Assembly: GCA_003151615.1 (NCBI GenBank)
Contig: PLXZ01000004.1
Location: 173,285-237,284, forward strand
DNA length: 64,000 nucleotides
Direction of reading: 5' to 3'
Source: Candidatus Tayloriibacteriota bacterium
GTDB taxonomy: Bacteria > Patescibacteriota > Minisyncoccia > Phycocordibacterales > PALSA-1337
Shown: positions 1-64,000 of the stretch, in pieces
How positions within the stretch are numbered: the stretch's first letter is position 1
Layout of the letters: each line of letters starts with the position of its first letter
Made by a program: the position numbers and the translations under genes
The notes under the pieces: generated by a model
Database searches by the model: none
The model's input: the letters and a program-made list of their open reading frames with translations, nothing else
What the model was told of the DNA's origin: nothing

Positions 1-126
1 TTTTTTTGAGGGATTTTTGCATTTCTTTCGATTTCTTTATCAAAATTTTATTACTTATTCATCTTTTCTTCATCTCGCTTCGATATACTTTCCCATTATC
101 AGAATTAATAGTTAATTTAAAAAAAT

Positions 127-639
127 ATGAATATAAAAAATCATACGAATGTTTCCGGTAAAAATAAGCGGGGGTTCACTTTGATAGAAATCCTCGTCGT
201 CATCGGTATCATCGCCGTTTTGGCGGCAGTGGTGTTGGTGGCGATCAATCCCACCCGCCAGTTCAAATTGGCGCGTGATTCGCAGAGGGTCAGCAATGTC
301 GATTCAATCCTTAACGCCATCGACCAGAATATGGCGGAGCATGGCGGCACATTTATGTGCGGTTCGAACCCGACCCAGATTCCGACGGGGCCGGTTGTCA
401 TGGCGAGTGAGGATCTCAATATCCCGAATGGTGGCTTGGATGGCTTTGACATTGGACAATGCGTTGTTCCTGCCTATATTTCGGCACTGCCGTTTGATCC
501 TTTGGGCGGTCCGGCACTGTATGTCAGTCCGCAGCATTACGATACGGGTTACACCATAGCGCAGGATGCCGACGGTCGAATCACCGTGAGTGCGAACAGT
601 GAAGTAAATCTGGGTGTGCCGATATCGGTGACGCGTTGA
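127..639 (+). CDS. Type IV pilin-like protein (prepilin N-terminal methylation motif)
   Basis: KRGF|TLIEILVVIGIIAVLAAVVLVAINP class III signal peptide. Confidence 0.9.
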   Translation: MNIKNHTNVSGKNKRGFTLIEILVVIGIIAVLAAVVLVAINPTRQFKLARDSQRVSNVDSILNAIDQNMAEHGGTFMCGSNPTQIPTGPVVMASEDLNIPNGGLDGFDIGQCVVPAYISALPFDPLGGPALYVSPQHYDTGYTIAQDADGRITVSANSEVNLGVPISVTR

Positions 640-698
640 CGCCGATTGGATTGGGCGAGGTGTTATATAATGTCCGCATCTAGGGTATTATAGAAGCA

Positions 699-1757
699 AT
701 GAAGTTCAGTCCGCCGACACAACATCAAAAAATATATGTGCTTGGGGCATGTGCGGTTCTTCTGGTCGTCAGTGTGTATGTGCTGAAGAACGGGACATTG
801 CATCGTAATAAGATAACATATTCGGGTTCAGGAATCGCTTCTTCGGAAACGGTTCCTGTTGCCGCATCCGGCAGTAAAAATAAACCTCTTGTTCCGCCAA
901 TAAAACCGGCAAAAGTAACTTCCGCAACTTCGACGACTCCGGCAAAGCCCGCTTCTCCTCTCGATACCATTTCGGCCACCGCATATATTGTCGGCAATGC
1001 CGCGACAGGCCAGATTTATCTTTCTAAAAATCCGACTCTCGAAAATGGCCTCGCGTCCATCAGCAAATTATTCACGGCAATTGTCGCGCAAGGAAATATG
1101 GATCCGAATCAAGTGATACAGATAACGCCGGCCATGCTCGCGGTATATCCGAATTCGTACGGAATCCTGCTCGGCGAGAAATTCAGCCTGAGCGACCTTT
1201 TCTATGGAATGCTCTTGCAATCGAACGATAATATCGCGGAGGGAATCGCCATGGCGTACAGTTCGCCGTCGACATATATTTCGACCCCCGCAGGCACAAG
1301 TCCCTCCGAATCGGCTTTCATGGCGAAAATGAATGCATTGTCGGCGTCACTCGGTCTGACGCAGACGCATTTTGAGGACGCATCCGGATTGGCCGACGGC
1401 AATGTCAGCAACGCAAAAGACCTTTTTTCTTTCGGGCAGTATCTGTATAAAAATCAGCAGGCGCTTTTGGGTATCACGGATACATATTCATATTCCGTTG
1501 CAACGACAACCGCTCATCTGGGTCACGATTTTATCAATATAGACCCGTTCGTCGGCGATCCTCATTACATCGGCGGAAAAACAGGCCGCACCGATTTGGC
1601 CGGGGAGGACATGCTCTCGATTTTCGATTACAAAACAACAAGCGGAGCCGATTACCCCCTGGTCATCGTCGTTTTACATTCCGATCTTTCCGAGCGGCAA
1701 AATGACACGTCGCAACTGTACTTGCAGGCGATAAACATTATCAACAAGCAGAATTAG
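699..1757 (+). CDS. D-alanyl-D-alanine carboxypeptidase (peptidase S11)
   Basis: N-terminal TM helix; SxxK (ASISK), SxN-like (QSNDN) and KTG (GGKTG) motifs. Confidence 0.85.
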   Translation: MKFSPPTQHQKIYVLGACAVLLVVSVYVLKNGTLHRNKITYSGSGIASSETVPVAASGSKNKPLVPPIKPAKVTSATSTTPAKPASPLDTISATAYIVGNAATGQIYLSKNPTLENGLASISKLFTAIVAQGNMDPNQVIQITPAMLAVYPNSYGILLGEKFSLSDLFYGMLLQSNDNIAEGIAMAYSSPSTYISTPAGTSPSESAFMAKMNALSASLGLTQTHFEDASGLADGNVSNAKDLFSFGQYLYKNQQALLGITDTYSYSVATTTAHLGHDFINIDPFVGDPHYIGGKTGRTDLAGEDMLSIFDYKTTSGADYPLVIVVLHSDLSERQNDTSQLYLQAINIINKQN

Positions 1758-1980
1758 AAAATCCAGGGAATTCTAAAAGTATCCGTGGCTGACTTTGTAG
1801 CCGATCCATATGCCGGCAAAACCGCCGACGCCGCTTAAAATAATTGAAGACATTGATAAAACGGATGCGCCCCAGAGATCGGGAATGTAGGCTCCGACCG
1901 TGGTGCCGATGGTGAGACATATCCAGATGAAAGATTTTGAGGACATGGAATAAGAAATTGTTTTCGGTTATAATGATAGC

Positions 1981-2259
1981 ATGATACAAATATTCGACAA
2001 TGTCCTGAAGCGCGCAAACGTCAAAATTGGCTGGATTGACGGAGCGCATATTCGCGATTATACGGGCAAGGATCTCGGCTATTTCGGTGACAATAAAATT
2101 TGGAATGTTTCGGGCGACAAGATCGCTTTCATAGAAGGGGAATATATTTATTTGACCGGCAGTTCCAACAAAATTCGCCTCGAGGACAAATTGAAGGAAG
2201 TGATTGGTGGAAACGCATCCGACTTGTGCCGCGTCGCCATTACGTTTCTTCTCGGATAA
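1981..2259 (+). CDS. Small protein with repeated beta-hairpins (4-fold beta-flower-like)
   Basis: Repeated IGW/LGY/IAF units; followed by a terminator hairpin. Confidence 0.55.
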   Translation: MIQIFDNVLKRANVKIGWIDGAHIRDYTGKDLGYFGDNKIWNVSGDKIAFIEGEYIYLTGSSNKIRLEDKLKEVIGGNASDLCRVAITFLLG

Positions 2260-2279
2260 AAAACACAACAAGCAAAACA

Positions 2280-2303
2280 AAAGAGCGGCTCACGCCGCTC
2301 TTT
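2280..2303. terminator. Bidirectional intrinsic terminator
   Basis: aaagagcggc-tcac-gccgctcttt between convergent genes. Confidence 0.7.
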
Positions 2304-2357
2304 GAGTTAGATTAGGTTTTGTTTAAGAGCACACTTATGTCGAGTACTCTCGACGCA

Positions 2358-3281
2358 TTAGAAACCGAAGATGTGCGAGAAGAATCCGCCGATTGCCGCG
2401 AATATGCCGTTTCCTCCGGCATGAGGTCGCGTCGACGAAGCGTTTCCTGTACCCGGAGCTTTCTGGTCAATGACCGACGAAGCGGTGATTGAACTTCCGT
2501 TGACTGCACCCTGAACGATTACATTGTCTCCAACAGAGAGGCTCGATACCGTCACGATATTCTGTCCCTCGACGATTTTCGCGTTTGAAGCGTCAACCGT
2601 GTAGGAAACGTTGCTTTTATTCGTGATGGTCAATGAAGAACCGCTGATCGCGCTTATCGTCCCTGCGACGACAGGCTGTCCGTTGCCAGTAATAGGGGAA
2701 GTTGAAGAAGCGTTGCCGTGGTTGAAGCCAGGACCTCTTTGTCCGGTGGTCGTAGAGCCCATGCCCATGTGCATTCCTCCGCCAAATCCGTCACGGATTG
2801 ATGTGGCCGTAACGTTGGTACCGCTCACCGTACCTTGCACCGCAACCAGGTCACCTACGACGATGCTTGAGACACTGCTCGTCGCATTATTTTTGAAAAT
2901 TGTCGCATTCGTCGCGTCTACCATGAAGGTAGTTGTTGCCGTCGCCGAAGTGGACGAACCAAAAGCCGGATGAGCCGCCTGAGTGACCGTCAGGGAGTCG
3001 CCGTTAATTGCCGCTACTTTGCCAATTATCGCGGGACGATCCATCATTTCGTCAGGCCCCATTCCGGGCTTGCCTTCACCTTTATCGTCCTGTCCCATCC
3101 AAACGCCCAATCCCGGGTGTTGTTGACCCTGCGGACCTTGCTCGCCTTGTCCGTTGCCAAAAGAAGCGCTGATATTGGCAGTCGCCGCATTGGCGAAACT
3201 GCCGGAAAGGGGAATCGCCACTGCCAAAGCCGCAAAAACAGCCGTGGCAACGACACTCGAAACATATTTTGTATATTTCAT
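2358..3281 (-). CDS. Secreted protein with two DUF5666-like OB-fold domains
   Basis: Signal peptide; two G-x-V/I-x-A-I-x-G...VGDxVxVQG...ATSI/ASSV repeats. Confidence 0.7.
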   Translation of the reverse strand: MKYTKYVSSVVATAVFAALAVAIPLSGSFANAATANISASFGNGQGEQGPQGQQHPGLGVWMGQDDKGEGKPGMGPDEMMDRPAIIGKVAAINGDSLTVTQAAHPAFGSSTSATATTTFMVDATNATIFKNNATSSVSSIVVGDLVAVQGTVSGTNVTATSIRDGFGGGMHMGMGSTTTGQRGPGFNHGNASSTSPITGNGQPVVAGTISAISGSSLTITNKSNVSYTVDASNAKIVEGQNIVTVSSLSVGDNVIVQGAVNGSSITASSVIDQKAPGTGNASSTRPHAGGNGIFAAIGGFFSHIFGF

Positions 3282-3411
3282 TTTATATCTCTATATTGTG
3301 TTATATATTGAACTAATAATGTGGCCGGTCTTATCGTTGGCCTTCTCAATATCTACTACGTCTTCCATCAGAAAATTATTTCACTTGATATTTTTTGTTG
3401 TTTCGGACGAA

Positions 3412-6360
3412 TTATTTGAACCAGCCTCCGATCGTCGAGAATATTGAATTTAGAAATCCGGATCCGCCTTGTGAAGAAAGGGCGTTGCCGACCAGGAGAC
3501 TATTATCCGTCGTAGTCGCTATGGAAGTGGGGGCACTGGAGCTAGAGACGACAGGTACAACTGTTGGCGCGATGGTTGGTGTGGAGGTTGAAACGGTTGT
3601 TCGCACAGTCGGGGCAGTCGCAGGTTTTCGCTGATCGAATCGCGCTTTGTAGGCATTGATGATGACGAGTTCAGCGGGAGTGAGAGTTTTTGAACTGCCG
3701 CAGACAATGGAATTGATTTCCTTCACCGTTGTAATGTATGTCTGGCCGGAACTTTTGTTCAGACCCCATGGACCCATCACATCGCTCATATGGCTTGCCT
3801 GGAAAGCTTTGACGGCGGCTATTGTGTTTGCGTCAAGAACGCCGTTGACCGCCAGATTCGTGTTGGTGTAGAGATTCAAAAACAGTTGAAGTTGGGCGAC
3901 TGCCGCCGGAGAATTTGTGCGGCCCGGAATGACGTAACTTGTTAAAAATGGACATGAGAGAGTGTTTGCAACTGTCGGAGATGTAGTCGATTGCGTCGTC
4001 ATTGTTGATGAGTTGTCGTCATTTGAAGAACTGCCGCCAAATGCAACGCCACCACCACCTCCACCGCTGAAGCTGATGGCATTAGTCGCCGCAGATACAA
4101 TTGCAGGGTCATTCGTTGTCGTTGTGCTTACGTTAATATTGAATGTCGAGGTCGCAGTGTTTCCGGCCGAATCAGATGCGGAACACATGACGGATGTCGT
4201 CGTGCCGATGGTAAAGAGTGAGCCGGAAGTTGGAATACAGCTTATGCTTGTCGTCGCGATTCCGTTAGTAGTCGTCGCCGTGCTTGTTGCGGTGGGCAAC
4301 GTATAGTTGATTGCTATCGAAGGACTGGTTGAAGAAGTAGTTGTAGCAATATCGGATACAGGGCTGATTGTCAGAGGATTCGTCGAGCTACCGTTTGCCG
4401 TGTAGACGAGTAGACATACATATTGTGTCGCTCCTGCGGCGTTGGGAATACTGCAATCACCGCTTGTGGTTAGATCATAACCTGCGAGAATATTTCCGGT
4501 CGCGTTGAACGAATCACCCGCGTTCACTATGAGAGGATCTACATATGAAGTAGTCGTCGAGATAGCAGTCCCTCCATTGATCGAAACGAGAGCGGCGGAA
4601 CCGATCGGAGCATTAGGAATTCCGATAACGAGCTGAGCCGTGCTTGATGCATTCCATATCGCGCTGCCATTGGTCGTATAGTTTAATGAACAATAGTATG
4701 AAGTTCCTCCGACCGCAATCAAATCACAATCGCCGCTTGCGGAAAGGTTGTAACCGGCAACGACAGGTCCTGTGACGCTAAAATGGTCGCCATTATTTAT
4801 CCTGAGAGGATCAACGTATGAAGTAGTCGTGGAAATCGGAGTCGCGCCGTTGATGGAGATAAGCGCGGCAGAGTTGTAGGGAGCATTCGGAATTCCTATC
4901 TGCAGCGTTGCCGTACTCGTCGCGGTCGGTGGAGTCGTTGTTGCTGTGGTGGTTGCGCTTACAATAATTTTGAAGGTTGATGATGTGGCGTTTCCATTTG
5001 AGTCAGACGCGGAACATATGACGGTGGTCGTACCGAGAGCGAAGAGGGAACCGCTCGATGGCACACAATTGATCGTACTCGTAGCGGACGCATCAGTTTC
5101 GGTTATTGCGGGAGTTGAATATTGTACCGCAGTACTGGTGGCGTTGGTTGTTGTTGAGATAGTAGCTGTCGGATGGATTGACAAGGTATTGATCGTCGAA
5201 GTAGAAGTGCTCGTGCCGTTTGCTGCATAGACTACCCAGCATAGATAATCACTTCCGCCTGCGGCAGTCGTATTACAGTCGCCGCTCAAGCTAACAGTAT
5301 ATCCGGTGACCATAGAAGCCGTCACATCAAACGTACTGCCGTTATTAATGATGAATGGCGCGCCGAGATATTCAGTTGACGTGGCGCTGTTGATGCTCAC
5401 ATATGCGTGCGATCCAACGGGAGCGCCTGGAGTATTCAGAGTAAGCTGTGAGGTGCTCGAAGCGGCCGAAGTCGTAGTGGCTGTCGTGCTTGCAAAGGCG
5501 GCTGAGATCGTATTGTTAGCGCCGACATTGCTGAATGTGAATGCGCTTGATGTCCCGACGGAGAGGCCGTCGACGATGACGCTGGCGATATGGAAGCTTG
5601 AGCTTGCAATGATGGCGAATGACTGGTTGCTTCCGTCATTTACGGAGACCGCGCCTGAAGGACTTATCGATCCTCCTGTGCCGGCCGAAGCAGTGATGGT
5701 GTGGACTATTGGTGTTGTTGTAGCCGTGCTCGTAGCCGCCAAAATAGTACCGCTCGAATTGAAGTTCGTATTATAAGTATAGTTGGAAGCATTTGCTCCG
5801 CCAAGAACGATGTCTGTTACGGTAATACCTTTTGGTCCTCCGACACTCGGATCGGTAAATTGAGCATCGGCGCTCGTGACGGCGACATTATCGTTATTGA
5901 ACACCGTGTTTAACCAGTAGTGGCTTATCGTTGCGGTAGTGGTGCCGTCGTAGACCTTATCGGCTCCGTCGCCGTTGATGGAAAGATTTGCTTTGTTGAT
6001 TGCAAATGACTGTACGGCATTGGGTGCCGCGGCGTAGGTTGAGTCACCTGCCTGTTGTGCGCCGATGCTGCATTCACCGGCCGTGTCGAGATGCACGCTT
6101 GTTCCCGAGACCGTACAATTTCCGAAAGATATGAATGAAACCGGCAGGCCGGAGTCAGAACTTGCGGACACATCAAAATCGCTCGCGCCATAGGTCTGAT
6201 CCGCGAGGGGATTGAAGGTTATGGTCTGGGTAGTGGTGCCTGTATCGGCATCAGCAATCGTAGGAATTATAAAAGCGCTTCCCTGAAGGATAATCGCCAA
6301 CGCGACGATTCCCGCGAGAACTTTTGAAACGAAAACGGGTTGGTTGTGTTTTAATATCAT
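3412..6360 (-). CDS. Large Thr/Ser-rich surface protein (YDG-like, HYR-like and Ig-like repeats; C-terminal peptidoglycan-binding-like domain)
   Basis: Signal peptide; KVYDGTT motif; two CxPxSGSLFxxGTTxVxCSASD repeats; LQLFLN...AVKAFQ. Confidence 0.75.
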   Translation of the reverse strand: MILKHNQPVFVSKVLAGIVALAIILQGSAFIIPTIADADTGTTTQTITFNPLADQTYGASDFDVSASSDSGLPVSFISFGNCTVSGTSVHLDTAGECSIGAQQAGDSTYAAAPNAVQSFAINKANLSINGDGADKVYDGTTTATISHYWLNTVFNNDNVAVTSADAQFTDPSVGGPKGITVTDIVLGGANASNYTYNTNFNSSGTILAATSTATTTPIVHTITASAGTGGSISPSGAVSVNDGSNQSFAIIASSSFHIASVIVDGLSVGTSSAFTFSNVGANNTISAAFASTTATTTSAASSTSQLTLNTPGAPVGSHAYVSINSATSTEYLGAPFIINNGSTFDVTASMVTGYTVSLSGDCNTTAAGGSDYLCWVVYAANGTSTSTSTINTLSIHPTATISTTTNATSTAVQYSTPAITETDASATSTINCVPSSGSLFALGTTTVICSASDSNGNATSSTFKIIVSATTTATTTPPTATSTATLQIGIPNAPYNSAALISINGATPISTTTSYVDPLRINNGDHFSVTGPVVAGYNLSASGDCDLIAVGGTSYYCSLNYTTNGSAIWNASSTAQLVIGIPNAPIGSAALVSINGGTAISTTTSYVDPLIVNAGDSFNATGNILAGYDLTTSGDCSIPNAAGATQYVCLLVYTANGSSTNPLTISPVSDIATTTSSTSPSIAINYTLPTATSTATTTNGIATTSISCIPTSGSLFTIGTTTSVMCSASDSAGNTATSTFNINVSTTTTNDPAIVSAATNAISFSGGGGGGVAFGGSSSNDDNSSTMTTQSTTSPTVANTLSCPFLTSYVIPGRTNSPAAVAQLQLFLNLYTNTNLAVNGVLDANTIAAVKAFQASHMSDVMGPWGLNKSSGQTYITTVKEINSIVCGSSKTLTPAELVIINAYKARFDQRKPATAPTVRTTVSTSTPTIAPTVVPVVSSSSAPTSIATTTDNSLLVGNALSSQGGSGFLNSIFSTIGGWFK

Positions 6361-6449
6361 ATTAATTATTGTTAATTAAGGCTTATTTAGTAATGGTTAA
6401 CTAAAGCCAAGCATAGTGCTTTCCTATCTTAAGATTGTGTAGGACAATC

Positions 6450-7205
6450 TCAGGACTTTTTCAAATAGTGCGGATTGATTTTGACGGATTGCGTCGTCAG
6501 AATAAAAAAGTTTTTGATTCCCGTCTCGATGGCGATGTTTTTCCTGATCGCGTCGGCGACATTGTAGAGTTTTTTCCAGTCAAACCGTCCTTGCATGTCC
6601 ATCTGTTCGGAGATCTCGGAAAGCTGCCAGTCTTTTTCCGTGCAGTCAAAATCCTTGAAAATAATGTCGAGCACATAATATTGCTTGCTGAATTTTTTGA
6701 TTTTTATCTCGGCCGCGCCGACGAGAAGCAGCCCGCTGTCAGGATCGAATGAGGCATTGCAGACTTTTCCTCCGCGCATCGGTTGCTCGGATTCTCGCTT
6801 CATGAGGATTTTATTGAGATGCTCCAATTCGTCGACATTCGTGTGGTACGGCGAAACGTCAACCCACGAGCCGATGATTTCGACGGGTTTCTTTTTGGAA
6901 TCTTTGATAAGAGTCGCGCAATCCTTGATATGGTGATAAGTTCCGTCACTATGAAGCCAGCGATAGGTGATATCTATAGAATAGACCTTTCCGTTTTCAA
7001 GCTCTTCCAGTTTTTCGAGCGTCTGCTGGGCGTCGTCGGGGTGAAGACGTTTCATCCAAAATACGCGGTCATATTTAAAATCAGTACGGTCAAACCCGGT
7101 ATTTTTTTTGAAATTATGATCCAGCCAAAAAGTGTTCCAAAGTTGGGTCTTCGGATCGTATTTTTTCTTATACAAAACCGCCGGCATTTTTGTTTCCATT
7201 TGCAT
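6450..7205 (-). CDS. PAS(PAS_3)/PAC-domain protein with possible C-terminal winged helix
   Basis: WMKRLHPDD...YRWLHSDGTY...IIGSWVDV PAS/PAC signature. Confidence 0.7.
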   Translation of the reverse strand: MQMETKMPAVLYKKKYDPKTQLWNTFWLDHNFKKNTGFDRTDFKYDRVFWMKRLHPDDAQQTLEKLEELENGKVYSIDITYRWLHSDGTYHHIKDCATLIKDSKKKPVEIIGSWVDVSPYHTNVDELEHLNKILMKRESEQPMRGGKVCNASFDPDSGLLLVGAAEIKIKKFSKQYYVLDIIFKDFDCTEKDWQLSEISEQMDMQGRFDWKKLYNVADAIRKNIAIETGIKNFFILTTQSVKINPHYLKKS

Positions 7206-7451
7206 GTGGTATTACTTGACACTTTAAATCTTGTCAGTGATGACGTGTCGGATCGGCAAGCATTACTGTCATAAACGAAGTCCTGAAATGATTTTGAAGT
7301 TCGAGCGTCTCCATTGAGCACGGGGAAAAACCCCGAAATTAATTAATATAATAAAAACAAAAATGATAACTATTAAAAACGACGAAAAGGAAAACGAAGA
7401 CGATCAGGAGGATGAAGTTGAAGAGCACAATTGGGTTGCCATTTAACAGTA

Positions 7452-7670
7452 CTATTTACTGAAGAGTCTTGAAAACTTTAGTTTCAGGACGGCAAAGAGA
7501 TAGACGATCTCAAGGATGCCCGCCGTGTTCACGATAAGGAGTATGACAAACCACCATGCTTGACCGCGTCGTCCAGAATGCCACAATGCGAGTCCTTTCC
7601 AAAAAATGCTCCAGAGCACAACCAGAAACAGCAATGAGCCATATCCGTGCGTTAGATTTAAATTGATCAT
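7452..7670 (-). CDS. DUF5652-like small membrane protein
   Basis: WSIFWKGLALWHS...WFVILLIVNTAGILEIVYL. Confidence 0.75.
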   Translation of the reverse strand: MINLNLTHGYGSLLFLVVLWSIFWKGLALWHSGRRGQAWWFVILLIVNTAGILEIVYLFAVLKLKFSRLFSK

Positions 7671-7676
7671 ATATTT

Positions 7677-7913
7677 CTAGTATCCGCTGCCGGTCGTGCT
7701 GCCGTTTGCGGGAATTATCGGCGTGCTGATATTGACCGTCGTTGCGCCGCTCGGTGCAGTTTGACTTGTCGACGGGGAACCATGCCAATAATAGCGGGTG
7801 CCGAAAACCAACAATGCTATGACGATGAGTGCCCCGAGAATAATGCCGACAAGAACGCCTGCTGATGAATCTTCAACGGGAACCGTTGGGGGTGTGTTAA
7901 TTATGGTTGTCAT
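7677..7913 (-). CDS. Small single-pass membrane protein
   Basis: MTTIINTPP start and one hydrophobic helix; the longer upstream ORF extension overlaps a terminator. Confidence 0.6.
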   Translation of the reverse strand: MTTIINTPPTVPVEDSSAGVLVGIILGALIVIALLVFGTRYYWHGSPSTSQTAPSGATTVNISTPIIPANGSTTGSGY

Positions 7914-8077
7914 AAATGTATAATGTGTTATTAAAATAATGCCTTTCATCAGTGGAGACGGACAAGAGAGGGTGTGGTTACAGCTATTTTTTATTACAAA
8001 AAGATATGAAGAAATAAAAAAGGCCGGGACAATGTGCGTCCCGGCCTCGCGAATGATGAGGTGAACTCCAAAGAAAG

Positions 8078-8500
8078 TTATTTTTTCGGCAAAAGGCCTT
8101 CGGGGGGAACGGGAGGAGCGTAGTGCCATGAAATAATGTCGTTTCCGTAGAGCGTTACCGACAGAAGTCCCGTGGCGATTGCAATGTCACGCACTCCGAT
8201 GGAGTCGAGGCCTACTGACGCGACGATGCCGCACATATGCAAAAAGAGAAGTGCCGCGACGGGTCGGACCCAGATTCCGAAAACCAGAAGCAAAGCCATG
8301 AGTACTTCAAAAATGCCATTGCACGTCACGAGCGTCAGGGAGGACAAACCCGTTACGTGAACGGCGATGGTGGGGATGTAAGATATCCATGCGCCCGGGT
8401 CGAGTATCTGCGACGCGCCGAACCATACGAATACTCCGGAAAGGCCGAGACGCAGAACGATTGGTGCGAAAAAGGGAAGTTGTTTCATATTTTTATTCAT
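8078..8500 (-). CDS. DoxX-family membrane protein
   Basis: LRLGLSGVFVWFG...GIFEVLMALLLVFG...RDIAI. Confidence 0.8.
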   Translation of the reverse strand: MNKNMKQLPFFAPIVLRLGLSGVFVWFGASQILDPGAWISYIPTIAVHVTGLSSLTLVTCNGIFEVLMALLLVFGIWVRPVAALLFLHMCGIVASVGLDSIGVRDIAIATGLLSVTLYGNDIISWHYAPPVPPEGLLPKK

Positions 8501-8508
8501 TGCATTAT

Positions 8509-8904
8509 TTACTGAACAAGTGTGCCGATTTTAAAAGTGGCAAGTTCCGCGGCCGGCCGGGCTTGTCCGCCGTGCTGGCCGTTGAATGCCGCTGATCCGT
8601 CCGTGCCGCACAGGCTTAGTATCGCTTGCGGACCGCCGGGATGCTCGTTGATCCATGATGTCACGTCATAAACGTCGCCGTTGATCGCCGTCCAGCAGCT
8701 CGCGCCGTTGTTGTGTTGGGCAACTTGAGCGAGGGTGTAGGTGTCGGGGCCTTGAGTCGTCGAAGTGGAAATCGCGGTTGATGTTGAAGTGGTTGTCGTG
8801 GCCGGCCGGGCCGTTGATGGTCCGTTCTGCACAATTGCCGTAATGCCAGCCGTGGCAACGACGAGAATTCCGAGAGTCAGCGCCAGTTTTTTATTGGTTG
8901 TCAT
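8509..8904 (-). CDS. Cytochrome b5-like heme/steroid-binding protein
   Basis: VAQHN...CWTAING.VYDVT.W...HPGG. Confidence 0.9.
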   Translation of the reverse strand: MTTNKKLALTLGILVVATAGITAIVQNGPSTARPATTTTSTSTAISTSTTQGPDTYTLAQVAQHNNGASCWTAINGDVYDVTSWINEHPGGPQAILSLCGTDGSAAFNGQHGGQARPAAELATFKIGTLVQ

Positions 8905-8948
8905 GGGGTTTGTTACATCAAAGTATGTAACTTTATTTCCGTTGAATC

Positions 8949-9104
8949 CTACTTGAACGCAAACGATAGAAGCACGATGGTCAAAGCGTTAAGAACCACC
9001 AATGCCAAAACCATTTGCCATTTTACCGGAAATGGATTCTGTAAAATATAGACTGTATAGATTATTGCAACGATCGCCGCACCAATGAAGTTTCCTTTTA
9101 TCAT
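8949..9104 (-). CDS. Small (51 aa) membrane protein, not in the ORF track
   Basis: MIKGNFIGAAIVAIIYTVYILQNPFPVKWQMVLALVVLNALTIVLLSFAFK; TGnTATAAT just upstream. Confidence 0.5.
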   Translation of the reverse strand: MIKGNFIGAAIVAIIYTVYILQNPFPVKWQMVLALVVLNALTIVLLSFAFK

Positions 9105-9134
9105 GTTCTCATTATATCACATCAAGTCCTATCT

Positions 9135-9178
9135 TGCTTCTTATGTTGAACGAAGTTAAAACCAATTTACGCAAATAA
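9135..9178 (+). repeat. att junction J1 (outermost), right arm type A
   Basis: tgcttc-ttatgttgaacgaagttaaaacc; in frame LLMLNEVKTNLRK*. Confidence 0.7.
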
Positions 9179-9181
9179 AAA

Positions 9182-9206
9182 AGGGCAAGGACTTTCATCC
9201 TTGCCC
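9182..9206 (-). terminator. Intrinsic terminator
   Basis: agggcaagga-ctttca-tccttgccct with A-tract on + (U-tract on -). Confidence 0.75.
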
Positions 9207-9222
9207 TCTTGAAAACGCAAAT

Positions 9223-9972
9223 TCAAACTTCAGTTTTCTTGTATTTGTTGATGATGAGGACTTTTGACGTGCACGTCTCGGGGTTAATCAATTTGACCGC
9301 CAACGAAACACGGTTTTCTTCGTTGAGCGCAAACCAGTATGCCGTTTTGATTTCCTCGATGTCGCCTTGAAGCGGGACAAGGATCGGTTCACCGATAAAC
9401 GACGGCAGGGGATTGCCGTCTCCGGTGTAGGTTGTAACCATGCGGCCAAAACCTGCAGGAATGTCTTCATAGCTGTAAAACAGCCGTTCGCAACTCTCGT
9501 CAGCGTTTGATTTGCGAAGGACTGACATATGGAAACCGGGCTTTTTCCCTGCCTCGGCCGTAATAATTGCACTGATCCGAGGGGTGTAATTTGGTTTGTC
9601 GGGCTCGTATATATGGGTCGAAAGACCCTGGGCAAAACGCGAGAAGTTATCGTGCCCATTTATTTCGGCAATGATCTGGTCAGTCTGTTTGCCGTTGCTC
9701 ACCACATGCTGTCCGAAAATATAATCCATGGCATTGTAGATGATGAGACTCGTGTCTCCGGCTTTCGCGGGGTCTGCCGGTTCGGTGAAGATTCTTGGTC
9801 CCACGGCGCTGAAAATACGATTTCGGCTGTTCGCGCTTCTTCCCATTATCCAGTAAATCTGAACCAAATTTCCAGACTCGTCCCGGCCGATGACGATTCC
9901 GCGTCCCGGATACGGGTTTTCAAAGAGCCGCTTCAGATTTTTCGCGGCTTCCGTCGATTGATCAATTTCCAT
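9223..9972 (-). CDS. IMP cyclohydrolase (PurO-like, Ntn fold)
   Basis: YPGRGIVIG, YWIMGRSANSRNR, SNGKQTD, YEPD.PNYTPRIS; GGAGG RBS before ATG 9972. Confidence 0.85.
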   Translation of the reverse strand: MEIDQSTEAAKNLKRLFENPYPGRGIVIGRDESGNLVQIYWIMGRSANSRNRIFSAVGPRIFTEPADPAKAGDTSLIIYNAMDYIFGQHVVSNGKQTDQIIAEINGHDNFSRFAQGLSTHIYEPDKPNYTPRISAIITAEAGKKPGFHMSVLRKSNADESCERLFYSYEDIPAGFGRMVTTYTGDGNPLPSFIGEPILVPLQGDIEEIKTAYWFALNEENRVSLAVKLINPETCTSKVLIINKYKKTEV

Positions 9973-10068
9973 AATTTCCTCCATTTTCAACGATCGCGCC
10001 ACTGGTTGCTCGGTATATTGAGCGGGTTTATCGCGGATGCAGTGACACATCCTTACTTGCTATATCAA

Positions 10069-10096
10069 AATCTATTCTTTTTCAGGGAAAAGTCAA
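10069..10096 (-). promoter_or_regulatory. Sigma70 promoter, cassette family 1 (TTGACN-16-TAGATT; also 12361-12388 and 15420-15447)
   Basis: Three similar copies of aatctattcytttt..gg.aaa.gtcaa upstream of unrelated minus-strand genes. Confidence 0.7.
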
Positions 10097-10167
10097 TAAG
10101 GGCCATTGACAACATTAGATAAATACTTTATCTTGCCAACAGATAAACAAAAATTTACGAGGTATTT

Positions 10168-10701
10168 ATGATCACTAAATTCGATGCAGCTCTCATTCAG
10201 TTTTTTGAAAAAATTGCACACGCGTTCCAAAGACTCACCGGAAAGAACAACTTCTGGCTGGGTTGGGCGATGTTTTGGATAGATGTCGTTTACGTCCTGG
10301 TCGGTCGTTATATCGGAAGGACGAAAGATAATAGTGAAATAATTTTTATGGAGATGTCCTTCTATGTTGTGGTTTACATTATCATTCAGATTTTGATCAC
10401 CAGGATACTTCAGAATTTGACATTTATATCAAATTCACGCGTCCGGTCGCGTAATCCGTTGGAGTGGCTCTTGATTGGCAAGTTGTTGAGAATGATTTGC
10501 TGGTTTTCCTTTCTGAAATCCTTGATGTCTAACTGCTTTGGATCAGGATCTTGGGTTAATACGGGGGATGATTTTTGCAATTTGGTCATGTGGTATTTCT
10601 TCTCGTGCACGCCGCTTCCACCCGGGGAGAACAAATTGTCCCGGTTGTTTGATTCGATGCGGTCTCTTTTCACCCGCAGGCATGCCGCCGTCGGCGCCTA
10701 A
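10168..10701 (+). CDS. Hypothetical membrane protein
   Basis: GAGG RBS, hydrophobic segments, terminator at 10721-10748. Confidence 0.65.
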   Translation: MITKFDAALIQFFEKIAHAFQRLTGKNNFWLGWAMFWIDVVYVLVGRYIGRTKDNSEIIFMEMSFYVVVYIIIQILITRILQNLTFISNSRVRSRNPLEWLLIGKLLRMICWFSFLKSLMSNCFGSGSWVNTGDDFCNLVMWYFFSCTPLPPGENKLSRLFDSMRSLFTRRHAAVGA

Positions 10702-10820
10702 AATCAGTTCTTGAAATTCAAGGCACTACGTTACGTAGTGCCTTTTTATTGACAACTTTCCATTAGGCGGTACTGTAAAGGAAGTTTTGAACCACACATC
10801 TTGAACCTCACAATTAAATT

Positions 10821-11750
10821 ATGAAACACATTCTGCGTTCACAACAGTTCGACAGGCCTGCCTTGGAAAAACTGTTTTCGGCGACCGATGAGCTGAGCGC
10901 CCTCTATGAAACTCCCGCTGGCAAGCGCGATATACGGAAACTCTGCGAAGGGAAGCTGTTGTTTGCCGTTTTCTACGAGCCTTCCACGCGAACCCGTTTT
11001 TCCTTTTGTTCGGCCGCGCAACATCTTGGCATGATGACTCTGCAAACCGAAAATGCCAAGGAATTTTCCTCGGCCATAAAAGGCGAGACTCTTGAAGACA
11101 GCATAAACGCCCTATGCCAGTATGATCCGGACATCATTGTCTTGCGTCATCATGAAACGGGAGGTGCCGATCGCGCCGCGGCCGTTGTTGACCGTTTCGA
11201 TCATAATGTTTCCATCATCAATGCCGGCGACGGCAAAGGCCAGCATCCGACCCAGGCGCTTCTTGATCTCTATACTATCAAGCGCGAGCTCGGCCGGATT
11301 GACGACATTACCGTGACCGTCACCGGCGATTTGGCCAACGGACGGACTGTCAAATCCCTCGTCTATCTGCTCGCAAAATTCAAAGGCGTCAAATTTGTCT
11401 TTCTCTCGCCGGAGAATTTAAAAATGGAGGAGGGAATTATCGGACACCTTCGCGAGCATGAAGTTCCGTTTCGGGAAGCGCGCAACCTCGAAGACGCCCT
11501 GACCGATACCGACGTCGCCTACTGGACCCGTATACAGACCGAACGCGGCAGTTCCAATACGACGCTTGATCTCACGCTCGGCGTGCCGCAGATGAAATTC
11601 ATGAAGGAAGGTTCAATTGTCCTTCACCCGCTTCCAAGGGTCAACGAAATCGCCAAGGAAGTTGACGGCGACAAACGTGCGGCCTATTTTCGGCAAGTCC
11701 GAAACGGCATGCTCATCCGCATGTCGCTTCTGCGGGAACTGTGCGGATAA
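10821..11750 (+). CDS. pyrB: Aspartate carbamoyltransferase catalytic subunit
   Basis: FYEPSTRTRFSF, NAGDG..HPTQALLD, HPLPRVNEI. Confidence 0.95.
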   Translation: MKHILRSQQFDRPALEKLFSATDELSALYETPAGKRDIRKLCEGKLLFAVFYEPSTRTRFSFCSAAQHLGMMTLQTENAKEFSSAIKGETLEDSINALCQYDPDIIVLRHHETGGADRAAAVVDRFDHNVSIINAGDGKGQHPTQALLDLYTIKRELGRIDDITVTVTGDLANGRTVKSLVYLLAKFKGVKFVFLSPENLKMEEGIIGHLREHEVPFREARNLEDALTDTDVAYWTRIQTERGSSNTTLDLTLGVPQMKFMKEGSIVLHPLPRVNEIAKEVDGDKRAAYFRQVRNGMLIRMSLLRELCG

Positions 11751-11765
11751 ATAACCAATCAATCG

Positions 11766-11801
11766 AATCCGGTCGGCATTGCAACCCGACCGGATTTTTT
11801 T
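11766..11801 (+). terminator. Intrinsic terminator after pyrB
   Basis: aatccggtcgg...ccgaccggatt + T-tract. Confidence 0.75.
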
Positions 11802-11833
11802 ATTAATTTTTACGGTGGTGGGGAATATAAAAA

Positions 11834-11855
11834 GAGACGAACCGAAGTTCGTCTC
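11834..11855 (-). terminator. Repeated cUUCGg-loop terminator (copies 13213-13234, 14101-14120, 15476-15497)
   Basis: gagacgaac-cgaa-gttcgtctc with compensatory variants gaggcg/cgcctc and ggggcg/cgcccc; U-tract on minus strand. Confidence 0.8.
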
Positions 11856-11885
11856 GTGTAAAATTAAAATATCTTAAAAATGTAA

Positions 11886-12305
11886 TCAATGTGCCGCGGG
11901 TAGCGGTGCACCTTGTTCATCAACGAGGATATGATCCTCCGGAGTCCAGGCTGGTAAAGCCACAACAAGCACTTCGGCTGGAGCACCAACTCCCTCAGCC
12001 CAGTGAGGGGTGAAGGGAACAATTTGATTTATTCCATCTCCGGCCTTGTAGCGGTATGCGGCGCCGGATTTTCCCTGGTAAATGTCCAATTCGCCATTTA
12101 TGACGCAATATATTTCACGGGTGTGCATGTGCACATGAGCCTTCGATTTTCCGATCAATGCCACCGCCGTGCTCCAGCGTCCGTCGGGATCCTTTTCAAG
12201 TTCGCAAACGATTTCTTCGGGATGTTCACGGTTGGGCAGGTAGAAGATTTTTTTGCCGGTGTTGCGACGTTCAAATGCCGCAATCATTTCTTGGGGTATT
12301 TCCAT
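11886..12305 (-). CDS. Cupin-domain protein
   Basis: HVHMHTREIYCVINGEL...PFTPHW. Confidence 0.8.
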   Translation of the reverse strand: MEIPQEMIAAFERRNTGKKIFYLPNREHPEEIVCELEKDPDGRWSTAVALIGKSKAHVHMHTREIYCVINGELDIYQGKSGAAYRYKAGDGINQIVPFTPHWAEGVGAPAEVLVVALPAWTPEDHILVDEQGAPLPAAH

Positions 12306-12455
12306 ACGATGTTCTTTCTTTGTTGTGAACCGCTACGAGCAGTTCGATTTGCTGTCTTAGAATCTATTCCTTTTATGGGAAATGTCAATGAGGGAAAATA
12401 AAAAACGCCGTACCCGAAGGTCGTGCGTTATTGTAATCAGACTAGCGGTATTTTT

Positions 12456-13013
12456 TTACTGGGCGTCCTTATAGGCGCATTCATTAGTGCAATAAACCGC
12501 GACTTGATTTGGGGGAATGGGTTTACCGCAACCTTCTCTTTCGCACTTGCGGCCCATGGGATGTGTATTTGGGGCGAACCATCCTCTGTTCTCGCACGCG
12601 GAGCACCCATGGCCGCCGCAATTGTCGCATTGGACAGAATCGGTGGGATAATTTTTATCCTTGGGAATATCCATAATGTTTCGTTCAACCACTGCTTGTT
12701 CGCTTGCCTGGCACTCTTCCACATGACGTTTGTAAGCGCGATGATGAATGTTTTTACCACACTTGGGACAGACATTGCAACATGGTGCAAAGTGCATCGT
12801 GTGACTTCCAGGTTCATGGCATGGACAATGACAGATGTCAGGGTCGGAACAACAATCATTGACAAGAGAGGGCGGTTTCATTTTTGGTTTTGCCCGGAAT
12901 TCTGCGTTGACTGCTTCCGAGGATTTTTTCCACGTCTTCGGGTCACCCAAGCCCTTAAAGGCTTCTTTGCGGGAGATGGGCCGACCACCCAGAGGAGTTT
13001 TTGGTGTGCTCAT
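12456..13013 (-). CDS. Cys/His-rich hypothetical protein (zinc-finger-like)
   Basis: Many CxxC/CxC pairs; TTGACT-17-TAGTAT promoter at 13066-13094. Confidence 0.6.
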   Translation of the reverse strand: MSTPKTPLGGRPISRKEAFKGLGDPKTWKKSSEAVNAEFRAKPKMKPPSLVNDCCSDPDICHCPCHEPGSHTMHFAPCCNVCPKCGKNIHHRAYKRHVEECQASEQAVVERNIMDIPKDKNYPTDSVQCDNCGGHGCSACENRGWFAPNTHPMGRKCEREGCGKPIPPNQVAVYCTNECAYKDAQ

Positions 13014-13108
13014 GGTCTTTGTTCTGGTTTCGACTCACTACGAGTAAGTCTGTTCGCTGATTCGCATACTACAACTTATCTACTCAATAGTCAATTTTTA
13101 TAAATTAA

Positions 13109-13202
13109 TTTCGATCCCTGTTCGGGTATCCCAAAACCACCTTGATATACAATGCTGAAAAAGTGCTCCGCATGTTGAACGAAGTCAGAGCCTGTATTTA
13201 GA
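13109..13202 (+). repeat. att junction J2: left arm X + core TGCTCC (13164-13169) + right arm A
   Basis: 13165-13202 matches 28421-28458 (end of LSR1) at 36/38 nt. Confidence 0.85.
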
Positions 13203-13251
13203 TAATAAAAAAGAGGCGAACCGAAGTTCGCCTCATTGAATGTTAATGTTG

Positions 13252-13626
13252 TCAGTGAGCAAGGTCAGGCCGACCGATGGGAAGAAACGCACTCCCACCG
13301 AGGATCCGGAGCCATAGGTCGGACTTAAGCGGTCCGATCCATCCCTCCGGAATCACACCGTCTGCGATGATGTCCGCCGATATTGCCTTGGCCAACTCGG
13401 CACGTGCTTCCTGGCGGCATCCGTCTTTGCCCGGCCCGGTATCAATTTCGATGCTGATGATCGAGTAGTTCACGTCGAGCGGTCCGACGTCGTGGACACG
13501 AAGCAGGACGTCTTCCATGTTCATCTTCAGATGAGTGGCGACTGCCTTGTGGGCGCTGTCGCGGATTTTTACCACCGCAGCATTGTCAGCACGACTGCGA
13601 TCTCGCCATATGGTTACGAGGGGCAT
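13252..13626 (-). CDS. Hypothetical protein, tautomerase/MIF-like (N-terminal Pro); copy 1
   Basis: MPLVTIW start after GGAG RBS; near-identical to 15515-15889. Confidence 0.65.
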   Translation of the reverse strand: MPLVTIWRDRSRADNAAVVKIRDSAHKAVATHLKMNMEDVLLRVHDVGPLDVNYSIISIEIDTGPGKDGCRQEARAELAKAISADIIADGVIPEGWIGPLKSDLWLRILGGSAFLPIGRPDLAH

Positions 13627-13657
13627 TTTGGTCTCCTTTCTTTTGGTTGCTGGTTGA

Positions 13658-13897
13658 TTAACTTTTGGTTGACTGTGCTTTTTTGTAAGCTTCGTCATCC
13701 GCAACGGTTTCCTTGATGCCGGCAGTAAGGATGTTTAATCCCATAAGTGTCAGGATTAATCCAGACGTAGTGACTGCTTTGAATAAAACGACTATGTTTC
13801 CTGGGTTTGCTGCGTATTGGGCAATATAGGGTGCCGCAACTCCTAAGCAGTATGATCCGATGATCATCAGTGCTCCGACAACTGTTTTAATTTTCAT
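13658..13897 (-). CDS. Small two-helix membrane protein
   Basis: Two hydrophobic segments; first gene of cassette 2. Confidence 0.6.
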   Translation of the reverse strand: MKIKTVVGALMIIGSYCLGVAAPYIAQYAANPGNIVVLFKAVTTSGLILTLMGLNILTAGIKETVADDEAYKKAQSTKS

Positions 13898-14022
13898 ATT
13901 TCGATTTATTTTATTGGTTGAGTTTGTTGTAATCTCTAGTTAGCCGTTTCCCATAAGACACTTAAATGTCCTCTGGGAAACGGCTAACACCAATAGATAT
14001 GTCAAAAAACTACTACCATATA

Positions 14023-14051
14023 ATAGTAGCATAATATATAGAATATGTCAA
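14023..14051 (-). promoter_or_regulatory. Sigma70 promoter TTGACA-17-TACTAT with TG extension (homologue 16321-16349)
   Basis: Consensus boxes a few bp left of junction cores J3 and J5. Confidence 0.7.
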
Positions 14052-14057
14052 ACGTTA

Positions 14058-14097
14058 GCTCCGTATGCTGAACGAAGTTAGAACCTGTTTGAAATAA
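14058..14097 (+). repeat. att junction J3, right arm A
   Basis: gctcc-gtatgctgaacgaagttagaacctgt; LRMLNEVRTCLK*. Confidence 0.8.
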
Positions 14098-14140
14098 AAA
14101 AGACGAACCGAAGTTCGTCTCGTGTAAAGTAATTTACGTT

Positions 14141-14821
14141 TTAACTCACTTCTGGCCATTGTTCGATAAGGGCTTCCAAAAGTTGTTCCATTTCCCACCG
14201 GCCTCCACAGTGAGGGGTAATGATCAATGAATCCAGCACGTTTTGCTCGTTTTTTCTGGATGCTAGCGTATCAAGTTTTCTCTGTTTGTCACAATCACAG
14301 GTGACCCCCACGATGAACGCACGGGGAACATCCTGTCGAAATTGCTGTAGGAATTTCAGGCAGGCATCAAATGCACTGAGGCCCATGTATGACACCAAGA
14401 GAATATTTGTATCTGTGTCAATGTTTCGCGCGATTTTATTTTCAACTTGTGCTTGGGCTTGAGCACCGATTGTTTCTTCGCGCTCAAGATACGTGGCCAT
14501 CATTTCCATGTCTGCGCGAGCCATCGCCGTGGCGCCGAATAAGAGATCAAACGGCGGTCGGTCGTCATGCCGTCCATGTGACAGGGTGATTTGCAGACCC
14601 TGTTTCCCGGGAGTAGCAAGCAGTCCATCTTCATAACTGCCGATGCCGTTGTAGCTCACAAAGATTGCACGCAGTGTTTTTTTATTGCGAATCACATTTG
14701 GCAAGATGTCGCTAATAAATTGGTCAGTGTTTTTTTGTTGGATTAAGGATGTGGTCGGCACGCTGTACCTCCGTAGTTGTTGGTTTTTGTTTAAGGGAGA
14801 AGTAAAATACTTCTCTGACAA
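14141..14821 (-). CDS. Hypothetical protein (cassette 3)
   Basis: 226-aa ORF between promoter (14831-14859) and terminator; start uncertain. Confidence 0.55.
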   Translation of the reverse strand: MSEKYFTSPLNKNQQLRRYSVPTTSLIQQKNTDQFISDILPNVIRNKKTLRAIFVSYNGIGSYEDGLLATPGKQGLQITLSHGRHDDRPPFDLLFGATAMARADMEMMATYLEREETIGAQAQAQVENKIARNIDTDTNILLVSYMGLSAFDACLKFLQQFRQDVPRAFIVGVTCDCDKQRKLDTLASRKNEQNVLDSLIITPHCGGRWEMEQLLEALIEQWPEVS

Positions 14822-14865
14822 TTTGAGTAAAGACTACAATATATGTTTTACTTTGTAAATAGGTG

Positions 14866-14968
14866 GCTCCCCGAACATGAGATTGTTATAACTATATTTT
14901 CCGACTTTGATTACATGAATCGGTTGTACGGACAGCTGTTGTTTATGAAGGCGATGGGGAAATAAAAA
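14866..14968 (+). repeat. att junction J4, right arm B (~100 bp)
   Basis: gctcc-ccgaacatgagattgttataac...gcgatggggaaataa; LPEHEIVITIFSDFDYMNRLYGQLLFMKAMGK*. Confidence 0.85.
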
Positions 14969-15013
14969 TCTCCCCGTAGCTTTCGCTCGTAGGAGAGTTG
15001 TGTTAAAAACAGC

Positions 15014-15361
15014 TTATTTTTTTACGGAAGTGAAAGGTTTCTTATCGGTTGAACCGTTAAGATAATCTATCCACGCGCATTGCCGAAAATAAGTTGAACG
15101 GGCATACATCGTAATGAGTTCCTCGCGCTCGACCGGCGTTTTGGCTTCGTCCAGTTTCTGTCTGGCTTCTGGCGAGAGCGATTCATTATTCATGTGATCT
15201 CGCTCTTCGTCCGTCAACATTGTTAGTCTGCGTTCAAAGTTGAGCCGGTGGAGCAGGTCATCAATACTTTCAATGCGTTCGTCTTTTTTCAATGTGTCAA
15301 GAAATGCGAGCAGCACTTCTTCAGTTTTTTGAAACTCTGCAGTTTTTGTCGGTTCACTCAT
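15014..15361 (-). CDS. Hypothetical protein
   Basis: ORF with its own promoter (15420-15447) and terminator (~14970-14997). Confidence 0.6.
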   Translation of the reverse strand: MSEPTKTAEFQKTEEVLLAFLDTLKKDERIESIDDLLHRLNFERRLTMLTDEERDHMNNESLSPEARQKLDEAKTPVEREELITMYARSTYFRQCAWIDYLNGSTDKKPFTSVKK

Positions 15362-15514
15362 AAAGGTATCTTTCTTCGAAGTGCCGTTTATGGATTTTTG
15401 GCACGGTTTCCTATCCCAAAATCTATTCCTTTTACGGAAAATGTCAATGAATACTCATAAATGAGTATAAAAAAAGGGGCGAACCGAAGTTCGCCCCATT
15501 GAGTGTTGATATTG

Positions 15515-15889
15515 TCAGTGAGCAAGGTCAGGCCGACCGATGGGAAGAAACGCACTCCCACCGAGAATTCGGAGCCACAGGTCGGACTTAAGCGGTCCGA
15601 TCCATTCCTCCGGAATCACGCCATCGGCGACGATGTCCGCCGATATTGCTTTGGCCAACTCGGCGCGTGCTTCCTGGCGGCATCCGTCTTTGCCCGGGCT
15701 GGTGTCAATCTCGATGCTGATGATCGAGTAGTTAACATCTAGCGGGCCGACGTCGTGGACACGAAGCAGGACGTCGTCCATGTTCATTTTCAGGTGAGTG
15801 GCGACTGCCTTGTGGGCGCTGTCGCGGATTTTTACCACCGCAGCATCGTCAGCACGACTGCGATCTCGCCATATGGTTACGAGGGGCAT
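15515..15889 (-). CDS. Hypothetical protein, tautomerase/MIF-like; copy 2
   Basis: 124 aa, 5 amino-acid differences from 13252-13626. Confidence 0.65.
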   Translation of the reverse strand: MPLVTIWRDRSRADDAAVVKIRDSAHKAVATHLKMNMDDVLLRVHDVGPLDVNYSIISIEIDTSPGKDGCRQEARAELAKAISADIVADGVIPEEWIGPLKSDLWLRILGGSAFLPIGRPDLAH

Positions 15890-15929
15890 TTTGGTCTCCT
15901 TTCTTTTGGGTTGTTGGTTGAAGCTTCGT

Positions 15930-16199
15930 CTAATTCAGCAGGGTAATTATACAATCGCCATTTATCATGACGATATTTCCAGTTTTGTCGTCCTGGAAAT
16001 AGTATCCGTTGCTTTGGCTTTCGTTTTCAATCTTGCCCGAGGTGGTCCACTGACCGATGAGTTTGCCTCCTGAATAGAGTTCAACTTTATGTTTTTTGCC
16101 CCAAGCTGAGAAGGCCGCTCGGTTTGCGTTTGAGCAACCGGATAGCATACCCAAACTTAACCCGGCAACCAGTATCATCAGACTAATTTTAAGTTTCAT
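15930..16199 (-). CDS. Small lipoprotein
   Basis: MKLKISLMILVAGLSLGMLSG|C lipobox. Confidence 0.7.
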   Translation of the reverse strand: MKLKISLMILVAGLSLGMLSGCSNANRAAFSAWGKKHKVELYSGGKLIGQWTTSGKIENESQSNGYYFQDDKTGNIVMINGDCIITLLN

Positions 16200-16355
16200 T
16201 TTTTTCCTATTTTTGTAGTTGGTGTGCAAACCAAACTTGGCTGCATCTTTCAAGGCTCGAATAAGCCCTCAAAGACGCAGCCAATTTAATAGGGGAATTT
16301 CAAAAAACTATTACGTAACTATGATAGCATAAGATATAGTATATGTCAAACACGA

Positions 16356-16374
16356 GCTTCCCGAACGGGAATAA
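16356..16374 (+). repeat. att junction J5, short B-like arm
   Basis: gcttc-ccgaacgggaataa; left flank atatgtcaaac...ag matches the J3 left flank. Confidence 0.6.
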
Positions 16375-16449
16375 AAAAGGCCGCGCACTTAAGATGGCAC
16401 GGCCTTGGATATTTTGATTGAGGTTGTTTGACCCGCCTTGAGAAGATTG

Positions 16450-17046
16450 TTAATGGCAACCACCACTGTAGTGATAGACAGCTGCCTTTTCCCCCAACTG
16501 TTCTTGAATGTTACGATCCTCACAGATTGCAATGTCAACAATTTTGCCTTCGTAATGCGCTTTACGATACTCGTTGGCAGGCACGACTTGATATTTATTC
16601 CAAACAATCATTACAAGGTCTGCATTGCCGGTGTATTTATCTTTTTTGCCGAGCCATAGGACCTGATTGAATCCGAGTTTGTTAACCCCCTTTTTTGAAA
16701 GACTATTCTTTTTTGTCATAGTCTTTAGAATCTCTGCGGCAGGTATTTCCTCAGGAAAAAACAAATCCGTCGGGACTGCATTGTCTGGGAGTCGATCCAA
16801 GGTTTTTCCGACAGAAAATTTTTTTTCGCTCGGAACAATCGCATATAGCACAGGAGAGAATGGACTGTCACCATTGTAATCCTCAGGTCGTGACAATGCT
16901 AAGGTTGAATGACCTGCCGCGGGGCCAGTATGATGAATGTTTATCCCGTCGATCACCAGACCGCCGGAAGGTAGTATGAGTCGTTTCACTGGTCCAGATT
17001 GATATGATTTCCGCCAAGATTCAGGGCTTTTAGTTTCGTTTTTCAT
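16450..17046 (-). CDS. Hypothetical protein (cassette 5)
   Basis: ORF downstream of TTGACT-17-TAGTGT promoter (17109-17137). Confidence 0.6.
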   Translation of the reverse strand: MKNETKSPESWRKSYQSGPVKRLILPSGGLVIDGINIHHTGPAAGHSTLALSRPEDYNGDSPFSPVLYAIVPSEKKFSVGKTLDRLPDNAVPTDLFFPEEIPAAEILKTMTKKNSLSKKGVNKLGFNQVLWLGKKDKYTGNADLVMIVWNKYQVVPANEYRKAHYEGKIVDIAICEDRNIQEQLGEKAAVYHYSGGCH

Positions 17047-17146
17047 AAATTCTTTCGAAGTTCTTTGTTTCAAACCCCTAATTAGGTGGTTCAGATTTAC
17101 TGATGTGAACACTACAATATAAATATTAAAGAGTCAATAATTCGTA

Positions 17147-17310
17147 ATGGTTCGAATCCCATTCTGGGTACGAAAAAAGACCCATATAAATGGTTCTTTT
17201 TTCACATGCTCCCCGAACATGAGACTATTATAACCATATTTTCAGACTTAGATTACATGAGTCGGTTGTATAGTCAGCTGTTGTTTATGAAAGCGATGGG
17301 GAAATAAAAA
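17147..17310 (+). repeat. att junction J6: tRNA-3'-like left segment + TGCTCC (17207-17212) + right arm B
   Basis: LPEHETIITIFSDLDYMSRLYSQLLFMKAMGK*. Confidence 0.85.
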
Positions 17311-17358
17311 ACCGCCCAACAAAGTGCCGTTGGGTCGGCTTTTGAATATGGACGGGGT

Positions 17359-17598
17359 TTAACTACGCTCGATGACTTTAGCGGTAACGACTGATGTAGG
17401 AGGTCTTTCAAAAACTGAATCAGGCACTTCAAACTCTACCGTCACGACCGCTCGATCTTTGGGTTGAGACAGGTAGCCTTCACCGTAATGTTCTTGATTA
17501 TGTTCTTCAGATTGTTTCAACAACTCATCAATCCATTGTGAAGCCGCAATAGCCTTGTTGTAACCCTTTGAAACTTCGATATGCGCTGTAACTTTCAT
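17359..17598 (-). CDS. Small hypothetical protein
   Basis: AAGGA RBS; ends before a hairpin. Confidence 0.55.
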   Translation of the reverse strand: MKVTAHIEVSKGYNKAIAASQWIDELLKQSEEHNQEHYGEGYLSQPKDRAVVTVEFEVPDSVFERPPTSVVTAKVIERS

Positions 17599-17638
17599 TG
17601 ATAGTATCCTTTCTTTTTGTTTCTAGTTTAAATACTGG

Positions 17639-17971
17639 TTAGCAACAACCGCCACCGCCTGAGCAATGGCCTCCAGTTGCCCGAATGTATCGGCGAAGCG
17701 AGTCAGTGTCATAATCCTCACCGCCGATTGCTCCTGCATATACTTGTATTTTAGCATCAGGGGCTTGCAGATGTTGGACGCTGTGTTTGTAGGGTGTCTG
17801 CTTTATAAGCGACTTCCAGTTATCCAAGAGTTTTTCTTTATCATCAGACCATGTGACAAAGTTTATTTCACCCGTCCCGCATTTACAGGAGAGAGAATGT
17901 TGATATCCACGTAGGTAGGCGTTCACCTCTGGACTCCTTCCACAACGGCAGGGAATTGGTGTCATATTCAT
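17639..17971 (-). CDS. Small zinc-ribbon protein (phage Lar-like N-terminus)
   Basis: PCRCG...CKCG; promoter 18000-18027. Confidence 0.5.
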   Translation of the reverse strand: MNMTPIPCRCGRSPEVNAYLRGYQHSLSCKCGTGEINFVTWSDDKEKLLDNWKSLIKQTPYKHSVQHLQAPDAKIQVYAGAIGGEDYDTDSLRRYIRATGGHCSGGGGCC

Positions 17972-18030
17972 AATTTTGTTTTCAAGTTGTCTGATTCAAA
18001 GATTACCTCTAACTGATTAAAAGTCAATCA

Positions 18031-18188
18031 ATTTCGATCCCTATTCGGGTATCGCAAAACCACGTTGATATACAAGGCTGAAAAAAGTGCTCCCCGAACA
18101 TGAGATTGTTATAACCATATTCTCGGATGTGGATTACATGAATCGACTGTATGGTCAGCTGTTGTTTATGAAGGCGATGTCAGTATGA
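18031..18188 (+). repeat. att junction J7: left arm X + TGCTCC (18088-18093) + right arm B
   Basis: Left arm like J2, right arm like J4/J6; LPEHEIVITIFSDVDYMNRLYGQLLFMKAMSV*. Confidence 0.85.
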
Positions 18189-18346
18189 CTTGCAAGGACT
18201 TGCTTTTATACCATATATGTGATATAATTAAGCCAGTAATCCTTAATCGTATGGTTAAGTCGTTTCGGTACCCTTTGGGTATGTGAAATAAGGGGGTATG
18301 TGTTTTCCTCCACTAAGACACAAGTTCATTGGAAAGAAATTAACGT

Positions 18347-18880
18347 ATGTTAAAAGACTACATCATCATCAACGGCCCTCCGAAGTTCGAACTCATGCTC
18401 GCTTTATTCCATACTGCGAATATTGTGTTCAAAACTGAATGCGGTCAGGTCATCACTGTAATGGTAACCCAGGTCAAAAAACTTAACGACGATGGCCACG
18501 ACGCTTGGAATATCAGGGGCTTCATCATTTTGGATGACGGAGACTATCGGAAAGATAGTCACGAATGCAGAGCCATTTTCTCCAGCAAAAACCGTAAAGG
18601 TAAGCTGACAGACCTCGGTCTGAAAAACATGAAGTTCGAGCCTGAATACCTTGAACGTCTGTCTGATGACCAACTTCGGAAGAGGGTCGCTTCTGACCAG
18701 AAAATTGCAGAACATTTCAAGGCTATACTCGATCAATACATGTGCGGACTCAATCCCCGTGATCGGTTGATTGCGGAAGTTATTGCCGCGCAGGAGTTGG
18801 CCTTGGTGACGATGGATATTCAGTCCAAACACAGCAAATATACTAATGACCGTTCACGTAACACTGCGATTGCAGCGTAA
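18347..18880 (+). CDS. Hypothetical protein (cassette 7)
   Basis: TTGCTT...TGnTATAAT promoter ~18199-18228; terminator 18902-18934. Confidence 0.65.
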   Translation: MLKDYIIINGPPKFELMLALFHTANIVFKTECGQVITVMVTQVKKLNDDGHDAWNIRGFIILDDGDYRKDSHECRAIFSSKNRKGKLTDLGLKNMKFEPEYLERLSDDQLRKRVASDQKIAEHFKAILDQYMCGLNPRDRLIAEVIAAQELALVTMDIQSKHSKYTNDRSRNTAIAA

Positions 18881-18941
18881 GTGCGACAGACATTTGTAAT
18901 TAAAACGGCGACCAGAAATGGTTGCCGTTTTTTTATTACTT

Positions 18942-19030
18942 GAGTTCGATCCCTGCTCGGGTGCTCGAAAACTGTGTTGATACACAAGGTTGAAAAAAGT
19001 GTTCGCCGAACATGAGAGGAAGATACTCTG
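18942..19030 (+). repeat. att junction J8: left arm X + degenerate core (tgttcg) + B-like arm start
   Basis: gagttcgatccctgctcgggtgc...ttgatacacaaggttgaaaaaagt-gttcg-ccgaacatgag. Confidence 0.75.
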
Positions 19031-19042
19031 ACGCATTAGCCT

Positions 19043-19627
19043 TTAACCAACTTGTCTGATCCAATCTCGGATAAACATGCCCACTCGTTCAATATCAGTC
19101 GGTGCTAGTTCACCACTATGCATGATAATATTTCTTGATTTTTCCAAAGTTTCAATTATTTGCTTTGCCCACTCCACTTTACCAACGTGCACTTCAAAAA
19201 ATTTCCAATTTTCAGGCTTAGCCATGATAGAGATGAGGTCTCCAAATTCAGTGTAATAAATCATTGAATCACCCCTAGCGGTAAGCCAGCGAACATCTTT
19301 TTCTGACTTTTTTCTATTCTCTGCATTAGTCCTGATTTCTTTCTTTACACATAAATCCCACCAATTTTCACCTTTTTCTTCAAGAAGTTTTTTAGCAATA
19401 AACTCTCTTACTGAATTTTCAAAGGAACAGATAGCAGTATACACAACTGCCATTCGTCTCGATTTTACAACGAATTCCTCGTCCATAAGCGGAAGACCTA
19501 GTCGTTTAGATGTTTCTGCTTCCCATACTTCGGAGAAATCACCCTTTGACTTTCTACCAGCCTTATCTAAAGCCTCTTCGGTTAAAAGCCCCCTAAAGGT
19601 AAAAGAATATAATCGGTTAGAATCCAT
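19043..19627 (-). CDS. Swt1-like HEPN domain protein (putative RNase/defence)
   Basis: FENSVREFI...WW...YTEFGDL...RNIIMH (RxxxxH). Confidence 0.8.
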   Translation of the reverse strand: MDSNRLYSFTFRGLLTEEALDKAGRKSKGDFSEVWEAETSKRLGLPLMDEEFVVKSRRMAVVYTAICSFENSVREFIAKKLLEEKGENWWDLCVKKEIRTNAENRKKSEKDVRWLTARGDSMIYYTEFGDLISIMAKPENWKFFEVHVGKVEWAKQIIETLEKSRNIIMHSGELAPTDIERVGMFIRDWIRQVG

Positions 19628-19628
19628 A

Positions 19629-20279
19629 TTAAAACAGATGTTTTTTAAGGCTTTTAAATAGTGCGTCGTATACAGCGGCATCCCTTGATTCCGGTAGGTG
19701 AATTTGGATATTGTAATGCAATTCTGTCTTACGTAGTTTCCCACCGACACTATCCTCGTCTGTGTCTTCCTGTGCGGCAGGTGGAGTCTCTTTTGCGGAC
19801 TCAGGCTTTTGATTGTCATTCTTCTCTTTACCGCCCTGAACTTTTTTTGCTGTATTACTCCACTCAGCATAAGCGGCAAGAGTCACGAATGTATTAGCCA
19901 TTAAATGCAAAACCTTATCTGAAATTTTACCTTGAGTTAATGTTCTAAGTTTGTTTTTGACTTCTGACTGCGTAAGTTCGTTTGCCTTTGTGTTAACAGC
20001 GAATAAATCCCCATATGCTACAGTAATCGCATTTGCCAAGACTTGTTTAGATTGAGATTGATCTAAAAAGTTGAAATATATTTCTGTTGGTACAGCATTG
20101 GCATCTAGAAACCCCAATCCTTTAAGTAGTCCTATGTACAGACGGTCATTTGTACTTTTAAACTCAAGACTTTCTAGGAATTTCTGCGTAAAGGTCTCAG
20201 GCGCTTTCGCCGTAATTAGACTGTTAAAAAATGACTCAAGATTTTTTGTCGTAACCAAATATGAGGGTGTAAGTGCCAT
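19629..20279 (-). CDS. DUF5343-family protein
   Basis: PETFTQKFLESLEFKSTNDR...LKGLGFLD; C-terminal YNIQIHLP. Confidence 0.8.
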   Translation of the reverse strand: MALTPSYLVTTKNLESFFNSLITAKAPETFTQKFLESLEFKSTNDRLYIGLLKGLGFLDANAVPTEIYFNFLDQSQSKQVLANAITVAYGDLFAVNTKANELTQSEVKNKLRTLTQGKISDKVLHLMANTFVTLAAYAEWSNTAKKVQGGKEKNDNQKPESAKETPPAAQEDTDEDSVGGKLRKTELHYNIQIHLPESRDAAVYDALFKSLKKHLF

Positions 20280-20426
20280 AAAAGTATTGTTATTTATATA
20301 GCGGAAATATACCATGTACAAATAAAAAAACAATACGGTAAAATTAAGTCAATTTACCTTATTTTTCGCTTCTATCGCTCAAGAATAAATGGTATAATAC
20401 AGGGTAGAAAGTGAACTATCTGTCGA

Positions 20427-20665
20427 TTTTTCCTTAAATGCCGTTTCTGATAAAAATCAAATAGATTCATTATCAAAGTTTGCTAATCAAAAATTAAAAT
20501 CATCATGAAGAAAACAATCATTCTCAATAGAAGTGCTGTAACAGGAAAAATAGTTACAAAGGCGTATGCGAAGAAGCATCCGCGCACTACCGAACGAGAG
20601 GTCTACAAAGTTAAGAAATAAGTACATAAATGATATCGCTGTCGGAAACGGCATTTAGGGAAAAA
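20427..20665 (+). repeat. 26-bp inverted repeat enclosing the 38-aa ORF
   Basis: 20427-20452 pairs with 20640-20665; the three non-Watson-Crick positions are all G-U on the + transcript. Confidence 0.8.
20505..20621 (+). CDS. 38-aa basic peptide (not in the ORF track)
   Basis: MKKTIILNRSAVTGKIVTKAYAKKHPRTTEREVYKVKK; TGnTATAAT at 20390-20398. Confidence 0.65.
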   Translation: MKKTIILNRSAVTGKIVTKAYAKKHPRTTEREVYKVKK

Positions 20666-20724
20666 TAACATAAAGACATACTTTCCATTAGGCTTTTGCA
20701 GAGGAATGCCAGCACGAGCGATTT

Positions 20725-21249
20725 CTACGCGTTGAGCGCAGTATTTGCGTAGTAGTTTAAGTCTTCTAGCGTAATACCTGCTCGCCGTATGATTAGATAC
20801 TTGTCCTCTGATGAAAAATAGGTCTTCCGAAGCATTCTTGAAAACGTCCGTGCCTTGTATGTCGGTGCTTCATATTTCAGTCGGCAACAGACACGACAGA
20901 GGGGTGATTCAAGAGTGCTGTATTCGTAGAGGTGCTTTGCTCGTCTTTCACAACCATTGCAGATAAAGTAAAAAATGAAGCCACGCCTTAGGTTTGAGGG
21001 TACGTAGTCCACTTTTTGTTCGTTCCAATATGGAATGCCGTCATTGAAAACAGCTATTGATTTAAATGTCGTATATCGTGGATTGTTCAATAGCCCTTTC
21101 ATATACGAAACTTCGCCCTCATGGTTTGTGTTGAGTATACGACCTTCTTTTTCTCTGATGTTTATTTTGAAGTTTCTTACATAGTCGCCAATAGTGAAGC
21201 GCAGATATCCGCTACTGTTAAATATTTTTTTGTGTTGAGAGATCCTCAT
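20725..21249 (-). CDS. Zinc-finger protein, homologous to 42665-42997
   Basis: YFICNGCERRAKHLY...CRVCCRLKY. Confidence 0.65.
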   Translation of the reverse strand: MRISQHKKIFNSSGYLRFTIGDYVRNFKINIREKEGRILNTNHEGEVSYMKGLLNNPRYTTFKSIAVFNDGIPYWNEQKVDYVPSNLRRGFIFYFICNGCERRAKHLYEYSTLESPLCRVCCRLKYEAPTYKARTFSRMLRKTYFSSEDKYLIIRRAGITLEDLNYYANTALNA

Positions 21250-21316
21250 AATCGTTAATGAACGCTAATGAGTTTAATATTATTCGGATCTGATTTTTTA
21301 CACAACCGACAGGAAG

Positions 21317-22060
21317 TTAGTATATGTTTGAAGGAAAAACACCCGTATACTGATTACCAAAATCATCAACGCAAGTAACCTTAAAATCATATAATGAGCC
21401 AGCTATGTCCACACCTTCACCGTTGGGACTGGTTCCAAAAGTGATAGTATGTTTTTCTGTGGCGGTGTTCGCATAGGTAGTTTGGCTATAAGGCACATCT
21501 GCGCTACCACCAGCCCATGTCCATGTGCATGTTGAGGTGTTTCCGCTCGGTATTGATAGAGAAAAGCCATACTGGCCGTTATAAAATTCCGATACTTGTA
21601 CAGTCGTCGCATTAACTTTTGTATTAGGCTGAACGTCAGTAACAGGATTGTCCGTAGCTGTATTTGAATTCGTAATCGGTGACGGAGAATAATTTTCGGA
21701 GTTAACGATAGAAATTGTTAAAACTATAAGGGCAAATACTCCCCAGAAAATGTATACGGGTCTGAATCTATTTTTCTGTCGGACGACTGTAGCATAAGGT
21801 TTTGATGATTGATTGTCATCATCTGTATCGAAATCTTCTTGCTGTGTAGTGTTAAATGTCTGGTCATAGTGTGTTTTGCTTTTTTCATTAGAAAGTACGC
21901 GGTATGCTTCGTTGACCTCTTTGAATCTTTTTTCGTTACCATTATTTGTGTCAGGGTGATATTGGAGCGCGAGTATCCGATAGGCTCTTTTTATATCTTC
22001 AGTGGAAGCGTCACGAGGAATTCCTAGAATTTCGTAGTAGTCTTTTTTCATGGTTTTCAA
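21317..22060 (-). CDS. Membrane-anchored DnaJ (J-domain) protein
   Basis: DYYEILG...HPD motif...EAYRVLS; one TM helix. Confidence 0.85.
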
Positions 22061-23058
22061 TTACCGAACATATATGATAATTGGTACTGATCTGCGATTT
22101 CTCCTGCTGAATTGATTTGTCCCAGAATACACCCGTTTGTTAGTGAAACAGCCGTACTACCTTGCATACCGTTTGGTATTGCTATGTTGGTTGAATCATA
22201 ATATCCTGACGCACTTGTGATATTGCCAGTAAGCATTAGACTGGTTGAATTTGGTGGCCAGCCAACAACCACTACGGAATCACCGACTGAGCCGCGTGTT
22301 GAGCAATAGTTTTGTAGATTTGTCGTAAGGGCATGAGTTGCGAGGTAATTATTTGATGTATCAATCATGATTTGTGCAAAATCAATACCCGCATTACTGA
22401 CGAGATTTATTATTTGACTTTGACCGATGTCAGAACCGACGGTAAAGGTTGATAGGCCTCCTCCATAAAGTGAAGCTCCTGCTGGGAAAGAAACAGTACA
22501 CGAGCCAGGCAGTATTTGATAACCAGCATAAGACGTATTTGTTACTGCTCCTAGAACTGTATTTATAAAGTAATTTCCACCTGTATACTGGCCAAGAAGA
22601 CCATTTCCGCTTTCTGAAAAAAGAACGTTGCCATAACGGTTATAGTAATTGCAAGTAAAGAAAGCGAGTTCTGGGGAGAGTTTGGTAGCGAGTATATTCG
22701 CAGAATAATTATTTTGTGGCTGAACAGAATTTGTTGATGGTAGAATTGCGTTTGTTGTATTTTTAGGAGTATTAACTTGACCAGTTAAATCAGCGTTGAT
22801 TGCGGTGCGTGTTAAAGAGCCGACATATCCCGTTGGCGATATACTATTTGCAGACTGGAAATTTTCTACAGCCTGTTGCGTCAATGAGTAGAAATTTCCT
22901 GTTGCCGAGCCTTGAAGGTATCCGTTACTAATCAAAAACTGTTGAAGTTCAGTTACTTGTTCTCCAGTTGAACCATAGCTTAAATTAGAGTTGATTGAGG
23001 CATATGACACAAGAGGAGCGGCGAGAAATATGACTGTTCCTATTATTATTTTTTTCAT
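22057..23058 (-). CDS. Secreted protein: peptidoglycan-binding domain + degenerate trypsin-like domain
   Basis: [17 protein letters not shown]...AVENFQ...TGYVGSLTR; [11 protein letters not shown]...GMQGS. Confidence 0.7.
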
Positions 23059-23060
23059 AT

Positions 23061-23792
23061 TTATTGCGATATATTCATCGTATTAGTAACTGCACCCAAA
23101 GATTGAAGTTGTCCCTCAAGTGCGTTTCGATACGCTGTTATGGTGCTATGAAGCGTTGATGTTGAAGTCGTTGGTTGTAGGCCAGCGGTAGCTGTTACAT
23201 ACCACTCTCCGAGCGTATTAGGAAAAAGAGGCGTGCCGTCTAATCTCATGGAGCTATTGAGAACAGAAAGAAGTGTTGTGGTTCCGGTGAGGCCATTAAC
23301 TGCAGTATTGTTACCATTAAATTGCAGAGGCGCATTGTCTATATCGAAATCAATCTGTGTGAGGGCGGCTAATTCTTCGTTGATGCCCTGAATCTTTGCG
23401 TTATTTGTTGCGCTTGCCGTGGTAGCTGACTGTGTATTCGTGCTAGCGGAGCTTAATTGCCCTTGGCATAAGGCGTACTGCGTTTGCGCCTTTGCAAGCT
23501 GTTGCGTAAGGCTTGTTATGTCCGCTTCTTCCGTCGGATCCTTAACCGTCTGCGTCGTCGTTTTCGTTATGACTGTAGGAGTTTGCGATGTCGTGCTTGC
23601 AAGTTCGACCTGTAGCTGTGATATTTCAGTGTTCTGCTGATTGATTGTTTCGGTAAGGGCCACTGTTTCCGATGATGAAGCGGTTACTGAAACGGAGCTT
23701 TGACTAAACCATGTCGTTGGATTCCACCAAGCGGCGAAAGCGATTGACGGAATGAATGCTAGGCCTATGGGTGCGATAAAATATTTTTTCAT
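23061..23792 (-). CDS. Secreted coiled-coil hypothetical protein
   Basis: Signal peptide followed by AWWNPTTWF. Confidence 0.65.
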   Translation of the reverse strand: MKKYFIAPIGLAFIPSIAFAAWWNPTTWFSQSSVSVTASSSETVALTETINQQNTEISQLQVELASTTSQTPTVITKTTTQTVKDPTEEADITSLTQQLAKAQTQYALCQGQLSSASTNTQSATTASATNNAKIQGINEELAALTQIDFDIDNAPLQFNGNNTAVNGLTGTTTLLSVLNSSMRLDGTPLFPNTLGEWYVTATAGLQPTTSTSTLHSTITAYRNALEGQLQSLGAVTNTMNISQ

Positions 23793-23863
23793 TTGATTTT
23801 TTATTATTAAATTTCAACCGACGTTATCCTTATATTAAATACTACGCTTCAAAAAATAAACCT

Positions 23864-24433
23864 CTACGTCGGCAAGGTCTTGTTTTTTGAAAGCCAATTT
23901 TCCATACGATTTTCAAATGTCATAAGCTCCCACTGGGCTAAACTCGCGTTCTCATTTTTCGCTTTCTTCTTGCAAATATCCATGGCCTTTATGTACTCTT
24001 TTTCTGTAAATTCACCTTTTGTCCATTTTGGGCCTTCCCAAGCAATTTTATTTAGAATAATTGAATCTATCACGCAGTGCAGAGGTTCATCTTTTTTGAA
24101 ATTAAACACCCATAGGTATTTAAGATAGAGATTGAGAAGTTTTTGTACTCTGCCGAAAGTGATTTTGTTGTTATTCAAAATGTCGATATATACCGATTTG
24201 TTTATTTTTTGTTGAAAGTCATTGAGGAGTTCAATATACTCTTCGTCCGTATTAGGAATTTTTTCTGAAAATTTTTCAAGCTGTTCCGATAAATAATCTC
24301 TAAATTTCATCCGCTTATTTGGGTCGGCGTTCAGTTTGTAAGTGGAGTAGCCTCTTATTAACGCCGCTTGGAAAACCAAAGAAGAGATTTCTTTTTTGGC
24401 GAATTCTATTTTTTTGAATTCTATTGATTGCAT
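23864..24433 (-). CDS. Hypothetical protein
   Basis: FGRVQKLLNLYLKYLW...HCVIDS; start immediately after the structured RNA. Confidence 0.6.
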   Translation of the reverse strand: MQSIEFKKIEFAKKEISSLVFQAALIRGYSTYKLNADPNKRMKFRDYLSEQLEKFSEKIPNTDEEYIELLNDFQQKINKSVYIDILNNNKITFGRVQKLLNLYLKYLWVFNFKKDEPLHCVIDSIILNKIAWEGPKWTKGEFTEKEYIKAMDICKKKAKNENASLAQWELMTFENRMENWLSKNKTLPT

Positions 24434-24434
24434 A

Positions 24435-24579
24435 CAAAAAGCCCACCACAGGTAGAGGCCTAAGCCTCTCATATCAGTTTCCCAATATGGCGAGTTAAGC
24501 GACCCTATGATGGGTTTTTTATGCTTAACTCGACTTTCTTCACCATGCCATTGGATTACTCAAATGGTTTAGGCTACTT
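24435..24579 (-). ncRNA. Unrecognised structured RNA, copy 1
   Basis: Homologous to 38432-38577 with compensatory changes in several stems; upstream promoter and terminal U-tract. Confidence 0.75.
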
Positions 24580-24752
24580 CTAACATATTCAGTTGTGGCC
24601 TAATCATACAATAAACGCCAATATCTGCAATGGTGATTAAATCAGAGCAAGCGCAGGACAAAGTTCTTTTTGTGAGGTAGTATATTTCTATGCGGACACA
24701 GGTTTACAGCTGTTAGAGCCGAGTTTTAAGCGAAAGAGCCACCTATAAAGAT

Positions 24753-25343
24753 ATGAAAAAGTTATCAAATAAACCCATTTCGGATCCGTCGCACGACACG
24801 GAGAAAAAAGATAACAAAATTGAAGCGGTGGTTTTAATTGCCTACGTACGTGAGACATATGGGGAACCAAGGCTTGCTCTTTATGTATTAAACTCAATTA
24901 TCGGTAAACGTATTAAGAAATTTACTAAAGAGAAGTGGGGTATAGCGAAATTTATCGCAGAAAGAACTTCCTATATTTCTGTCGAAGAAGATTATGATGT
25001 TGATGTTGAAAAAGGGGATTGGGGTCTTCCAGTAATGATGGGCGCGGCACGACCGATAAATGTTGATATTCTAGATAAAAATAATTTATCATTGCTTAGA
25101 CAGGAAGTTAAGACTTTTTTTGACAACATATCAAATTTTGTTTCAAGCACTAATAGACCAAGATGGGTTTGCCAAAAATGTGGCAGATTTTTAGGAAAAG
25201 AACTTTCGTCTGCTAGCGAAGTGAAAAAATTATTGAGGGATTTTAGTATGGGAAAATATCACAAGTGTCGTTCATGTCCAACAAATAATTACTTCACTTT
25301 CAATTCTGACGGTATCGTTTTCCACAGTAAACCGATTGACTAA
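24753..25343 (+). CDS. Hypothetical protein with C-terminal zinc ribbon
   Basis: CQKC...CRSC. Confidence 0.6.
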   Translation: MKKLSNKPISDPSHDTEKKDNKIEAVVLIAYVRETYGEPRLALYVLNSIIGKRIKKFTKEKWGIAKFIAERTSYISVEEDYDVDVEKGDWGLPVMMGAARPINVDILDKNNLSLLRQEVKTFFDNISNFVSSTNRPRWVCQKCGRFLGKELSSASEVKKLLRDFSMGKYHKCRSCPTNNYFTFNSDGIVFHSKPID

Positions 25344-25723
25344 TACGGTATTTCGTGTATAGTAGCACCAGCTCATTAACGTCTGAAATATCTGAAGGCA
25401 CGGGATGTGTCCGTAGGAAATTGTATCTGTTTTGCAGGTAACTCACAGAGGTGGGCTGTAGAAGCCAGAACAATGAATAGCAGTCTTGACGACTGGTGTT
25501 TATTGTTTTGGCTTTTTTCGTTCCAAAAAACGAATTATCAAAAATAAACTACGGACTTTTCTGAGCTTTAACAGCTTTAGAAAACTACAATTACAAAAGA
25601 AGAAAATAACAAGCCCACCCAAGATGCGGCTCGTCAGTTTGCATCTCTGATAGTGGCACTCATTCAGGAAATTAGCTTCAGCGAAAAAATAGAAAAATCG
25701 GACGTTAGAAATTAAAAAATCCC

Positions 25724-26203
25724 ATGAATCCAACAAACATTGAAAGTAAAATAGAACAGCCTCAAAAATCAAAAATTATAAGTTCTCCACAATTATCGAA
25801 TCAAATGCCAGCCATAAAAGAAAGCGACATCGGTTGGCTTGAACACATGGACATTGACGTCATGCACTTCAGCTTTCTCTCGGGCGTCGGAAGCCATTTC
25901 GGACTTAAAACCCTCGACGTCGCGATTATTTGTTGCATTTGGATTTTTTCCAAACGTAAAGGGTTCTGTTACTTGAGTAAGGAGAGAATGGCCGTCTTAG
26001 TCTGCACGAATCCAGTGAGCCTCTATCAGCATCTTGGAAGTCTTAAAAAAAAGCAATATATTGAGCAATCAGAAAAAACAATGGGCAGAGTCACTTTGTT
26101 ACGCCTATCTCCTGAAGTCCAAGATTACGTAAACCGCACAAAATCGGAAATCGACAAACGAAGAGAACGGAACAAAAAATCGAGCAAAAATAATGGGTAC
26201 TAA
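25724..26203 (+). CDS. Winged-HTH protein, replication-initiator N-terminal-like
   Basis: GFCYLSKERMA...SLYQHLGSLKKKQYI; direct repeats at its 3' end. Confidence 0.55.
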   Translation: MNPTNIESKIEQPQKSKIISSPQLSNQMPAIKESDIGWLEHMDIDVMHFSFLSGVGSHFGLKTLDVAIICCIWIFSKRKGFCYLSKERMAVLVCTNPVSLYQHLGSLKKKQYIEQSEKTMGRVTLLRLSPEVQDYVNRTKSEIDKRRERNKKSSKNNGY

Positions 26204-26433
26204 AGAATCCGTGGGAGTAATACTAAAGAATCTTTAGACCATAATGAATCCCATATTGAATTAAATAATAATTATTGTATCAACCCTCAAATGCGGATCC
26301 GAATGCGATAAAAATGCTCCCCTAAATGCATGAATTCAATCACGGATCCGTTCCGTCGGTGCGCATAAGTCTGGTTGATTTACCTCTCGACAGTTTATAA
26401 AATAAAAACATCAATATTATCTACTGTAAAGAG

Positions 26434-26622
26434 ATGTATCAAAAACCCATAGCCAAAATCAACGAGATAAAAGCCTTGCTCAAAGCAGGTCAAATCTCAT
26501 TCGATGAGGCCAAGGCGTTAGCGTCTCCGCTCATTAAGGAAATGGAAGCCTCTGCGGAAAAGGTTGCGAAGAAATTTCGCCGACCTGCTCCAAAGTTCAG
26601 CTTCACTGCTTTAATGAGATGA
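26434..26622 (+). CDS. Small hypothetical protein
   Basis: 62 aa, translationally coupled to the next gene. Confidence 0.55.
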   Translation: MYQKPIAKINEIKALLKAGQISFDEAKALASPLIKEMEASAEKVAKKFRRPAPKFSFTALMR

Positions 26623-26822
26623 AAAAATCTATCAAAAAGTACGAAGTCTCATTAACAGAAATTAAGCACGGACATGTCGTCGTCGAAGCTAAAAGCTACG
26701 ACGAGGCTACCCGAATAGCATTACAAAATTACCACCAAGGCGAAGTAACTATGGGCGATACGCCCGACATTGAAACGAAAGCGGTCAAAGAAATACCGCC
26801 CATAGGATTTTTGCCTCACTAA
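26619..26822 (+). CDS. DpnD/PcfM-like small protein
   Basis: KKYEVSLTE...VVVEAKSYDEA...Y..GE. Confidence 0.6.
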   Translation: MKKSIKKYEVSLTEIKHGHVVVEAKSYDEATRIALQNYHQGEVTMGDTPDIETKAVKEIPPIGFLPH

Positions 26823-26837
26823 AAAATATATAAAATT

Positions 26838-28457
26838 ATGAAAAAGAAGCAAGTAAATGAAAAACCATTAGAAGACATAAAATACGCCGCCAGTTATATC
26901 AGAGTGTCGACCCAAGACCAGCTCAACGGGCTTTCAATTGAGGTTCAAGAAAAACTGTGCCAACGAAGAGCCGAAGAAGCAGGGTACAAAGTATCTGAAG
27001 TCCTTGACGACGGAGGTATTAGCGGACACAACGACAATCGCCCAGGATTGCACCGCTTGAAAGAATTGATTACGACAAAAAAGATAACGGCTATAGTCGC
27101 TCTATCGTCCGAACGCCTTTTCCGCAACACCCGCTCGCATCTCGACTTTATGGAGTGCGTCTTTACTTACGGTGTTCATCTCCTTTACGTCAATGGGGCA
27201 ACACCTGAAAACAACGCAAGTTCAAGGATGCAGGACACAGTTCTTGCAAGTATGAATCAGTTTTATAGAGATCAAATATCTGACAAAGTGAAAGGTGTCC
27301 TCTATGAAAAGGCCAAAATGGGCTATTACCCCTCTCGACCTCCAGCAGGATATATGAATGTTCCAAACCCAGACAAGAATGCAGAACGCATGGCGCAAAA
27401 GCTCGTAGTGCCAGACCCAAACACAGCTCCATTCATCAAAGAAATGTTTACGCTCTACGCCACAGGAAATTTCAACGTCTACGACCTTTGCGACATTATG
27501 TACGAAAAGGGCTTGCGAAGCAGAAAGGATGGCAAAATATCGCCAAGTAGACTTCACGATATGCTGAGAAGCCGTTTTTACATCGGTGAGCTTGTATGGG
27601 GGCCAATCAGCAACATAGAGGGGAAACACGAGCCTATCATTGATGAAGCGGCCTTTAATCAAGTGCAAATGATTTTAACAGCACGCAATCACCACGCCTG
27701 TCGGCGGCGGAAATACCAATGGCTTTTAAACGGCTATCTCTACTGCTACAAGCACGACAACCGTTATACGGCCGAATGGCACACAATCGGAAATAGACGC
27801 ATTGCATATTACCATTGCGCCAACAAAAGCGGTTGCGGCAAGTATTCCGAACAAGTAGACCTAGAAGCTAAAGTTGCCGAAAAATTCAAGGACTTGGAGT
27901 TTAGTCCTGCGTTTATTAAAGAGGTGATCGCCGAAGCAAAGGCGACATTCAACGAACAGCGAAAGGGCTACGACAAAAAGAAACAAGGCCTCATCAATCA
28001 GCGTACCGCTTTCGACCGACGGCGCAAGGTTATGGAAGACAAACTTTTCGACGGCGTAATCGGCGATGACGACTTCAAAAAGAACCGAGCCGAAGTTATG
28101 GCTGAAATACAACGGATTGAGGTGAAGCTATCGGACTTGGAAAAAAGCAGGGAGGTCAGAGTTGATGAAGCGGAGCAGATACTTCGTTTTACGAAGAATA
28201 TTTACGACGCATATCAAAAGGCATCGCCAGATCTCAAGCGGCACTATTTAGGCTTCTTTTGGTCACGCTTTGAGGTAAGTGATAAGGTTATAATAACGTC
28301 TACTCCCTCGCTTCTTTTCGCTGAACTTTTGAAGCTAAAACACGCTATTTTTAGAAGGTCAGAAACGCAAAAACACAAAGGACTGAATAGATCTAACAAA
28401 GTTATATTAGGAGGTCTACGGCTCCGCATGTTGAACGAAGTCAGAACCTGCATTTAG
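26838..28457 (+). CDS. Large serine recombinase LSR1
   Basis: YIRVSTQDQ catalytic Ser; ERLFRN; recombinase domain (HEPIID); zinc ribbon + coiled coil; last 11 aa encoded at and beyond the core at 28421. Confidence 0.95.
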   Translation: MKKKQVNEKPLEDIKYAASYIRVSTQDQLNGLSIEVQEKLCQRRAEEAGYKVSEVLDDGGISGHNDNRPGLHRLKELITTKKITAIVALSSERLFRNTRSHLDFMECVFTYGVHLLYVNGATPENNASSRMQDTVLASMNQFYRDQISDKVKGVLYEKAKMGYYPSRPPAGYMNVPNPDKNAERMAQKLVVPDPNTAPFIKEMFTLYATGNFNVYDLCDIMYEKGLRSRKDGKISPSRLHDMLRSRFYIGELVWGPISNIEGKHEPIIDEAAFNQVQMILTARNHHACRRRKYQWLLNGYLYCYKHDNRYTAEWHTIGNRRIAYYHCANKSGCGKYSEQVDLEAKVAEKFKDLEFSPAFIKEVIAEAKATFNEQRKGYDKKKQGLINQRTAFDRRRKVMEDKLFDGVIGDDDFKKNRAEVMAEIQRIEVKLSDLEKSREVRVDEAEQILRFTKNIYDAYQKASPDLKRHYLGFFWSRFEVSDKVIITSTPSLLFAELLKLKHAIFRRSETQKHKGLNRSNKVILGGLRLRMLNEVRTCI

Positions 28458-28458
28458 A
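28421..28458 (+). repeat. att junction J9, right arm A (supplies the LSR1 C-terminus LRMLNEVRTCI*)
   Basis: gctcc-gcatgttgaacgaagtcagaacctgcatttaga. Confidence 0.85.
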
Positions 28459-28534
28459 CCTAAGATCAGCTTTCTAGGAGGCCTTTCCACAGATCCGAGT
28501 ACCGCATATTGGTTATCTCTGTTAAAATACTGGT

Positions 28535-29620
28535 ATGAGCAGTAATGCACTACTATCTTTATCAAAGACAAATAAAGTTTCGGAGCAAAATAAATTTGTG
28601 GCAGCTCAACCGATGCCAACAATTGATATTGAAAACAGGCGATATATCGGTAGCAAAGCAAAACTTTTAGATTGGATTTTTGATCACATAAAAAAAGAAT
28701 GCAAAGGAAATAGCTTCGCTGATATTTTTGCCGGTACAGGCGTTGTTTCCGCTAGGGCAGCGAGATCATTCAACAAGATTATCTTGAACGATATTTTGCA
28801 TTCGAACTTTGCTTCATATCAGGGATTTTTTGCGCAGGAAAAATATGATAGGGAAAAAATATTTAATTTTGTAGCACATTACAATTCTCTAGATGCTAAG
28901 GATATCAAGCATACATTTTTTTCAAAAGCATTTGGCGGAAAGTATTTCAATGTACCTGCGGCAAAACTTATAGGATACATTCGCGAAGACTTAAATAAGA
29001 GAAAATCAGAATTAAATAACAAAGAGTATCATATTTTGTTAACATCTTTGCTATATTCAGCTGACAAAATTGCGAATACCGTAGGACATTACGAGGCATA
29101 TTTTAAGAAAAGTATTTCAGATCGTAAATTTATTTTTAGACTAATCGAACCTTTGATCAAAGCGGGTAGAGTTTCTATTCACAGAGAGGACGCCAATGAA
29201 TTGGCAAAGAGCTTGAAAGCTGACATTGTTTACATTGATCCGCCTTATAATTCAAGACAGTATAGTCGCTTCTACCATGTCCTAGAAACACTCGCTCTTT
29301 GGGACAACCCCAAGCTTTTTGGTGTTGCACTTAAGAGGCCAGAGGAGAATATGAGCGAATATTGCAGAAACAATGCGGTCAATGCATTCGCTGATCTAAT
29401 TGGTAAACTAAATGCTAAGTATATTGTTGTTTCCTACAATAATACCTATAACTCAAAAAGCTCATCGTCGAGAAATAAGATCGAGCTTGAAGATATAAAG
29501 AGCATTTTGACCAGTAAGGGTAAGACAAAGATTTTCAAAAAAAGTCACCAATTCTTTAACGCAGGTAAGACAGACTTCAACGATCATCAGGAATGGCTTT
29601 TTATCACGGAAGTATTATGA
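28535..29620 (+). CDS. DNA adenine methyltransferase (D12 class)
   Basis: RYIGSK, DIFAGTGVV, DPPY; true start may be 28613. Confidence 0.9.
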   Translation: MSSNALLSLSKTNKVSEQNKFVAAQPMPTIDIENRRYIGSKAKLLDWIFDHIKKECKGNSFADIFAGTGVVSARAARSFNKIILNDILHSNFASYQGFFAQEKYDREKIFNFVAHYNSLDAKDIKHTFFSKAFGGKYFNVPAAKLIGYIREDLNKRKSELNNKEYHILLTSLLYSADKIANTVGHYEAYFKKSISDRKFIFRLIEPLIKAGRVSIHREDANELAKSLKADIVYIDPPYNSRQYSRFYHVLETLALWDNPKLFGVALKRPEENMSEYCRNNAVNAFADLIGKLNAKYIVVSYNNTYNSKSSSSRNKIELEDIKSILTSKGKTKIFKKSHQFFNAGKTDFNDHQEWLFITEVL

Positions 29621-30525
29621 AATCAGACACATCGATTAAAAGATCACCGTTTTTTTATGTCGGTGATAAGTTCAAACTAATAAAAGAGATAAAGCAATAT
29701 TTTCCAGAGAAAATAGATTCCTTTGCCGAACCTTTTTTGGGTGGAGGGAGTGTTTTTTTAAATGTGGATGCGAAAAAGCATTTTGTTAATGATATTGATA
29801 TTAATGTTATAAATCTTCACAAGTATTTAGCTAACTCCTCAAAAAAAGAAAAGGAGTTCTTCGGAAAAATTAAGAAAATCGTGCAAAGGTATAATCTCTC
29901 CCGATCATTTTTTGAGGACGTAGTCCCTCTTTCTTTGAGAAAAACATGGCTGAAGACATATTATGCCCACTTCAACAGAGACGGCTATAACAAAATGAAG
30001 AGTGAGTACAACAAGGTAAAAAAAGATACTCTAATTTTGTATCTGTTGCTCATATACGGTTTCAATAGGATGCTGAGGTTCAATAAGAAAGGCGAATTTA
30101 ATATTCCTGTTGGAAACGTTGATTTTAATCGGAATGTCGTGAATGCGCTTCATGATTATTTTGAAGCTATGAAAAGCAAAGATGTTGTTTTTTCTAGCAA
30201 GGATTTTAAGAAATTTATTTTAGACCTAAAGCTAAATAAAAATGACTTTGTGTATGTTGATCCACCATATTTAATCTCTGCAAGTGAGTACAACAAGCTT
30301 TGGAATGAAGATTTAGATCGAGAACTAATGAGTACTTTGGATATGTTGGATAAAAAAGACATAAGATTCGCTCTCTCCAATGTCACGGCATACAATGGTA
30401 AAAAGAACGAAAAATTGATATCTTGGATGAGTAAATACAAGGTTCATCCAATAAAGAGTAATTACATCAGCTATCACAACAATAAGAAAAAGCAAATAAA
30501 CGAAGTCCTGATCACAAATTATTAA
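29617..30525 (+). CDS. Dam-family DNA adenine methyltransferase
   Basis: YVGDK, EPFLGGGSV, DPPY. Confidence 0.9.
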   Translation: MKSDTSIKRSPFFYVGDKFKLIKEIKQYFPEKIDSFAEPFLGGGSVFLNVDAKKHFVNDIDINVINLHKYLANSSKKEKEFFGKIKKIVQRYNLSRSFFEDVVPLSLRKTWLKTYYAHFNRDGYNKMKSEYNKVKKDTLILYLLLIYGFNRMLRFNKKGEFNIPVGNVDFNRNVVNALHDYFEAMKSKDVVFSSKDFKKFILDLKLNKNDFVYVDPPYLISASEYNKLWNEDLDRELMSTLDMLDKKDIRFALSNVTAYNGKKNEKLISWMSKYKVHPIKSNYISYHNNKKKQINEVLITNY

Positions 30526-30526
30526 C

Positions 30527-32128
30527 ATGCCCACCTCACGAAACAACGAATATAAACCATTACTTTTTACGACGACTGTCAGAAATCCAAGTCGCCTAAA
30601 AGCGTTGTTGAGTGTACTTCACAAATTTAATAGCCAAGAGTTAACGAATGATCTCTCTGTGAAGATAATGGGTGAGTTAATTAGGTATGGATTATACAGA
30701 CCAACAAGAGCCGTGTCGTCAGAAATCGAAAAGAAGTGGGGATCAAAAAGAATAACAGATAACTCAACAATCGGTCTTCAGCTCCTTGCAGATGATGAGG
30801 TCGCCACGTTGCTCGACAAGAACCCACAAGCTCATAAAGAGGCAGGTTTTGATCGAGGTTGGCCATCACGATTTGCGACAGTGTTCGATTTAGCTAAGGA
30901 ACTTGGGTTTGTTTTTTATACAGTTGGTGAGAAGATTGAATTTTCCGAGATCGGGTCAAAGCTTGCAAACTCGATTGAAATAAAGATTCAAGAGGATAAT
31001 ATTTTAGTAGAAGATACTCACCCTGAATTTGAGCAGCAAGCTTTTCTGCATGCACTTGCCAAGTATCAAAGAAAAAATCCTTTCGTACGTGTTTTGAACG
31101 ATAATGCCCCGCTTATACTTTTGCTTGAGGTTATTCAGAAGATAAATGCTGACAACAATTTTAATGCATCTGGTATTTCTAAATTGGAGCTCCCGCTTTT
31201 TATTTACTGGAAGAATAATGATTCCGAAGCGCTTTATCAGAGAATAAAGAAGCTTCGTAATGATTTTGGCTATTCACCTACATGGGAAACGATATGTGAT
31301 ATTTGCAGAAACGAAATAATGCAGGGTGAGGACTCCACTAGGAAAGATAAATCAATCATGCTCGAGTATCCCGATGAATATATAAGGAAGATGCGTCTTA
31401 CCGGACTCATCTCTTTGAGAGGTGGTGGTAGATTCGTTGATATAAATAAAAATGAGCAAGAGAAGGTAGATTATATCCTCAAGGTATATTCAACTTATAA
31501 TAAATATCCCACCGAGCGAGAATATTTTAATTATGTCTCTACGATCGACGAGAACCTTGTCACTGTCGGCGCCAAGGCTGTAACGATTGAAGAGAAAGAT
31601 CGTTATCTTGAGAAATGGGTCAATGAATATTCATGGCCCAAAATTCGCGAGGAAATGACGAATCTTGCTGATAAGAAGCTTACCAAAGACGACGTTCTGA
31701 AATATCTTTCGAATCCAATAAGATTGGAGTTTCTTACTGCAATAGCAATAAAATCAAAGTTTCCGAATATTAAGGTCATCGCAAACTATCCCGTAGATGA
31801 CGAGGGTTTGCCTACATCGACAGCAGCCGGAGTCAACGATATGGGCGACATTGAGTGTTACGAAAATCATAATGGTGTTCTCGTTGAGGTGACAATGTCC
31901 GAGGGCCGATCGCAGACTATGATGGAAGTGTGGCCGATCACGCGTCATCTTGAGAAATTCAGCAAGAAGACAGAGGACGCCATGTGTTATTTTGTTGCCC
32001 CAAGCCTGTACACCGATTCAATAAGGCAAATAGACTATTCAAAACAACAGTACAATATTTCGATTGTACCAAAGACAATAAAAGATTTTTTGAATCACCT
32101 AGAAAGTACTCAAACACTCTATGTTTAA
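30527..32128 (+). CDS. AlwI-family type IIS restriction endonuclease
   Basis: FTTTVRNPSRLK N-terminus; GDIE...VEVTM PD-(D/E)xK-like end; two adjacent MTases as expected for an asymmetric site. Confidence 0.8.
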   Translation: MPTSRNNEYKPLLFTTTVRNPSRLKALLSVLHKFNSQELTNDLSVKIMGELIRYGLYRPTRAVSSEIEKKWGSKRITDNSTIGLQLLADDEVATLLDKNPQAHKEAGFDRGWPSRFATVFDLAKELGFVFYTVGEKIEFSEIGSKLANSIEIKIQEDNILVEDTHPEFEQQAFLHALAKYQRKNPFVRVLNDNAPLILLLEVIQKINADNNFNASGISKLELPLFIYWKNNDSEALYQRIKKLRNDFGYSPTWETICDICRNEIMQGEDSTRKDKSIMLEYPDEYIRKMRLTGLISLRGGGRFVDINKNEQEKVDYILKVYSTYNKYPTEREYFNYVSTIDENLVTVGAKAVTIEEKDRYLEKWVNEYSWPKIREEMTNLADKKLTKDDVLKYLSNPIRLEFLTAIAIKSKFPNIKVIANYPVDDEGLPTSTAAGVNDMGDIECYENHNGVLVEVTMSEGRSQTMMEVWPITRHLEKFSKKTEDAMCYFVAPSLYTDSIRQIDYSKQQYNISIVPKTIKDFLNHLESTQTLYV

Positions 32129-32207
32129 TCATAAACTCGGATGCTACTTAATTTTATTGACCACATAAACAGGAAGTTCTTGAGCTGGAAGGTATAATAA
32201 TAAAAAA

Positions 32208-32654
32208 ATGACAAAAGCCGCAGACATGCTCGCAAATATGATGAAAGACCAAAACATCCAACCGCTTACACCGGCAATCATTCCTGTAGTTAAGAGTGCG
32301 ATTATTCCGACACAACCGCCAAAGAAGAAAAGAGGACGCCCAACAGCAATTACCCCAGACGTTTGTCGGAAAATAGAGGAGGTAGCAGCACTCGGCGGAA
32401 CTATCGAAGAAATGGCTATATATGGGGATATTCACAGAGATACGCTCTATGCTTACCTCAAACAAAATCCGGAGTTTTCCGACAGAATAGGAGCATTGCG
32501 TCAGAGACCCATTCTCAAGGCTCGTATTACTGTAATAAACAGCTTAAGTGAGCCACATCATGCCCAGTGGTATCTTGAACGCAAGGCACGCAAGGAATTT
32601 TCGCTGAAAGGAGAGGAGGATCCCACGATAAGGGTATTACAAATAGATATTTAA
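32208..32654 (+). CDS. Terminase small subunit-like HTH protein
   Basis: GRPT...IHRDTLYAYLKQNPEF...AQWYLERK. Confidence 0.6.
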   Translation: MTKAADMLANMMKDQNIQPLTPAIIPVVKSAIIPTQPPKKKRGRPTAITPDVCRKIEEVAALGGTIEEMAIYGDIHRDTLYAYLKQNPEFSDRIGALRQRPILKARITVINSLSEPHHAQWYLERKARKEFSLKGEEDPTIRVLQIDI

Positions 32655-32697
32655 AAAAGAGCTGAACAAATGCAGGACTATATGATATCCTTAGCGC

Positions 32698-33108
32698 ATG
32701 ATAAAAACTGAAAGCGCCGGCGGTGTCGTAAAAAACAAGGAAGGAAAAATCCTAGTTGTCAGCCAAAGGGGGACTTCATGGTCTTTGCCCAAAGGTCATA
32801 TAGAGCCGGGAGAAAATGCTCGAGAGGCTTCAAAAAGAGAAATTGAGGAAGAATCGGGGTTAACGAATATCACTTTCATCAAAGAACTGGGTACCTACTC
32901 CAGATTTAAAATAGCGAAGGACGGGGGTGAAGATACTTCTGAAAAAAAGACGTTGCATATCTTTCTGTATGAGACGGATCAAGATAAACTCAAACCAATT
33001 GATCCTGATAACCCTGAAGCTCGCTGGGTTGAACCAAATAAGGTTGCCGATTTACTGACACATCCGAAAGACAAAGAGTTTTTTATAAAGATTTTACCGA
33101 CCATATGA
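32698..33108 (+). CDS. NUDIX hydrolase
   Basis: PKGHIEPGENAREASKREIEEESG Nudix box. Confidence 0.9.
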   Translation: MIKTESAGGVVKNKEGKILVVSQRGTSWSLPKGHIEPGENAREASKREIEEESGLTNITFIKELGTYSRFKIAKDGGEDTSEKKTLHIFLYETDQDKLKPIDPDNPEARWVEPNKVADLLTHPKDKEFFIKILPTI

Positions 33109-33413
33109 ACAAAAAAGTCATAGTCTATGTTCCACTCTCCCACGCTGACAAGGTTCGTGAAGCTATTGCTCAAGTTGGTGGTGGAAGACTTGGTAAATAT
33201 ACCCACTGTTCATTTTCAACGAAAGGAATAGGGCGATTTAGACCCGAAAAAGGTGCGAATCCCCACATCGGTAAAGTAGGGATAATAGAAAGCGTTGAGG
33301 AAGAAAGGATCGAGGTAACATGTGTCGCTAACATTATCAATGCCGTCATTGCAGCTATCAAAAAAGTTCATCCATATGAAGAGATTCCAATTGACGTATA
33401 TAATTTAGAATAA
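33105..33413 (+). CDS. YqfO/NIF3 PII-like domain protein
   Basis: YVP...GKYTHCSF...GRFRP...HPYEE. Confidence 0.85.
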   Translation: MNKKVIVYVPLSHADKVREAIAQVGGGRLGKYTHCSFSTKGIGRFRPEKGANPHIGKVGIIESVEEERIEVTCVANIINAVIAAIKKVHPYEEIPIDVYNLE

Positions 33414-33415
33414 TT

Positions 33416-33592
33416 ATGTCAGAAACCATTTTTATGACAAATGAAGAGTTGATAGAAAAATATAAAAGTCTACACCGAGAAAAAACAGGTATGGAATTGT
33501 CAGACGAGGAGGCTTTTTCTCAGGCCATGAATCTTGTTGCGTTAGTTAAAGATGTCTATAAACCCATTCCTTCCAATTTTATGAATCTATAA
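33416..33592 (+). CDS. 58-aa protein (not in the ORF track), similar in pattern to 41551-41718
   Basis: EELIEKYKSLHREKTGMELSDEEAFSQAMNLVALVKDVYKPI. Confidence 0.6.
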   Translation: MSETIFMTNEELIEKYKSLHREKTGMELSDEEAFSQAMNLVALVKDVYKPIPSNFMNL

Positions 33593-33628
33593 AAAATCTA
33601 ATCCTTTTTTTTGAAAAGTACGAAACAG

Positions 33629-33934
33629 CTAAGGTCTTTGAAACCACGCCACTATCCATCCGATTATGAAACCGATAAGTCCGTAGCAAGCTAAGGTAAT
33701 CCCATACACTGTGCCTGGTTTGTTAAAATCGAAACCTCCTTCGGGTGGCGAATTGTGCCCTGCCCAAGCTAGTCCTGCAATTATCATTATTACAGAAAAG
33801 AAAATAATCCATTTGCCAGTTTTTCGAACAGGGGAGCCGTGTACGGTTATGTGCTTCGTTCCTCCAATGCCAAACCAAGCAACGATAACTGCGACGATAA
33901 TACCCCCTGTGACCGTGATCAATAACTGAGTCAT
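33629..33934 (-). CDS. Small three-helix membrane protein
   Basis: Three hydrophobic segments. Confidence 0.6.
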   Translation of the reverse strand: MTQLLITVTGGIIVAVIVAWFGIGGTKHITVHGSPVRKTGKWIIFFSVIMIIAGLAWAGHNSPPEGGFDFNKPGTVYGITLACYGLIGFIIGWIVAWFQRP

Positions 33935-34077
33935 AATAAACTACTCTATTCCTTAATATCAGCAAAGTAAAGTAGGTTACCCGCGTGATAAGTGTTTTCT
34001 CAACTCATCAATAAAATAACGCATTTCCTGACCTCCAAAAGCGCTAAATGTCCATAAATGTTAAAATAGCTTTTCTC

Positions 34078-37000
34078 ATGAACGACGAAACGCCCAATGC
34101 AATACCACCAGATAAATTTAAGTTTGACGATCCCCGTCAGAATACAATTTTCGATTACCTGAAAAGACTGGTCGGTGAGGGTGCGGCATCTTTCTATAAA
34201 GATGCTTGCCGTCACATGGTGACAAAGCCTCCTTTTGAGACTACGACGCATATCATTAGCCATCTTTTGCGCGAAGTCGAAAGCGCCCTTCGAGCCGTAC
34301 TCGAAGGGATAACTGAGCCAGCCCCTACCGGAGAAGGTAGGCACAAAAAGCAGATACAAATAATCCTGAAAGCCCTTGATATTCCTGAAAATGAACTGGT
34401 TGGTAGGGCTTGGTTGGAGTTGCCGGGAGATAACGGTTTCCAAGACACGGCTCACAGAAATAATCTTGATGCCGCGCGTCCAATGGACAACGATTTCAAG
34501 ACCAGATGGGATAATTTCAATTTGATTCTGCTATCCGTCCTAGGAAAATTCGAGACTCAATATACGAAAGTTTTTGTGACACTCAATGAGCTTGCGAAAA
34601 AGACAATGCCCGTGCAAGCAGACGTCAATACTTTAAAATTGCACATCCCAAATAATCGAGCGGCTCACGAACATTTTTTCAAAAAGATAGATTCACCCCT
34701 GTGGTTACCATTACTTAATGACGCGGGATTTTTTGCATCACCGCCCGCGCCCGAAAAAGATATAGAGAATAACAGTGTCCGCTACCCAGCTTGGCCGGTG
34801 CTTATCTATCTCGGAAAAGTCGCCACGGCATCACCAGATTTGGTGACTCAGATTCTGTCAGGTATTCCAGAAACAGAAAATGGTACTGTGAAAGCTGGGT
34901 TGATCGAGATAACGACCCTTTTGCCAAAAGAAAAGAAACTGGAGCTGATTCTGTGTGTAAAAAAATGGATGAATGCTGACAATCAATTCTTCAGCTCAAT
35001 AAAATCCATCGAACTCATAAAATCATTAGCAACTGATAAGGAGATAGATTCAGCCTTTACGTTGTCACGTGAGCTCCTGGAGTTTATTCCTGATCCTACA
35101 GTTCCCAAACCGATCGAGGGAACTGACTGGATACCTTCACGTGAGCCAAGGACAATTATAGATAAATGGCAGTACGCAAGGTTTCTACAAGATGATTTTC
35201 CGGCCATTGCACAGCAAGATCCTTTAAAGGCTCTTGGGCTTCTTTGTGACATGCTTACACGGTTCTACGATCTGAGCCATACCGGAAAGGCGGAGGAACC
35301 TCTTGAGGATTACTCTTACATCAGCCGACCGTTGATTGAGACATCGGATCATCTCCATCGCGATGATATCGATGATTCTTTGATGGAAGCGATACTGAGC
35401 GTATCAATCAATGGGATCAAAGAGGACTCTGCTTTTCTGGAAAAAAGTATCTCCAAACTGAAAAAACAAAAGTGGCCTGTGTTCACTCGCATTATCCTGT
35501 ACCTCTTGAGCAAGCATCCGATCATAAATCCGGACCTCACGATTAACTATGTATTAACTACTGAGTTTTTGGATAATCAAAACTATGGCCATGAGTACCC
35601 CTTACTGCTGAATAATGGCTTCAATTTACTTAGTTCTGAGCAGAAGAAAGTGATATTTGACCTGATTGAAAAAGCAGAGCTGATAAAAGAGCGCATTGAA
35701 ACGCGACCGGACCCAGTATCTGCGGAAAACGCAGACAAGATAGTGAAGGGCTGGCAACGTGACAAACTATCAATCATCGCAACTCATCTTGAGGGTGATC
35801 GAAAGAAGGGTTATGAAACACTGGTCGCTGATATGGGCAAAGCAGAGGATGAAGAAGTTCGACACAAGCGTTCGGGAGTTTTCGTTGGACCTGTAAGTGA
35901 TGTGGATGCTGAACGGATAAGCAAGATGACTCTTAATGAATTTATTGGGCTTCTGAAAACATGGCAACCAAAGAAGGGTGATTTCGGTTTCGGTCCCAGC
36001 AAGGAAGGACTTGGACGGGAGATCAGTGCCGCAGTCAAAAAAGAACCTGCTCAATTTTCCACTTACGCTATATCTCTCGTCGGTTTTGATCCAACATACG
36101 TCCGTAATTATCTTCAGGCATTTTCTGAAATCACACAGAATAATATTCTGTTCGAATGGAAAGCGATAGTCGATCTGGGCGTGTGGATATCAGAGCAACC
36201 TCGTGAGATTCCAGGAAGAATAGTTGGCCACGTATTCGACGAGGATGTTGATTGGGGTTGGACGAGGAGAGCTCTGATAACTTTGATTTCAAATGGCCTG
36301 AACAATAACTCGATTCCGTATGAGCTACACGAAAAAGTGTGGAAAATTATTGAAATCCTTACCGACGATCCTAATCCGACGTCGGAGCAAGAGCTGACCA
36401 GAGAAGGAACACTGACAGAAGATGCCTATGGACTCACGATCAATACCGTCCGTGGTGAGGCAATGACCGCTGTCGTTGAGTACGGATTATGGATCACTCG
36501 GTTGATAGATAAGTTGCCTGAAAACAAGAAGCCGACTCTAAAAGGGTTTGCCCTCCTGCCAAAGATCCAGTCCATTCTCGAAAAGCATTTAACAAACGAT
36601 CCGTCCATAGCTGTCCGCGCCGTATATGGACGCTATTTCCCATGGATTCTATACCTAGGAAACGATTGGACTCTCGCACACGTCAAAGATATTTTCCCGC
36701 CTGGTGGATTTAATACCCCTCTGTATGACGCGGCATGGGAAACGTATGTCACCTATGTCTCCGTCTACAATGATGTATTCGAGGTCCTCCGCGATCAATA
36801 CATGGAAGCGGTAAAAAACATCGGGACAGCAACAAAAAAGAAAAGCCATATAGATAGGGACAATAGTCTTGTTGGGCACCTCATGACCATGTTCTGGAGG
36901 GGTAAATTGGCCATCGGGGACATTCTATTTACCACCTTCTGGAAAACAGCGGATGCTGATACGAGAGGTCATGCAATGGATTTCATCGGTCGCAGTCTAC

Positions 37001-37494
37001 ACAACATGACAGAGCCACTAGAACCTGAGGAAACTGGACTATTGAAATCTCTTTGGAAATATAGAATCGAGGAAGCGGAAGCGGCGCAAGACAGAACGTC
37101 TTATCAAAAAGAGATGGACGCTTTTGGATGGTGGTTCGAAAGTGGAAAGTTTGATGAAGATTGGGCGATCAAAGAGTTTCTGAGGAGTCTCGATATAGCT
37201 AAAGGTATGAGATCAGATTACTTCGTCATCGACCGCTTGGTCATTCTGGTTGAGAGCAGACCGCTGGAGGCTCTTCAGATTCTCGAAAAGTTAATCCAGT
37301 CCGACAGACCCCAGTGGTTTATATTCGGAAATGAAAGCGATATCAGAACGATATTCACTCGAGCTCTTCATTCTCCCGAGGCAACAGCACAGAAAATGGC
37401 AACGGACCTGATCAACAGACTCGTCGCCAAGGGTTATAGTTCTTATAGTGATTTACTGTTACCTCCTCCAATTAGCCAGATTGTTATGGACTAA
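34078..37494 (+). CDS. Large alpha-helical hypothetical protein (candidate defence protein)
   Basis: ~1140-aa ORF; N-terminal HLLREVESALR...AH segment, helical-repeat-like remainder. Confidence 0.65.
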   Translation: MNDETPNAIPPDKFKFDDPRQNTIFDYLKRLVGEGAASFYKDACRHMVTKPPFETTTHIISHLLREVESALRAVLEGITEPAPTGEGRHKKQIQIILKALDIPENELVGRAWLELPGDNGFQDTAHRNNLDAARPMDNDFKTRWDNFNLILLSVLGKFETQYTKVFVTLNELAKKTMPVQADVNTLKLHIPNNRAAHEHFFKKIDSPLWLPLLNDAGFFASPPAPEKDIENNSVRYPAWPVLIYLGKVATASPDLVTQILSGIPETENGTVKAGLIEITTLLPKEKKLELILCVKKWMNADNQFFSSIKSIELIKSLATDKEIDSAFTLSRELLEFIPDPTVPKPIEGTDWIPSREPRTIIDKWQYARFLQDDFPAIAQQDPLKALGLLCDMLTRFYDLSHTGKAEEPLEDYSYISRPLIETSDHLHRDDIDDSLMEAILSVSINGIKEDSAFLEKSISKLKKQKWPVFTRIILYLLSKHPIINPDLTINYVLTTEFLDNQNYGHEYPLLLNNGFNLLSSEQKKVIFDLIEKAELIKERIETRPDPVSAENADKIVKGWQRDKLSIIATHLEGDRKKGYETLVADMGKAEDEEVRHKRSGVFVGPVSDVDAERISKMTLNEFIGLLKTWQPKKGDFGFGPSKEGLGREISAAVKKEPAQFSTYAISLVGFDPTYVRNYLQAFSEITQNNILFEWKAIVDLGVWISEQPREIPGRIVGHVFDEDVDWGWTRRALITLISNGLNNNSIPYELHEKVWKIIEILTDDPNPTSEQELTREGTLTEDAYGLTINTVRGEAMTAVVEYGLWITRLIDKLPENKKPTLKGFALLPKIQSILEKHLTNDPSIAVRAVYGRYFPWILYLGNDWTLAHVKDIFPPGGFNTPLYDAAWETYVTYVSVYNDVFEVLRDQYMEAVKNIGTATKKKSHIDRDNSLVGHLMTMFWRGKLAIGDILFTTFWKTADADTRGHAMDFIGRSLHNMTEPLEPEETGLLKSLWKYRIEEAEAAQDRTSYQKEMDAFGWWFESGKFDEDWAIKEFLRSLDIAKGMRSDYFVIDRLVILVESRPLEALQILEKLIQSDRPQWFIFGNESDIRTIFTRALHSPEATAQKMATDLINRLVAKGYSSYSDLLLPPPISQIVMD

Positions 37495-38308
37495 TTCCTA
37501 CGGATATATCAGTGATCAGTTTATTCTTGAAGTTAGAGAAGCAGTTGAAAAAGTGCGATGCAGTAAGGAAATATAGAGTAAAGTAGGCTTTCGTCTGACT
37601 GGCGGGCATGTTATCAATAAAATCAAAATTGCTATAATTCAGCCGTAACCGCATTTGATAAAAAAAGTCGAAAATTGAAACCGTCAGCGACTGTTTAAAG
37701 CTTTCCACCCGTTGTCGATTTCTGATTGTCCTTACTTCTGTGATGCCATGGGACAATTTCCAACTAGCAATCTTCTCGTTGGCAACCTTCTTCATTATCA
37801 ATTTGTAAACTACATCGTCCTCGGTGTTTCCTCTCAAGTTTGCGCCGGAGGTACTCCGAAAATTAAGGATAGACTTATCGAATACTTGATTAAAGAGAGG
37901 TTGGCTAAATTGAAGCGATCCGCTTGATAGTAATCCAGTGAAATGTTTTACGCAGTCTACGTGTTTTGCTCTGAGCTGCGATGTCTTGCCTGTCATGAGA
38001 CAGTCAATGACGCATAGCAGGTGATAGGCAAGGTAATAGGATTTGATAGGCAACCACAAAACGGCTGCGGTCGAGTATTCTTCATCCATTTGTACGATAC
38101 CACACTCGTCGTCGATTGATTTTTTCGTCAGCTCAATTAAACGTACCTTGTCTCTGATTGCAGGAAGCTCTGTTGGTGTGAGTAGTGCATTTGATGTAGA
38201 TGAAATTGATACGCCACGTGCAAGTTTTGCGAGGAGGGATATATATTTCAGATGCGTAGAAAAGTCCGGTCTGTTTAAGGGGGAGAATGGAGATTGTGTG
38301 AATAGCAT
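37484..38308 (-). CDS. Hypothetical protein, HEPN-like
   Basis: IKSYYLAYH and late R..NY motifs. Confidence 0.5.
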   Translation of the reverse strand: MLFTQSPFSPLNRPDFSTHLKYISLLAKLARGVSISSTSNALLTPTELPAIRDKVRLIELTKKSIDDECGIVQMDEEYSTAAVLWLPIKSYYLAYHLLCVIDCLMTGKTSQLRAKHVDCVKHFTGLLSSGSLQFSQPLFNQVFDKSILNFRSTSGANLRGNTEDDVVYKLIMKKVANEKIASWKLSHGITEVRTIRNRQRVESFKQSLTVSIFDFFYQMRLRLNYSNFDFIDNMPASQTKAYFTLYFLTASHFFNCFSNFKNKLITDISVGISP

Positions 38309-38431
38309 ATACCCACTTTATTCCTCGTTAAGAAGAAAGTAAAGAAAGAAAGCGAGTAACAATACACTCTTTTGAGTGTATGTGGACTGATTTCAAATAG
38401 ATGGTATCATGTTGGTTACAATTGAATATTA

Positions 38432-38577
38432 AAGTAGCCTAAACCCTCGAGTAATCGGTGGCATGGTGAAAAGTCCCGTCGGAGCCAAAGAACCCATCAT
38501 ATGGGGTCGCTCTGACGGGCCGTATCGGGAAACTGATATGAGCAACTTCGGTTGCTACCCATGTGGTGGGCTTTTTG
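38432..38577 (+). ncRNA. Unrecognised structured RNA, copy 2
   Basis: See copy 1; GAAA and UUCG tetraloops; TGGACT...TGgTATCAT promoter upstream. Confidence 0.75.
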
Positions 38578-38615
38578 CTACCACTCATGGAATATTTACG
38601 CCCTAAAATATTCGC

Positions 38616-39614
38616 ATGAAAATCCTAATTACGTTCGCACTTGGAATCTTTAGCTTTTTCCATCAATCAATAACTCCTACCATTGCCATCTCAACAACCA
38701 CAGAGACGGCGACAACCTCTGTCTTTTCATCAGAAGCTACCACATCAGTGGCAGATTCTAATACTCAAAATGTAAACATATGCGAGAAAGAATATGGCAC
38801 GAATAGTTTAAACTCCGGTGGTGCTCCTGCCTGTGAATGCGCGCATGGATACGCCTGGAATAATGAATATACCAAATGCGTGACGCCAACGGTTGCTTGT
38901 TCAGAAATTAATGCCAATTGGGATGGTAAAATTACCAACAGTGAAGCTGAGTGCAATAGCTGCATGCCTGGATACGTTCCCAATAGTGCCGGGACAGCTT
39001 GCCAAATATCTAACGTATCAAATCCCCCAGAGACTACAACTAATTTAGAACAAGACTGTTTGAATAATGTCATGCAAAACGAGGCGCAAATGCTCCAAAA
39101 ATCTAACGCAGCACAAAAAACGTCAATACTATCAATAAATGACCAGCTCCAATTAAATAACGAGGCCATGTATGAGGAAAATCAGATTATGGCCATAGGA
39201 ATCAACGCATGCAAAGCTATGGCCGGGCAACCGACAACACCAATTCAATCTACTCCTGATCAACAGTACAGCGAGACAAACTCCTCTTACCAGCCAACCA
39301 TTCAAGACACAACAGGTCAAAATAACACTAACATTTATGGGGTGATCTACGCCCTCGACGGATCAACCGTTTCTGGAAATAGTGGAAATTATTCTCGAGT
39401 GGGCGACACGATTTATACCCCCGGGGGTGCAACTTACAGTGTTGTTGGTGACACCATATACGGACCGGGTGGGGTGACCTACAGTTTGGTCGGTAACACA
39501 CTTTATGGTCCCGGCGGTACGACCTACAACCTCACCGGCAATAAGATACAAAGTAGTGACGGTTCATCTGCCTCAAAGGTCGGCGACACCATCTACATCC
39601 AGCCGGGCAATTAA
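38616..39614 (+). CDS. Secreted Cys-rich protein with C-terminal 15-aa repeats
   Basis: Cys-rich EGF-like segment; (YSxVGDTIYGPGGxT)n. Confidence 0.7.
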   Translation: MKILITFALGIFSFFHQSITPTIAISTTTETATTSVFSSEATTSVADSNTQNVNICEKEYGTNSLNSGGAPACECAHGYAWNNEYTKCVTPTVACSEINANWDGKITNSEAECNSCMPGYVPNSAGTACQISNVSNPPETTTNLEQDCLNNVMQNEAQMLQKSNAAQKTSILSINDQLQLNNEAMYEENQIMAIGINACKAMAGQPTTPIQSTPDQQYSETNSSYQPTIQDTTGQNNTNIYGVIYALDGSTVSGNSGNYSRVGDTIYTPGGATYSVVGDTIYGPGGVTYSLVGNTLYGPGGTTYNLTGNKIQSSDGSSASKVGDTIYIQPGN

Positions 39615-39710
39615 ACATATGATCATACTTCTAATCGTACTCCTGATAATTATTGGAATCGCTTGGTATATTCATGTGTTTGTGGACAAGTATAACGAAC
39701 GAGATAGACT

Positions 39711-40439
39711 ATGAAAAACAAGAAAAAAATAATCATATACGGAATCCTACTGGTCATCGCTATCCTAGCCGTCATTGTTCTCAAGTTCTCAGTGCAGGTA
39801 TATGAGCAAGAACAGATTAATACTGCAACCCCCGGCACAGACGATGATATAGATATGTCATGGCTCTATGGCACAGCCACCTCGACCATCCCCGGCATGG
39901 ATGATAGCGACAGTTATGTACTGCTCCAAAGTGACAGCGCCGTCCCTACCTACAAGGATTTCTTAAATAATGATCTTCAAAAAGTATGTCCTTTTTACAA
40001 GCCAGATGGTATTACCTATCGAGACTGTCTTGGTAATCTCTTGGCAGATAGAGAAAAAGCAGTGGAGCAAATGTATAGCGACCTTGTACGTGATACGCAA
40101 ATTGTTAGCAATGAAGCTATGGCGGAGGGACCGATAGGTGGAGGTCTTGTCGCTCGAACAAACGAATACTTTCTCACAAATCTAGCCATGCTCGAAAAAA
40201 CATGGAAACCGTACCGGGATGCACTCTGTAGTGCTGAACTTTCTGATACCTACAGTGGTAGTAATCAGTACGGCTATTTAACAACCTGCCAAATCTACGA
40301 GACTACTGCATACGAAACACGACTTATTGGATTTCGATATGAATATGTTGGTCAAGCTGTAGAGTGGCGCATACAGCAAAATGTTACTCCTAAACTTGAA
40401 ACGTTTAAAGAGTTGATGAGCAGGGAATCTAATCTATAG
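39711..40439 (+). CDS. Membrane-anchored protein with LprI-like domain
   Basis: TM helix; TWKPYRDALC. Confidence 0.55.
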   Translation: MKNKKKIIIYGILLVIAILAVIVLKFSVQVYEQEQINTATPGTDDDIDMSWLYGTATSTIPGMDDSDSYVLLQSDSAVPTYKDFLNNDLQKVCPFYKPDGITYRDCLGNLLADREKAVEQMYSDLVRDTQIVSNEAMAEGPIGGGLVARTNEYFLTNLAMLEKTWKPYRDALCSAELSDTYSGSNQYGYLTTCQIYETTAYETRLIGFRYEYVGQAVEWRIQQNVTPKLETFKELMSRESNL

Positions 40440-40534
40440 AAAGCTGTGGGGCTTTGTGTCGATATGGGTGAAAACATTAAACTGTAGCAGCTTAACTTGA
40501 AAAAGAAATATTCTCGGAGCATACTTGTCGTAAC

Positions 40535-41422
40535 ATGAGTGAAAAGAGTGATTCTACAAAAAATACAAGAGTCGTTTCTAAAATATATCAAGAAAACCTA
40601 GGACTCATGATAGCAGTGAGTGACTGGCTTTTTAGACATCACAGAAAAATAGTGACTGATTTCGATGAGAAATATAAGCTTTTTAATTCTGCTGAAATCC
40701 AAAAAGAAAAACCGTTCAAATGGACTCTCGATGAAGATCTGATGTTAGATTCAGGATTTTTAGACAAATATGATGAGGGTACACGATGGAACATGAATTA
40801 TATAAGAGAAAGAATGGCTAAAGATTTCAAAGATAGCATTCTCTCTAAAATAAAACTACCTCTCCATTTTCATTCACATCTTTGGAATCTAATAGCTTAC
40901 GGAGATGTAGGTGCACCAGGAGTTAATTTCTCTATTACTTTCCAGCAAATAGATCCAAAGTCCGATATCCGAAAGGCCACAGTTGGTGGTATGCAGTACG
41001 CCAGTCTTAATGTCTACAAGCCTCTTTCTACAGCAGAAAAGGTATTAGCCGATAAATTACTAAATGGACTCAACTCTATCGCACTTCATAAATCGGTAAG
41101 TGAAAAAAACAATTTTAATAATGTCGTCCTGACCCTCAAGATATTAGACGATACGATAAATCAGGGCCGATCAAAAAGAACGAAGAAATACACTGGCTAC
41201 TTAGCAGCTCTTGCTAAGGCTGTTGATAGAGGCGATCACCCTATTAAGGCACTTAGAAAATTGGAAAAACAACACCCAGATGATGTTGTCATCGAGAAAG
41301 GGACACAGATTACGAGTGACAAGATTTCCAAAAAATTGAGAGTTAGTAGTGGTGAAAATGTAAGGACTATTATCAAAAGACATAAGAAAAAAATGAACTC
41401 ATATTTCGAGAAATTGTTGTGA
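40535..41422 (+). CDS. Hypothetical protein, possible C-terminal HTH
   Basis: 295-aa ORF; TSDKISKKL...ENVRTIIKR. Confidence 0.55.
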   Translation: MSEKSDSTKNTRVVSKIYQENLGLMIAVSDWLFRHHRKIVTDFDEKYKLFNSAEIQKEKPFKWTLDEDLMLDSGFLDKYDEGTRWNMNYIRERMAKDFKDSILSKIKLPLHFHSHLWNLIAYGDVGAPGVNFSITFQQIDPKSDIRKATVGGMQYASLNVYKPLSTAEKVLADKLLNGLNSIALHKSVSEKNNFNNVVLTLKILDDTINQGRSKRTKKYTGYLAALAKAVDRGDHPIKALRKLEKQHPDDVVIEKGTQITSDKISKKLRVSSGENVRTIIKRHKKKMNSYFEKLL

Positions 41423-41550
41423 CAATTTTCTAGTATAAAACTGTCACGGTAAAAATAAATGTGATGATATCTTGCTGCTAGAGCCTTTATTGGCTCAGAG
41501 TGGCGCTACTAAAACACTAGCCCCTGGCATCACTCCCAGGGGCTTTTGTT

Positions 41551-41718
41551 ATGCATTTAAAAGAGAAAGCAACCCAAAAACTAATGGAAATCATCAGCAA
41601 AGATTATGGTGTTTCCCTTACTCATCAGGAAGCTGAAGAGTTTGGCCTTTCTTTAATACGCATTACAAAAATTGGACAGAATGTTTTTAATCGCAAAGAG
41701 CAAATACCAGCAGACTAG
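41551..41718 (+). CDS. 55-aa protein (not in the ORF track)
   Basis: MHLKEKATQKLMEIISKDYGVSLTHQEAEEFGLSLIRITKIG. Confidence 0.6.
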   Translation: MHLKEKATQKLMEIISKDYGVSLTHQEAEEFGLSLIRITKIGQNVFNRKEQIPAD

Positions 41719-42056
41719 ATCTGCCTCTTCAAGCCCTGGGCGAACCTATGTGGGGCTTGTAAAAATAAAACAGACATAGGACTTGATGGATTCCGTGATC
41801 TCGCGGTACAGAGATGGCTTATACGTTCAACGGAAAACCAGCAAGACCTCTGATTACGTTTCGCTAAAAGCATCTGATCGTAATCATGTTCGCTCTCGGT
41901 GGAACCATAGCCGAGTAGACAGCGGATGCGAAGTGCTCTCCGGGCTAAAGCGGATAAAAGAGCATAGCGATATCTCCTTTGTTGGGGGTAGGGGGGCTTT
42001 TGGACACTCTGGGCTTTCCGTTCAACAGATTAATCATTAAACTCGGTTTTATTCAA

Positions 42057-42668
42057 ATGAAAAAATCTTTACCAGAAAATAAGATCGGACAATATACACC
42101 CGAGGATGCTCGCAAGCTCGTCGAGTTTATCTTTCTTGAGAATAGTGATCCGCAGAACATTTACAGTGAGCTTGCTGAAAAAGTAATGCCAAAGTTTATG
42201 AAAGGAACCGATGAGGAGAAAGAGTGGGCGAGACGTCAACTTCTTGGAAGATCCAGTGAAGCTGTTATGACTGTTGGTCTTATAAATCACTATCAGATCA
42301 TTTATACAGCAGAGAAACAGTATGCATCGTTAATTCTGGAGATAACACGAAAAATCGAAAAGGAACATGAATGCACAACAGCAGTCGAGAAGATTTTGGC
42401 TGAGCAAATAGCTATGGCTCACATAAAAATCATTGATTATTCTCGGAGATTTGAAGAATGGTGTAGTAGTCCTCAATCAAGTAAGGTAGAGATAACAAAA
42501 TTTCTAGAGATGCTCGGCCGGCAAATAGACAAAGCAAATCGGCAATTGCATACAGCCATAATCGTATTGAGACAGATCAAGCAGCCGGCGCTATCTGTGA
42601 ATATCAATACAAAGAATATCTTTACTGCACAAAACCAACAAATCAATGATAACTCGCAAAAAACATGA
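42057..42668 (+). CDS. Hypothetical protein of the integrated element
   Basis: EKILAEQIA...LRQIKQPALSVNI; coupled to the downstream zinc-finger gene. Confidence 0.6.
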   Translation: MKKSLPENKIGQYTPEDARKLVEFIFLENSDPQNIYSELAEKVMPKFMKGTDEEKEWARRQLLGRSSEAVMTVGLINHYQIIYTAEKQYASLILEITRKIEKEHECTTAVEKILAEQIAMAHIKIIDYSRRFEEWCSSPQSSKVEITKFLEMLGRQIDKANRQLHTAIIVLRQIKQPALSVNINTKNIFTAQNQQINDNSQKT

Positions 42669-42997
42669 AATCATATAATCCGAATGATTCAGGAAAAAAG
42701 TTTCTGGTTGATGAATGTCAAAAAATAAGTATAACAACCTATATTCGACAAGCTAAAGCAAAGCTCAAGAATGCACTACTCATGAGCACACTTGAGATGG
42801 ATAGCAAGGCCATAGAATTGACCCCCTCAAAGACCTCATTCCATGGCGAAAGATATTGGTTCAAATGCCCTAAATGCAGTAAGCGCGCCGGCACATTATT
42901 CGTACATCCACTGAATCATGAAATTGGATGTAGAAAATGCCTTAACCTTGAGTACAGAAGCAGAAGATATAAAGGCATGATTGAGGAGTCATTTTAA
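42665..42997 (+). CDS. Zinc-finger protein, homologous to 20725-21249
   Basis: WFKCPKCSKRAGTLF...CRKCLNLEYRS. Confidence 0.65.
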   Translation: MKSYNPNDSGKKFLVDECQKISITTYIRQAKAKLKNALLMSTLEMDSKAIELTPSKTSFHGERYWFKCPKCSKRAGTLFVHPLNHEIGCRKCLNLEYRSRRYKGMIEESF

Positions 42998-43058
42998 GCC
43001 CGTAGACTTATCTTGTATTAGCGGTATTGTATGTGTTAAGACAACTAACAAAAATAAA

Positions 43059-44759
43059 ATGAAAAACGAAGCGCAAATAATAAATTACGATGTGTATCTC
43101 CGTAAATCGAGTGAGGCGGAAGATAAACAGATTCAGTCCATCGATGACCAGAGGCGAGAACTGAATGAATATGCAAATAAGAATAATCTTCACATAGTAG
43201 GTGAGTTTGAGGAATCGCAGAGTGCACATCATCCAGGGCGGCCGATTTTTAACAAAGTCATGAAAAGGATCGAGAAGGGAATATCGACTGGATTACTAGT
43301 TTGGCACGCCAACAGAACCTCGAGAAATCCAGTTGATAGTGGAACAATAATAAACCTTATCGATGAAAAGAAACTGATACATGTTAGGACGCCGTCACAT
43401 ATTTACGGTAATACTTCCACGGAGAAAATGATGCTTGCACTTGAGTGTATGATGGCTAAAAAAGATTCGGACGATAAAAGCGAAGCGGTAAAGAGAGGTC
43501 TACGCGGCAGATATAGAAAGGGACTTCCAAATGGCGTGGCACCTATCGGATTCCTAAATGATATGTCAGTTGAAAAAGGTAATCGGGGATGGCTTGTGGA
43601 CGCCGAAAAGCTCCCTCTTATTGGCCAACTTCTTCAGCTCTGTCTTACCGGAAGATATTCAACCAGAGATCTCCTAAATATCGCAAATGAGGATATGGGA
43701 CTCCGCACCCAACTCCGCAAAAAACAGGGAGGTAAAAAACTTGTGCTCTCATATCTGACAGATGTCATCCTTAAGGGAGAGGTATACGCCGGATTTTTCT
43801 ACACCGCTGATGGTGAGAGACATGATTTGGCTGAAAGCATCCCAAGACTAATTACAGAAGAACAACACTGGCAAATTAGAAAGATATTAGGTGATAGAAA
43901 CAGGCCTCGAGCGTCAAAAAATAAAATGACCTTCGCGTATACGGGACCGACAAAGTGTGGAGGGTGCGAGGGATCAATCACTGCTGAACACAAGTACCAG
44001 CTTATTTGCGCCTGTAAATTAAAGTTTGTTTATCTTAATAAGACACATTGTCCGGGGTGCGGAGTTTCAATAAAAAACATAGAAAAGCCCACCTATCTTC
44101 ATTACATTTATTACCACTGCACTAGGAAGAAAGATTTACTTTGCCGTGAGGGTAGTGTGCAGGAATTATACATAGATAATCATCTAGCAACATACTTCAA
44201 AGAAAATTTCAAAATCTCGAAAGCGCTCCATGAATGGTGTATCGAAAATATCGAAGCCCTTGATGCTGGCGATGCTAAAAACGGATCCGAAAAGAAAATA
44301 TCTTTGGAAGCGACCATCGCTAAAAAGCAAAATGAATACAAAGAGCTTGTTCTCATGAAGACCCGCGGACTTATCAGTGATAGCGATTTTGTAGAGCTTA
44401 AGACGAGCCAAAAAGCCGAAATTGAGGCCTTACAGCGGACTTTGAGCAATACGCCAAATAAGGACCAAACATCAAGCGTTAAAGCGCGTAGAGCCTTTAC
44501 GCTCGCATTAGGAATTGAAGAAGTATTCAAGAACGGAACACCTCAAGAGAAAAAAGAGGTGTTATCAGAGATTGGTTCGAACCTAACTTTAAAAGACAAA
44601 AAGCTCAATGTTTACAACACAGGAATCTATGAACGGATCATAAACGGACTACTTAGGGCGAAAGCAGAAAATCCTCGGTTCGAACCTGAATATATCTTAG
44701 ATACATCAAGTCAGAATAAAGATTTTATGCTCGCACGACCAACTCTGCTCCGGGAGTAG
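43059..44759 (+). CDS. Large serine recombinase LSR2
   Basis: YLRKSS catalytic Ser; NRTSRN; zinc ribbon with Cys-rich insert; final LRE* codons lie antisense within the tRNA-Asn acceptor stem. Confidence 0.95.
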   Translation: MKNEAQIINYDVYLRKSSEAEDKQIQSIDDQRRELNEYANKNNLHIVGEFEESQSAHHPGRPIFNKVMKRIEKGISTGLLVWHANRTSRNPVDSGTIINLIDEKKLIHVRTPSHIYGNTSTEKMMLALECMMAKKDSDDKSEAVKRGLRGRYRKGLPNGVAPIGFLNDMSVEKGNRGWLVDAEKLPLIGQLLQLCLTGRYSTRDLLNIANEDMGLRTQLRKKQGGKKLVLSYLTDVILKGEVYAGFFYTADGERHDLAESIPRLITEEQHWQIRKILGDRNRPRASKNKMTFAYTGPTKCGGCEGSITAEHKYQLICACKLKFVYLNKTHCPGCGVSIKNIEKPTYLHYIYYHCTRKKDLLCREGSVQELYIDNHLATYFKENFKISKALHEWCIENIEALDAGDAKNGSEKKISLEATIAKKQNEYKELVLMKTRGLISDSDFVELKTSQKAEIEALQRTLSNTPNKDQTSSVKARRAFTLALGIEEVFKNGTPQEKKEVLSEIGSNLTLKDKKLNVYNTGIYERIINGLLRAKAENPRFEPEYILDTSSQNKDFMLARPTLLRE

Positions 44760-45091
44760 GGATCGAACCTACGACCAATCGCTTACATCGCTCCTCTTGT
44801 TGCCAAAAGGGATGGACTATATCATTTCCATACATTGTCAATCTGATTTGACGAATGATTAGGGACGAGGGGCTTCGCGGGCTGTTTTGAAATTTTTGTA
44901 TTTCATAACGCCAGCTACTCTTTAAAAAGATAGTCTCTACACCTTCCCATTTTTTGAATGGGCTCGGCTCGGGATTGCCCGCAGTTTTGTGCTGCGGGTT
45001 TCCCCGATTTCTCCTCGTTATTCGACCAGGCTTTTACCTGGAAGCTGCAAGTTGTTTACAGGCGACTGCTCTACCGCTGAGCTATCCCGGA
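44748..45091 (-). tRNA. tRNA-Asn(GTT) interrupted by a group I intron (exons 45091-45058 and 44785-44748)
   Basis: Spliced: TCCGGGA TA GCTC AGCGGTA GAGC A GTCGC CTGT^TAA GCGAT TGGTC GTAGG TTCGATC CCTAC TCCCGGA G; complete cloverleaf, G73, CCA not encoded. Confidence 0.93.
44786..45057 (-). ncRNA. Group I self-splicing intron (272 nt, no homing endonuclease ORF)
   Basis: 5' exon ends in U, intron ends in G; P AAATCGGGGAAAC, Q GGCAATCCCGAGC, R GTAGAGACTA, S ATGATATAGTCC. Confidence 0.9.
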
Positions 45092-45255
45092 ATGTTTTTG
45101 CTGATGCTTGTGGAAAGAACGGGCGTCGAAAGATATTCGACAAAAAACGACTGCGGTCTATAGTACCCAAATTTACCCTAAAAATCAAACTTGACCCCGC
45201 CGCAAGCCTGGCGCATCCTGAAATTTTTATATATAATGTCTGTATATAATTTCAT

Positions 45256-45633
45256 ATGAACATACAAATAAAAACAAAAGGGGGGATGACGGTGACTGAC
45301 GCGATCAACGATTATGTGAACAAGCGCTGCGAGAGCCTGCAGAAATTCACGGCGAATGATCCGACTGTTTTCGTGGTTGTCGAAATCGGCCGCACAACCG
45401 AACATCACAAGCACGGCGACATATTTCGGGCTGAAATCCATATTACCGGAAAAAATGTCGGTAAAAACGGGGACGTCTATGTCAGCGCCGAGCGCGAGGA
45501 TTTGTACGCGGCCATTGACGCGGTTCGCGACGAGGCGTTGCGCGAGCTTGCATCGGCAAAGTCAAAACGCACGACTCTCGTGCGCCGCGGCGGGGCGAAG
45601 GTTAAAAACATGATCAAGGGTTTTTTTAATTAG
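45256..45633 (+). CDS. raiA: Ribosome hibernation factor (HPF/RaiA)
   Basis: MNIQIK...TDAINDYV...EDLYAAID. Confidence 0.9.
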   Translation: MNIQIKTKGGMTVTDAINDYVNKRCESLQKFTANDPTVFVVVEIGRTTEHHKHGDIFRAEIHITGKNVGKNGDVYVSAEREDLYAAIDAVRDEALRELASAKSKRTTLVRRGGAKVKNMIKGFFN

Positions 45634-45657
45634 ATTAAGAACTTTAAAAACAAGAAC

Positions 45658-45831
45658 ATGAAACAGGGGACAATCAACACATTTATACATCAAAAAGTAA
45701 ATGCGTATTTGTGTTTCGCGCTGTTGGGGCTCATGACTTTTTGGACGGTGCTTTTTTATGCGACGCACAAGGCGACGGTTTTTGCCGATAACTATAATCA
45801 GAGCGCAAACAGTTTGGATTCCGGGTATTAA
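45658..45831 (+). CDS. 57-aa single-TM protein
   Basis: MKQGTINTFIHQKVNAYLCFALLGLMTFWTVLFYA... Confidence 0.45.
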   Translation: MKQGTINTFIHQKVNAYLCFALLGLMTFWTVLFYATHKATVFADNYNQSANSLDSGY

Positions 45832-45842
45832 TTTTTGCTAGT

Positions 45843-46724
45843 TTATTGCCGAGTGGCCGGCAAATAAGGTTTCGCGTCCGTTTCGCCTTTTCCTTCGGGA
45901 ATGACTTTTTCTATGATCAGTTTGCCGCTCTCCCAGCGGGCTTCGGTTATTTTAACCCGGATTTTCGCGCCGTTTTTCTCGGCAAAAAAATATGCCGTCG
46001 GCCATTCCCGGTAGGCCTGAATTTTTCGAAAATTGAGATAAGGATCGTCGGCGAAATTTACCAGTCCGTCGTTTTTTAAAATTTTTTTGGTCAGGGTCGC
46101 CGCGGCATGGTCCTGCGGTTTTTCGACTATCCGGCCATCTATCCAACCGGGCAGAGTTTCAGCAAGAAGTTTTCCGCCTTCGCGTGCAATGGTCTCTTCG
46201 AATACTCCGTACGCCGGCCATTCGTCGACGGTTATTTCCTTTTGCACCACAATCGGGCCGTGGTCCATCAGTTCATCGATGCGCATGATGGTGACGCCGG
46301 TTTTTTTTGCGTCGTCAAGCATGGCCGACTGAAGAGGGGATGCGCCTCGATAGAGGGGAAGAAGGGACGGATGAACGTTGAGGGTTTTGTGTTTCGGAAT
46401 ATCCAAAATTGCCTGCGGAATTATTTTTCCGTATGCCGCGACGACAAAAGTTTCGATGTTTCCGCCGGCGTTTTTTGTCGCACACGTTTCCTTCAATTTT
46501 TCCGCAAAATCCGCATCGAGCTTTGCCGGATCAAGTACTGGAATGCCGCGTTTCATTCCCCAGGCTTTAACCGGCGTCGGAGTCAATACCAGCCCGCGAC
46601 CGACTGGTTTGTCGGGAGTGGTGACTATGAGCGACGGCGGCATGCCGGCTTTTTCAAGCTCGTCGAGAACATAGATTGAAAATTGCGCGCTGCCGAAAAA
46701 AGCATAATTCATTTTATTTTTCAT
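45843..46724 (-). CDS. fmt: Methionyl-tRNA formyltransferase
   Basis: FFGS, VTTPDKPVGRG, VAAYGKII, NVHPSLLPLYRGASP. Confidence 0.95.
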   Translation of the reverse strand: MKNKMNYAFFGSAQFSIYVLDELEKAGMPPSLIVTTPDKPVGRGLVLTPTPVKAWGMKRGIPVLDPAKLDADFAEKLKETCATKNAGGNIETFVVAAYGKIIPQAILDIPKHKTLNVHPSLLPLYRGASPLQSAMLDDAKKTGVTIMRIDELMDHGPIVVQKEITVDEWPAYGVFEETIAREGGKLLAETLPGWIDGRIVEKPQDHAAATLTKKILKNDGLVNFADDPYLNFRKIQAYREWPTAYFFAEKNGAKIRVKITEARWESGKLIIEKVIPEGKGETDAKPYLPATRQ

Positions 46725-47283
46725 GCGATTTTTCATTTTGATTCTCGTCTTCCGGCGGCATATCACGGACGTCATGGGCCTTGTCAATGAAGAGAATGCC
46801 GTCGAGATGGTCGGTTTCGTGCTGGAAAACCTGGGCGAGCAGGCCGCTTGCTCCGCGCAGGACGCGCTTGCCGTTTTCGTCATAGCCGCGAATGGTTGTT
46901 TTTTGCGATCGTTTTACCTTTCCGTAAAGCCATCGCACGGACAGGCAACCCTCTTCGACATCGTGTTTTTCGCGCGACAATTTTGTGATTTCAGGATTGA
47001 TGAATACGATGTCGCCTCCGGCGTATTTTTCATCCGCAGCGGAAAGCACCGCGCCCGACACTGCAAAAATACGCAACGGTTGGCCAATCTGGGGAGCCGC
47101 GATGGCCACGCCGTCGCTCTGTCCAGCCAATGCGCTTTTCATGTCCGCGATAATTTTTTTTATTTTCGGCGAAGCGATGTCGGCCACCGGCACGGTCTGG
47201 GCAAGCTCGCGCAGAACAGGGTCGCCGTTCTGGACGATAAGGACTTCGGGGGGTTTTGCTTCTTTTTTTGCAGGCATGATCAC
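46714..47283 (-). CDS. def: Peptide deformylase
   Basis: GVAIAAPQIG, EGCLS, QHETDHLDG. Confidence 0.97.
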   Translation of the reverse strand: MIMPAKKEAKPPEVLIVQNGDPVLRELAQTVPVADIASPKIKKIIADMKSALAGQSDGVAIAAPQIGQPLRIFAVSGAVLSAADEKYAGGDIVFINPEITKLSREKHDVEEGCLSVRWLYGKVKRSQKTTIRGYDENGKRVLRGASGLLAQVFQHETDHLDGILFIDKAHDVRDMPPEDENQNEKSHEK

Positions 47284-47289
47284 ACTATA

Positions 47290-49365
47290 TTATAGAAGAG
47301 TGTCCGGATCAATGTTGACTGTGACCGACGGAGGCAATGCGCGCAATGCGGCGGACAATTGCGCGTCGGGCCAATTCGGACGGGAAACAGTCGCGGAAAC
47401 GCGGGGAATCCGGATCAGTCCGTGAAGGACGAAATTGCCGCGGACGGTATGGGTGAAAGCCGGAAAAATGTCCACGGCGTAGGGCGCGCCGGTGTGCGAG
47501 GTCGAGATTTCCTCGAGCGTCTTTTTGATTGAAGTCATTTCCGCGACAATTTCGTCCTTTTTTCCTTCAAGCGTCAGCTTGATGAGCGTGCTGAACGGCG
47601 GATAGCTGAACGTCTTGCGTTCGGCCAGCGCCGCGCGGAAAAATTCGTTCAGGTTGCCTTTCATCGCATAGTCGAAAATTGCTTCGTCGCCTTTGCGGGT
47701 CTGGATTATGACTTCACTGCGGGCCAGGGCGCGGACGGACAAAAGGACATGCAGAATTTTTTCATGGATGCGAAAATCGGGAATGGAAAGAAGGGAATCG
47801 AGCGACACAATGACGGCATTCTCCACTTTTTCATGAAGATACGACAGCATCATTTCGGTGCCGAGAAGTATCGCGCTGGGCTGCGCGCGAAACGCGGCCA
47901 CGACGGCGTGCGCCTGTTTGTCGTTCGGCGTCGAGTCGGAGTCGATCTGAAACAGCTTCATATCGGGAAATTTGTCGCGGATTTTTTCGGCGACAAGGTC
48001 GATGCCGATGCCCACGGTCGCCAGTTTCCAGCTGCCGCAGTTTTTGCACGTTTCCTCGCTCGGCCGACGAGCGCCGCAGCGGTGACAGAGGAAGAAACTG
48101 CGGGCTTCGGTTGCGGGCGTGCCAGTTTTCCCGGCTTTTCCTGCAGCCGCCGCTTTGGCCGGAGCGCGGTGTAATACGACCGGTTTCGAACATTCGTTGC
48201 AGGTCACGATGGTTTGGCAGTCGGTGCACACGACCGAAGGCGAAACTCCGCGGCGCAAGGCGAACATGATCATGTGTTCATTATTTGCTTTGTTCTTTTT
48301 GATGAGCTCTTCCGCCGCCCCGGAAAATATTTTAAATTGGCCGCCGTTGGTTCCACCCGCGTTTCCGCTCGTTTTCCCCATTTCTTTTTTATGCGTGCGC
48401 ATGTCGACGAGAGTGTCGCGCGACGTGGCGAGCGTGCGGAATTTGAAGGGCGCGCCGGCAATGATTTCGTCTTCCGACTGGCGCCAGAGCGTTTCGACTG
48501 ACAAAAACATGTCGCCAAAAAACAGCGGGATGTTGCGTTCTTTTGCGTAGGTTTCAGCGACGCGCCGGATGTCAGCAAACGGACGGCGGAGTTGCTTCCA
48601 GCCGCGGCTGTTTTCCTTTTCGACAATGATGACGCCGATGTCCCTGCGCGGAATTGAAAGAAACGATCCGGTGGCCACCACAACGACGGGATGTTCCTCT
48701 TCCACGATTTTATTCCAGCTGTCGACGAGTCTTTTTTTGGAAAGGCCGGAATGGAGAATGTGCGCGTAGCCCTCGATGCCTTTTTCGATCAGTTCATAGG
48801 CGTGTTCAGCTTCCTCGGCGCTCGGCACCAGAAACAGGACTGATGATTTTCGGGCGAATTCCTGGCGGATCAGTCCGCGATAGCTGCCGTATCGTTCCTC
48901 GTCGTCGCCCTGAATGGCATGAACCTCGAAAAAGTTTTTCCGGTTTTTTGTCGCATCTTTTTCCTTGGCGGGCATGTCCGGCAAGACCAGTGTCGAAGTG
49001 GGCTCGGTCTTCAATTCCGACGATTTCGCCAGGATAATTTCCGGGACAAGCGCCGCGAGGGTGCTGCCGACGGTCGCGGCATAATATTCGGCGGTCTGCC
49101 GCGCGGTCGCCATGAATTCCTTCGTGAAAAACGGCCGGGCTTTTTTCGCTGATTCCGCCGGAATTTTTTTAAGCGAAAACGAAGCCTGCCTGAGGTCGCT
49201 TTTCAATTCTACCGCTTCGCGAACGGCAACAACCACGCCCTGAATGATTTTTTTGCGAACCGGCACGTCGATGACCGCGCCCAGCGCTATCGGCGCAGGA
49301 CAAAAATACGAGAGCGTTTCGGCTCCGGTTCCTCGCGCGATAGGGATGACTTCGATGATATACAT
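47290..49365 (-). CDS. priA: Primosomal protein N' (helicase motifs degenerate)
   Basis: 3'-binding N-terminus; CxxC-CxxC-CxxC-CxxC zinc region; YPPF; no Walker A. Confidence 0.85.
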   Translation of the reverse strand: MYIIEVIPIARGTGAETLSYFCPAPIALGAVIDVPVRKKIIQGVVVAVREAVELKSDLRQASFSLKKIPAESAKKARPFFTKEFMATARQTAEYYAATVGSTLAALVPEIILAKSSELKTEPTSTLVLPDMPAKEKDATKNRKNFFEVHAIQGDDEERYGSYRGLIRQEFARKSSVLFLVPSAEEAEHAYELIEKGIEGYAHILHSGLSKKRLVDSWNKIVEEEHPVVVVATGSFLSIPRRDIGVIIVEKENSRGWKQLRRPFADIRRVAETYAKERNIPLFFGDMFLSVETLWRQSEDEIIAGAPFKFRTLATSRDTLVDMRTHKKEMGKTSGNAGGTNGGQFKIFSGAAEELIKKNKANNEHMIMFALRRGVSPSVVCTDCQTIVTCNECSKPVVLHRAPAKAAAAGKAGKTGTPATEARSFFLCHRCGARRPSEETCKNCGSWKLATVGIGIDLVAEKIRDKFPDMKLFQIDSDSTPNDKQAHAVVAAFRAQPSAILLGTEMMLSYLHEKVENAVIVSLDSLLSIPDFRIHEKILHVLLSVRALARSEVIIQTRKGDEAIFDYAMKGNLNEFFRAALAERKTFSYPPFSTLIKLTLEGKKDEIVAEMTSIKKTLEEISTSHTGAPYAVDIFPAFTHTVRGNFVLHGLIRIPRVSATVSRPNWPDAQLSAALRALPPSVTVNIDPDTLL

Positions 49366-49459
49366 ATATATGTGTGAATGCGCCCTGCTTCAAGCCGTCG
49401 CGCCGTTACATATACATTACAGGAAATGGAGGGTTTTACAAATGGTATAATAATTTCCG

Positions 49460-52400
49460 ATGCCATCGATTGAATCAGTGCCGGAAAGTCAGATCAAGCA
49501 CGTTGAGAAGGTGCCCGATTTTGACGCGCTTCAAACCGAAAAGGAAAAATTGTTTCGTGAGGCCGAAGAGGAGTCGATGCAATTTTCTGAAGATGAAAAA
49601 ATGGACGCTGTTTCCACGGTTTCTAATTATTCCGTAAAAGATGGATTTGAGCTTGCCCGAAGGCTTGGTTTGGATGGCAATCGTACGTTCCATGCCATGA
49701 CCTATGGAACCGTGGTCTATAAAAATAAGCCATTTTTTACGGCTTTCGATAATTATCTTGCCGCAAACGAAGGATATGCCGATAACAGCAATCATGAGAA
49801 ATCTGTCATGAGTGATGGGGTTGGGAGAATTCAGCGTGGGCTCGACAGCCAACTCGATGACGTCAAATTGTATATTGATCATTCAAAGAGACAGACTGGT
49901 TCACTCGGACCGAAAATCGATGAATATTACTCACATTTCATCCGCAATCGTCGCGTAAAAAGTCCCGAATTGCCGAACGACGGTCGCACACAAATCGAAC
50001 GGGTCGCCGAAGAGCATCTTCTGAGCGCGCAGGCGATACTCGAAGAAAGTTACTACACTGGGCCGGTGAGGGAATTTTTAGGTCTCGATGAAAAAGTTCT
50101 TGGTTGGGAAGAAAATGGAATACATGAAGGATATGGAGATAAAGGCGCGCAATTCAAACGAGATCTTCAGGTTGATGATTTATGGAAATTGAGAGGAAAT
50201 GTCATAGACAGACAATCGCTGGATGCCCTTTTCGAAACTAAAATAATGGGTGGATTGGACAAGAACGACCCGCGGCTTGAAAGTGTTTTAAAAAATGCCC
50301 GATACGCTCCTTCAAAAGTGGTCTTTGAAGAGCGCAAGCGTGGTGCCGAAAAGGGCTTGATAAAGCAAATTGAAGATTCCATGGTTGCACGCGGATTTAA
50401 AAAGGATGATTTTGAAATTACCTTGAATCAAGAAAAAGGGGAATATGAAGTGGTGAAGAAGGAAAAAGAGCAAGAGGAGGAAACAATAGAAGAAGTAGAG
50501 AACAAAGAAAATATGAAGCTGGTAAAAGAAATACCACGCGATATTAGTCTCAGTAAAGTAGATGCGAATTATCAAACTTACAGGACAATGGAAGACGAGG
50601 AAGATCCTCGATTCAATCAATTTCGTATAGATCAAGGTTCTTTTGGAGATTCCGGAGTGATCATGATTGATGGCGAACTGCATACACTATATAAGAGCCA
50701 TTACCTGTCTTCATTTTTCGTACGACCCGATGGGTCAAAATCCCGTATGTATTATCATGCTCATTCACCCCGCGAGGTTAATGGTAAGCTCGGATTTGAT
50801 TTTGCTCCAGATGCAACAATGCAGTCGTATCGAATGATGTTTGATAGTGAAGTTTTCGGAGATAAATATTGGCAACCTCGAGGTTATGATGCCGTCGAAC
50901 ATGAAGGCAAGCTATTTTACGTTGCGGAAGAAAAGGCAAGTGATTCAAGTCATAGTCATGCCTTGTTTAAGGGCGCATCTTGTTTGCGTGATTTTGGTCC
51001 GGGAGTGGCGATAGATGATTTTTTTGTTGGTCAGAAGGATATAGCTTGTGTTACTCGATCGTTAAGTGATAATAAGAAGAGAGAGGTTCAATTTATTACT
51101 CATAATGAGAAACTCGGACCTTATGACAACATAGAACTTTGTAAAAATTCAAAGGATGAATTGATTTTCTATGCCAAGAAAGGTGACGAACATTTTGTAT
51201 ACGTGGATGGAGTTGATGAGAAGATCGAATACAGTGGAGGTGCTATAAGTCAGATCTTATTGTGTAACGAGGAAATTTATTTACTTTGTAATGATGCTGA
51301 GAATGAAGAATTGGGTACTTCTGAATCATACCTTGGTGCAGGCATACATTTGGTAAAAGGGAAAAATTCCATATCTAATTTTATGGAAATTAATGGTGGT
51401 ATCTTTTATCTAAGATATTTTAAGGGGCGCGGTTTCCATGGGTATCCCGATAAAGTGAAGCAGTTTAGTTGGCAAAAAAACGGCGATGATCGTAGTTCAG
51501 ATTATTACCTAAAGAAAATAAATCTAACGGGAGTATATAACCAAGCTGTTGGTTTTCATGATACGTTATTTATTACTGACGATAAGAAAATTTTATCTCT
51601 CAAATATGGCGAAGAAAAATTTAAAGAAGTAACTTTTGACGGATACGTTAGACTGTCTCAGTCAGGCGGAAAGCTTTTTATACTTGAATCTTTGGAGGAT
51701 AAGGAGCGTGTTTGGGAATATTCTGAGGCAGGCGAAATTGAATTAAAAGAAAACGAAAAGCGTGATCTCGACCTCGCAAATGCTGTCGCCAAAGAAGACC
51801 TTGACACGATAAAAGAGTATTTTGCAAAATATTATCCGGAAGAGGCGGAAAAATCTCCGGCGGAACAGATTAAAGCAGGTTTGAAAGGAATGTTGGAACA
51901 GTCGGGCCGTTTTGTATCCGCAGTCAATCAAACGATCAAAGAAATGCCTGAATTGTTCATGGATACGTTTCGAGCGAAGGATGACAAGCCGACGGAGTAT
52001 CTCATGACCCAAATGTTCAATTATATGTTTCCGGAAACGCGGGCGAACAAGGAAAAAGCCCTGAAACAGGAAAACAAGAACAATCCGAATCGCCCGAATA
52101 TTTTTGGCGGAAGTAGAAAAGACGCCGCAGTTAATTATGATCCGGGTGTCGACCGCTTGGCTTCGGTTGATGAATCGGGTTATTACGAGATGATTAATGC
52201 GAACCGGGAAGTGCTGAAACTGCGCGAGCCATTGCCGGATTCGACTTTTATCGTCAGCGGCATATTCGGCAATCATACTGAAGGCGGCTGGGCTAAAGTC
52301 AACGTACCTATTTCACAGGAAATACAGGAACCGGCAAAAGAGACAACGTTTGAATTTGTCGATGAAAAATCAAGCCAGACCATCAATCTCCCGAGAATTG

Positions 52401-53635
52401 CCGGTTCTAAAATTATCACCGAACGTTTGAAAGGCGTGAATGCCAAGGATGCCGAAGTTCCGGTCAAGGTCATCGAGGAAAACAACCTTGGCGAAGTGCG
52501 CGTCGATAAGGGCAAAGATGCAAGACGCCTGGCATATTCGCAGTCGTTCAGTGAGGTGCCAAAAACAATGGCGGAAATTACCGAGAAAGATTATGAAAAA
52601 TTCAAAAAAGATTTTGAACGGAGTTTTGGCGACGTCATGACAAAGCCGATCGGTGACCTGGGCGACGAGCTTGACGTATTTGTCCGTGGTTTGAGGGATA
52701 AAAGCCCCCGCGAACAGGTGATAGCAATTCAGGAATTTTGCTATGAGTATGGATATTATAATGTTGATAAGCAAGTTCGTGACACTGACAGTTTCGAGGA
52801 ACGCTTGAGCATCATGGAGGGACGCATGGAGGAACTCAAAGAAAAAGATCCGAAACTTGCGCGTAAACTTTATGCCGGTATCTGCACTGACTTTGCCACA
52901 TTGACGACTGCGCTTTTGCGTAAGGCGGGTTTTGTTTCGGGTATTTCAACCGGCTATGTGCCTGAATCGGGAAGTACTGTTATTAAAAGCGACCGCGCGC
53001 ATGCCGTTTCATATGTTCTTTGGCCAAATCCCGAAAACAAGGACCGGAAACCCGATATGATTATTGTGGACGGTACACCGTCATCCATGACGCCCAAAAT
53101 AGTCGAACAGGAAAAAATTGCAAAAGAAGTTCATGGTGAGTCGGGCATCAATGCCGAAAAAGAAATGGCGGAACTGGAACGAATTTTGAAGACTATGGAC
53201 AGCGAGACGATTAAAAAAATGGAAAATGGCGTCCTAGAAAAAACATTGAATCAAATTCTGTACGGAGTGAAGCAGTCGCATGTTGATGTCATGGAGCGCG
53301 TTTTGAATGCTTCGCGATACGCAGGTTTTGATATCATTGAGATGACCAGAGGGAACGTCCAGGACCAAATTGAATTTAGGAAGTTCCTTGAAGAGGAAAT
53401 CTACAAGGAAAAAGGCGCCACCCATGAAAACAGGGAACGACGCGGCGAGGAGCTCTTTGAACTTATGCTCGACTTCACTAAAAGGTTTGAAAAAGACAAA
53501 GACGTGAAAAATAAAGCGGAAGTATTTGATATTTTGGAGAAAGTCTTTGATGTATCGGAGAAATATCTTGATCCTATCGAAGCGAGGAGTGCGGCTGCAA
53601 TCGTGACTTATTTGAGGGCGAAGAAAATGAGATAA
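49460..53635 (+). CDS. Large protein with transglutaminase-like domain
   Basis: GICTDFA...HAVSYV...VDGTP Cys-His-Asp triad. Confidence 0.7.
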   Translation: MPSIESVPESQIKHVEKVPDFDALQTEKEKLFREAEEESMQFSEDEKMDAVSTVSNYSVKDGFELARRLGLDGNRTFHAMTYGTVVYKNKPFFTAFDNYLAANEGYADNSNHEKSVMSDGVGRIQRGLDSQLDDVKLYIDHSKRQTGSLGPKIDEYYSHFIRNRRVKSPELPNDGRTQIERVAEEHLLSAQAILEESYYTGPVREFLGLDEKVLGWEENGIHEGYGDKGAQFKRDLQVDDLWKLRGNVIDRQSLDALFETKIMGGLDKNDPRLESVLKNARYAPSKVVFEERKRGAEKGLIKQIEDSMVARGFKKDDFEITLNQEKGEYEVVKKEKEQEEETIEEVENKENMKLVKEIPRDISLSKVDANYQTYRTMEDEEDPRFNQFRIDQGSFGDSGVIMIDGELHTLYKSHYLSSFFVRPDGSKSRMYYHAHSPREVNGKLGFDFAPDATMQSYRMMFDSEVFGDKYWQPRGYDAVEHEGKLFYVAEEKASDSSHSHALFKGASCLRDFGPGVAIDDFFVGQKDIACVTRSLSDNKKREVQFITHNEKLGPYDNIELCKNSKDELIFYAKKGDEHFVYVDGVDEKIEYSGGAISQILLCNEEIYLLCNDAENEELGTSESYLGAGIHLVKGKNSISNFMEINGGIFYLRYFKGRGFHGYPDKVKQFSWQKNGDDRSSDYYLKKINLTGVYNQAVGFHDTLFITDDKKILSLKYGEEKFKEVTFDGYVRLSQSGGKLFILESLEDKERVWEYSEAGEIELKENEKRDLDLANAVAKEDLDTIKEYFAKYYPEEAEKSPAEQIKAGLKGMLEQSGRFVSAVNQTIKEMPELFMDTFRAKDDKPTEYLMTQMFNYMFPETRANKEKALKQENKNNPNRPNIFGGSRKDAAVNYDPGVDRLASVDESGYYEMINANREVLKLREPLPDSTFIVSGIFGNHTEGGWAKVNVPISQEIQEPAKETTFEFVDEKSSQTINLPRIAGSKIITERLKGVNAKDAEVPVKVIEENNLGEVRVDKGKDARRLAYSQSFSEVPKTMAEITEKDYEKFKKDFERSFGDVMTKPIGDLGDELDVFVRGLRDKSPREQVIAIQEFCYEYGYYNVDKQVRDTDSFEERLSIMEGRMEELKEKDPKLARKLYAGICTDFATLTTALLRKAGFVSGISTGYVPESGSTVIKSDRAHAVSYVLWPNPENKDRKPDMIIVDGTPSSMTPKIVEQEKIAKEVHGESGINAEKEMAELERILKTMDSETIKKMENGVLEKTLNQILYGVKQSHVDVMERVLNASRYAGFDIIEMTRGNVQDQIEFRKFLEEEIYKEKGATHENRERRGEELFELMLDFTKRFEKDKDVKNKAEVFDILEKVFDVSEKYLDPIEARSAAAIVTYLRAKKMR

Positions 53636-53736
53636 TAAAAAGGTCCTACAAATTCCACTCGATTTTACAAATGGCGAGAAGACTTGTCCAAAGTTTTATT
53701 TTTGATTATTTATAATAAATGAAATTATAAGGTATA

Positions 53737-54786
53737 GTGTATGAATCTATGGAAAACATGCCCGAATTTAGAATGGTCGGCACCGATGACAAGGAAGCCA
53801 AGGCTGAAGCCAAGAAAGAGTCCGAAGATTATTTGGAGCGTCATGTAAGCTCGCTTTCCCCGGAAGAAAGGCAATTTTTTGAGAAATATGAAATTCCAAA
53901 AACGGAAGAGCAGAAATCCCTCATAGATTTTGCCAATGAGGAAACCAACAGATTACGCCAGGAAGGCGGATTGCCGCCCTATGTCGTGCCGACTGAAAAT
54001 TATCATATTCTCCCCACTGAAAAATATCGTGAAATGAACGGGCATGAAACCTCCGGGATAACAAGCTATATGAGCCAATCAGTCTGTTTCGATGCCGAAA
54101 AATTAGGTAAAAACATTCTTATGTTCGGTTCCACGGCTTTCCATGAGACTTTGCACCTCAAGGGACACACCTCGTTTGAAGTTGAAATCGAAGAAGATCC
54201 AAAGGAAAAAACGGAACATAGAATGAAATCAAATTATCGTGTGGGAGTTTCCGTAATTTCGTCCCAAAAAAAGATTCGCGATGAAGGGGAACAGCACCGT
54301 CATTTCAATGGTCTCAATGAGGCGATCATCGCGACTGAAGAAAAGAAATTACTTCCGAAACTTCTGGAACGTCCCGAAATTAAGAGTCGAGAGGAACTGC
54401 CGACATCTATTGAAAGAACGGCTATTCTTGAAAAATTTTGCGAGGCGGAAAAAATCTCCGTGGAGGAAATAATGGATTTTAAAATAGATGAAGAGGAAAA
54501 AGTCAGAAGCTATGTCGTTTTCCCTTATCTCCCCCAAAGAAAGGTTCTTTTGTATGTTTGCGCGGAAATCGCAAAGGATTTTCCGGAACAATATGGCGAT
54601 GCAGAGGCTGTGCGCAAAGAATTTACCAAAGCCCATTTTACCGGCCGGCTTTTGCCGCTGGCCCGTCTTACGGAAAGTGCGTTTGGAAAAGGAAGTTTTC
54701 GCATCCTTGGCGATATTGGAATTGATGAAAATAGTGGAATGTTGGGGTTAGAGGCGATGCAAAAGCTGAGAAATAAAAAATCTTAG
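53737..54786 (+). CDS. Hypothetical zincin-like protein
   Basis: HETLH...GLNEA. Confidence 0.55.
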   Translation: MYESMENMPEFRMVGTDDKEAKAEAKKESEDYLERHVSSLSPEERQFFEKYEIPKTEEQKSLIDFANEETNRLRQEGGLPPYVVPTENYHILPTEKYREMNGHETSGITSYMSQSVCFDAEKLGKNILMFGSTAFHETLHLKGHTSFEVEIEEDPKEKTEHRMKSNYRVGVSVISSQKKIRDEGEQHRHFNGLNEAIIATEEKKLLPKLLERPEIKSREELPTSIERTAILEKFCEAEKISVEEIMDFKIDEEEKVRSYVVFPYLPQRKVLLYVCAEIAKDFPEQYGDAEAVRKEFTKAHFTGRLLPLARLTESAFGKGSFRILGDIGIDENSGMLGLEAMQKLRNKKS

Positions 54787-54833
54787 TCTTTAGCCGTACT
54801 GTTCAGTGTCGTCTTTTCATTTTCGTAATGAGT

Positions 54834-56444
54834 TTACAAATCCCTGAACGTCTCTATTTTCGCGCCAATTTTATTGAGGCGTTCGGCAAGATCTTCGTAG
54901 CCGCGGTTGATGTTGTAGACGTTGCGCAAAACGGAAACGCCTTCGGCGGCGAGCATGGCGATCAGGATGATGACGGATGGGCGGAGGGCAGGAGGGCAGA
55001 CAACTTCGGTCGCCTTTAATTTCGTGGGGCCGGTGACATAAAAACGGTGCGGATCGGCGAGGATGGTTTCGGCGCGGAGTTTGTCCAGTTCCTTGTAATA
55101 AATAGCGCGCTCTTCGTAGGTCCAGTCGTGGATAAAGGTCTGACCTTCGGCCTGTGTTCCGATGACGGCGAAAAAAGGAAGATTGTCCATATTAATGCCG
55201 GGATATGGTTGCGCGTGAATTTTTTCTTCGAGCGCGACAAGTTTCGACGGTTTTGTGCGGATGTCGACGAGATTTGTTTCCCCATTTTCAGCCTTGTATC
55301 GCTTGACGATGGAATATTTGAAGCCCATTTTTTCGAGTTTCAAAAGTTCAAGTTCCAGAAAATCAATCGGACAGCGCTCGACGGTGATTTCCGATTTCGT
55401 GACGATGGCTGCGGCGAGGAGTGACATGGCTTCAATAGGATCCTCGGACAGGAAATATTCGACTGGCATGTTTATATCCGCGACGCCGTGGACCGTTAGT
55501 CGTGATGTTCCGATACCTTCGATTTTGACGCCGAGCTTTTGTAAGTAAAAACAAACGTCCTGTACCTGATAATTGGCAGATGCGAATTTTATCACCGTTG
55601 TTCCGGGTACGCCCGCTGCGGCAATGAGAACCGTTTCGGTGACGGTGTCGCCGGCTTCATAGAGGATGATTTCGTTTGGTCGCGAATCGCCGAAAATTTT
55701 CCCGAACGCATTTGCGCGGGAAGTTGATCTCGAGACTTCGTAATATTTCGAAGTCGTTTCAATGCCGATGCCGAGCTTTTCCAGTGCATAGAAGTAAGGC
55801 TTTACCGTCCGCGAACCGAGACGGCAACCGCCAGCCTGCGGAAATTTGAATGAATTGAGCTGATGGACAAGTCCGCCGATCATGATGATGCAACTTCGCG
55901 TTTTAGCCGCGGATTCATAATTGATTTTGTTGAGAGTGAATTTTGCAGGAGGTTTAATTTCGAGGTCAAAACGGTCCTTGCCCGCGCCGCTTTTGTCGGT
56001 GCTTTCTTTCCATGAAATTTTAACGCCGATAGATTCGAGAACTTCGATGAGGCGGTTTACTTCTTCGATTCGCGGCACATTTCGCACGGTCGTCACTCCT
56101 TTGTTCAAAAGGGAAGCGCAGAGAATACCGACGGCACCGTTTTTAGAGGTGCGCACCGCGATTCTGCCGGAAAGCTTCCGTCCGCCGGTGATTCTGAAAT
56201 TGACCGTGCCTCCGCGCGCGATCGAAACAATCTCATGATCGAGGGCCGCGCTGATTTTCGATAGTGTTTCCGTCGACAGGTTCTGCTCGCCCTTTTCGAT
56301 GCGCGCCACGACCGACTGCGTCGTGCCGATTTTTTTCGCCAACGCCTCCTGGCTCATGCCGCGGTCCTCCCGCAGCCGCGTGATCAGATTGCCGATGTGA
56401 GTCAGTGCCTTGTCTGCGGTATGCGCGGTGTCTGTCATGTTCAT
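54834..56444 (-). CDS. murA: XRE-HTH fused UDP-N-acetylglucosamine 1-carboxyvinyltransferase
   Basis: N-terminal SQEALAKKIGTTQSVVARIEKG; SKNG, GGCRLGSR, RGYE. Confidence 0.92.
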   Translation of the reverse strand: MNMTDTAHTADKALTHIGNLITRLREDRGMSQEALAKKIGTTQSVVARIEKGEQNLSTETLSKISAALDHEIVSIARGGTVNFRITGGRKLSGRIAVRTSKNGAVGILCASLLNKGVTTVRNVPRIEEVNRLIEVLESIGVKISWKESTDKSGAGKDRFDLEIKPPAKFTLNKINYESAAKTRSCIIMIGGLVHQLNSFKFPQAGGCRLGSRTVKPYFYALEKLGIGIETTSKYYEVSRSTSRANAFGKIFGDSRPNEIILYEAGDTVTETVLIAAAGVPGTTVIKFASANYQVQDVCFYLQKLGVKIEGIGTSRLTVHGVADINMPVEYFLSEDPIEAMSLLAAAIVTKSEITVERCPIDFLELELLKLEKMGFKYSIVKRYKAENGETNLVDIRTKPSKLVALEEKIHAQPYPGINMDNLPFFAVIGTQAEGQTFIHDWTYEERAIYYKELDKLRAETILADPHRFYVTGPTKLKATEVVCPPALRPSVIILIAMLAAEGVSVLRNVYNINRGYEDLAERLNKIGAKIETFRDL

Positions 56445-56591
56445 GTTGGATAATATAGCATATACGCTATATATGTAAAATTTCAAAATTGTGGATAACT
56501 GGCGGTGGAATCTCTCAATAGGCGGCATTTTTTATTCTTTCTTTAGAACATTTTGAATGTTTCTCTATCGCCGCTTTGCTATGGTTGGCGG

Positions 56592-57005
56592 ATGAAACGA
56601 AAAAGTGAATTAAAACAAATTAACTCTCTGATTGCCTATTATTTTGGCCTTCCGAAAGGCCATCGTATTTCGCATCCAAACATAAAAATGTTTATAGATG
56701 ATGCCGTTCGCATCTCCCGACGGGCGATCAAGCATATTGTCGAGGAAAGAAGAGACGATACATACACCATTGCCCAAATACAGGGTATGTTTACAAAAAT
56801 TTTAGAGACAGTTCACAATCCCGATTTTTCAATCTCCAACAACAATAAAAAATATCCCGGCAGTTTTATGACGGTAAAATCATATCAAAAATTAAATAAT
56901 ATGCTCGTGGTCGTTCAAAACAAGAACTCTTCCGGAGTCGCAATCATTACGGTCTTTTTCAGACAATACCGGCATTACAAAAAAATGAAAGCTAAATCTC
57001 AATAA
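56592..57005 (+). CDS. Hypothetical protein
   Basis: Basic ORF ending IITVF. Confidence 0.5.
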   Translation: MKRKSELKQINSLIAYYFGLPKGHRISHPNIKMFIDDAVRISRRAIKHIVEERRDDTYTIAQIQGMFTKILETVHNPDFSISNNNKKYPGSFMTVKSYQKLNNMLVVVQNKNSSGVAIITVFFRQYRHYKKMKAKSQ

Positions 57006-57213
57006 TCTGTTTCTGGAAGGTCGGCATCCCGTTTCCAGGTATCCTTCATCTATCATCTACCGAAGTAGAAGTCCGCAGTAGTCGCCTTTCTGCTGTCAGA
57101 AACAGGTTATTAGTATCTAGCTTTTCAAGCCTCACTGGGTTTAAGTATAAAGGAGAATTTTCGAAAGTCAAGAAATTGTTGAGCATACGCTTTTTATTTG
57201 TTACACTTTTGCC

Positions 57214-57601
57214 ATGAATCCGGAATTTCCAAAAGAAAGCATGTTCGGCGATGCGCATACACTTACGATGGGAGGCGTTGAGTATGATGTCTACAAATTA
57301 ATTGATATTGCCAAACACATGGAAACTGTAGAAATCAAAGTGGCCGATATTAAAAATCAGGTGTTGGAAGAACAATGTTGGACTGACAGCGATGCAAATA
57401 AATTTTCCCGAATGGATTGACCACATCAACAAAACAAAAAATGCCGACTATAGTTATCCGATTCTCATGCTCAAAAATGAAGTAATTGACGGAATGCATC
57501 GACTCATTAAGGCGATTACGGACAAGGTTGATACTATACTCGCAAAAGTCATGGACGAACTGCCGAAAGAGGTGATTTATATTTCGAAAAAGCAGGGGTG
57601 A
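57214..57601 (+). pseudogene. Frameshifted ParB/Srx-like gene
   Basis: Two overlapping ORFs (57214-57420, 57392-57601); ADYSYPIL...IDGMHRL motif in the second. Confidence 0.6.
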
Positions 57602-57614
57602 AAAAACTCTTTAA

Positions 57615-57717
57615 ACATCACCATCGTGCAAATGCGAATGCGAAAATTCGAACCTAGGTTTTAAGCCATATTTTGGAAATCAAAATACACTTTTTCGCAT
57701 TTGCACGATGGTGATGT
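57615..57717. repeat. Perfect 24-bp inverted repeat with 55-bp spacer
   Basis: acatcaccatcgtgcaaatgcgaa ... ttcgcatttgcacgatggtgatgt. Confidence 0.85.
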
Positions 57718-57793
57718 ATTTTACATGTGGTTTTGTCCAGCTTCTCACGCCCAAGATCCATAAAACATTGTAAAAAGGCCGAATCTGAGTATA

Positions 57794-58819
57794 ATGGCTT
57801 TACTTATGAGCATTTTCTCGCCAAAACTCGGCATCGACCTCGGCACCGCGAATACGCTGGTGTTTCTTCCAGGTAAGGGAATTGTGCTCAATGAACCCTC
57901 TGTTGTCGCTGTTTCGGAACAGGACAAAAAAGTTCTCGCGGTTGGAAATGAAGCGAAAGCCATGATTGGCCGAACGCCGGATTCAATCATTGCGTACCGT
58001 CCAATGAAGGACGGCGTCATCGCGGATTATCGCGTGACCGAGGCCATGCTCCGCTACTTCATCAACAAAGCCCTCGGCAAATGGAATATTTTCAAACCGG
58101 AAGTAATGGTGTCGGTTCCGGCCGGAATTACTTCAACGGAACGCCGCGCGGTCATCGAGGCGACAATCAAAGCCGGCGCGAAAAATGCGTACGTCGTGAA
58201 GGAACCGATCCTCGCCGCCATCGGCGCGGGCATTCCGATTCAGGAAGCGAAGGGCCACATGGTTGTTGACATCGGCGGAGGCACGACCGACGTCGCTGTT
58301 ATTTCTCTCGGCGGCATTGTGTCATCGACTTCCGTAAAATGCGCCGGGAATAAAATCGACGCGTCGATTGCCGACTATATAAAGAAAACTTTTAATCTCG
58401 CAATCGGAGACAAAACGGCCGAAGACATTAAAATCCAAATTGGTTCGGCTATCCCTCTCGAAGAAGAACTTTCAATGATTGTGAAAGGCCGCGATTTCAT
58501 TACAGGTCTGCCGCGTTCAACAGAAATAAAAACAAATGAAATTGTGAAAGCCGTCAGTCGTGATCTCCGTGACATGATTAAAGCCATGAAGGACGTGTTG
58601 CAGGAAACACCGCCGGAATTGGCTGCGGACATCATCGACCAGGGAATCATCATGACCGGTGGCACGTCAATGCTCCGAAATCTTCCGGAACTCGTTCTCC
58701 GTCGCACCGGAGTGAAGGCCGTTTTGGCCGAAGACGCTTTATTCTGCGTGGCGAAGGGAACGGGGATTGCCCTTGAACACCTCGATACCTATAAAAAATC
58801 CATAATTACAAAGCGTTAA
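57794..58819 (+). CDS. mreB: Rod shape-determining protein MreB
   Basis: GIDLGTANT, EPSVVA, DIGGGTTD, TGG. Confidence 0.97.
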   Translation: MALLMSIFSPKLGIDLGTANTLVFLPGKGIVLNEPSVVAVSEQDKKVLAVGNEAKAMIGRTPDSIIAYRPMKDGVIADYRVTEAMLRYFINKALGKWNIFKPEVMVSVPAGITSTERRAVIEATIKAGAKNAYVVKEPILAAIGAGIPIQEAKGHMVVDIGGGTTDVAVISLGGIVSSTSVKCAGNKIDASIADYIKKTFNLAIGDKTAEDIKIQIGSAIPLEEELSMIVKGRDFITGLPRSTEIKTNEIVKAVSRDLRDMIKAMKDVLQETPPELAADIIDQGIIMTGGTSMLRNLPELVLRRTGVKAVLAEDALFCVAKGTGIALEHLDTYKKSIITKR

Positions 58820-58879
58820 TTTGCATTAGTTATCAACAGACGGTTGAGCGGGATTTTGCACATTTGCTATAATTTCCGC

Positions 58880-59125
58880 ATGAATCCGGCACATAAACAC
58901 AAGACGATAGTTTACATAATTCTAGGCATTATCATAGTCGTTCTTCTCGGTGCATACATATATACGGTTCTCGAGAACAGCATGTCGAATCAGCAATCCG
59001 CGGTTTCGTCTCAGACGGCTGCCCAGATCACGGCCCAGAGGCAAGCCGCGCTGGAACCGTTCACGCCAACGCGCTTTACCGCCGCGGAAATAAAGGCACA
59101 GCAGGCAATGCTGATAAAGCATTAA
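58880..59125 (+). CDS. Small single-TM protein
   Basis: Hydrophobic helix after MNPAHKHK. Confidence 0.55.
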   Translation: MNPAHKHKTIVYIILGIIIVVLLGAYIYTVLENSMSNQQSAVSSQTAAQITAQRQAALEPFTPTRFTAAEIKAQQAMLIKH

Positions 59126-59153
59126 TTACGTCAATTATTTTTTTAAATATCAT

Positions 59154-59792
59154 ATGAAAAAAAATATCATAAATTCAACAAAGACTCTCGTGCTTGCCGT
59201 TATCCTCGCCACCGGAGTCAGCTACCTCTTCGCATGGACTGGACCGACAGCAACACCTCCAGGCAACAACACAGCAGCGCCACTCTCCGTCGCAACTTCT
59301 TCACAAACCAAGATGGGCCCGCTTATTCTCAACTACGCAAACCTAGTCACTCCAGGTCTCGAAGTTCTCGGCGGAATTCAAATCGTTGACGGTACGCAGG
59401 GCGTGGGCAAAGTGCTCCGTTCCGATGCCAACGGCGTTTCAAGCTGGGTTGCGACGAGTTCACTCGGTATTTCAGGAGGAAGCTCGGGTGTTTCTCAGAT
59501 AACTGCCGGTACCCGAGTTACCGTTACCCCTTCAGGGGGCACTGGAAATGTGACAGTCAACAGCTCTGCGACAGGAACAATCGGTGGAGGATGCTATGAA
59601 ACCTCTTCAGACCAAACTATTGATACTAATCCGCCTGCCCGTGGATGGGGAAACGGAACCCCGACTGGCGCAACTACGCAATATGCCGGCTGCAGCTGTT
59701 CTGCTGGTTATACTTCGCAGATGGTATATGGTCAGGCCAATAACGGCATCAGCGCCAGTGGAAATTACGCTTTCCTCTGTGTTGCGAATTAA
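59154..59792 (+). CDS. Secreted/fibre-like hypothetical protein
   Basis: Signal + AWTGPTATPPGNN; GKVLRSDANG..SW. Confidence 0.65.
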   Translation: MKKNIINSTKTLVLAVILATGVSYLFAWTGPTATPPGNNTAAPLSVATSSQTKMGPLILNYANLVTPGLEVLGGIQIVDGTQGVGKVLRSDANGVSSWVATSSLGISGGSSGVSQITAGTRVTVTPSGGTGNVTVNSSATGTIGGGCYETSSDQTIDTNPPARGWGNGTPTGATTQYAGCSCSAGYTSQMVYGQANNGISASGNYAFLCVAN

Positions 59793-59814
59793 ATAAGCAG
59801 TTCATAAGACAATT

Positions 59815-60525
59815 ATGGCGACGCAACAGAGCATAAAAAACCACCATGCGTACGCTATTGAAGGCGGCGCGGGAAAGGTTTCAGTACTCAAAAAAAACAT
59901 CGCGGATATTTTTGGATTTTCAATCTTGCCGTCCAATCCTGATTTTTTTCACGAGAAATTCGAGACTTTGACGATCGAAGACAGCCGCAGAATCCGTGAA
60001 ATTCATTCAAGCAAGGCTTTTTCGGCAGACAGCCCGAGAATTTTTATAATTGAAATGTATGGAGCGACCCGCGAGGCTCAGAACGCTCTTCTGAAAATAA
60101 TCGAGGAACCTCAGCCCGGCAATTATTTTTTCTTTGTCGTTCCGTCGGTCAGCATTCTTTTGCCGACGGTGCTTTCGCGATTGCAGATTATGGATGTCGG
60201 AGGTTTGCCGGCGGTTGAAAACTTCGCAACTGACGCTACCGAAAATCACGCCACTAATTTTATTCGCATGCCGCTCGCGAAGAAAATCGCCTTTGTTGAC
60301 GAGCTCGCCGCATCAATCAGCGACGACAAAGTGCCGAAACACGAAGCGGTCGCTTTTCTCAACGGGCTTGAAAAAACACTTTATGATTCGTGGAAAAAAG
60401 ACCGGACTGCCGGCGTTGTTTCGGCGCGGAAACAATTCGAGACAATCGCCCGCGCCCGGGATTACATCAACGACCGCGCTCCGTCGGTAAAAATGTTGCT
60501 GGAATATGTCGCACTTTCTCTTTGA
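59815..60525 (+). CDS. holB: DNA polymerase III delta'-like subunit
   Basis: HHAY, EAQNALLKIIEEP, LPTVLSR. Confidence 0.8.
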   Translation: MATQQSIKNHHAYAIEGGAGKVSVLKKNIADIFGFSILPSNPDFFHEKFETLTIEDSRRIREIHSSKAFSADSPRIFIIEMYGATREAQNALLKIIEEPQPGNYFFFVVPSVSILLPTVLSRLQIMDVGGLPAVENFATDATENHATNFIRMPLAKKIAFVDELAASISDDKVPKHEAVAFLNGLEKTLYDSWKKDRTAGVVSARKQFETIARARDYINDRAPSVKMLLEYVALSL

Positions 60526-60555
60526 TGTCGGAGGATTTTGCTGTATAATGACTGC

Positions 60556-61107
60556 ATGACATACGACTTTTCAAAATTTAAAAAACACGTTTCCGCGGGC
60601 GAGGAATGGCTGAAGAAGGAATATTCGAGTTTGCGTACCGGCCAGGCAAACCCGGCCCTCCTGGACTCGGTTAAGGTTGATTCTTACGGCGCTCCCGTCC
60701 CCATTTCTCAGATCGGAAGCATTACGACCGAAGGTGCGCGGACTCTCCGCATTACTCCATGGGACGCGTCGCAGATAAAAGAAATAGAGAAGGCAATCAT
60801 CGTCGCTTCTCTTGGCGTATCTGTTGTAGTGGACGATAAAGGTTTGCGCGTGAATGTGCCTGATTTGACCGCAGAACGCCGCACTCAGATTTTGAAAATT
60901 GCGAAGGAAAAATTGGAGGACGCTCGAAAAACCATGCGCGCCCATCGCGACGACGTCATGAAGGATCTCCAGGCGCAGGAAAAAGGAGGCGGACTCGGAA
61001 AGGATGATGTTTTTCGCCTGAAGGCCGAAGCGCAGAAAATCATCGACGATTCCAATAAAAAGATGGAGGAGATTTACGCGAAGAAGGAAAAGGAGATTCA
61101 AAGCTAA
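60556..61107 (+). CDS. frr: Ribosome recycling factor
   Basis: LRTGQANPALLD, PDLTAERR, KEKEI. Confidence 0.95.
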   Translation: MTYDFSKFKKHVSAGEEWLKKEYSSLRTGQANPALLDSVKVDSYGAPVPISQIGSITTEGARTLRITPWDASQIKEIEKAIIVASLGVSVVVDDKGLRVNVPDLTAERRTQILKIAKEKLEDARKTMRAHRDDVMKDLQAQEKGGGLGKDDVFRLKAEAQKIIDDSNKKMEEIYAKKEKEIQS

Positions 61108-61143
61108 TCATTCAGGAGAGCGATAGTCGCAGGAAATTTTTAC

Positions 61144-62244
61144 ATGATCATAATCACCGTTGCCATTTTTCTCATAGTTCTCGGTGTGCTTGTTTTTGTG
61201 CATGAACTGGGGCATTTTCTGATGGCTCGGGCTTTTGGAACACGTGTGGACGAATTCGCAATTGGTTTCGGCCCGAAAATCTGGAGCAGGCTCGGCACGG
61301 AAAAAAACGGCATTCGCATTTTGTATTCATTACGCGCCATTCCATTTGGAGGTTATGTAAAAATCTATGGTGAGAATGGCGAAGACGGCCCTGTGTCCGC
61401 CGATTCATTTGTCAATAAAAATCGCTTCAAACAGGTAGTTGTCCTGGCGGCGGGAATTTTCTTTAATTTTATTTTTGCTTGGTTTGTTATCAGTTTCGTC
61501 TTTATGATTGGTGCACCCGTCTCGCCGGATAGCTACACACAATATGCATCACGTATTCAGAACCAGCACGTCATTGTCGATGATGTTGTCATCGGTTCAC
61601 CTGCGGAGAAGGCAGGATTAAAAGCCGAAACAGTCATCACTTCTGTCGGGCCTGTTGGCGGAAATCAGATCGAACATCCTTCGGTTCAACAAATACAAAA
61701 TACTGTTAACACAGGCGCCGGCAAACCCGTTTTGATAAATGGAATTTCGGTAACCCCAGTGACGGGAATTGTTCCGGGAGCTTCTTCAACCTATGCGATC
61801 GGCATTGATATGGAAGATGCCGGAACGCTTCGACTGCCGCCGCTTAATGCAATCTGGGAAGGCGCCAAGTTCACGGTATTTATAATGCAAGAAACGATAC
61901 AGGGAGTTTGGGGCCTGATCGTCGGATTATTTCATCACGATACAGCGACATTGTCCCAAGTTTCTGGAGTCGTCGGCATTTACGGGTATGTCAGGGATGC
62001 CGTGCAAGTCGGTTTTATACATTTGCTCATGCTCGTCGCTGTTATTTCAGTTAATCTGGGTGTGCTGAACCTAGTTCCGTTTCCAGGTCTCGACGGCAGT
62101 CGCATTTTGGTTGTCGGTATAGAGGCGGTCATCCGTCGTCCACTCAAAGCCAGTGTTATGAGTGTTATTTATACCGGAGGTTTCTGCGCGCTGATACTTT
62201 TGAGTCTATTCATCGCGTACCACGACATTGCGACCAGATTATAG
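61144..62244 (+). CDS. rseP: RseP-like site-2 protease (M50) with PDZ domain
   Basis: HELGH, PFGGYV, NLVPFPGLDG. Confidence 0.92.
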   Translation: MIIITVAIFLIVLGVLVFVHELGHFLMARAFGTRVDEFAIGFGPKIWSRLGTEKNGIRILYSLRAIPFGGYVKIYGENGEDGPVSADSFVNKNRFKQVVVLAAGIFFNFIFAWFVISFVFMIGAPVSPDSYTQYASRIQNQHVIVDDVVIGSPAEKAGLKAETVITSVGPVGGNQIEHPSVQQIQNTVNTGAGKPVLINGISVTPVTGIVPGASSTYAIGIDMEDAGTLRLPPLNAIWEGAKFTVFIMQETIQGVWGLIVGLFHHDTATLSQVSGVVGIYGYVRDAVQVGFIHLLMLVAVISVNLGVLNLVPFPGLDGSRILVVGIEAVIRRPLKASVMSVIYTGGFCALILLSLFIAYHDIATRL

Positions 62245-62291
62245 TATACTTTTCGAATACTCATTTTGAATCACATTTGAATAACAGCCAT

Positions 62292-63554
62292 ATGCGCCAA
62301 TCCCAACTTTTCACAAAAACACGCAAAGAAGCCCCAAAAGACGAGGTTTCAAAGAACGCCCAGCTTTTGATTCGTGCCGGATATATTCACAAGGAAATGG
62401 CCGGTGTCTATTCGTTTTTACCGCTCGGTTTGCGCGTGATGGAAAAAATCACCGGAATCATTCGCGAAGAAATGAATGTGGTAGGTGGGCAGGAACTTTC
62501 ATTGACGGCTTTGCAGGATAAATCTCTCTGGGAAAAAACGGATCGATGGGATGATGCAAAGGTAGACAATTGGTTCAAAACAAAATTGAAAAATGGCACG
62601 GAAGTCGGACTCGGCATGACTCATGAGGAACCTCTGACTGCCATCATGGCTGAATATGTTTCTTCATACCGAGATTTGCCGATTGCCGCATATCAATTCC
62701 AGACAAAATTCCGAAACGAGACGCGTGCGAAAAGCGGTATCATGCGCGGCCGCGAATTCTTGATGAAGGATATGTATACTTTTTCTAAGGATGAAAAGGA
62801 ACACGCTGCATATTACGCGAAAATCCACGATGCATACATCAAAATATTCAAACGATTGGGAATCGGCGATACGACACATGCAACATTCGCGGCAGGAGGA
62901 ATCTTCAGCAAATATTCCGAAGAATTTCAGACCGAAAGCGAAGCAGGCGAAGACCTCATTTACGTGGATCCGAAAAGCGGCAAGGCCCTGAATAAAGAAG
63001 TTCTCACTGATGAAGTATTGGCTGATCTTGGTCTTTCTCGAGCTGATCTCGTCGAGAAAAAGTCCATCGAAGTTGGAAATATTTTCAATCTCGGCACGAA
63101 ATTTTCAGAACCTCTTGGCCTGACTTATTTGAATGAAAAGGGCGAGAAACAGCCGGTCATCATGGGATGCTATGGTCTCGGTCCTTCTCGAGCGATGGGG
63201 ACGATTGTTGAAGTTCTTTCCGACGAAAATGGAATTGTCTGGCCGAAATCCGTCGCACCTTTTGCGATTCATCTTGTCGTGTTGCATGACAAAGAGGGAA
63301 AAGACGGAACCGTAGGGAAAGCTGCCGAGGAATTATATTCTGATTTGACAAAACAAGGCTATGAAGTTTTGTTCGACGACCGTGAATTGCGTCCCGGCGA
63401 AAAATTTGCTGACAGCGATTTGATCGGTATACCATTGCGCATCGTTGTGTCTGAAAAAAATCTCGCTGAAGGGAAGTTGGAACTGAAACACCGCGCTTCT
63501 GGAAAAGTGGAGAAAATTACGGAGGCTGAACTTTCGGCAGTTTTGGCGAAATAG
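62292..63554 (+). CDS. proS: Prolyl-tRNA synthetase (short form)
   Basis: MRQSQLF, THEE, FRNETR...RGREF, GEKFADSDLIG. Confidence 0.95.
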   Translation: MRQSQLFTKTRKEAPKDEVSKNAQLLIRAGYIHKEMAGVYSFLPLGLRVMEKITGIIREEMNVVGGQELSLTALQDKSLWEKTDRWDDAKVDNWFKTKLKNGTEVGLGMTHEEPLTAIMAEYVSSYRDLPIAAYQFQTKFRNETRAKSGIMRGREFLMKDMYTFSKDEKEHAAYYAKIHDAYIKIFKRLGIGDTTHATFAAGGIFSKYSEEFQTESEAGEDLIYVDPKSGKALNKEVLTDEVLADLGLSRADLVEKKSIEVGNIFNLGTKFSEPLGLTYLNEKGEKQPVIMGCYGLGPSRAMGTIVEVLSDENGIVWPKSVAPFAIHLVVLHDKEGKDGTVGKAAEELYSDLTKQGYEVLFDDRELRPGEKFADSDLIGIPLRIVVSEKNLAEGKLELKHRASGKVEKITEAELSAVLAK

Positions 63555-63563
63555 GTTTTCACA

Positions 63564-64000
63564 ATGAAAACACTTCTTATTGATAACGGATCGACCTTAT
63601 TGACTAAGCTCGAGAAACTTATTCCGGGTGAAAAAATAGTTGCAAGTTTGGAGGATATAAGTTCTTTGTCCGATAACAATTATAATTTAATTGTTCTGTC
63701 CGGAGGGGGCAGATATATAGTTACCGGTAATGAGAATATTTTGAGGCCGGAAATGGGTCTGGTCCAATCAACCCAAGTGCCGATTATTGGTATTTGTTAT
63801 GGATGTGAAGTAATTGTCGATACGTTCGGGGGAACACTTGAAGAAATGCCAAGAAAAGAGAAAGGAATTATTGAGGTGGAAATTATATATCCGGATCCCA
63901 TTTTTGATGGAAAAAATATAGTGCGGGTGTACGAAAGTCACCAGTGGAGAATCAAATCGCTGCCAAAAGATTTTATAGTCTTGGCAAAATCATCTCACGG
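63564..64000 (+). CDS. Class I glutamine amidotransferase (truncated by window end)
   Basis: LLIDNGS, LSGG, PIIGICYG, ESH. Confidence 0.8.
   Translation, partial: MKTLLIDNGSTLLTKLEKLIPGEKIVASLEDISSLSDNNYNLIVLSGGGRYIVTGNENILRPEMGLVQSTQVPIIGICYGCEVIVDTFGGTLEEMPRKEKGIIEVEIIYPDPIFDGKNIVRVYESHQWRIKSLPKDFIVLAKSSH

Follow-up and report, generated by a model that had tools for sequence, protein, structure and literature searches.

Integrons gather mostly promoterless cassettes under a shared Pc through IntI, a tyrosine recombinase encoded next to attI, with attC sites that fold as single-strand hairpins. SCC and SCCmec are tandem cassettes driven by the large serine recombinases (LSRs) CcrAB or CcrC at the 3′ end of the essential gene rlmH. 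For CcrA and CcrB, recombination of attP with attP has been reported (PMC3783163). In Dehalococcoides, genomic islands stand in tandem at one RNA gene, ssrA (McMurdie et al. 2011, PMC3146451). In the passages of that paper drawn on here, insertion falls within the ssrA T-loop with a 20-bp direct repeat, and the six-gene module includes a second small serine recombinase. Its LSR, DsiB (~540 aa), has a 3′ end overlapping the attachment site and was suggested to be complete only on a circle or beside another island; cis-mobilisation was proposed for 15 islands that lack an integration module and hold 38 rdhA genes plus others. Streptococcal ICE/IME tandems yield CIMEs and microCIMEs by accretion-mobilisation (PMC7563491); the relevant sections describe composites of 2-3 elements in which decayed ones are always distal, parents that are conjugative or mobilisable, and CIMEs that can travel with a neighbouring autonomous element. 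The tycheposons of Prochlorococcus, as summarised in 10.1101/2020.12.28.424599, are tRNA-targeting cargo elements of streamlined genomes in which newcomers push older elements into the island; some carry a terminase small subunit, and 910 of 937 use tyrosine recombinases, with partial tRNA copies separating the elements.

The window analysed here is a 64,000-nt stretch from Candidatus Tayloriibacteriota bacterium (GCA_003151615.1, contig PLXZ01000004.1, positions 173,285-237,284), in which the 3′ end of a tRNA-Asn gene is the insertion point of a row of units. Nine junctions with a GCTCC core, at the left-hand coordinates of J1 to J9 below, delimit seven integrase-less units (0.8-4.0 kb), then two LSR elements, then the tRNA; all nine cores of the original prediction, with its seven units and two LSR elements, lie where it had placed them.

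J1, 9136..9163, +, outermost junction; A-type arm, core slightly decayed (matrix score 24.8)
Unit 1 (4029 bp), 9136..13164, both strands, composite; X-type right end
X-type left arm of J2, 13108..13164, +, tRNA-Asn 3′ end in inverted, degenerate form; lies ~57 bp to the left of the core
J2, 13165..13192, +, A arm
Unit 2 (893 bp), 13165..14057, -, two small minus-strand ORFs; Y-type right end
J3, 14058..14085, +, A arm
Unit 3 (808 bp), 14058..14865, -, single 226-aa ORF at 14141-14821; terminator-like site at 14100-14121
J4, 14866..14965, +, B arm with an open 32-codon frame, the C-terminal tail of LSR1-clade recombinases
Unit 4 (1490 bp), 14866..16355, -, composite; three minus-strand ORFs; Y-type right end
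J5, 16356..16366, +, B-like arm cut short and lacking the distal motif; probably inactive
Unit 5 (852 bp), 16356..17207, -, single 220-aa ORF at 16450-17112; X-type right end, strong hairpin
J6, from 17208, left end of unit 6; B arm
Unit 6 (881 bp), 17208..18088, -, ORFs at 17359-17598 and 17639-17971
J7, from 18089, +, left end of unit 7; B arm
Unit 7 (912 bp), 18089..19000, +, single plus-strand 177-aa ORF at 18347-18880; X-type right end
J8, 19001..19030, +, decayed B-like arm; likely left end of LSR element 1
LSR element 1 (9420 bp), 19001..28420, both strands, profile and RNA-family matches
LSR1 (539 aa), 26838..28457, +, Resolvase PF00239 and Recombinase PF07508
J9, 28421..28448, +, A arm; left end of LSR element 2
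LSR element 2 (16326 bp), 28421..44746, both strands, profile and RNA-family matches
LSR2 (566 aa from ATG), 42981..44759, +, PF00239 catalytic domain
tRNA-Asn(GTT), 44747..45091, -, group I intron in the anticodon (ARAGORN and Rfam)

ARAGORN detects the tRNA-Asn only when introns are permitted (0 genes otherwise), and Rfam places the group I intron at 44793-45067. Unit 1 encodes a PurO-type IMP cyclohydrolase (9223-10050, -), an aspartate carbamoyltransferase (10821-11750, +), a 177-aa ORF, and further ORFs at 11886-12305 and 12456-13013 (both -); its left end and purO gene adjoin tRNA-Asn in a genome of the same genus (G003). Units 1 and 4 are composites with promoter and terminator repeats inside, one unit 4 ORF is a paralogue of a unit 2 gene, and 13207-13657 duplicates 15470-15921 at 93.6% identity. 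The 226-aa protein of unit 3 has no match in Pfam. LSR element 1 carries a PDC-M34A/B candidate defence pair (DUF5343 plus Swt1-like HEPN), DnaJ-domain and peptidoglycan-binding proteins, and a LOOT RNA at 24454-24575(-). LSR element 2 carries type II restriction-modification genes, a NUDIX gene, a Dsr1-like 1148-aa protein, a terminase-small-subunit-like gene (32208-32654) and a LOOT RNA at 38436-38556(+).

Repeat families in the window group the left arms into X (J2, J7, J8) and Y (J3, J5) and the right arms into A (J1, J2, J3, J9) and B (J4, J6, J7), which fits the predicted reassortment of left and right arms at the core. The pattern of core plus distal motif has five matches in the window, every one at a junction; 100 shuffles gave a mean of 0.26, and none reached five. 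Across the 923-kb genome, arm B matches three times, always inside the array, and arm A, with up to 7 of 28 mismatches tolerated, matches four times within the array and once outside it, at the mismatch limit. Because J5 retains only ~11 bp of its B-like arm and J8 has lost both core identity and distal motif, these two are decayed and seven of the nine junctions look intact.

Arms A and B each correspond to the severed 3′ end of an LSR gene, the genes belonging to two clades. The B-arm frame of J4 recurs at J6 (17208) and J7 (18089); in locus L067 arm B continues the reading frame of an LSR remnant, and at the tRNA-Lys of genome G035 it bounds an LSR1-like element on the left. Both recombinases have the resolvase catalytic domain and both genes read through the next junction, the last ten LSR1 codons being supplied by the A arm of J9 and the LSR2 frame running into the antisense of the tRNA 3′ end. 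LSR1 shares 52% identity with the tRNA-Lys LSR of the same genome and 22% with LSR2, which resembles the SPbeta integrase over residues 28-273 (E 1e-8). The distal motif, which the T-loop supplies in the tRNA, lies at +20..28 in arms A and B versus +15..23 in the tRNA (right half-sites only). A 5-bp motif shift between attP and attB is known for LSR sites (PMC3783163), and the offset read from these sequences matches that relation; with the LSR tails, it bears out the expectation of LSR-type sites. No corresponding motif was found at the symmetric left-side position of the junctions, and the left arms hold little information. Junctions in relatives were located with a right-arm matrix trained on those same loci, so right-arm conservation there is partly circular.

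Among the relatives, loci L063 and L067 match at every position for 1,953 bp and part immediately past the core, just as insertion at the tRNA-Asn core would have it. One contig there enters tRNA-Asn and the other enters a B arm with at least three further units (1173, 511 and >1770 bp), a block whose far end lies beyond the contig and which may end in an LSR. The survey of related Patescibacteria loci yielded 148 units with a median of 0.9 kb; seven have an intact LSR and 136 have no LSR-like match, in a search that remnants under ~25 codons escape. Single-ORF units make up 72 of the 139 up to 5 kb, 103 of 126 units have their longest ORF on the same strand as the tRNA, and in 29 of the 34 loci having both tRNA and junction the unit next to the tRNA carries no intact LSR. 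Their cargo includes NUDIX proteins, methyltransferases, glyoxalase and toxin-antitoxin pairs.

Breakpoints at the cores, also anticipated for relatives, are found in this set. The 82 junction pairs alike on the right (60 of them B-B and hence not independent) have identities of 0.21-0.40 left of the core, and in 44 pairs alike on the left identity drops from 0.77-0.89 to 0.50 just past it. A NUDIX unit is flanked on its left by three different neighbours, in G455, G451 and G456, and between L096 and L118 it is identical at 65/70 positions on the right and 15/70 on the left; one toxin-antitoxin unit has three different right neighbours. Related empty units of 102-103 bp occur in three genomes, each with other neighbours. 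Right ends recur next to different cargo, that of unit 6 (17976-18088) being common to differently loaded units in L067 and L069. The GCTCC core is where insertions break, the right arms derive from the ends of LSR genes, and units recur beside new neighbours.

Taken as a whole, we give a probability of about 0.7 to the explanation that the tRNA-Asn 3′ end is a reusable target for at least two LSR clades, where tail-bearing integrase-less units accrete. Polar, LSR-driven accretion of mobile passengers is well supported because of the core breakpoint in the strain pair and the units recurring with new neighbours. The attachment site of an element would sit inside the 3′ end of its own LSR gene, and integration would therefore split that gene, with the gene body staying next to the tRNA and its tail, arm A or B, going to the distal end of the element. 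Specificity would reside almost entirely in the right half-site, core plus T-loop-like motif, so that any DNA abutting the tRNA would be a target again; each incoming unit would displace older ones outward. Integrase-less units, typically with one self-promoted gene, would retain the LSR tail and thus stay substrates. Their most likely exit would be as circles cut between the tRNA junction and an outer tail; they would depart as a block, whether or not the LSR element goes along, and re-enter at tRNA-Asn in the same or a different cell. Subsequent loss of the LSR element may give rows free of LSRs, and new units would probably be born locally by deletion, fusion or duplication within the row. 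The outcome would be a polar accessory-gene store, variable between strains.

It is possible, though less likely than not, that these rows form a serine analogue of the integron across Patescibacteria. Single-gene integrase-less circles would then be excised, also from the row interior, and re-inserted at tRNA-Asn by LSRs acting in trans, supplied by transient elements that belong to several clades. With recognition confined to one side of the site, the tRNA end would be reusable without limit, and unit ends (inverted tRNA half-site plus hairpin, with the motif at about -57, -68 and -90, spaced by roughly whole helical turns) would serve as accessory sites capturing new genes. Of the predicted stacking in trans, insertion at the core stood, but every pattern also fits cis passengers of a neighbouring LSR element. 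No excised circle or skipped-unit joint was found in read data consisting of contigs at depth 2-3, and no LSR in six queried array-bearing genomes (G014, G431-G433, G436 and G457), whose assemblies are incomplete.

That the small units are static scars, full LSR elements deleted to a tail and the outermost gene and immobile after recombinase loss, seems unlikely to us. Decay does occur, since three independent units among the 141 without an intact LSR end in 70-100 LSR codons; genuine 3′ remnants are present in L044, L063/L067 and L108, and adjoin the tRNA in L034 and L073. The decayed J5 and J8 fit such an origin, as do LSR elements that are tRNA-proximal and small units that are distal in the window, the CIME pattern in the sections cited (PMC7563491). 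The deletion-remnant origin considered at the outset thus holds for a few units; however, most have no detectable LSR remnant, and the scars would leave unexplained the LSR-free units whose neighbours differ and whose identity stops at the core, the recurring empty units and the right ends with different cargo. Less likely still is that LSRs made the first junctions and that homologous or microhomology recombination between repeats (arms, promoters, terminators), for example following DNA uptake, is now the main source of cargo change. Left arms are shared in 18 of 478 within-genome pairs versus 42 of 24,047 between-genome pairs (10 of 49 arrays), units 2 and 4 are local paralogues, some shared cargo carries different arms across genomes (L117 vs L119, L117 vs L123), and in L123 a tandem copy that is nearly identical is joined irregularly; neither these swaps nor that joint can be accounted for by simple att recombination. 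However, the L063/L067 breakpoint has only the core in common with the tRNA, which is too short for homologous recombination, and identity breaks concentrate at the core. Homology-driven turnover probably operates beside the LSRs, not in their place.

A tyrosine-recombinase origin, from an integron or a tRNA-targeting integrase, with junctions as attC-like hairpins or tRNA direct repeats, is largely refuted and very improbable. It would account for the integron-like cargo and for inverted tRNA 3′-end copies with the T-loop motif in 19 of 217 left arms, compared with 1 of 217 control windows, but no tyrosine integrase was found among 64 window or 111 unit proteins, and the arms are LSR coding tails with just 5-6 bp repeated from the tRNA. 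Moreover, six of eight junction regions show no folding advantage over shuffles (minus strand of all junctions but J5; z from 0.5 to -1.3), and the other two owe their scores to flanking hairpins. Identity with an integron is rejected, LSRs being the only such recombinases among the window proteins. The row resembles one in that accessory genes, mostly single and co-oriented, join a polar array at one end, and in this sense the integron-like description stood; the strong sense would go a step further. No order inversion was found among the few units shared between loci. Unlike an integron, the locus uses serine recombinases and an entry site without a resident integrase gene or attC hairpin, and its units bear their own promoter- and terminator-like sites, all consensus matches. 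Terminator-like sites, at left ends of units (13213-13234 in unit 2), number 25 versus 11.6 ± 3.0 in shuffles; promoter-like sites show no significant overall excess (22 versus 16.2 ± 4.1), their best matches falling at right ends of units or genes (16349, 14051, 15447 and 12388), including 16349-16321 in unit 4 and a sigma70-like site at 14051-14023 in unit 2.

Compared with SCC, the row shares tandem LSR cassettes at an essential gene's 3′ end and relaxed site pairing, but its units are far smaller and its target is different. SCC (Ccr) identity is rejected, both LSRs scoring 34-103 bits against cut-offs of 700-900 (best 103 versus 900). As in the Dehalococcoides islands, the LSR gene overlaps the attachment site at its 3′ end and some tandem units are integrase-less; relative to the published description excerpted here, this locus differs in targeting a tRNA-Asn end through a 5-bp core and attP-type tail, in its mostly single-gene units (median 0.9 kb) and in two unrelated LSR clades at one site. 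A Dehalococcoides-type ssrA insertion with a 20-bp repeat is ruled out by the tRNA-Asn target and the 5-6 bp shared; no second small resolvase was seen in either LSR element. Like CIMEs, the units are integrase-less, keep att sites and stack at a gene 3′ end with an autonomous element in tandem; unlike CIMEs as characterised in those sections, the rows reach at least nine junctions, the tRNA-proximal unit mostly lacks an intact LSR, and in a protein family search neither a relaxase nor any conjugation family turned up in the two LSR elements. These elements resemble tycheposons, for which the portion of 10.1101/2020.12.28.424599 at hand describes no single-gene integrase-less units. The prediction that such stacking was undescribed was too strong for the concept, larger analogues being already published (Dehalococcoides ssrA islands, PMC3146451, and streptococcal CIMEs); our literature search found no published description of the miniature, mostly single-gene form.

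Gene gain and swapping in ultra-small Patescibacteria are little known, and this locus offers a defined hot spot that can be searched for by sequence. Its content varies between near-identical strains and comprises genes for metabolism, stress, toxin-antitoxin pairs and defence. The locus is a case of convergence, through serine chemistry, on an integron-like gene store. Integrases are normally inactive on their own products; here, a product site (element arm plus tRNA arm) appears to be reused by two 22%-identical enzymes, which is a puzzle for LSRs. An LSR needing mainly one half-site of a conserved tRNA could suit repeated, ordered gene stacking.

X-type inverted copies of the tRNA 3′ end are also present at 17148-17207, 18031-18088 and 18943-19000.

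Re-examination of the window bore out all nine junctions (J1 to J9) that the original prediction had placed between the units, together with their GCTCC cores, arm types, and unit sizes. Units 1 to 7 lack an integrase and are followed by elements 1 and 2, each encoding a large serine recombinase (LSR1 and LSR2, respectively), and by the tRNA gene that serves as the insertion target.

44747-45091, minus strand: tRNA-Asn(GTT), the insertion target; the gene is split by a group I intron

The core combined with the distal motif matched the window five times, always at a junction, against 0.26 matches expected. Outside this row of tandem units, the junction flanks (arms) had one marginal match in the 923-kb genome; it lies at the mismatch limit (C2:278326) and was treated as probably a chance match. 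J5 is truncated, and J8 has decayed. Left of J1, the junction search returned nothing scoring above 7.1. This flank may be an older, eroded portion of the row, although a junction is undetectable there. The stretch directly left of J1 (7452-8129; DUF5652; 7677-8129 region) has homologues within junction-bounded units of three other loci (L052, L069, and L066). The group I intron lies in the tRNA-Asn anticodon, at 44793-45067 in the window and at 18782-19168 in L060; it is also present in L011, L027, and L037 and is missing from most loci examined. ARAGORN called the L060 tRNA as Thr, but inspection showed GTT split by an intron, hence Asn, and this locus was no longer considered a second target. 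In genome G023, the tRNA-Asn 3' end recurs as a short copy 63 bp left of the tRNA (L044 18948).

Both LSR genes cross the junction to their right, LSR1 terminating in arm A at J9 and LSR2 in the tRNA antisense, and each also stays in frame when read into the left-end arm of the element that carries it. Arm A is the boundary of LSR2-type elements in the window and in a complete genome (L060). Three copies of arm B retain an open frame of 32 codons. In L067 arm B extends an LSR remnant, and in genome G035 it forms the left end of an element at tRNA-Lys with an LSR of 51% identity to LSR1. Because LSR reading frames enter the arms and the arms bound LSR elements, these data show that the right arms are the tails of LSR genes from two clades, which are 22% identical. 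A nine-base motif occupies positions +20 to +28 from the core in arms A and B, and a similar motif lies at +15 to +23 in the T-loop of the tRNA; the offset equals the 5 bp by which attP and attB half-sites of LSRs are displaced from each other according to PMC3783163.

Unlike the right arms, the left arms have low information content. Stems of at least 8 bp were found in 29 of 159 internal flanks and 11 of 55 tRNA flanks, compared with 1.5% and 0.4% of mononucleotide shuffles, which are a weak control. The tRNA 3' end recurs in inverted form in 19 of 217 left arms versus 1 of 217 control windows. The X arm of the window belongs to this kind, and the Y arm carries a promoter-like site directed into the unit. 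The remnant search and the left-arm analysis led us to reject an origin of all left arms as remnants of LSR genes. The inverted T-loop motif had been expected to mark, in every case, where unit ends cease to resemble each other; this held in part, for 16 of 65 non-independent pairs (chance, ~0.07 per sequence). The Y arm adjoins arm A at J3, a B-like arm at J5, arm B in L063, and the tRNA itself in G022, and X-type arms likewise adjoin varied partners. Inside the units of both the window and L067 are a promoter-like repeat (window 10053-10099, 12345-12391, and 15404-15450) and a terminator-like repeat (window 11830, 13209, 14096, and 15472). These repeats constitute a second, gene-level modularity without cores.

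Evidence of movement came from relatives, in which the original prediction had proposed looking for an empty site and for breakpoints at the cores. Over 1,953 bp, two metagenome contigs, L063 and L067, show no difference; they split exactly behind the core, where one enters the tRNA and the other enters further units. The inserted block of L067 extends past the contig end. The empty site is thereby seen in a close relative, whose hpf gene is 82% identical, and not in the strain of the window. In junction pairs compared from either side, identity drops at the core. We also found one unit with three different left neighbors and another with three different right neighbors, and the purO unit, which begins at a junction, is outermost in the window and adjoins the tRNA in G003. 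The comparisons show that insertions at the tRNA end are bounded by the core and that units lacking an LSR turn up again in new surroundings. Only one or two genome pairs have two units in common, in unchanged order, and no order inversion was seen among these few informative pairs. No excised circle or other joint was listed for contigs from four sequencing runs (two samples), whose depth of about 2-3 was too low to reveal one. Short pieces of element 1 (23722-23863 and 26439-26710) are matched by metagenome contigs that then diverge, which suggests that related elements exist in the same community.

The extent of the phenomenon was assessed in 35 loci beside the hpf gene, which were picked independently of the motif. 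The tRNA core was found in 25 of these, and 13 of the 25 have one or more junctions (one entered manually), four have at least two, and three have an LSR at the tRNA. Among 20 phylum-wide loci picked by tRNA pattern, again without regard to the motif, the core was present in 14, a junction in six, and three junctions in two. Within the order, a strict arm A pattern matched 11 of 401 genomes (reversed control, 0), and a looser one matched 15 of 36 genomes of one Saccharibacteria family. Our first tRNA pattern found 3 of the 36 genomes of this family and a looser pattern found 14, with several contigs stopping at or near the tRNA. A matrix was trained on pooled loci, many chosen by motif and with 21 left out (10 short; 11 duplicates or near-empty). 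It gave 154 matches of at least 15 bits in 1.35 Mb versus 1 in reversed sequence, and 28 loci had three or more junctions.

The 148 units delimited have a median length of 907 bp, and 113 are no longer than 2 kb. An intact LSR is present in seven units, a 3' remnant in four (two being the same unit), and an arm-only match in one; the remaining 136 have no LSR-like match. Apparent remnants of 25 to 34 aa at the tRNA proved to match nothing but the antisense of the tRNA, and we excluded them from the remnant count. An LSR elsewhere in the genome was detected in G001, G023, G025, G058, G194, G434, G451, and G455. With the queries used, none was found in G014, G022, G431-G433, G436, and G457, most of which are incomplete assemblies; a later search had a different LSR of G022 among its candidates, below its cut-off.

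Of 139 units of up to 5 kb, 72 contain a single ORF, and 103 of 126 units have the same orientation as the tRNA. From units of at most 2.7 kb outside the window, we took up to two proteins of 85 aa or longer each, 111 in all. By our count, 54 of the 111 had Pfam matches, none to a recombinase or transposase. The families carried by units include NUDIX proteins, methyltransferases, hydrolases, TspO, mechanosensitive channels, and toxin-antitoxin systems, and LSR elements 1 and 2 contain defense-type genes and a gene resembling a terminase small subunit. Each LSR element also has one LOOT RNA (Rfam RF03000; 24454-24575 and 38436-38556). At 9223-11750, unit 1 carries the nucleotide-synthesis genes for a PurO-type IMP cyclohydrolase and an aspartate carbamoyltransferase, the latter having a close DNA match in G022 that is distant from tRNA-Asn.

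Some cargo is common to loci whose arms differ, left arms are shared about twenty-fold more often within genomes (18 of 478 pairs) than between genomes (42 of 24,047), and units 2 and 4 of the window are local paralogues. Together, these sequence patterns point to internal reworking of the row by deletion, fusion, and duplication. In L123 (~5270-7818), an integrase-less toxin-antitoxin unit is present in head-to-tail copies (99.7% identity over 1140 bp), with a GC-rich insertion of ~38 bp interrupting one arm.

The locus is a real, widespread, strain-variable gene accretion, most probably built by serine recombinases. Recognition is probably one-sided, which would let every product site serve again as a target. 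Blocks are most likely excised from the tRNA junction to one of the outer arms, move, and insert again, and an LSR element can probably drop out alone. Lone units may do the same with an LSR in trans, and internal units may be cut out between two arms; all comparative patterns fit this, and they fit equally carriage in cis by a neighboring LSR element, a model drawn from the CIMEs (PMC7563491). A full integron analogue, with units circulating alone, is a tentative reading to which we give little more than one chance in three. The row works like an integron, yet it falls outside the tests that define one. No phage carrier was found in viral contigs, where the arm A pattern matched no locus, a looser arm pattern matched one, and LSR1 and LSR2 had no confirmed relatives. 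Natural competence occurs in the phylum Patescibacteria.

The nearest published case is that of the Dehalococcoides ssrA islands (PMC3146451), which are tandem, have an LSR overlapping the att site, and include 15 islands without an integration module. The two autonomous LSR elements resemble tycheposons (10.1101/2020.12.28.424599), and LSR1 and LSR2 are not members of the Ccr recombinases. Compared with these analogues, the row stands apart in that its units are on the scale of single genes, it targets tRNA-Asn with a minimal core, unrelated LSRs share one site, and the entry point often has no LSR. We found no description of such rows in Patescibacteria in the open-access literature, with most subscription papers lying outside the search.

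Five more LSRs are encoded outside the window on C2 and C5 of the same genome, three of which enter tRNA-Ala, tRNA-Lys, and tRNA-Tyr. Single elements at tRNA-Tyr in this genome and at tRNA-Ser, tRNA-Leu, and tRNA-Gln in relatives are delimited by A-like arms that have other cores, and no row was seen at these sites in ~10 loci. In G033, LSR elements at tRNA-Ser and tRNA-Leu lie between identical ~170-bp repeats that open like the tRNA 3' end.

L136, 8332-8503 and 15025-15196: ~170-bp repeats of G033, with an inverted tRNA-end copy inside as well
L137, 8200-8368 and 13688-13856: ~170-bp repeats of G033

Finally, window 49449-54833, which contains a transglutaminase-like gene of 1391 aa, has no counterpart in the close relative L063, where the match to the window stops at 49448 and resumes at 54834; this segment is a second variable island. 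The adjoining 54834-56528 encodes a MurA-like enzyme with an XRE-type helix-turn-helix domain at its N terminus.

Follow-up and report, generated by a model that had tools for sequence, protein, structure and literature searches.

In the CPR genome studied here, the 3′ end of an intron-containing tRNA-Asn gene is adjoined by ten stacked GCTYC junctions (9136-44747), at which short tails share the reading frame of two large serine recombinase (LSR) genes. The question raised by this locus is whether these tails are merely attachment DNA, or whether they are maintained as protein even on cassettes without an integrase. The features of the window, by which we mean the whole stretch of 64,000 nucleotides that was analysed, are listed below from the tRNA gene outwards, followed by the left arms.

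44747..45091, minus strand: tRNA-Asn(gtt) with a 272-nt intron (ARAGORN with introns)
44747-44751: core GCTCC in the tRNA-Asn 3′ end, the target (B′ arm), with motif TCGAAC at nt 17-22
42981..44759, plus strand: LSR2, a large serine recombinase in the tail-less state; likely start ATG 43062
28421..44751: element 2 (16.3 kb), tail A at its far end; cargo of DNA methyltransferases with an AlwI-like endonuclease, a terminase-small-like gene, NUDIX and LSR2
28421..28457, plus strand: junction P1/P′2, tail A (LRMLNEVRTCI, stop) joined in frame to LSR1
26838..28457, plus strand: LSR1, a large serine recombinase of 539 aa
19001..28425: element 1 (9.4 kb), broken B-type arm at its far end; cargo of Swt1-HEPN with DUF5343, DnaJ, PG-binding, small backbone genes and LSR1
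19001..19031, plus strand: truncated B-type arm (FAEHERKIL, stop), att motif lost
18089..18188, plus strand: core and tail B (32 aa), far end of a 0.9-kb integrase-less cassette
17208..17307, plus strand: core and tail B (32 aa), far end of a 0.9-kb cassette; ATG arises at the junction
16356..16374, plus strand: internally deleted B-type arm (LPERE, stop), att motif lost
14866..14965, plus strand: core and tail B (32 aa), far end of a 1.5-kb cassette; junction TGG, no start codon
14058..14097, plus strand: core and tail A (LRMLNEVRTCLK, stop), 0.8-kb cassette
13165..13201, plus strand: core and tail A (LRMLNEVRACI, stop), 0.9-kb cassette
9136..9178, plus strand: diverged core and tail A (LLMLNEVKTNLRK, stop), the most distal junction found
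13109..13164, plus strand: X1 left module, with TTCGA about 56 nt before the core, a tRNA-3′-like stretch and an inverted-repeat spacer; further copies at 17148-17207, 18032-18088 and 18944-19000, and in other genomes
13999..14057, minus strand: X2 left arm, probably the sigma70-type promoter of the cassette gene (TTGACA-17-TACTAT, by eye); second copy at 16297-16355

The initial annotation had placed the tails within 13165..28457, the junctions at 9136 and 44747 being outside these limits. Every peptide it quoted was present and shares its frame with both LSRs: tail A occurs at 9136, 13165, 14058 and 28421, and tail B at 14866, 17208 and 18089. The three B tails were intact as described; two further, broken B-type junctions (16356 and 19001) had been omitted, and the statement that every arm reads to a stop codon is true but trivial. 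The unit at junction 9136 spans 4 kb and carries purO and pyrB, while element 1 is akin to an LSR element at tRNA-Lys on C5. Junctions 13165, 14058, 16356, 18089 and 19001 are spanned by public contigs identical to the window, from runs among which the source sample may be. Five relatives, each with different content beside tRNA-Asn, yielded no clean empty site.

Both LSR genes were confirmed to read through the core. LSR1 ends in GGLR followed by LRMLNEVRTCI, and LSR2 in RPTL followed by LRE, inside the antisense 3′ end of tRNA-Asn(gtt). The two proteins are 22% identical, and both match PF00239, the N-terminal serine catalytic domain (E 5.6e-26 for LSR1, 2.4e-19 for LSR2). PF07508 is matched by LSR1 and not by LSR2; the LSR1-family profile matches the C-terminal domain of the A118/LI integrase (4kis; profile 225-450, E 5e-7), and LSR2 matches phrog_95 over residues 5-517 (E 1.4e-45). 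Across loci, the targets are the 3′ ends of tRNA-Asn, -Lys, -His and -Arg, and the LSR frame equals the tail frame in five of the six tRNA-side units that bear an LSR. On integration, the last 11-35 LSR codons, which comprise the P′ arm and a C-terminal module without a family match, move to the far end of the element. Integration splits the gene, leaving its body beside the tRNA and ending in tRNA antisense. Since LSR1-family elements usually bear their own tail B at the far end (L031, L069, L125, L137), while here the arm at 19001 is a broken B and LSR1 ends in tail A, the arrangement in the window fits one swap, by which LSR1 would have come to end in the tail A of element 2.

The first 28 nucleotides of the arms behave as DNA. 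The motif TCGAAC lies at nt 17-22 of the tRNA arms, and its counterpart TA[GT]AAC at nt 22-27 of tails A and B, 5 bp further out. The serine integrase LI/A118 shows such a 5-bp shift of the ZD motif between attB and attP (PMC3783163). The right arms are dual-coding, and the motif register shows nt 1-28 to be an attP half-site. In codons 1-9 synonymous change is suppressed (pS about 0.11-0.13), and codon 8 was ATA in all 24 HMM-found tails that were not fixed by the search pattern, the Ile of codon 10 being free. As codons 1-9 form the att arm, tail A (11-13 aa; pS 0.45 and pN 0.14 over 11 codons) owes its conservation largely to a DNA att motif, and it is weak evidence for protein-level selection.

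Beyond this point tail B follows other rules. For codons 10-30, the three B tails of the window gave pS 0.53, pN 0.052 and dN/dS 0.058, and dN/dS was 0.057 in an 11-copy array and 0.047 in G204 (n=3). In 48 disjoint orphan pairs, codons 18-30, which the search pattern does not fix, gave 0.092 against 0.48 for codons 1-6. The larger sample that had been suggested as a check, comprising the window, two other arrays and the 48 pairs, thus stayed far below 1. The copies of the 11-copy array are all mutual nearest neighbours, yet dS is about 1.3. These substitution patterns show that, beyond nt 28, tail B evolves as a protein under purifying selection. The earlier claim of protein-level selection on the tails therefore stands for tail B (dN/dS about 0.05-0.09), tail A being largely a DNA motif. 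Within 100 bases of a dual-coding arm, DNA-level and protein-level constraint part cleanly.

One could suppose that the whole arm is an extended binding site whose reading frame is incidental. This holds for nt 1-28, hence for most of tail A, but past nt 28 third positions are near saturation while residues are kept, and the tails end full-length LSRs in frame. We regard this reading as very improbable, and for tail B as largely refuted already. The remainder of the tail is a hydrophobic, probably helical peptide; since a hydrophobic-moment scan had no peak at 100 degrees, the term amphipathic helix is not supported. Searches with tail B returned nothing useful from PDB sequences (best E 1.3) or PHROGs, and in the Atlas matches to unnamed clusters only.

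Is the tail still selected once it sits on a cassette without an integrase? The initial annotation had asserted so, and the two homologous pairs that were found bear this out, although some tails are dead. L131 and L152, both 1371 bp, differ in their cargo at pS 0.33 and pN 0.016 and in their tails by five synonymous changes to one nonsynonymous (P 0.001-0.005). In L106 and L171 the tail ratio is 4:1 (P 0.005-0.013), with a tail pS of 0.35 against 0.047 for the cargo; as the tail is more diverged than the cargo, it may have been exchanged. Premature stops occur in 10 of 147 B tails, private changes have a dN/dS of 0.28, and two of the five B-type arms in the window are broken. Such decay would be expected if the tails were selected only while on live LSR elements and the cassettes were dead deletion remnants with fast turnover, their synonymous differences merely recording the diversity of parent elements. 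The stop count is close to what neutral divergence of 0.02 would produce, LSR 3′-end remnants make up some cassette left arms (L153, L186, L265), and the P-type motif at -20 (GTTATA in LSR1), present in five of six LSR left arms, occurs in only 3/36 and 2/142 cassette left arms. On the other hand, homologous cassettes of the same length and without an LSR hold the tail at gene-like pN, array-specific tail clades share left modules and have dS values above 1, and one left module is seen again in other genomes with other tails and cargo next to it. We therefore consider it rather unlikely that the cassettes are scars only.

Conceivably, the tail could also be made as a free peptide of 30-35 residues from an ATG, GTG or TTG formed at the junction, and would then work in trans, much as a minimal directionality factor does, on LSRs that lack a tail. 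A start codon does arise at 71 of 142 orphan junctions, and stops are rarer where it does (2/71 versus 8/71). Moreover, the essential part of the SPbeta recombination directionality factor (RDF) is described as a single short helix (PMC11722253). However, start codons are equally common where no tail follows (14/36, P 0.27), pairs lacking a start codon show the same dN/dS (0.079 versus 0.085), and Shine-Dalgarno-like words precede only 2 of 71. This makes a free peptide quite unlikely.

The tails do occur on complete enzymes. The proposed check whether tail B ends full-length LSRs was positive, with P0104, P0107, P0054, P0145, L105 and L180 as examples. The full-length LSRs that terminate in tails A-D come from families with only about 22% resemblance. 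Each of the tails A, B and C is found at the end of LSRs from both families, and LSR bodies sharing tail B are 20-29% alike. A profile search of cluster representatives with tail B gave 117 matches, 116 of them short and one an unrelated 3705-aa repeat protein; as only 6 of the 116 short matches had LSR-like upstream parts, this search is a poor counter of full-length fusions. Searches with tails A-D did not uncover the tails that belong to this genome's remaining LSR elements (tRNA-Tyr, tRNA-Ala). Chromosomal tail-B copies are mostly unfused (145 of 147), and tail-bearing LSRs make up 10/120 and 14/120 among the homologues listed, a tally that uses tail versus no tail only, a two-class split of the tail-less ends being unreliable. 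The notion that each insertion rewrites the C-terminus of the neighbouring LSR thus fits the swap at LSR1, but describes a minority route; reconstitution on the excised circle is more likely to be the main one.

In another reading, cassettes are self-standing, non-autonomous units that form their own circle (X/P′) with an LSR acting in trans and insert on the tRNA side of a resident LSR, donating their tail; a new insertion that rewrites the LSR to its left is the route given in the initial annotation. The conserved X1 left module abuts cores at many loci, tRNA-Asn itself included, and some cassettes may therefore have a site of their own; furthermore, 40 of 48 tRNA-side units lack an LSR, and some units have identical left arms at both ends (L067, L106). 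We nevertheless hold this route to be unlikely, as the X1 motif and the core are about 56 nt apart instead of 20 nt, left arms are mostly arbitrary (promoters, terminators), and only two of the 147 chromosomal B tails are fused.

The reading that we consider fairly probable is that these are LSR elements of tRNA 3′ ends with attP in the last LSR codons, which are split on integration, carry hitch-hiking cassettes and keep their tails under selection. A split integrase would gain a tail on excision, or by tandem insertion, from whichever junction is used. Since the integrase-less cassettes have the same core and tail but no canonical left P arm, their most likely mode of movement is in cis: a neighbouring LSR element would recombine, through its tRNA-side site, with a more distal junction, and the excised circle would take the cassette or cassettes along, the cassette's tail becoming the LSR C-terminus. 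A cassette would then spread only if its tail yields a working integrase, and the tail would be kept under selection. Later excision at the near junction would leave the cassette behind, and tandem insertion would also graft a neighbour's tail, as for LSR1. In the circular state, the tail would most likely serve to increase integrase activity or to set its direction, leaving the integrated form, which has no tail, damped.

Some observations count against this cassette-carrying scheme. LSR1 is preceded by small unassigned genes that could encode a conventional directionality factor, the tRNA-adjoining unit of the 11-copy array has a tyrosine recombinase instead of an LSR, and G422, an array-bearing genome, gave no PF07508 match. 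No circle or excision joint was seen in contigs of four sequencing runs, which are uninformative on absence, and no RNA run was among those listed for the sequence. A viral collection held no match to the tail-B pattern, no LSR2 locus and no circular form; its one LSR1-family locus is integrated at tRNA-His.

Several features are shared with known systems. Like integrons, the arrays described here string together cassettes of one or two genes, with accessory cargo and with repeated sites specific to the lineage (up to at least 11 B sites in one array), but their sites are protein-encoding serine-integrase half-sites and the cassettes have their own promoters and terminators; no phage-integrase Pfam match indicative of IntI was present among the 36 window ORFs. 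In Myxococcus phage Mx8, attP lies within the 3′ end of int, and integration replaces the C-terminus and lowers activity. The Mx8 enzyme is a tyrosine integrase of a phage, and that system is not known to have a cassette array or shared tails.

The closest precedent is the ssrA islands of Dehalococcoides, in which the gene of the LSR DsiB overlaps its own att site at the 3′ end and 15 of 31 tandem islands lack an integration module and were termed cis-mobilizable (McMurdie et al. 2011, PMC3146451). An LSR gene overlapping att and tandem units, many without an integration module, are thus common to both systems. According to McMurdie et al., a functional DsiB may require the circle or a neighbouring island that has the 3′ fragment; the idea of a split gene and a switch was therefore already proposed, as speculation, in 2011 (PMC3146451). 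DsiB ends were reported as divergent, and the parts of that paper covered here hold no selection test on the tail. Those islands, as described there, target tmRNA (ssrA) with crossover in the T-loop, are larger and have a second small recombinase, DsiA, whereas here tRNA 3′ ends are used and cassettes are 0.5-2 kb; a six-gene module with DsiA, ParB and Mom was absent among the 36 window ORFs scanned. In contrast to DsiB, four tail families are common to unrelated LSRs here and purifying selection was measured. Archaeal SSV-type suicidal integrases likewise have att inside the gene and are split on integration, the intact gene providing directionality control and exchange of halves giving chimeras (review PMC8371274). 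They are tyrosine recombinases whose displaced half has the catalytic domain, whereas here the displaced part is only 11-35 residues long, and the catalytic, recombinase and zinc-ribbon/coiled-coil domains all stay in the body of the serine recombinase. The LI/A118 and SPbeta integrases share the domain order and the 5-bp attB/attP ZD shift, and C-terminal RDF fusions on a short linker switch their direction; however, their att is outside the gene, the RDF is separate and both left arms are defined (PMC3783163, PMC11722253), while here att is inside the gene and the left arm is largely arbitrary.

What is added to the DsiB work is the measured selection and the sharing of tails across families. 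No description of such tails in CPR was found in the literature searched, subscription papers being outside its reach; in Durrant et al. (PMC10083194) the term tRNA is absent from the main text, and the supplements could hold such LSRs. A bolder and tentative view, which we rate as doubtful, is that CPR have an integron-like cassette system driven by serine integrases, each cassette site coding for a C-terminal control module that can be exchanged for another. LSR bodies with no relation to one another would become active or switch direction only once a tail is grafted on, different tails would tune them differently, and the cassette would supply part of its mover. Together these findings suggest that enzyme-less cassettes complete the enzyme in order to travel, and they offer a case, open to testing, in which recombination alters the very enzyme that performs it, with possible direction control where one att arm, the DNA downstream of the tRNA, cannot be fixed. 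For integrase mining, LSRs of this class taken from integrated genomes usually come without their real C-terminus (about nine in ten of the homologues listed), and tool screens may therefore test truncated enzymes. For the CPR bacteria themselves, such a system would explain how tiny genomes stack accessory genes at tRNAs, in arrays of up to at least 11 sites.

The junction array and its tRNA target lie in the window as follows.

45091-44747, minus strand: tRNA-Asn(gtt) with a 272-nt intron in the anticodon loop (ARAGORN with introns)
9136, 13165, 14058, 14866, 16356, 17208, 18089, 19001, 28421, 44747: junctions, read from the window sequence
19001-28425 and 28421-44751: elements with large serine recombinases (LSRs), bounded by junctions
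13109-13164, 17148-17207, 18032-18088, 18944-19000: X1, a recurrent cassette left module with T-loop-like TTCGA ~56 nt ahead of the core

All ten junctions carry the core GCTYC, degenerate in one, and they also delimit seven integrase-less units (cassettes) of 0.8-4 kb each. LSR1 (element 1) and LSR2 (element 2) are 22% identical. The tRNA-Asn was found only with the intron option on; similar intron-bearing tRNAs occur at loci L072 and L295. The source genome comprises 5 contigs (923 kb). Homologue searches named the LSR homologues as Patescibacteria, and GTDB matches to the tail-B pattern were CPR wherever a taxon was given. The tRNA-Asn neighbourhood differs in content from the window in each of five relatives. 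The most distal unit contains purO and pyrB (9223-11750); because purO of a same-genus genome (L311) lies within 2.5 kb of tRNA-Asn, the DNA of 9136-13165 may be of older date and in part fixed. Directly behind tail A, element 2 encodes two D12-class adenine methyltransferases and an AlwI-like endonuclease (28535-32128). A Swt1-like HEPN gene and DUF5343 (19042-20333), likely a defence pair, have a homologous block in L180 after an intact, LSR-fused tail B. A 124-aa gene with its terminator occurs at both 13207-13659 and 15470-15922 (92% over 300 nt); no att core precedes the copy at 15470. A common hairpin terminator (11830-11862, 13209-13241, 14096-14128, 15472-15504) follows tail A and also ends genes without an att core.

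The peptides and reading frames that the initial annotation assigned to the right arms were borne out by the window sequence, and the observation is real, with artefact excluded; two broken B-type arms, at 16356 and 19001, were absent from its list. The arm is an att half-site first. Counted from the core G, TCGAAC occupies nt 17-22 of the tRNA arm, and (T/C)A(G/T)AAC occupies nt 22-27 of tails A and B. This offset is the 5-bp displacement of the zinc-ribbon motif between attB and attP (PMC3783163). Translated, the motif gives V-R-T and I-I-T. Among the tails that an HMM recovered independently of the search pattern, codon 8 is ATA in 24 of 24, while every Ile codon is used at codon 10. Over codons 1-9 synonymous substitutions are suppressed; the window and the large array have dN/dS values of 0.6-0.9, and values of 0.3-0.4 were obtained for G204 and G367, two further genomes with tail-B copies.

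We collected 147 distinct, not mutually independent, tail-B junctions from 21 of the order's 401 genomes, 59 GTDB stretches, 112 metagenome stretches and HMM matches in flanks. Over codons 10-30, dN/dS was 0.058 in the window, 0.057 in the 11-copy array and 0.047 in G204; in G367 these codons are saturated, and codons 18-30 gave 0.15. Since the search pattern fixes residues 8-17, pooled tests were restricted to codons 18-30, where 48 disjoint orphan pairs gave 0.092. By these substitution patterns, tail B is protein past the arm. The claim of protein-level selection, the core of the initial annotation, stands for tail B; for tail A, whose arm is mostly att motif, the case is weak and the tail says little, because codons 1-9 act as att arm with synonymous change suppressed.

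Elsewhere in the source genome, an 11.4-kb element has a second tail B at its distal end; its LSR, which shares 52% identity with LSR1, terminates at tRNA-Lys(ttt) in the tail frame. Of the 120 homologues listed for each LSR, a tail terminates 10 in the LSR1 family, LSR1 counted (tail A in 5, B in 3, C in 2), and 14 in the LSR2 family (tail A in 4, B in 1, C in 4, D in 5), by profiles for which some of these same proteins served as input; the remainder mostly stop inside, or read into, tRNA antisense. LSR bodies ending in tail B are only 20-29% alike. At the DNA level, two of the 147 B tails are LSR-fused (L105, L180). Of 48 tRNA-side units with a terminal tail B, 8 had an LSR match and 40 none; a Pfam scan of 58 of the 62 tRNA-side ORFs listed for the latter detected varied cargo and no serine recombinase. 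In five of six units whose LSR lies close to the core, the LSR frame is the tail frame, and a mirrored motif at -20 occurs in 5/6 of these units versus 3/36 and 2/142 cassette left arms. Besides LSR1 and LSR2, three LSRs of the source genome (contig C2, 111192-112736 and ~327850-329320; contig C5, 94632-96197) run on into tRNA 3' ends, those of tRNA-Tyr, tRNA-Ala and tRNA-Lys; contig C5 also has two shorter LSRs, which terminate before any tRNA. In L081 (12578-12753) tail C abuts a second core and tail D, stacked with zero cargo.

Selection on cassettes was tested in homologous units. Of seven cargo-sharing pairs, two are homologous, equal-length units without an LSR. The 1371-bp pair L131/L152, with Fic cargo at pS 0.33 and pN 0.016, has five synonymous changes and one non-synonymous in its tail (neutrality P 0.001-0.005); for L106/L171 the tail shows four and one (P 0.005-0.013), exceeding the prediction from cargo pS of 0.047. 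Against selection on cassettes stand premature stops within codons 1-27 in 10 of the 147 tails and a dN/dS of 0.28 from private changes (67 tails). Six of the ten stops fall at codon 18 (L097, L139, L168 and three copies in L196). Some B tails are dead, the majority not. In the large array at tRNA-Lys all 11 tails are nearest to one another (dS ~1.3); the window's three B copies have their nearest neighbours in other loci (0/3 within their own array). That large array (JAKAKW010000002.1, ~15.5-41 kb; L092-L101, L134, L252) has at least 11 tail-B sites, ends at tRNA-Lys(ttt), and has left modules of two alternating kinds as well as cassette-like cargo; its tRNA-side unit carries a tyrosine recombinase, without an LSR. 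X1 also lies beside cores in other genomes, tRNA-Asn included.

The att site lies within the LSR gene, and integration displaces the tail; the distal tail is under protein selection, and tails are shared between LSR families. McMurdie et al. (2011; PMC3146451) describe an LSR overlapping its own att site and tandem islands without an integration module, and suggest that the LSR is functional only on the circle or where a neighbouring island supplies the 3' fragment. Among tyrosine recombinases, the counterpart of the split LSR is the archaeal suicidal integrase (PMC8371274); tycheposons share tandem accretion at tRNAs, tails not being described in the available text (bioRxiv 10.1101/2020.12.28.424599). 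Passages of PMC5861418 and bioRxiv 10.64898/2026.06.07.730663 contributed nothing further. Our literature search found no account of swappable LSR tails in CPR. The Mx8 integrase is reportedly a further precedent.

Cassettes have no canonical left arm. Given the largely arbitrary left arms, any junction would be able to pair with an LSR element's tRNA-side site; the circle would take along the intervening cassettes, and the LSR would terminate in the outermost cassette's tail. Cassette tails would thereby be selected without an integrase of their own. X1 and the tyrosine recombinase by the large array are left unexplained by this mechanism. Less likely competing readings are that the arms are scars of integration only, that the tail acts as a free peptide, or that cassettes are self-standing. 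Since the LSR1-family profile matches the C-terminal domain of LI integrase up to profile position 450 and the LSR1 tail begins at residue 529, the tail probably extends past the canonical fold, carried by a linker of low conservation; in engineered fusions the recombination directionality factor is likewise placed past the fold on a linker (PMC11722253). Activating, directing or stabilising the enzyme are candidate roles, and the tail as a switch, as initially proposed, is still a good hypothesis that can be tested.

Follow-up and report, generated by a model that had tools for sequence, protein, structure and literature searches.

The 64,000-nt window analysed here (the whole stretch of DNA under study, from an ultra-small Candidatus Tayloriibacteriota bacterium) raises the question of which RNA is encoded twice in it, each time near a large serine recombinase gene, and of what this RNA does for the genes around it. 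The two stretches, 24579-24435 on the minus strand and 38432-38577 on the plus strand, do align, as reported in an earlier note that had considered the RNA unrecognised. The Rfam search showed that both are copies of LOOT (RF03000), an already catalogued RNA family, so the claim of novelty falls: copy 1 scored 82.4 bits and copy 2 84.3 bits, in both cases over the full length of the model (positions 1-121) with E ~1e-14, and the gathering cut-off of the family is 46.4 bits. The only other Rfam match in the window was to a group I intron, and no ribozyme family was matched.

The LOOT RNA motif is part of ZWD, a collection from the Breaker and Weinberg groups. It is named as a metagenomic family in PMC7779021, its structure was refined in PMC11701678, and cross-covariations in it were noted in PMC7657543; the excerpts of these papers that deal with LOOT give no host, no link to recombinases and no function. 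No paper on LOOT function was found in the literature covered, which did not extend to the supplement of PMC5737381, where the motif is probably described; its name is absent from the main text of that paper. Likewise, the search on Patescibacteria recombinase islands with RNA returned no functional paper. PMC8672522 was discarded as a LOOT paper, as the word "loot" is a verb there.

Then, we evaluated the fold. Both copies fold better than their shuffles (z of −3.8 and −4.3, with 0 and 1 of 200 shuffles as good) and share with the family, besides the full-length match, the covarying helices P1/P2, P3, GAAA-capped P4 and P5; the first description of the long stem (P3), of the GAAA hairpin (P4) and of the last hairpin (P5) holds. 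The strong covariation claimed for the RNA was confirmed on 54 homologues, among which 30 of the 31 core pairs presented changes on both sides and the covariation score was 0.505, against 0.208 in shuffled and at most 0.127 in slid alignments, controls that correct for kinship only in part. The apical hairpin on P3 is weak, with 51% of cells paired. Two other proposed pairings did not hold in the same homologues. The closing stem AGCCUA/UGGGCU was paired in 71.0% of cells compared to 71.1% in shuffles (321 of 500 shuffles were as high), and its 5' side is taken up by P1. The pseudoknot AUCAU/AUGGU had one compensatory pair out of five and a covariation of 0.221 versus 0.206; on the pattern of pairing, the true partner of the AUCAU loop is the 3' tail.

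The seven invariant columns of the alignment all lie in a tetraloop and in a receptor-like internal loop. The latter reads CCUAAA/CAUGG in 40 of the 54 homologues, CCUAAC/UAUGG in eight and UCUAAA/CAUGA in three (51/54 overall, with the variant at the wobble position), while the GAAA tetraloop is present in 52/54 and is closed by G-C or C-G in 52/54. We infer that the GAAA loop of P4 docks into the receptor-like loop of P1/P2. The GAAA tetraloop/11-nt receptor, with consensus CCUAaG/U_AaGG (PMC2615604), likewise brings such an internal loop and a GAAA tetraloop together in one RNA, but the G-U position of its consensus is A-C or C-U in LOOT. P3 varies freely in sequence and is nearly constant in length (9-13 bp); the four LOOT copies of this genome carry four different P3 arms.

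The RF03000 model (121 positions) ends at P5, and does not contain the elements that follow. A tail of about 20 nt beyond it pairs with the top (loop) of P3: this helix is paired in 86% of 1023 cells, 19 of its 20 pairs are compensatory, and its score is 0.480 against 0.210 when shuffled and at most 0.151 when slid. It was found in 53 of the 54 copies retrieved by the model and in 125 of 134 non-redundant copies. Among the 118 parsed copies, the helix reaches or enters the 5' arm of P3 in 100, and of the 146 letters in the U tract that are not U, 118 still pair with the P3 loop; thus, the full tail:loop helix excludes P3, and the two are, by computation, mutually exclusive alternatives. The state with P3 closed (A) and the state with the full tail:loop helix (B) are close in energy in a model that includes neither pseudoknots nor tertiary contacts: the median difference (B minus A, 118 copies, in kcal/mol) was +2.8 when computed for the pause, +0.2 for the end of the U tract and +4.0 for a point 35 nt further on.

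A run of five U (U5) is present in 70/134 copies, including both of the window. The G+C-rich stem before the U tract is conserved only as the long-range helix; the local hairpins have loops of 3-5 nt and three G-C pairs. Beyond the U tract, an anti-tail able to pair back on the tail reached p ≤ 0.05 against shuffles in 56 of 118 copies and against other loci in 28 of 118, with about six expected in each case. In 15/134 copies, which include neither window copy, a "start box" complementary to the P3 arm lies at the start codon, and the match between arm and start region is exact in this subset. The U5 run occurs in one of the 15 boxed copies and in 69 of the 119 box-less ones (Fisher 1.5e-4, with related copies not independent), as expected for two modes of output. 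Fifty of the 119 box-less copies have no U5 run, so termination cannot be the output everywhere. A sense ATG of an ORF of at least 60 aa is found within 100 nt in 117/134 copies, compared to 67 of 330 control windows.

In the window, copy 1 spans 24434..24596 on the minus strand, counted from the ACAAYT start motif through the tail; its Rfam match covers 24575-24454. The copy comprises P1/P2 with the loop CCUAAA/CAUGG and its putative tertiary contact (24543..24573, Rfam match), P3 with its apical hairpin (24491..24532; arms 24532-24523 and 24500-24491), P4 with the GAAA loop and P5 (24454..24489, from the Rfam match and folding), and the tail with its U5 tract (24434..24452), which can pair with the P3 loop across 19 nt (−23.3 kcal/mol); neither an anti-tail nor a start box was found at this copy. 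The tail ends 1 nt before the ATG of the first cargo gene (23864..24433, minus strand), which encodes a 189-aa protein of no known family; its start methionine is matched by homologues, of which 19 were found, with no Pfam match and no solved relative. Further cargo in the same orientation (20725..23792, minus strand) encodes coiled-coil-like, peptidoglycan-binding, DnaJ-domain and unknown proteins. The large serine recombinase 1 (539 aa, 26838..28457, plus strand) is divergent from copy 1 and 2.3 kb away, and the last 38 nt of its gene recur at 13165-13202 (95%). At the one homologue locus of the copy 1 cargo gene (81% identical), LOOT is absent but the letters immediately upstream of the ATG are the same, which suggests that the close spacing of copy 1 and the ATG may have arisen by chance at capture. 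Three related sequencing runs gave only short partial pieces, which count neither for nor against expression; among them, three contigs from other organisms, possibly DNA rather than RNA, match the 3' end of copy 1 over 40-57 nt and have foreign flanks.

Copy 2 spans 38418..38590 on the plus strand, counted from the ACAAYT motif through the anti-tail (38436-38556 in the Rfam match), with P1/P2 and the receptor-like internal loop, for which the same contact is proposed (38438..38466, Rfam match), P3 and its apical hairpin (38475..38519; arms 38475-38485 and 38509-38519), and P4 (GAAA loop) and P5 (UUCG loop) at 38521..38556, again from the Rfam match and folding. Its tail with the U5 tract (38558..38577) can pair with the P3 loop across 20 nt (−28.0 kcal/mol). 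The anti-tail (38578..38590) folds back and pairs with the tail, leaving the U tract in the hairpin loop (−15.0 kcal/mol); 1 of 100 shuffles and 10% of other loci were as good. The first cargo gene (38616..39614, plus strand) encodes a 332-aa protein of no family with a signal-peptide-like N terminus. The large serine recombinase 2 (592 aa, 42981..44759) lies on the same strand, 4.4 kb downstream, and the end of its gene overlaps the 3' end of a tRNA-Asn(GUU) gene that a 272-nt group I intron interrupts (44747..45091, minus strand, Rfam match). This tRNA is likely the integration site; a search of the window for the left end of element 2 showed no repeat of the tRNA-Asn end.

The earlier note had also placed a sigma70-like promoter before both copies. 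A −10-like hexamer followed by ACAAYT does precede both (TATGAT at 24603..24608, minus strand, for copy 1), but the consensus scan passed copy 2 only (TGGACT-16-TATCAT, 38383..38410, plus strand; 9 of 12 positions, with 0.9 expected in shuffles, weak alone and part of a family pattern), the −35 region of copy 1 being below the threshold. Across the family, ACAAYT is found at most 30 nt upstream in 41 of 54 homologues compared to 2 of 318 controls, preceded by a −10-like hexamer in 38 of the 41 (22% of controls). The longer motif ACAAYTKAATA occurs six times in the genome, at the four LOOT copies, before one tRNA and at one other site; this count is not enriched (2-7 in base shuffles), and only the places are telling.

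The claim that the RNA occurs once in each recombinase element stands for both recombinases of the window but not for the genome, which has seven such genes and four LOOT copies. In 22 of 26 cases, a large serine recombinase is found no more than 10 kb from LOOT (at most 2.4 expected), and a second sample gave 29 of 44 (at most 2.2 expected); many large serine recombinases have no LOOT. Of 151 genomes taken from across the phylum, 33 contained LOOT. LOOT and the recombinase are 0.2 to 8 kb apart, and LOOT lies inside the elements, not at their ends. Clustering of 759 ORFs of at least 80 aa from 45 loci showed that the recombinase is the sole protein family common to most loci (35/45), and no trigger was found among these proteins. 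As candidate dedicated partners, the methylase/ParB, terminase-like and zinc-finger clusters were rejected, as they cover only 4-17 loci each. The downstream genes are unrelated and share no pathway: most have no Pfam family, and the rest encode methylases, nucleases and membrane proteins. Their products are biased to hydrophobic N termini (82/117). For a cargo protein of 1148 aa, only unnamed look-alikes were found.

With moderate confidence, we propose that LOOT is a cis-acting, two-state leader that would stop or pass the expression of island cargo genes. During transcription, state A would form, with P3 closed, its loop hidden in the small hairpin and the GAAA of P4 docked in P1/P2. Once the polymerase is at the U tract, the tail could invade the P3 loop; the long-range tail:loop stem beside the U tract would act as a terminator, and its full zipping would open P3 (state B, off). 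If the polymerase escaped before, the anti-tail (in copy 2 and in about half of the copies) would capture the tail and state A would be kept (on). In a minority subtype outside the window, the freed 3' arm of P3 would cover the start codon. The choice between states would be a kinetic race that a host or element protein could tune, and would not depend on metabolite sensing; this is the weakest step, and the long-range stem would need to form within a pause.

Among the functions first suggested (sRNA, riboswitch/attenuator or ribozyme), a functional structured RNA tied to serine-recombinase elements stands, the attenuator being the best option. Rfam types LOOT as "Gene; sRNA", whereas here it looks like a leader, and it is conceivable, if rather unlikely, that it is a free-standing stable sRNA with its own promoter, in which the tail:loop helix would serve as terminator and 3' protection and the cargo would be expressed by read-through or from its own promoters. 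The ACAAYTKAATA sites at the four LOOT copies and before a tRNA, the unrelated downstream genes and the U5 run of 70/134 copies are coherent with this reading, and a free small RNA with read-through would produce much of the same layout. It does not account for a sense gene within 100 nt in 117/134 copies, nor for the anti-tail (56/118) and the start box (15/134): both are located past the U tract, show covariation with the variable parts of the RNA and matter only in read-through. We consider it improbable that LOOT is a self-targeting immunity RNA, with terminated state-B copies pushing leaders of the same element off in trans through exposed variable P3 arms that pair with the nascent leaders, the P3 sequence setting the specificity. 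The P4 phage CI RNA does pair with seqA and seqC in its own leader, causing termination, according to the available excerpts of PMC4825925; moreover, P3 is free in sequence at near-constant length, four genome copies carry four different arms, boxed copies match the start region exactly and the link to mobile elements is strict. However, a plain structural stem also varies freely, and the P3 arms of the window copies match no other start-codon region within 12 kb. Beyond the start box, no trans target was found in ~10 kb around 45 copies or genome-wide for the four own copies, for which the P3-arm matches were few and scattered.

The remaining options of the earlier note fare worse, given that the invariant bases all fall in the tetraloop/receptor-like pair and that no pathway unites the downstream genes. 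A riboswitch for a small molecule or an ion, in which the docked core would bind the ligand and the tail would be the expression platform, is quite improbable: the leader position, the tertiary motif and the two mutually exclusive outputs are typical of this class, but the location of the seven invariant columns leaves no spare conserved pocket. It is very improbable that LOOT is a ribozyme or a single-stranded DNA structure for recombination or transfer of the element, despite its compact fold with a tetraloop/receptor-like pair and its close link to recombinases. Little conserved sequence is left for an active site and no ribozyme family matched; GNRA and UUCG loops, many G-U pairs, the promoter and the U tract point to RNA on one strand, and the variable recombinase distance and the internal position argue against a DNA site.

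The LOOT family was known, and what is added here is a testable role for an orphan RNA that travels with serine-recombinase islands and has conserved competing helices missing from the database model. If the two-state leader model is true, LOOT would serve bacteria with few known regulators as a general on/off device for accessory genes, such as those for surface proteins and DNA methylases, and its long-range terminator stem would be unusual. If instead the trans-silencing reading were true, widespread Patescibacteria integrative elements would have sequence-specific silencing of cargo without a repressor protein.

Transcription attenuators and riboswitch expression platforms switch by strand displacement. 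LOOT shares with them competing helices at a U tract, near-equal computed energies and an alternative start-codon output; it differs in that the putative terminator stem is long-range and encloses two hairpins, and no ligand, leader peptide or protein partner was identified. There is no sequence or Rfam similarity to phage P4 CI or Gifsy-1 IsrK, and no trans target was found for the window copies; as far as the excerpts of PMC4825925 describe those RNAs, LOOT resembles them as a structured RNA in the probable leader of a mobile element, and 15 of 134 copies, neither of them in the window, also have a complementary box in the same transcript.

The Rfam 15 scan of the whole window returned three matches: two to the LOOT RNA family (RF03000) and one to a group I intron (45067-44793, minus strand). 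Copy 1 (24579-24435, minus strand) matched the whole LOOT model at 24575-24454(-) with 82.4 bits, and copy 2 (38432-38577, plus strand) at 38436-38556(+) with 84.3 bits, the cut-off being 46.4. An earlier note on this DNA had described an unrecognised RNA in two copies: pairwise alignment confirmed both segments and their similarity, and the Rfam scan, which that note had itself named as decisive for novelty, gave a confident full-length match for each, so the claim of novelty falls. Both window RNAs are real and are new members of a family already catalogued.

The LOOT motif reportedly came out of an earlier published survey of RNA motifs, and its original description may already include part of the tail, switch, and context findings given here. 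In the passages available, PMC7779021 counts LOOT among the metagenomic families of the ZWD collection, PMC11701678 includes it in a list of families refined by two covarying pairs, and PMC7657543 gives it six helices totalling about 43 pairs, with 28 cross-covariations; the main text of PMC5737381 does not name it. The tail switch and the recombinase link are absent from these published LOOT passages, and literature searches, including for Patescibacteria recombinase islands with RNA, found no functional study of LOOT.

The source genome (923 kb) carries four LOOT copies. Counting it, LOOT was present in 20/61 relatives, 28/151 genomes of the class, and 33/151 genomes of the phylum; it was found in none of the 14 control genomes. 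A LOOT motif pattern identified at least 163 loci (43 viral and at least 120 from genomes). Among the matches listed, 94 of these loci also matched the profile, 11 of them viral, and eight of nine spot-checked loci were above Rfam's LOOT cut-off. The named records behind the pattern matches were mostly Parcubacteria, Saccharibacteria, and other Patescibacteria, and on this basis we assign LOOT to Patescibacteria hosts. Two short contigs bearing the labels Bathyarchaeota and Desulfosporosinus (L153:1478-1589 and L160:1476-1591) also gave strong matches; these contigs are probably misbinned.

Both window copies gave better folds than their shuffled versions, with z-scores of -3.8 and -4.3. Covariation was evaluated on an alignment of 54 model-found copies with flanks, leaving out one partial match and some second copies. 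The strong covariation previously claimed holds for the core; it does not extend to the proposed closing stem, which paired no better than shuffles, or to the proposed loop pseudoknot, in which one of five pairs was compensatory. The ~20 nt beyond the Rfam model (the tail, including the U tract) are a near reverse complement of the loop of the long stem P3. In the 54 copies, 19/20 pairs of this tail:loop helix were compensatory, with a covariation score of 0.480 vs 0.210 for shuffled sequences.

A larger set of 147 copies was reduced to 137 non-redundant ones (<85% identity), three of which were unparsable, leaving 134; the helix was present in 125 of them. In the 118 cleanly parsed copies, it was ~19 bp long in a P3 loop of ~22 nt, and in 100 of them it reached or entered the 5' arm of P3; among non-U letters within the U tract, 118/146 were still paired with the loop. 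Since a ~19-bp helix without a linker cannot fit inside the closed P3 loop, geometry suggests two mutually exclusive folds: state A, with P3 closed, and state B, with the tail paired and P3 opened. A shorter portion of the helix, beside the U tract, could arise first as a pseudoknot. By computed energy, the two states differ by a few kcal/mol, the gap being smallest right after the U tract is made. An anti-tail, a strand recapturing the tail 5-32 nt after the U-tract start, was scored in 56/118 copies against shuffles and in 28/118 against other loci; it is present in copy 2 and absent from copy 1. A start box, in which the sequence of the P3 5' arm is repeated directly ahead of the start codon, occurred in 15/134 copies and in neither window copy; among the boxed copies scanned with Pfam, three were followed by a methylase gene. 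A U5 run was found in 1/15 boxed copies vs 69/119 box-less ones, and in both window copies.

Copy 1 and recombinase 1 (a large serine recombinase, 26838-28457, plus strand) are divergently oriented, 2.3 kb apart, and copy 2 lies 4.4 kb upstream of recombinase 2 (42981-44759, plus strand) on the same strand. Co-occurrence with recombinase islands, a check that the earlier note proposed, was far above expectation: LOOT was within 10 kb of a recombinase in 22/26 matches among relatives, where no more than 2.4 were expected (one of these recombinases was added from a separate search), and in 29/44 in the phylum sample, where the expectation was at most 2.2, with the recombinase upstream and divergent in 15/22 and 20/29, respectively. 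The reverse link is weaker, LOOT being near 30/74 recombinases of LOOT-positive genomes. The proposed rule of one RNA per element holds for both window recombinases and fails for three of the seven in the source genome. At L059:10483-11565, the divergent neighbour of LOOT is a tyrosine integrase in place of a serine recombinase.

A promoter-like start is conserved ahead of LOOT. Its ACAAYTKAATA motif also precedes a tRNA-Val and a second non-LOOT site (C5:232104(+) and C2:60537(-) in the source genome), the latter possibly another stable RNA. A sense ORF followed within 100 nt in 117/134 copies. These first genes are mutually unrelated, and a few are DNA methylases or nucleases; 82/117 encode a hydrophobic N terminus, including 25/40 of those of at least 200 aa vs 28% of 639 source-genome ORFs. 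LOOT was absent from the one locus examined that has a homologue of copy 1's cargo gene, so the cargo is exchangeable and does not depend on LOOT. Five LOOT/recombinase loci (L004, L079, L071, L076, and L085) share, within ~10 kb around LOOT, a module of a ParB-methylase, a small helix protein, and a terminase-large-subunit-like gene, which may mark a phage-satellite-like subclass.

Directly behind recombinase 1, two D12-class adenine methylases and an AlwI-family endonuclease form a type IIS restriction-modification set (28535-32128, plus strand). A 1148-aa protein (34048-37494, plus strand) has no Pfam, PHROG, or NCBIfam family; the Atlas holds close look-alike clusters without names, of about 1120 aa. 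Overlapping DUF5343 and Swt1-like HEPN ORFs (19043-20333, minus strand) are possibly a defence pair or a single frameshifted gene. A second occurrence of the recombinase 1 end lies at 13165-13202. Across 9136-19017, small minus-strand ORFs that match no family are separated by repeated junction-like sequences (this end and pieces resembling tRNA ends), which look like scars left by serial insertion. Recombinase 2 ends within the 3' end of a tRNA-Asn(GUU) (44747-45091, minus strand; Rfam and tRNA calls) split inside the anticodon by a 272-nt group I intron. Elsewhere in the source genome, at C3:85006-85281(-), ARAGORN called another tRNA interrupted at the same position, 35, by an intron of 202 nt; the identity of this tRNA is uncertain because an intron-less tRNA with the same anticodon was called on C5. 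Group I introns in Patescibacteria tRNAs are said to feature in one published report, which our literature searches did not find.

The observed sequences, covariation, and context make a cis-acting two-state leader a somewhat probable role for LOOT; its transcription, docking, termination, and start masking we infer from them. The tail would invade the P3 loop, creating a long-range terminator and opening P3. Polymerase escape past the U tract would permit expression, and the anti-tail, where present, would lock that state; in the boxed subtype, the opened P3 arm would mask the start codon. The choice of state could be settled by a kinetic race that a protein tunes, a guess prompted by the fact that neither a ligand pocket nor a common downstream pathway is visible. 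The same two absences argue against a metabolite riboswitch, which we consider slightly less credible even than a P4 CI-like immunity RNA, itself improbable. A free small RNA is the least unlikely of the other readings, and a ribozyme or DNA structure is very improbable.

Concerning the core of the putative leader, hairpin P5 is missing from L140 and L155, which keep the tail:loop helix, and thus it seems dispensable; L150 and L219 have an additional hairpin ahead of P3. Hairpin P4 is capped by a GAAA loop in 52/54 copies, and all seven invariant alignment columns fall in this tetraloop and in the receptor-like 5' internal loop. Compared with the known GAAA/11-nt receptor pair, using the consensus as printed in PMC2615604, the LOOT internal loop fits in 51/54 copies and differs at the wobble position.
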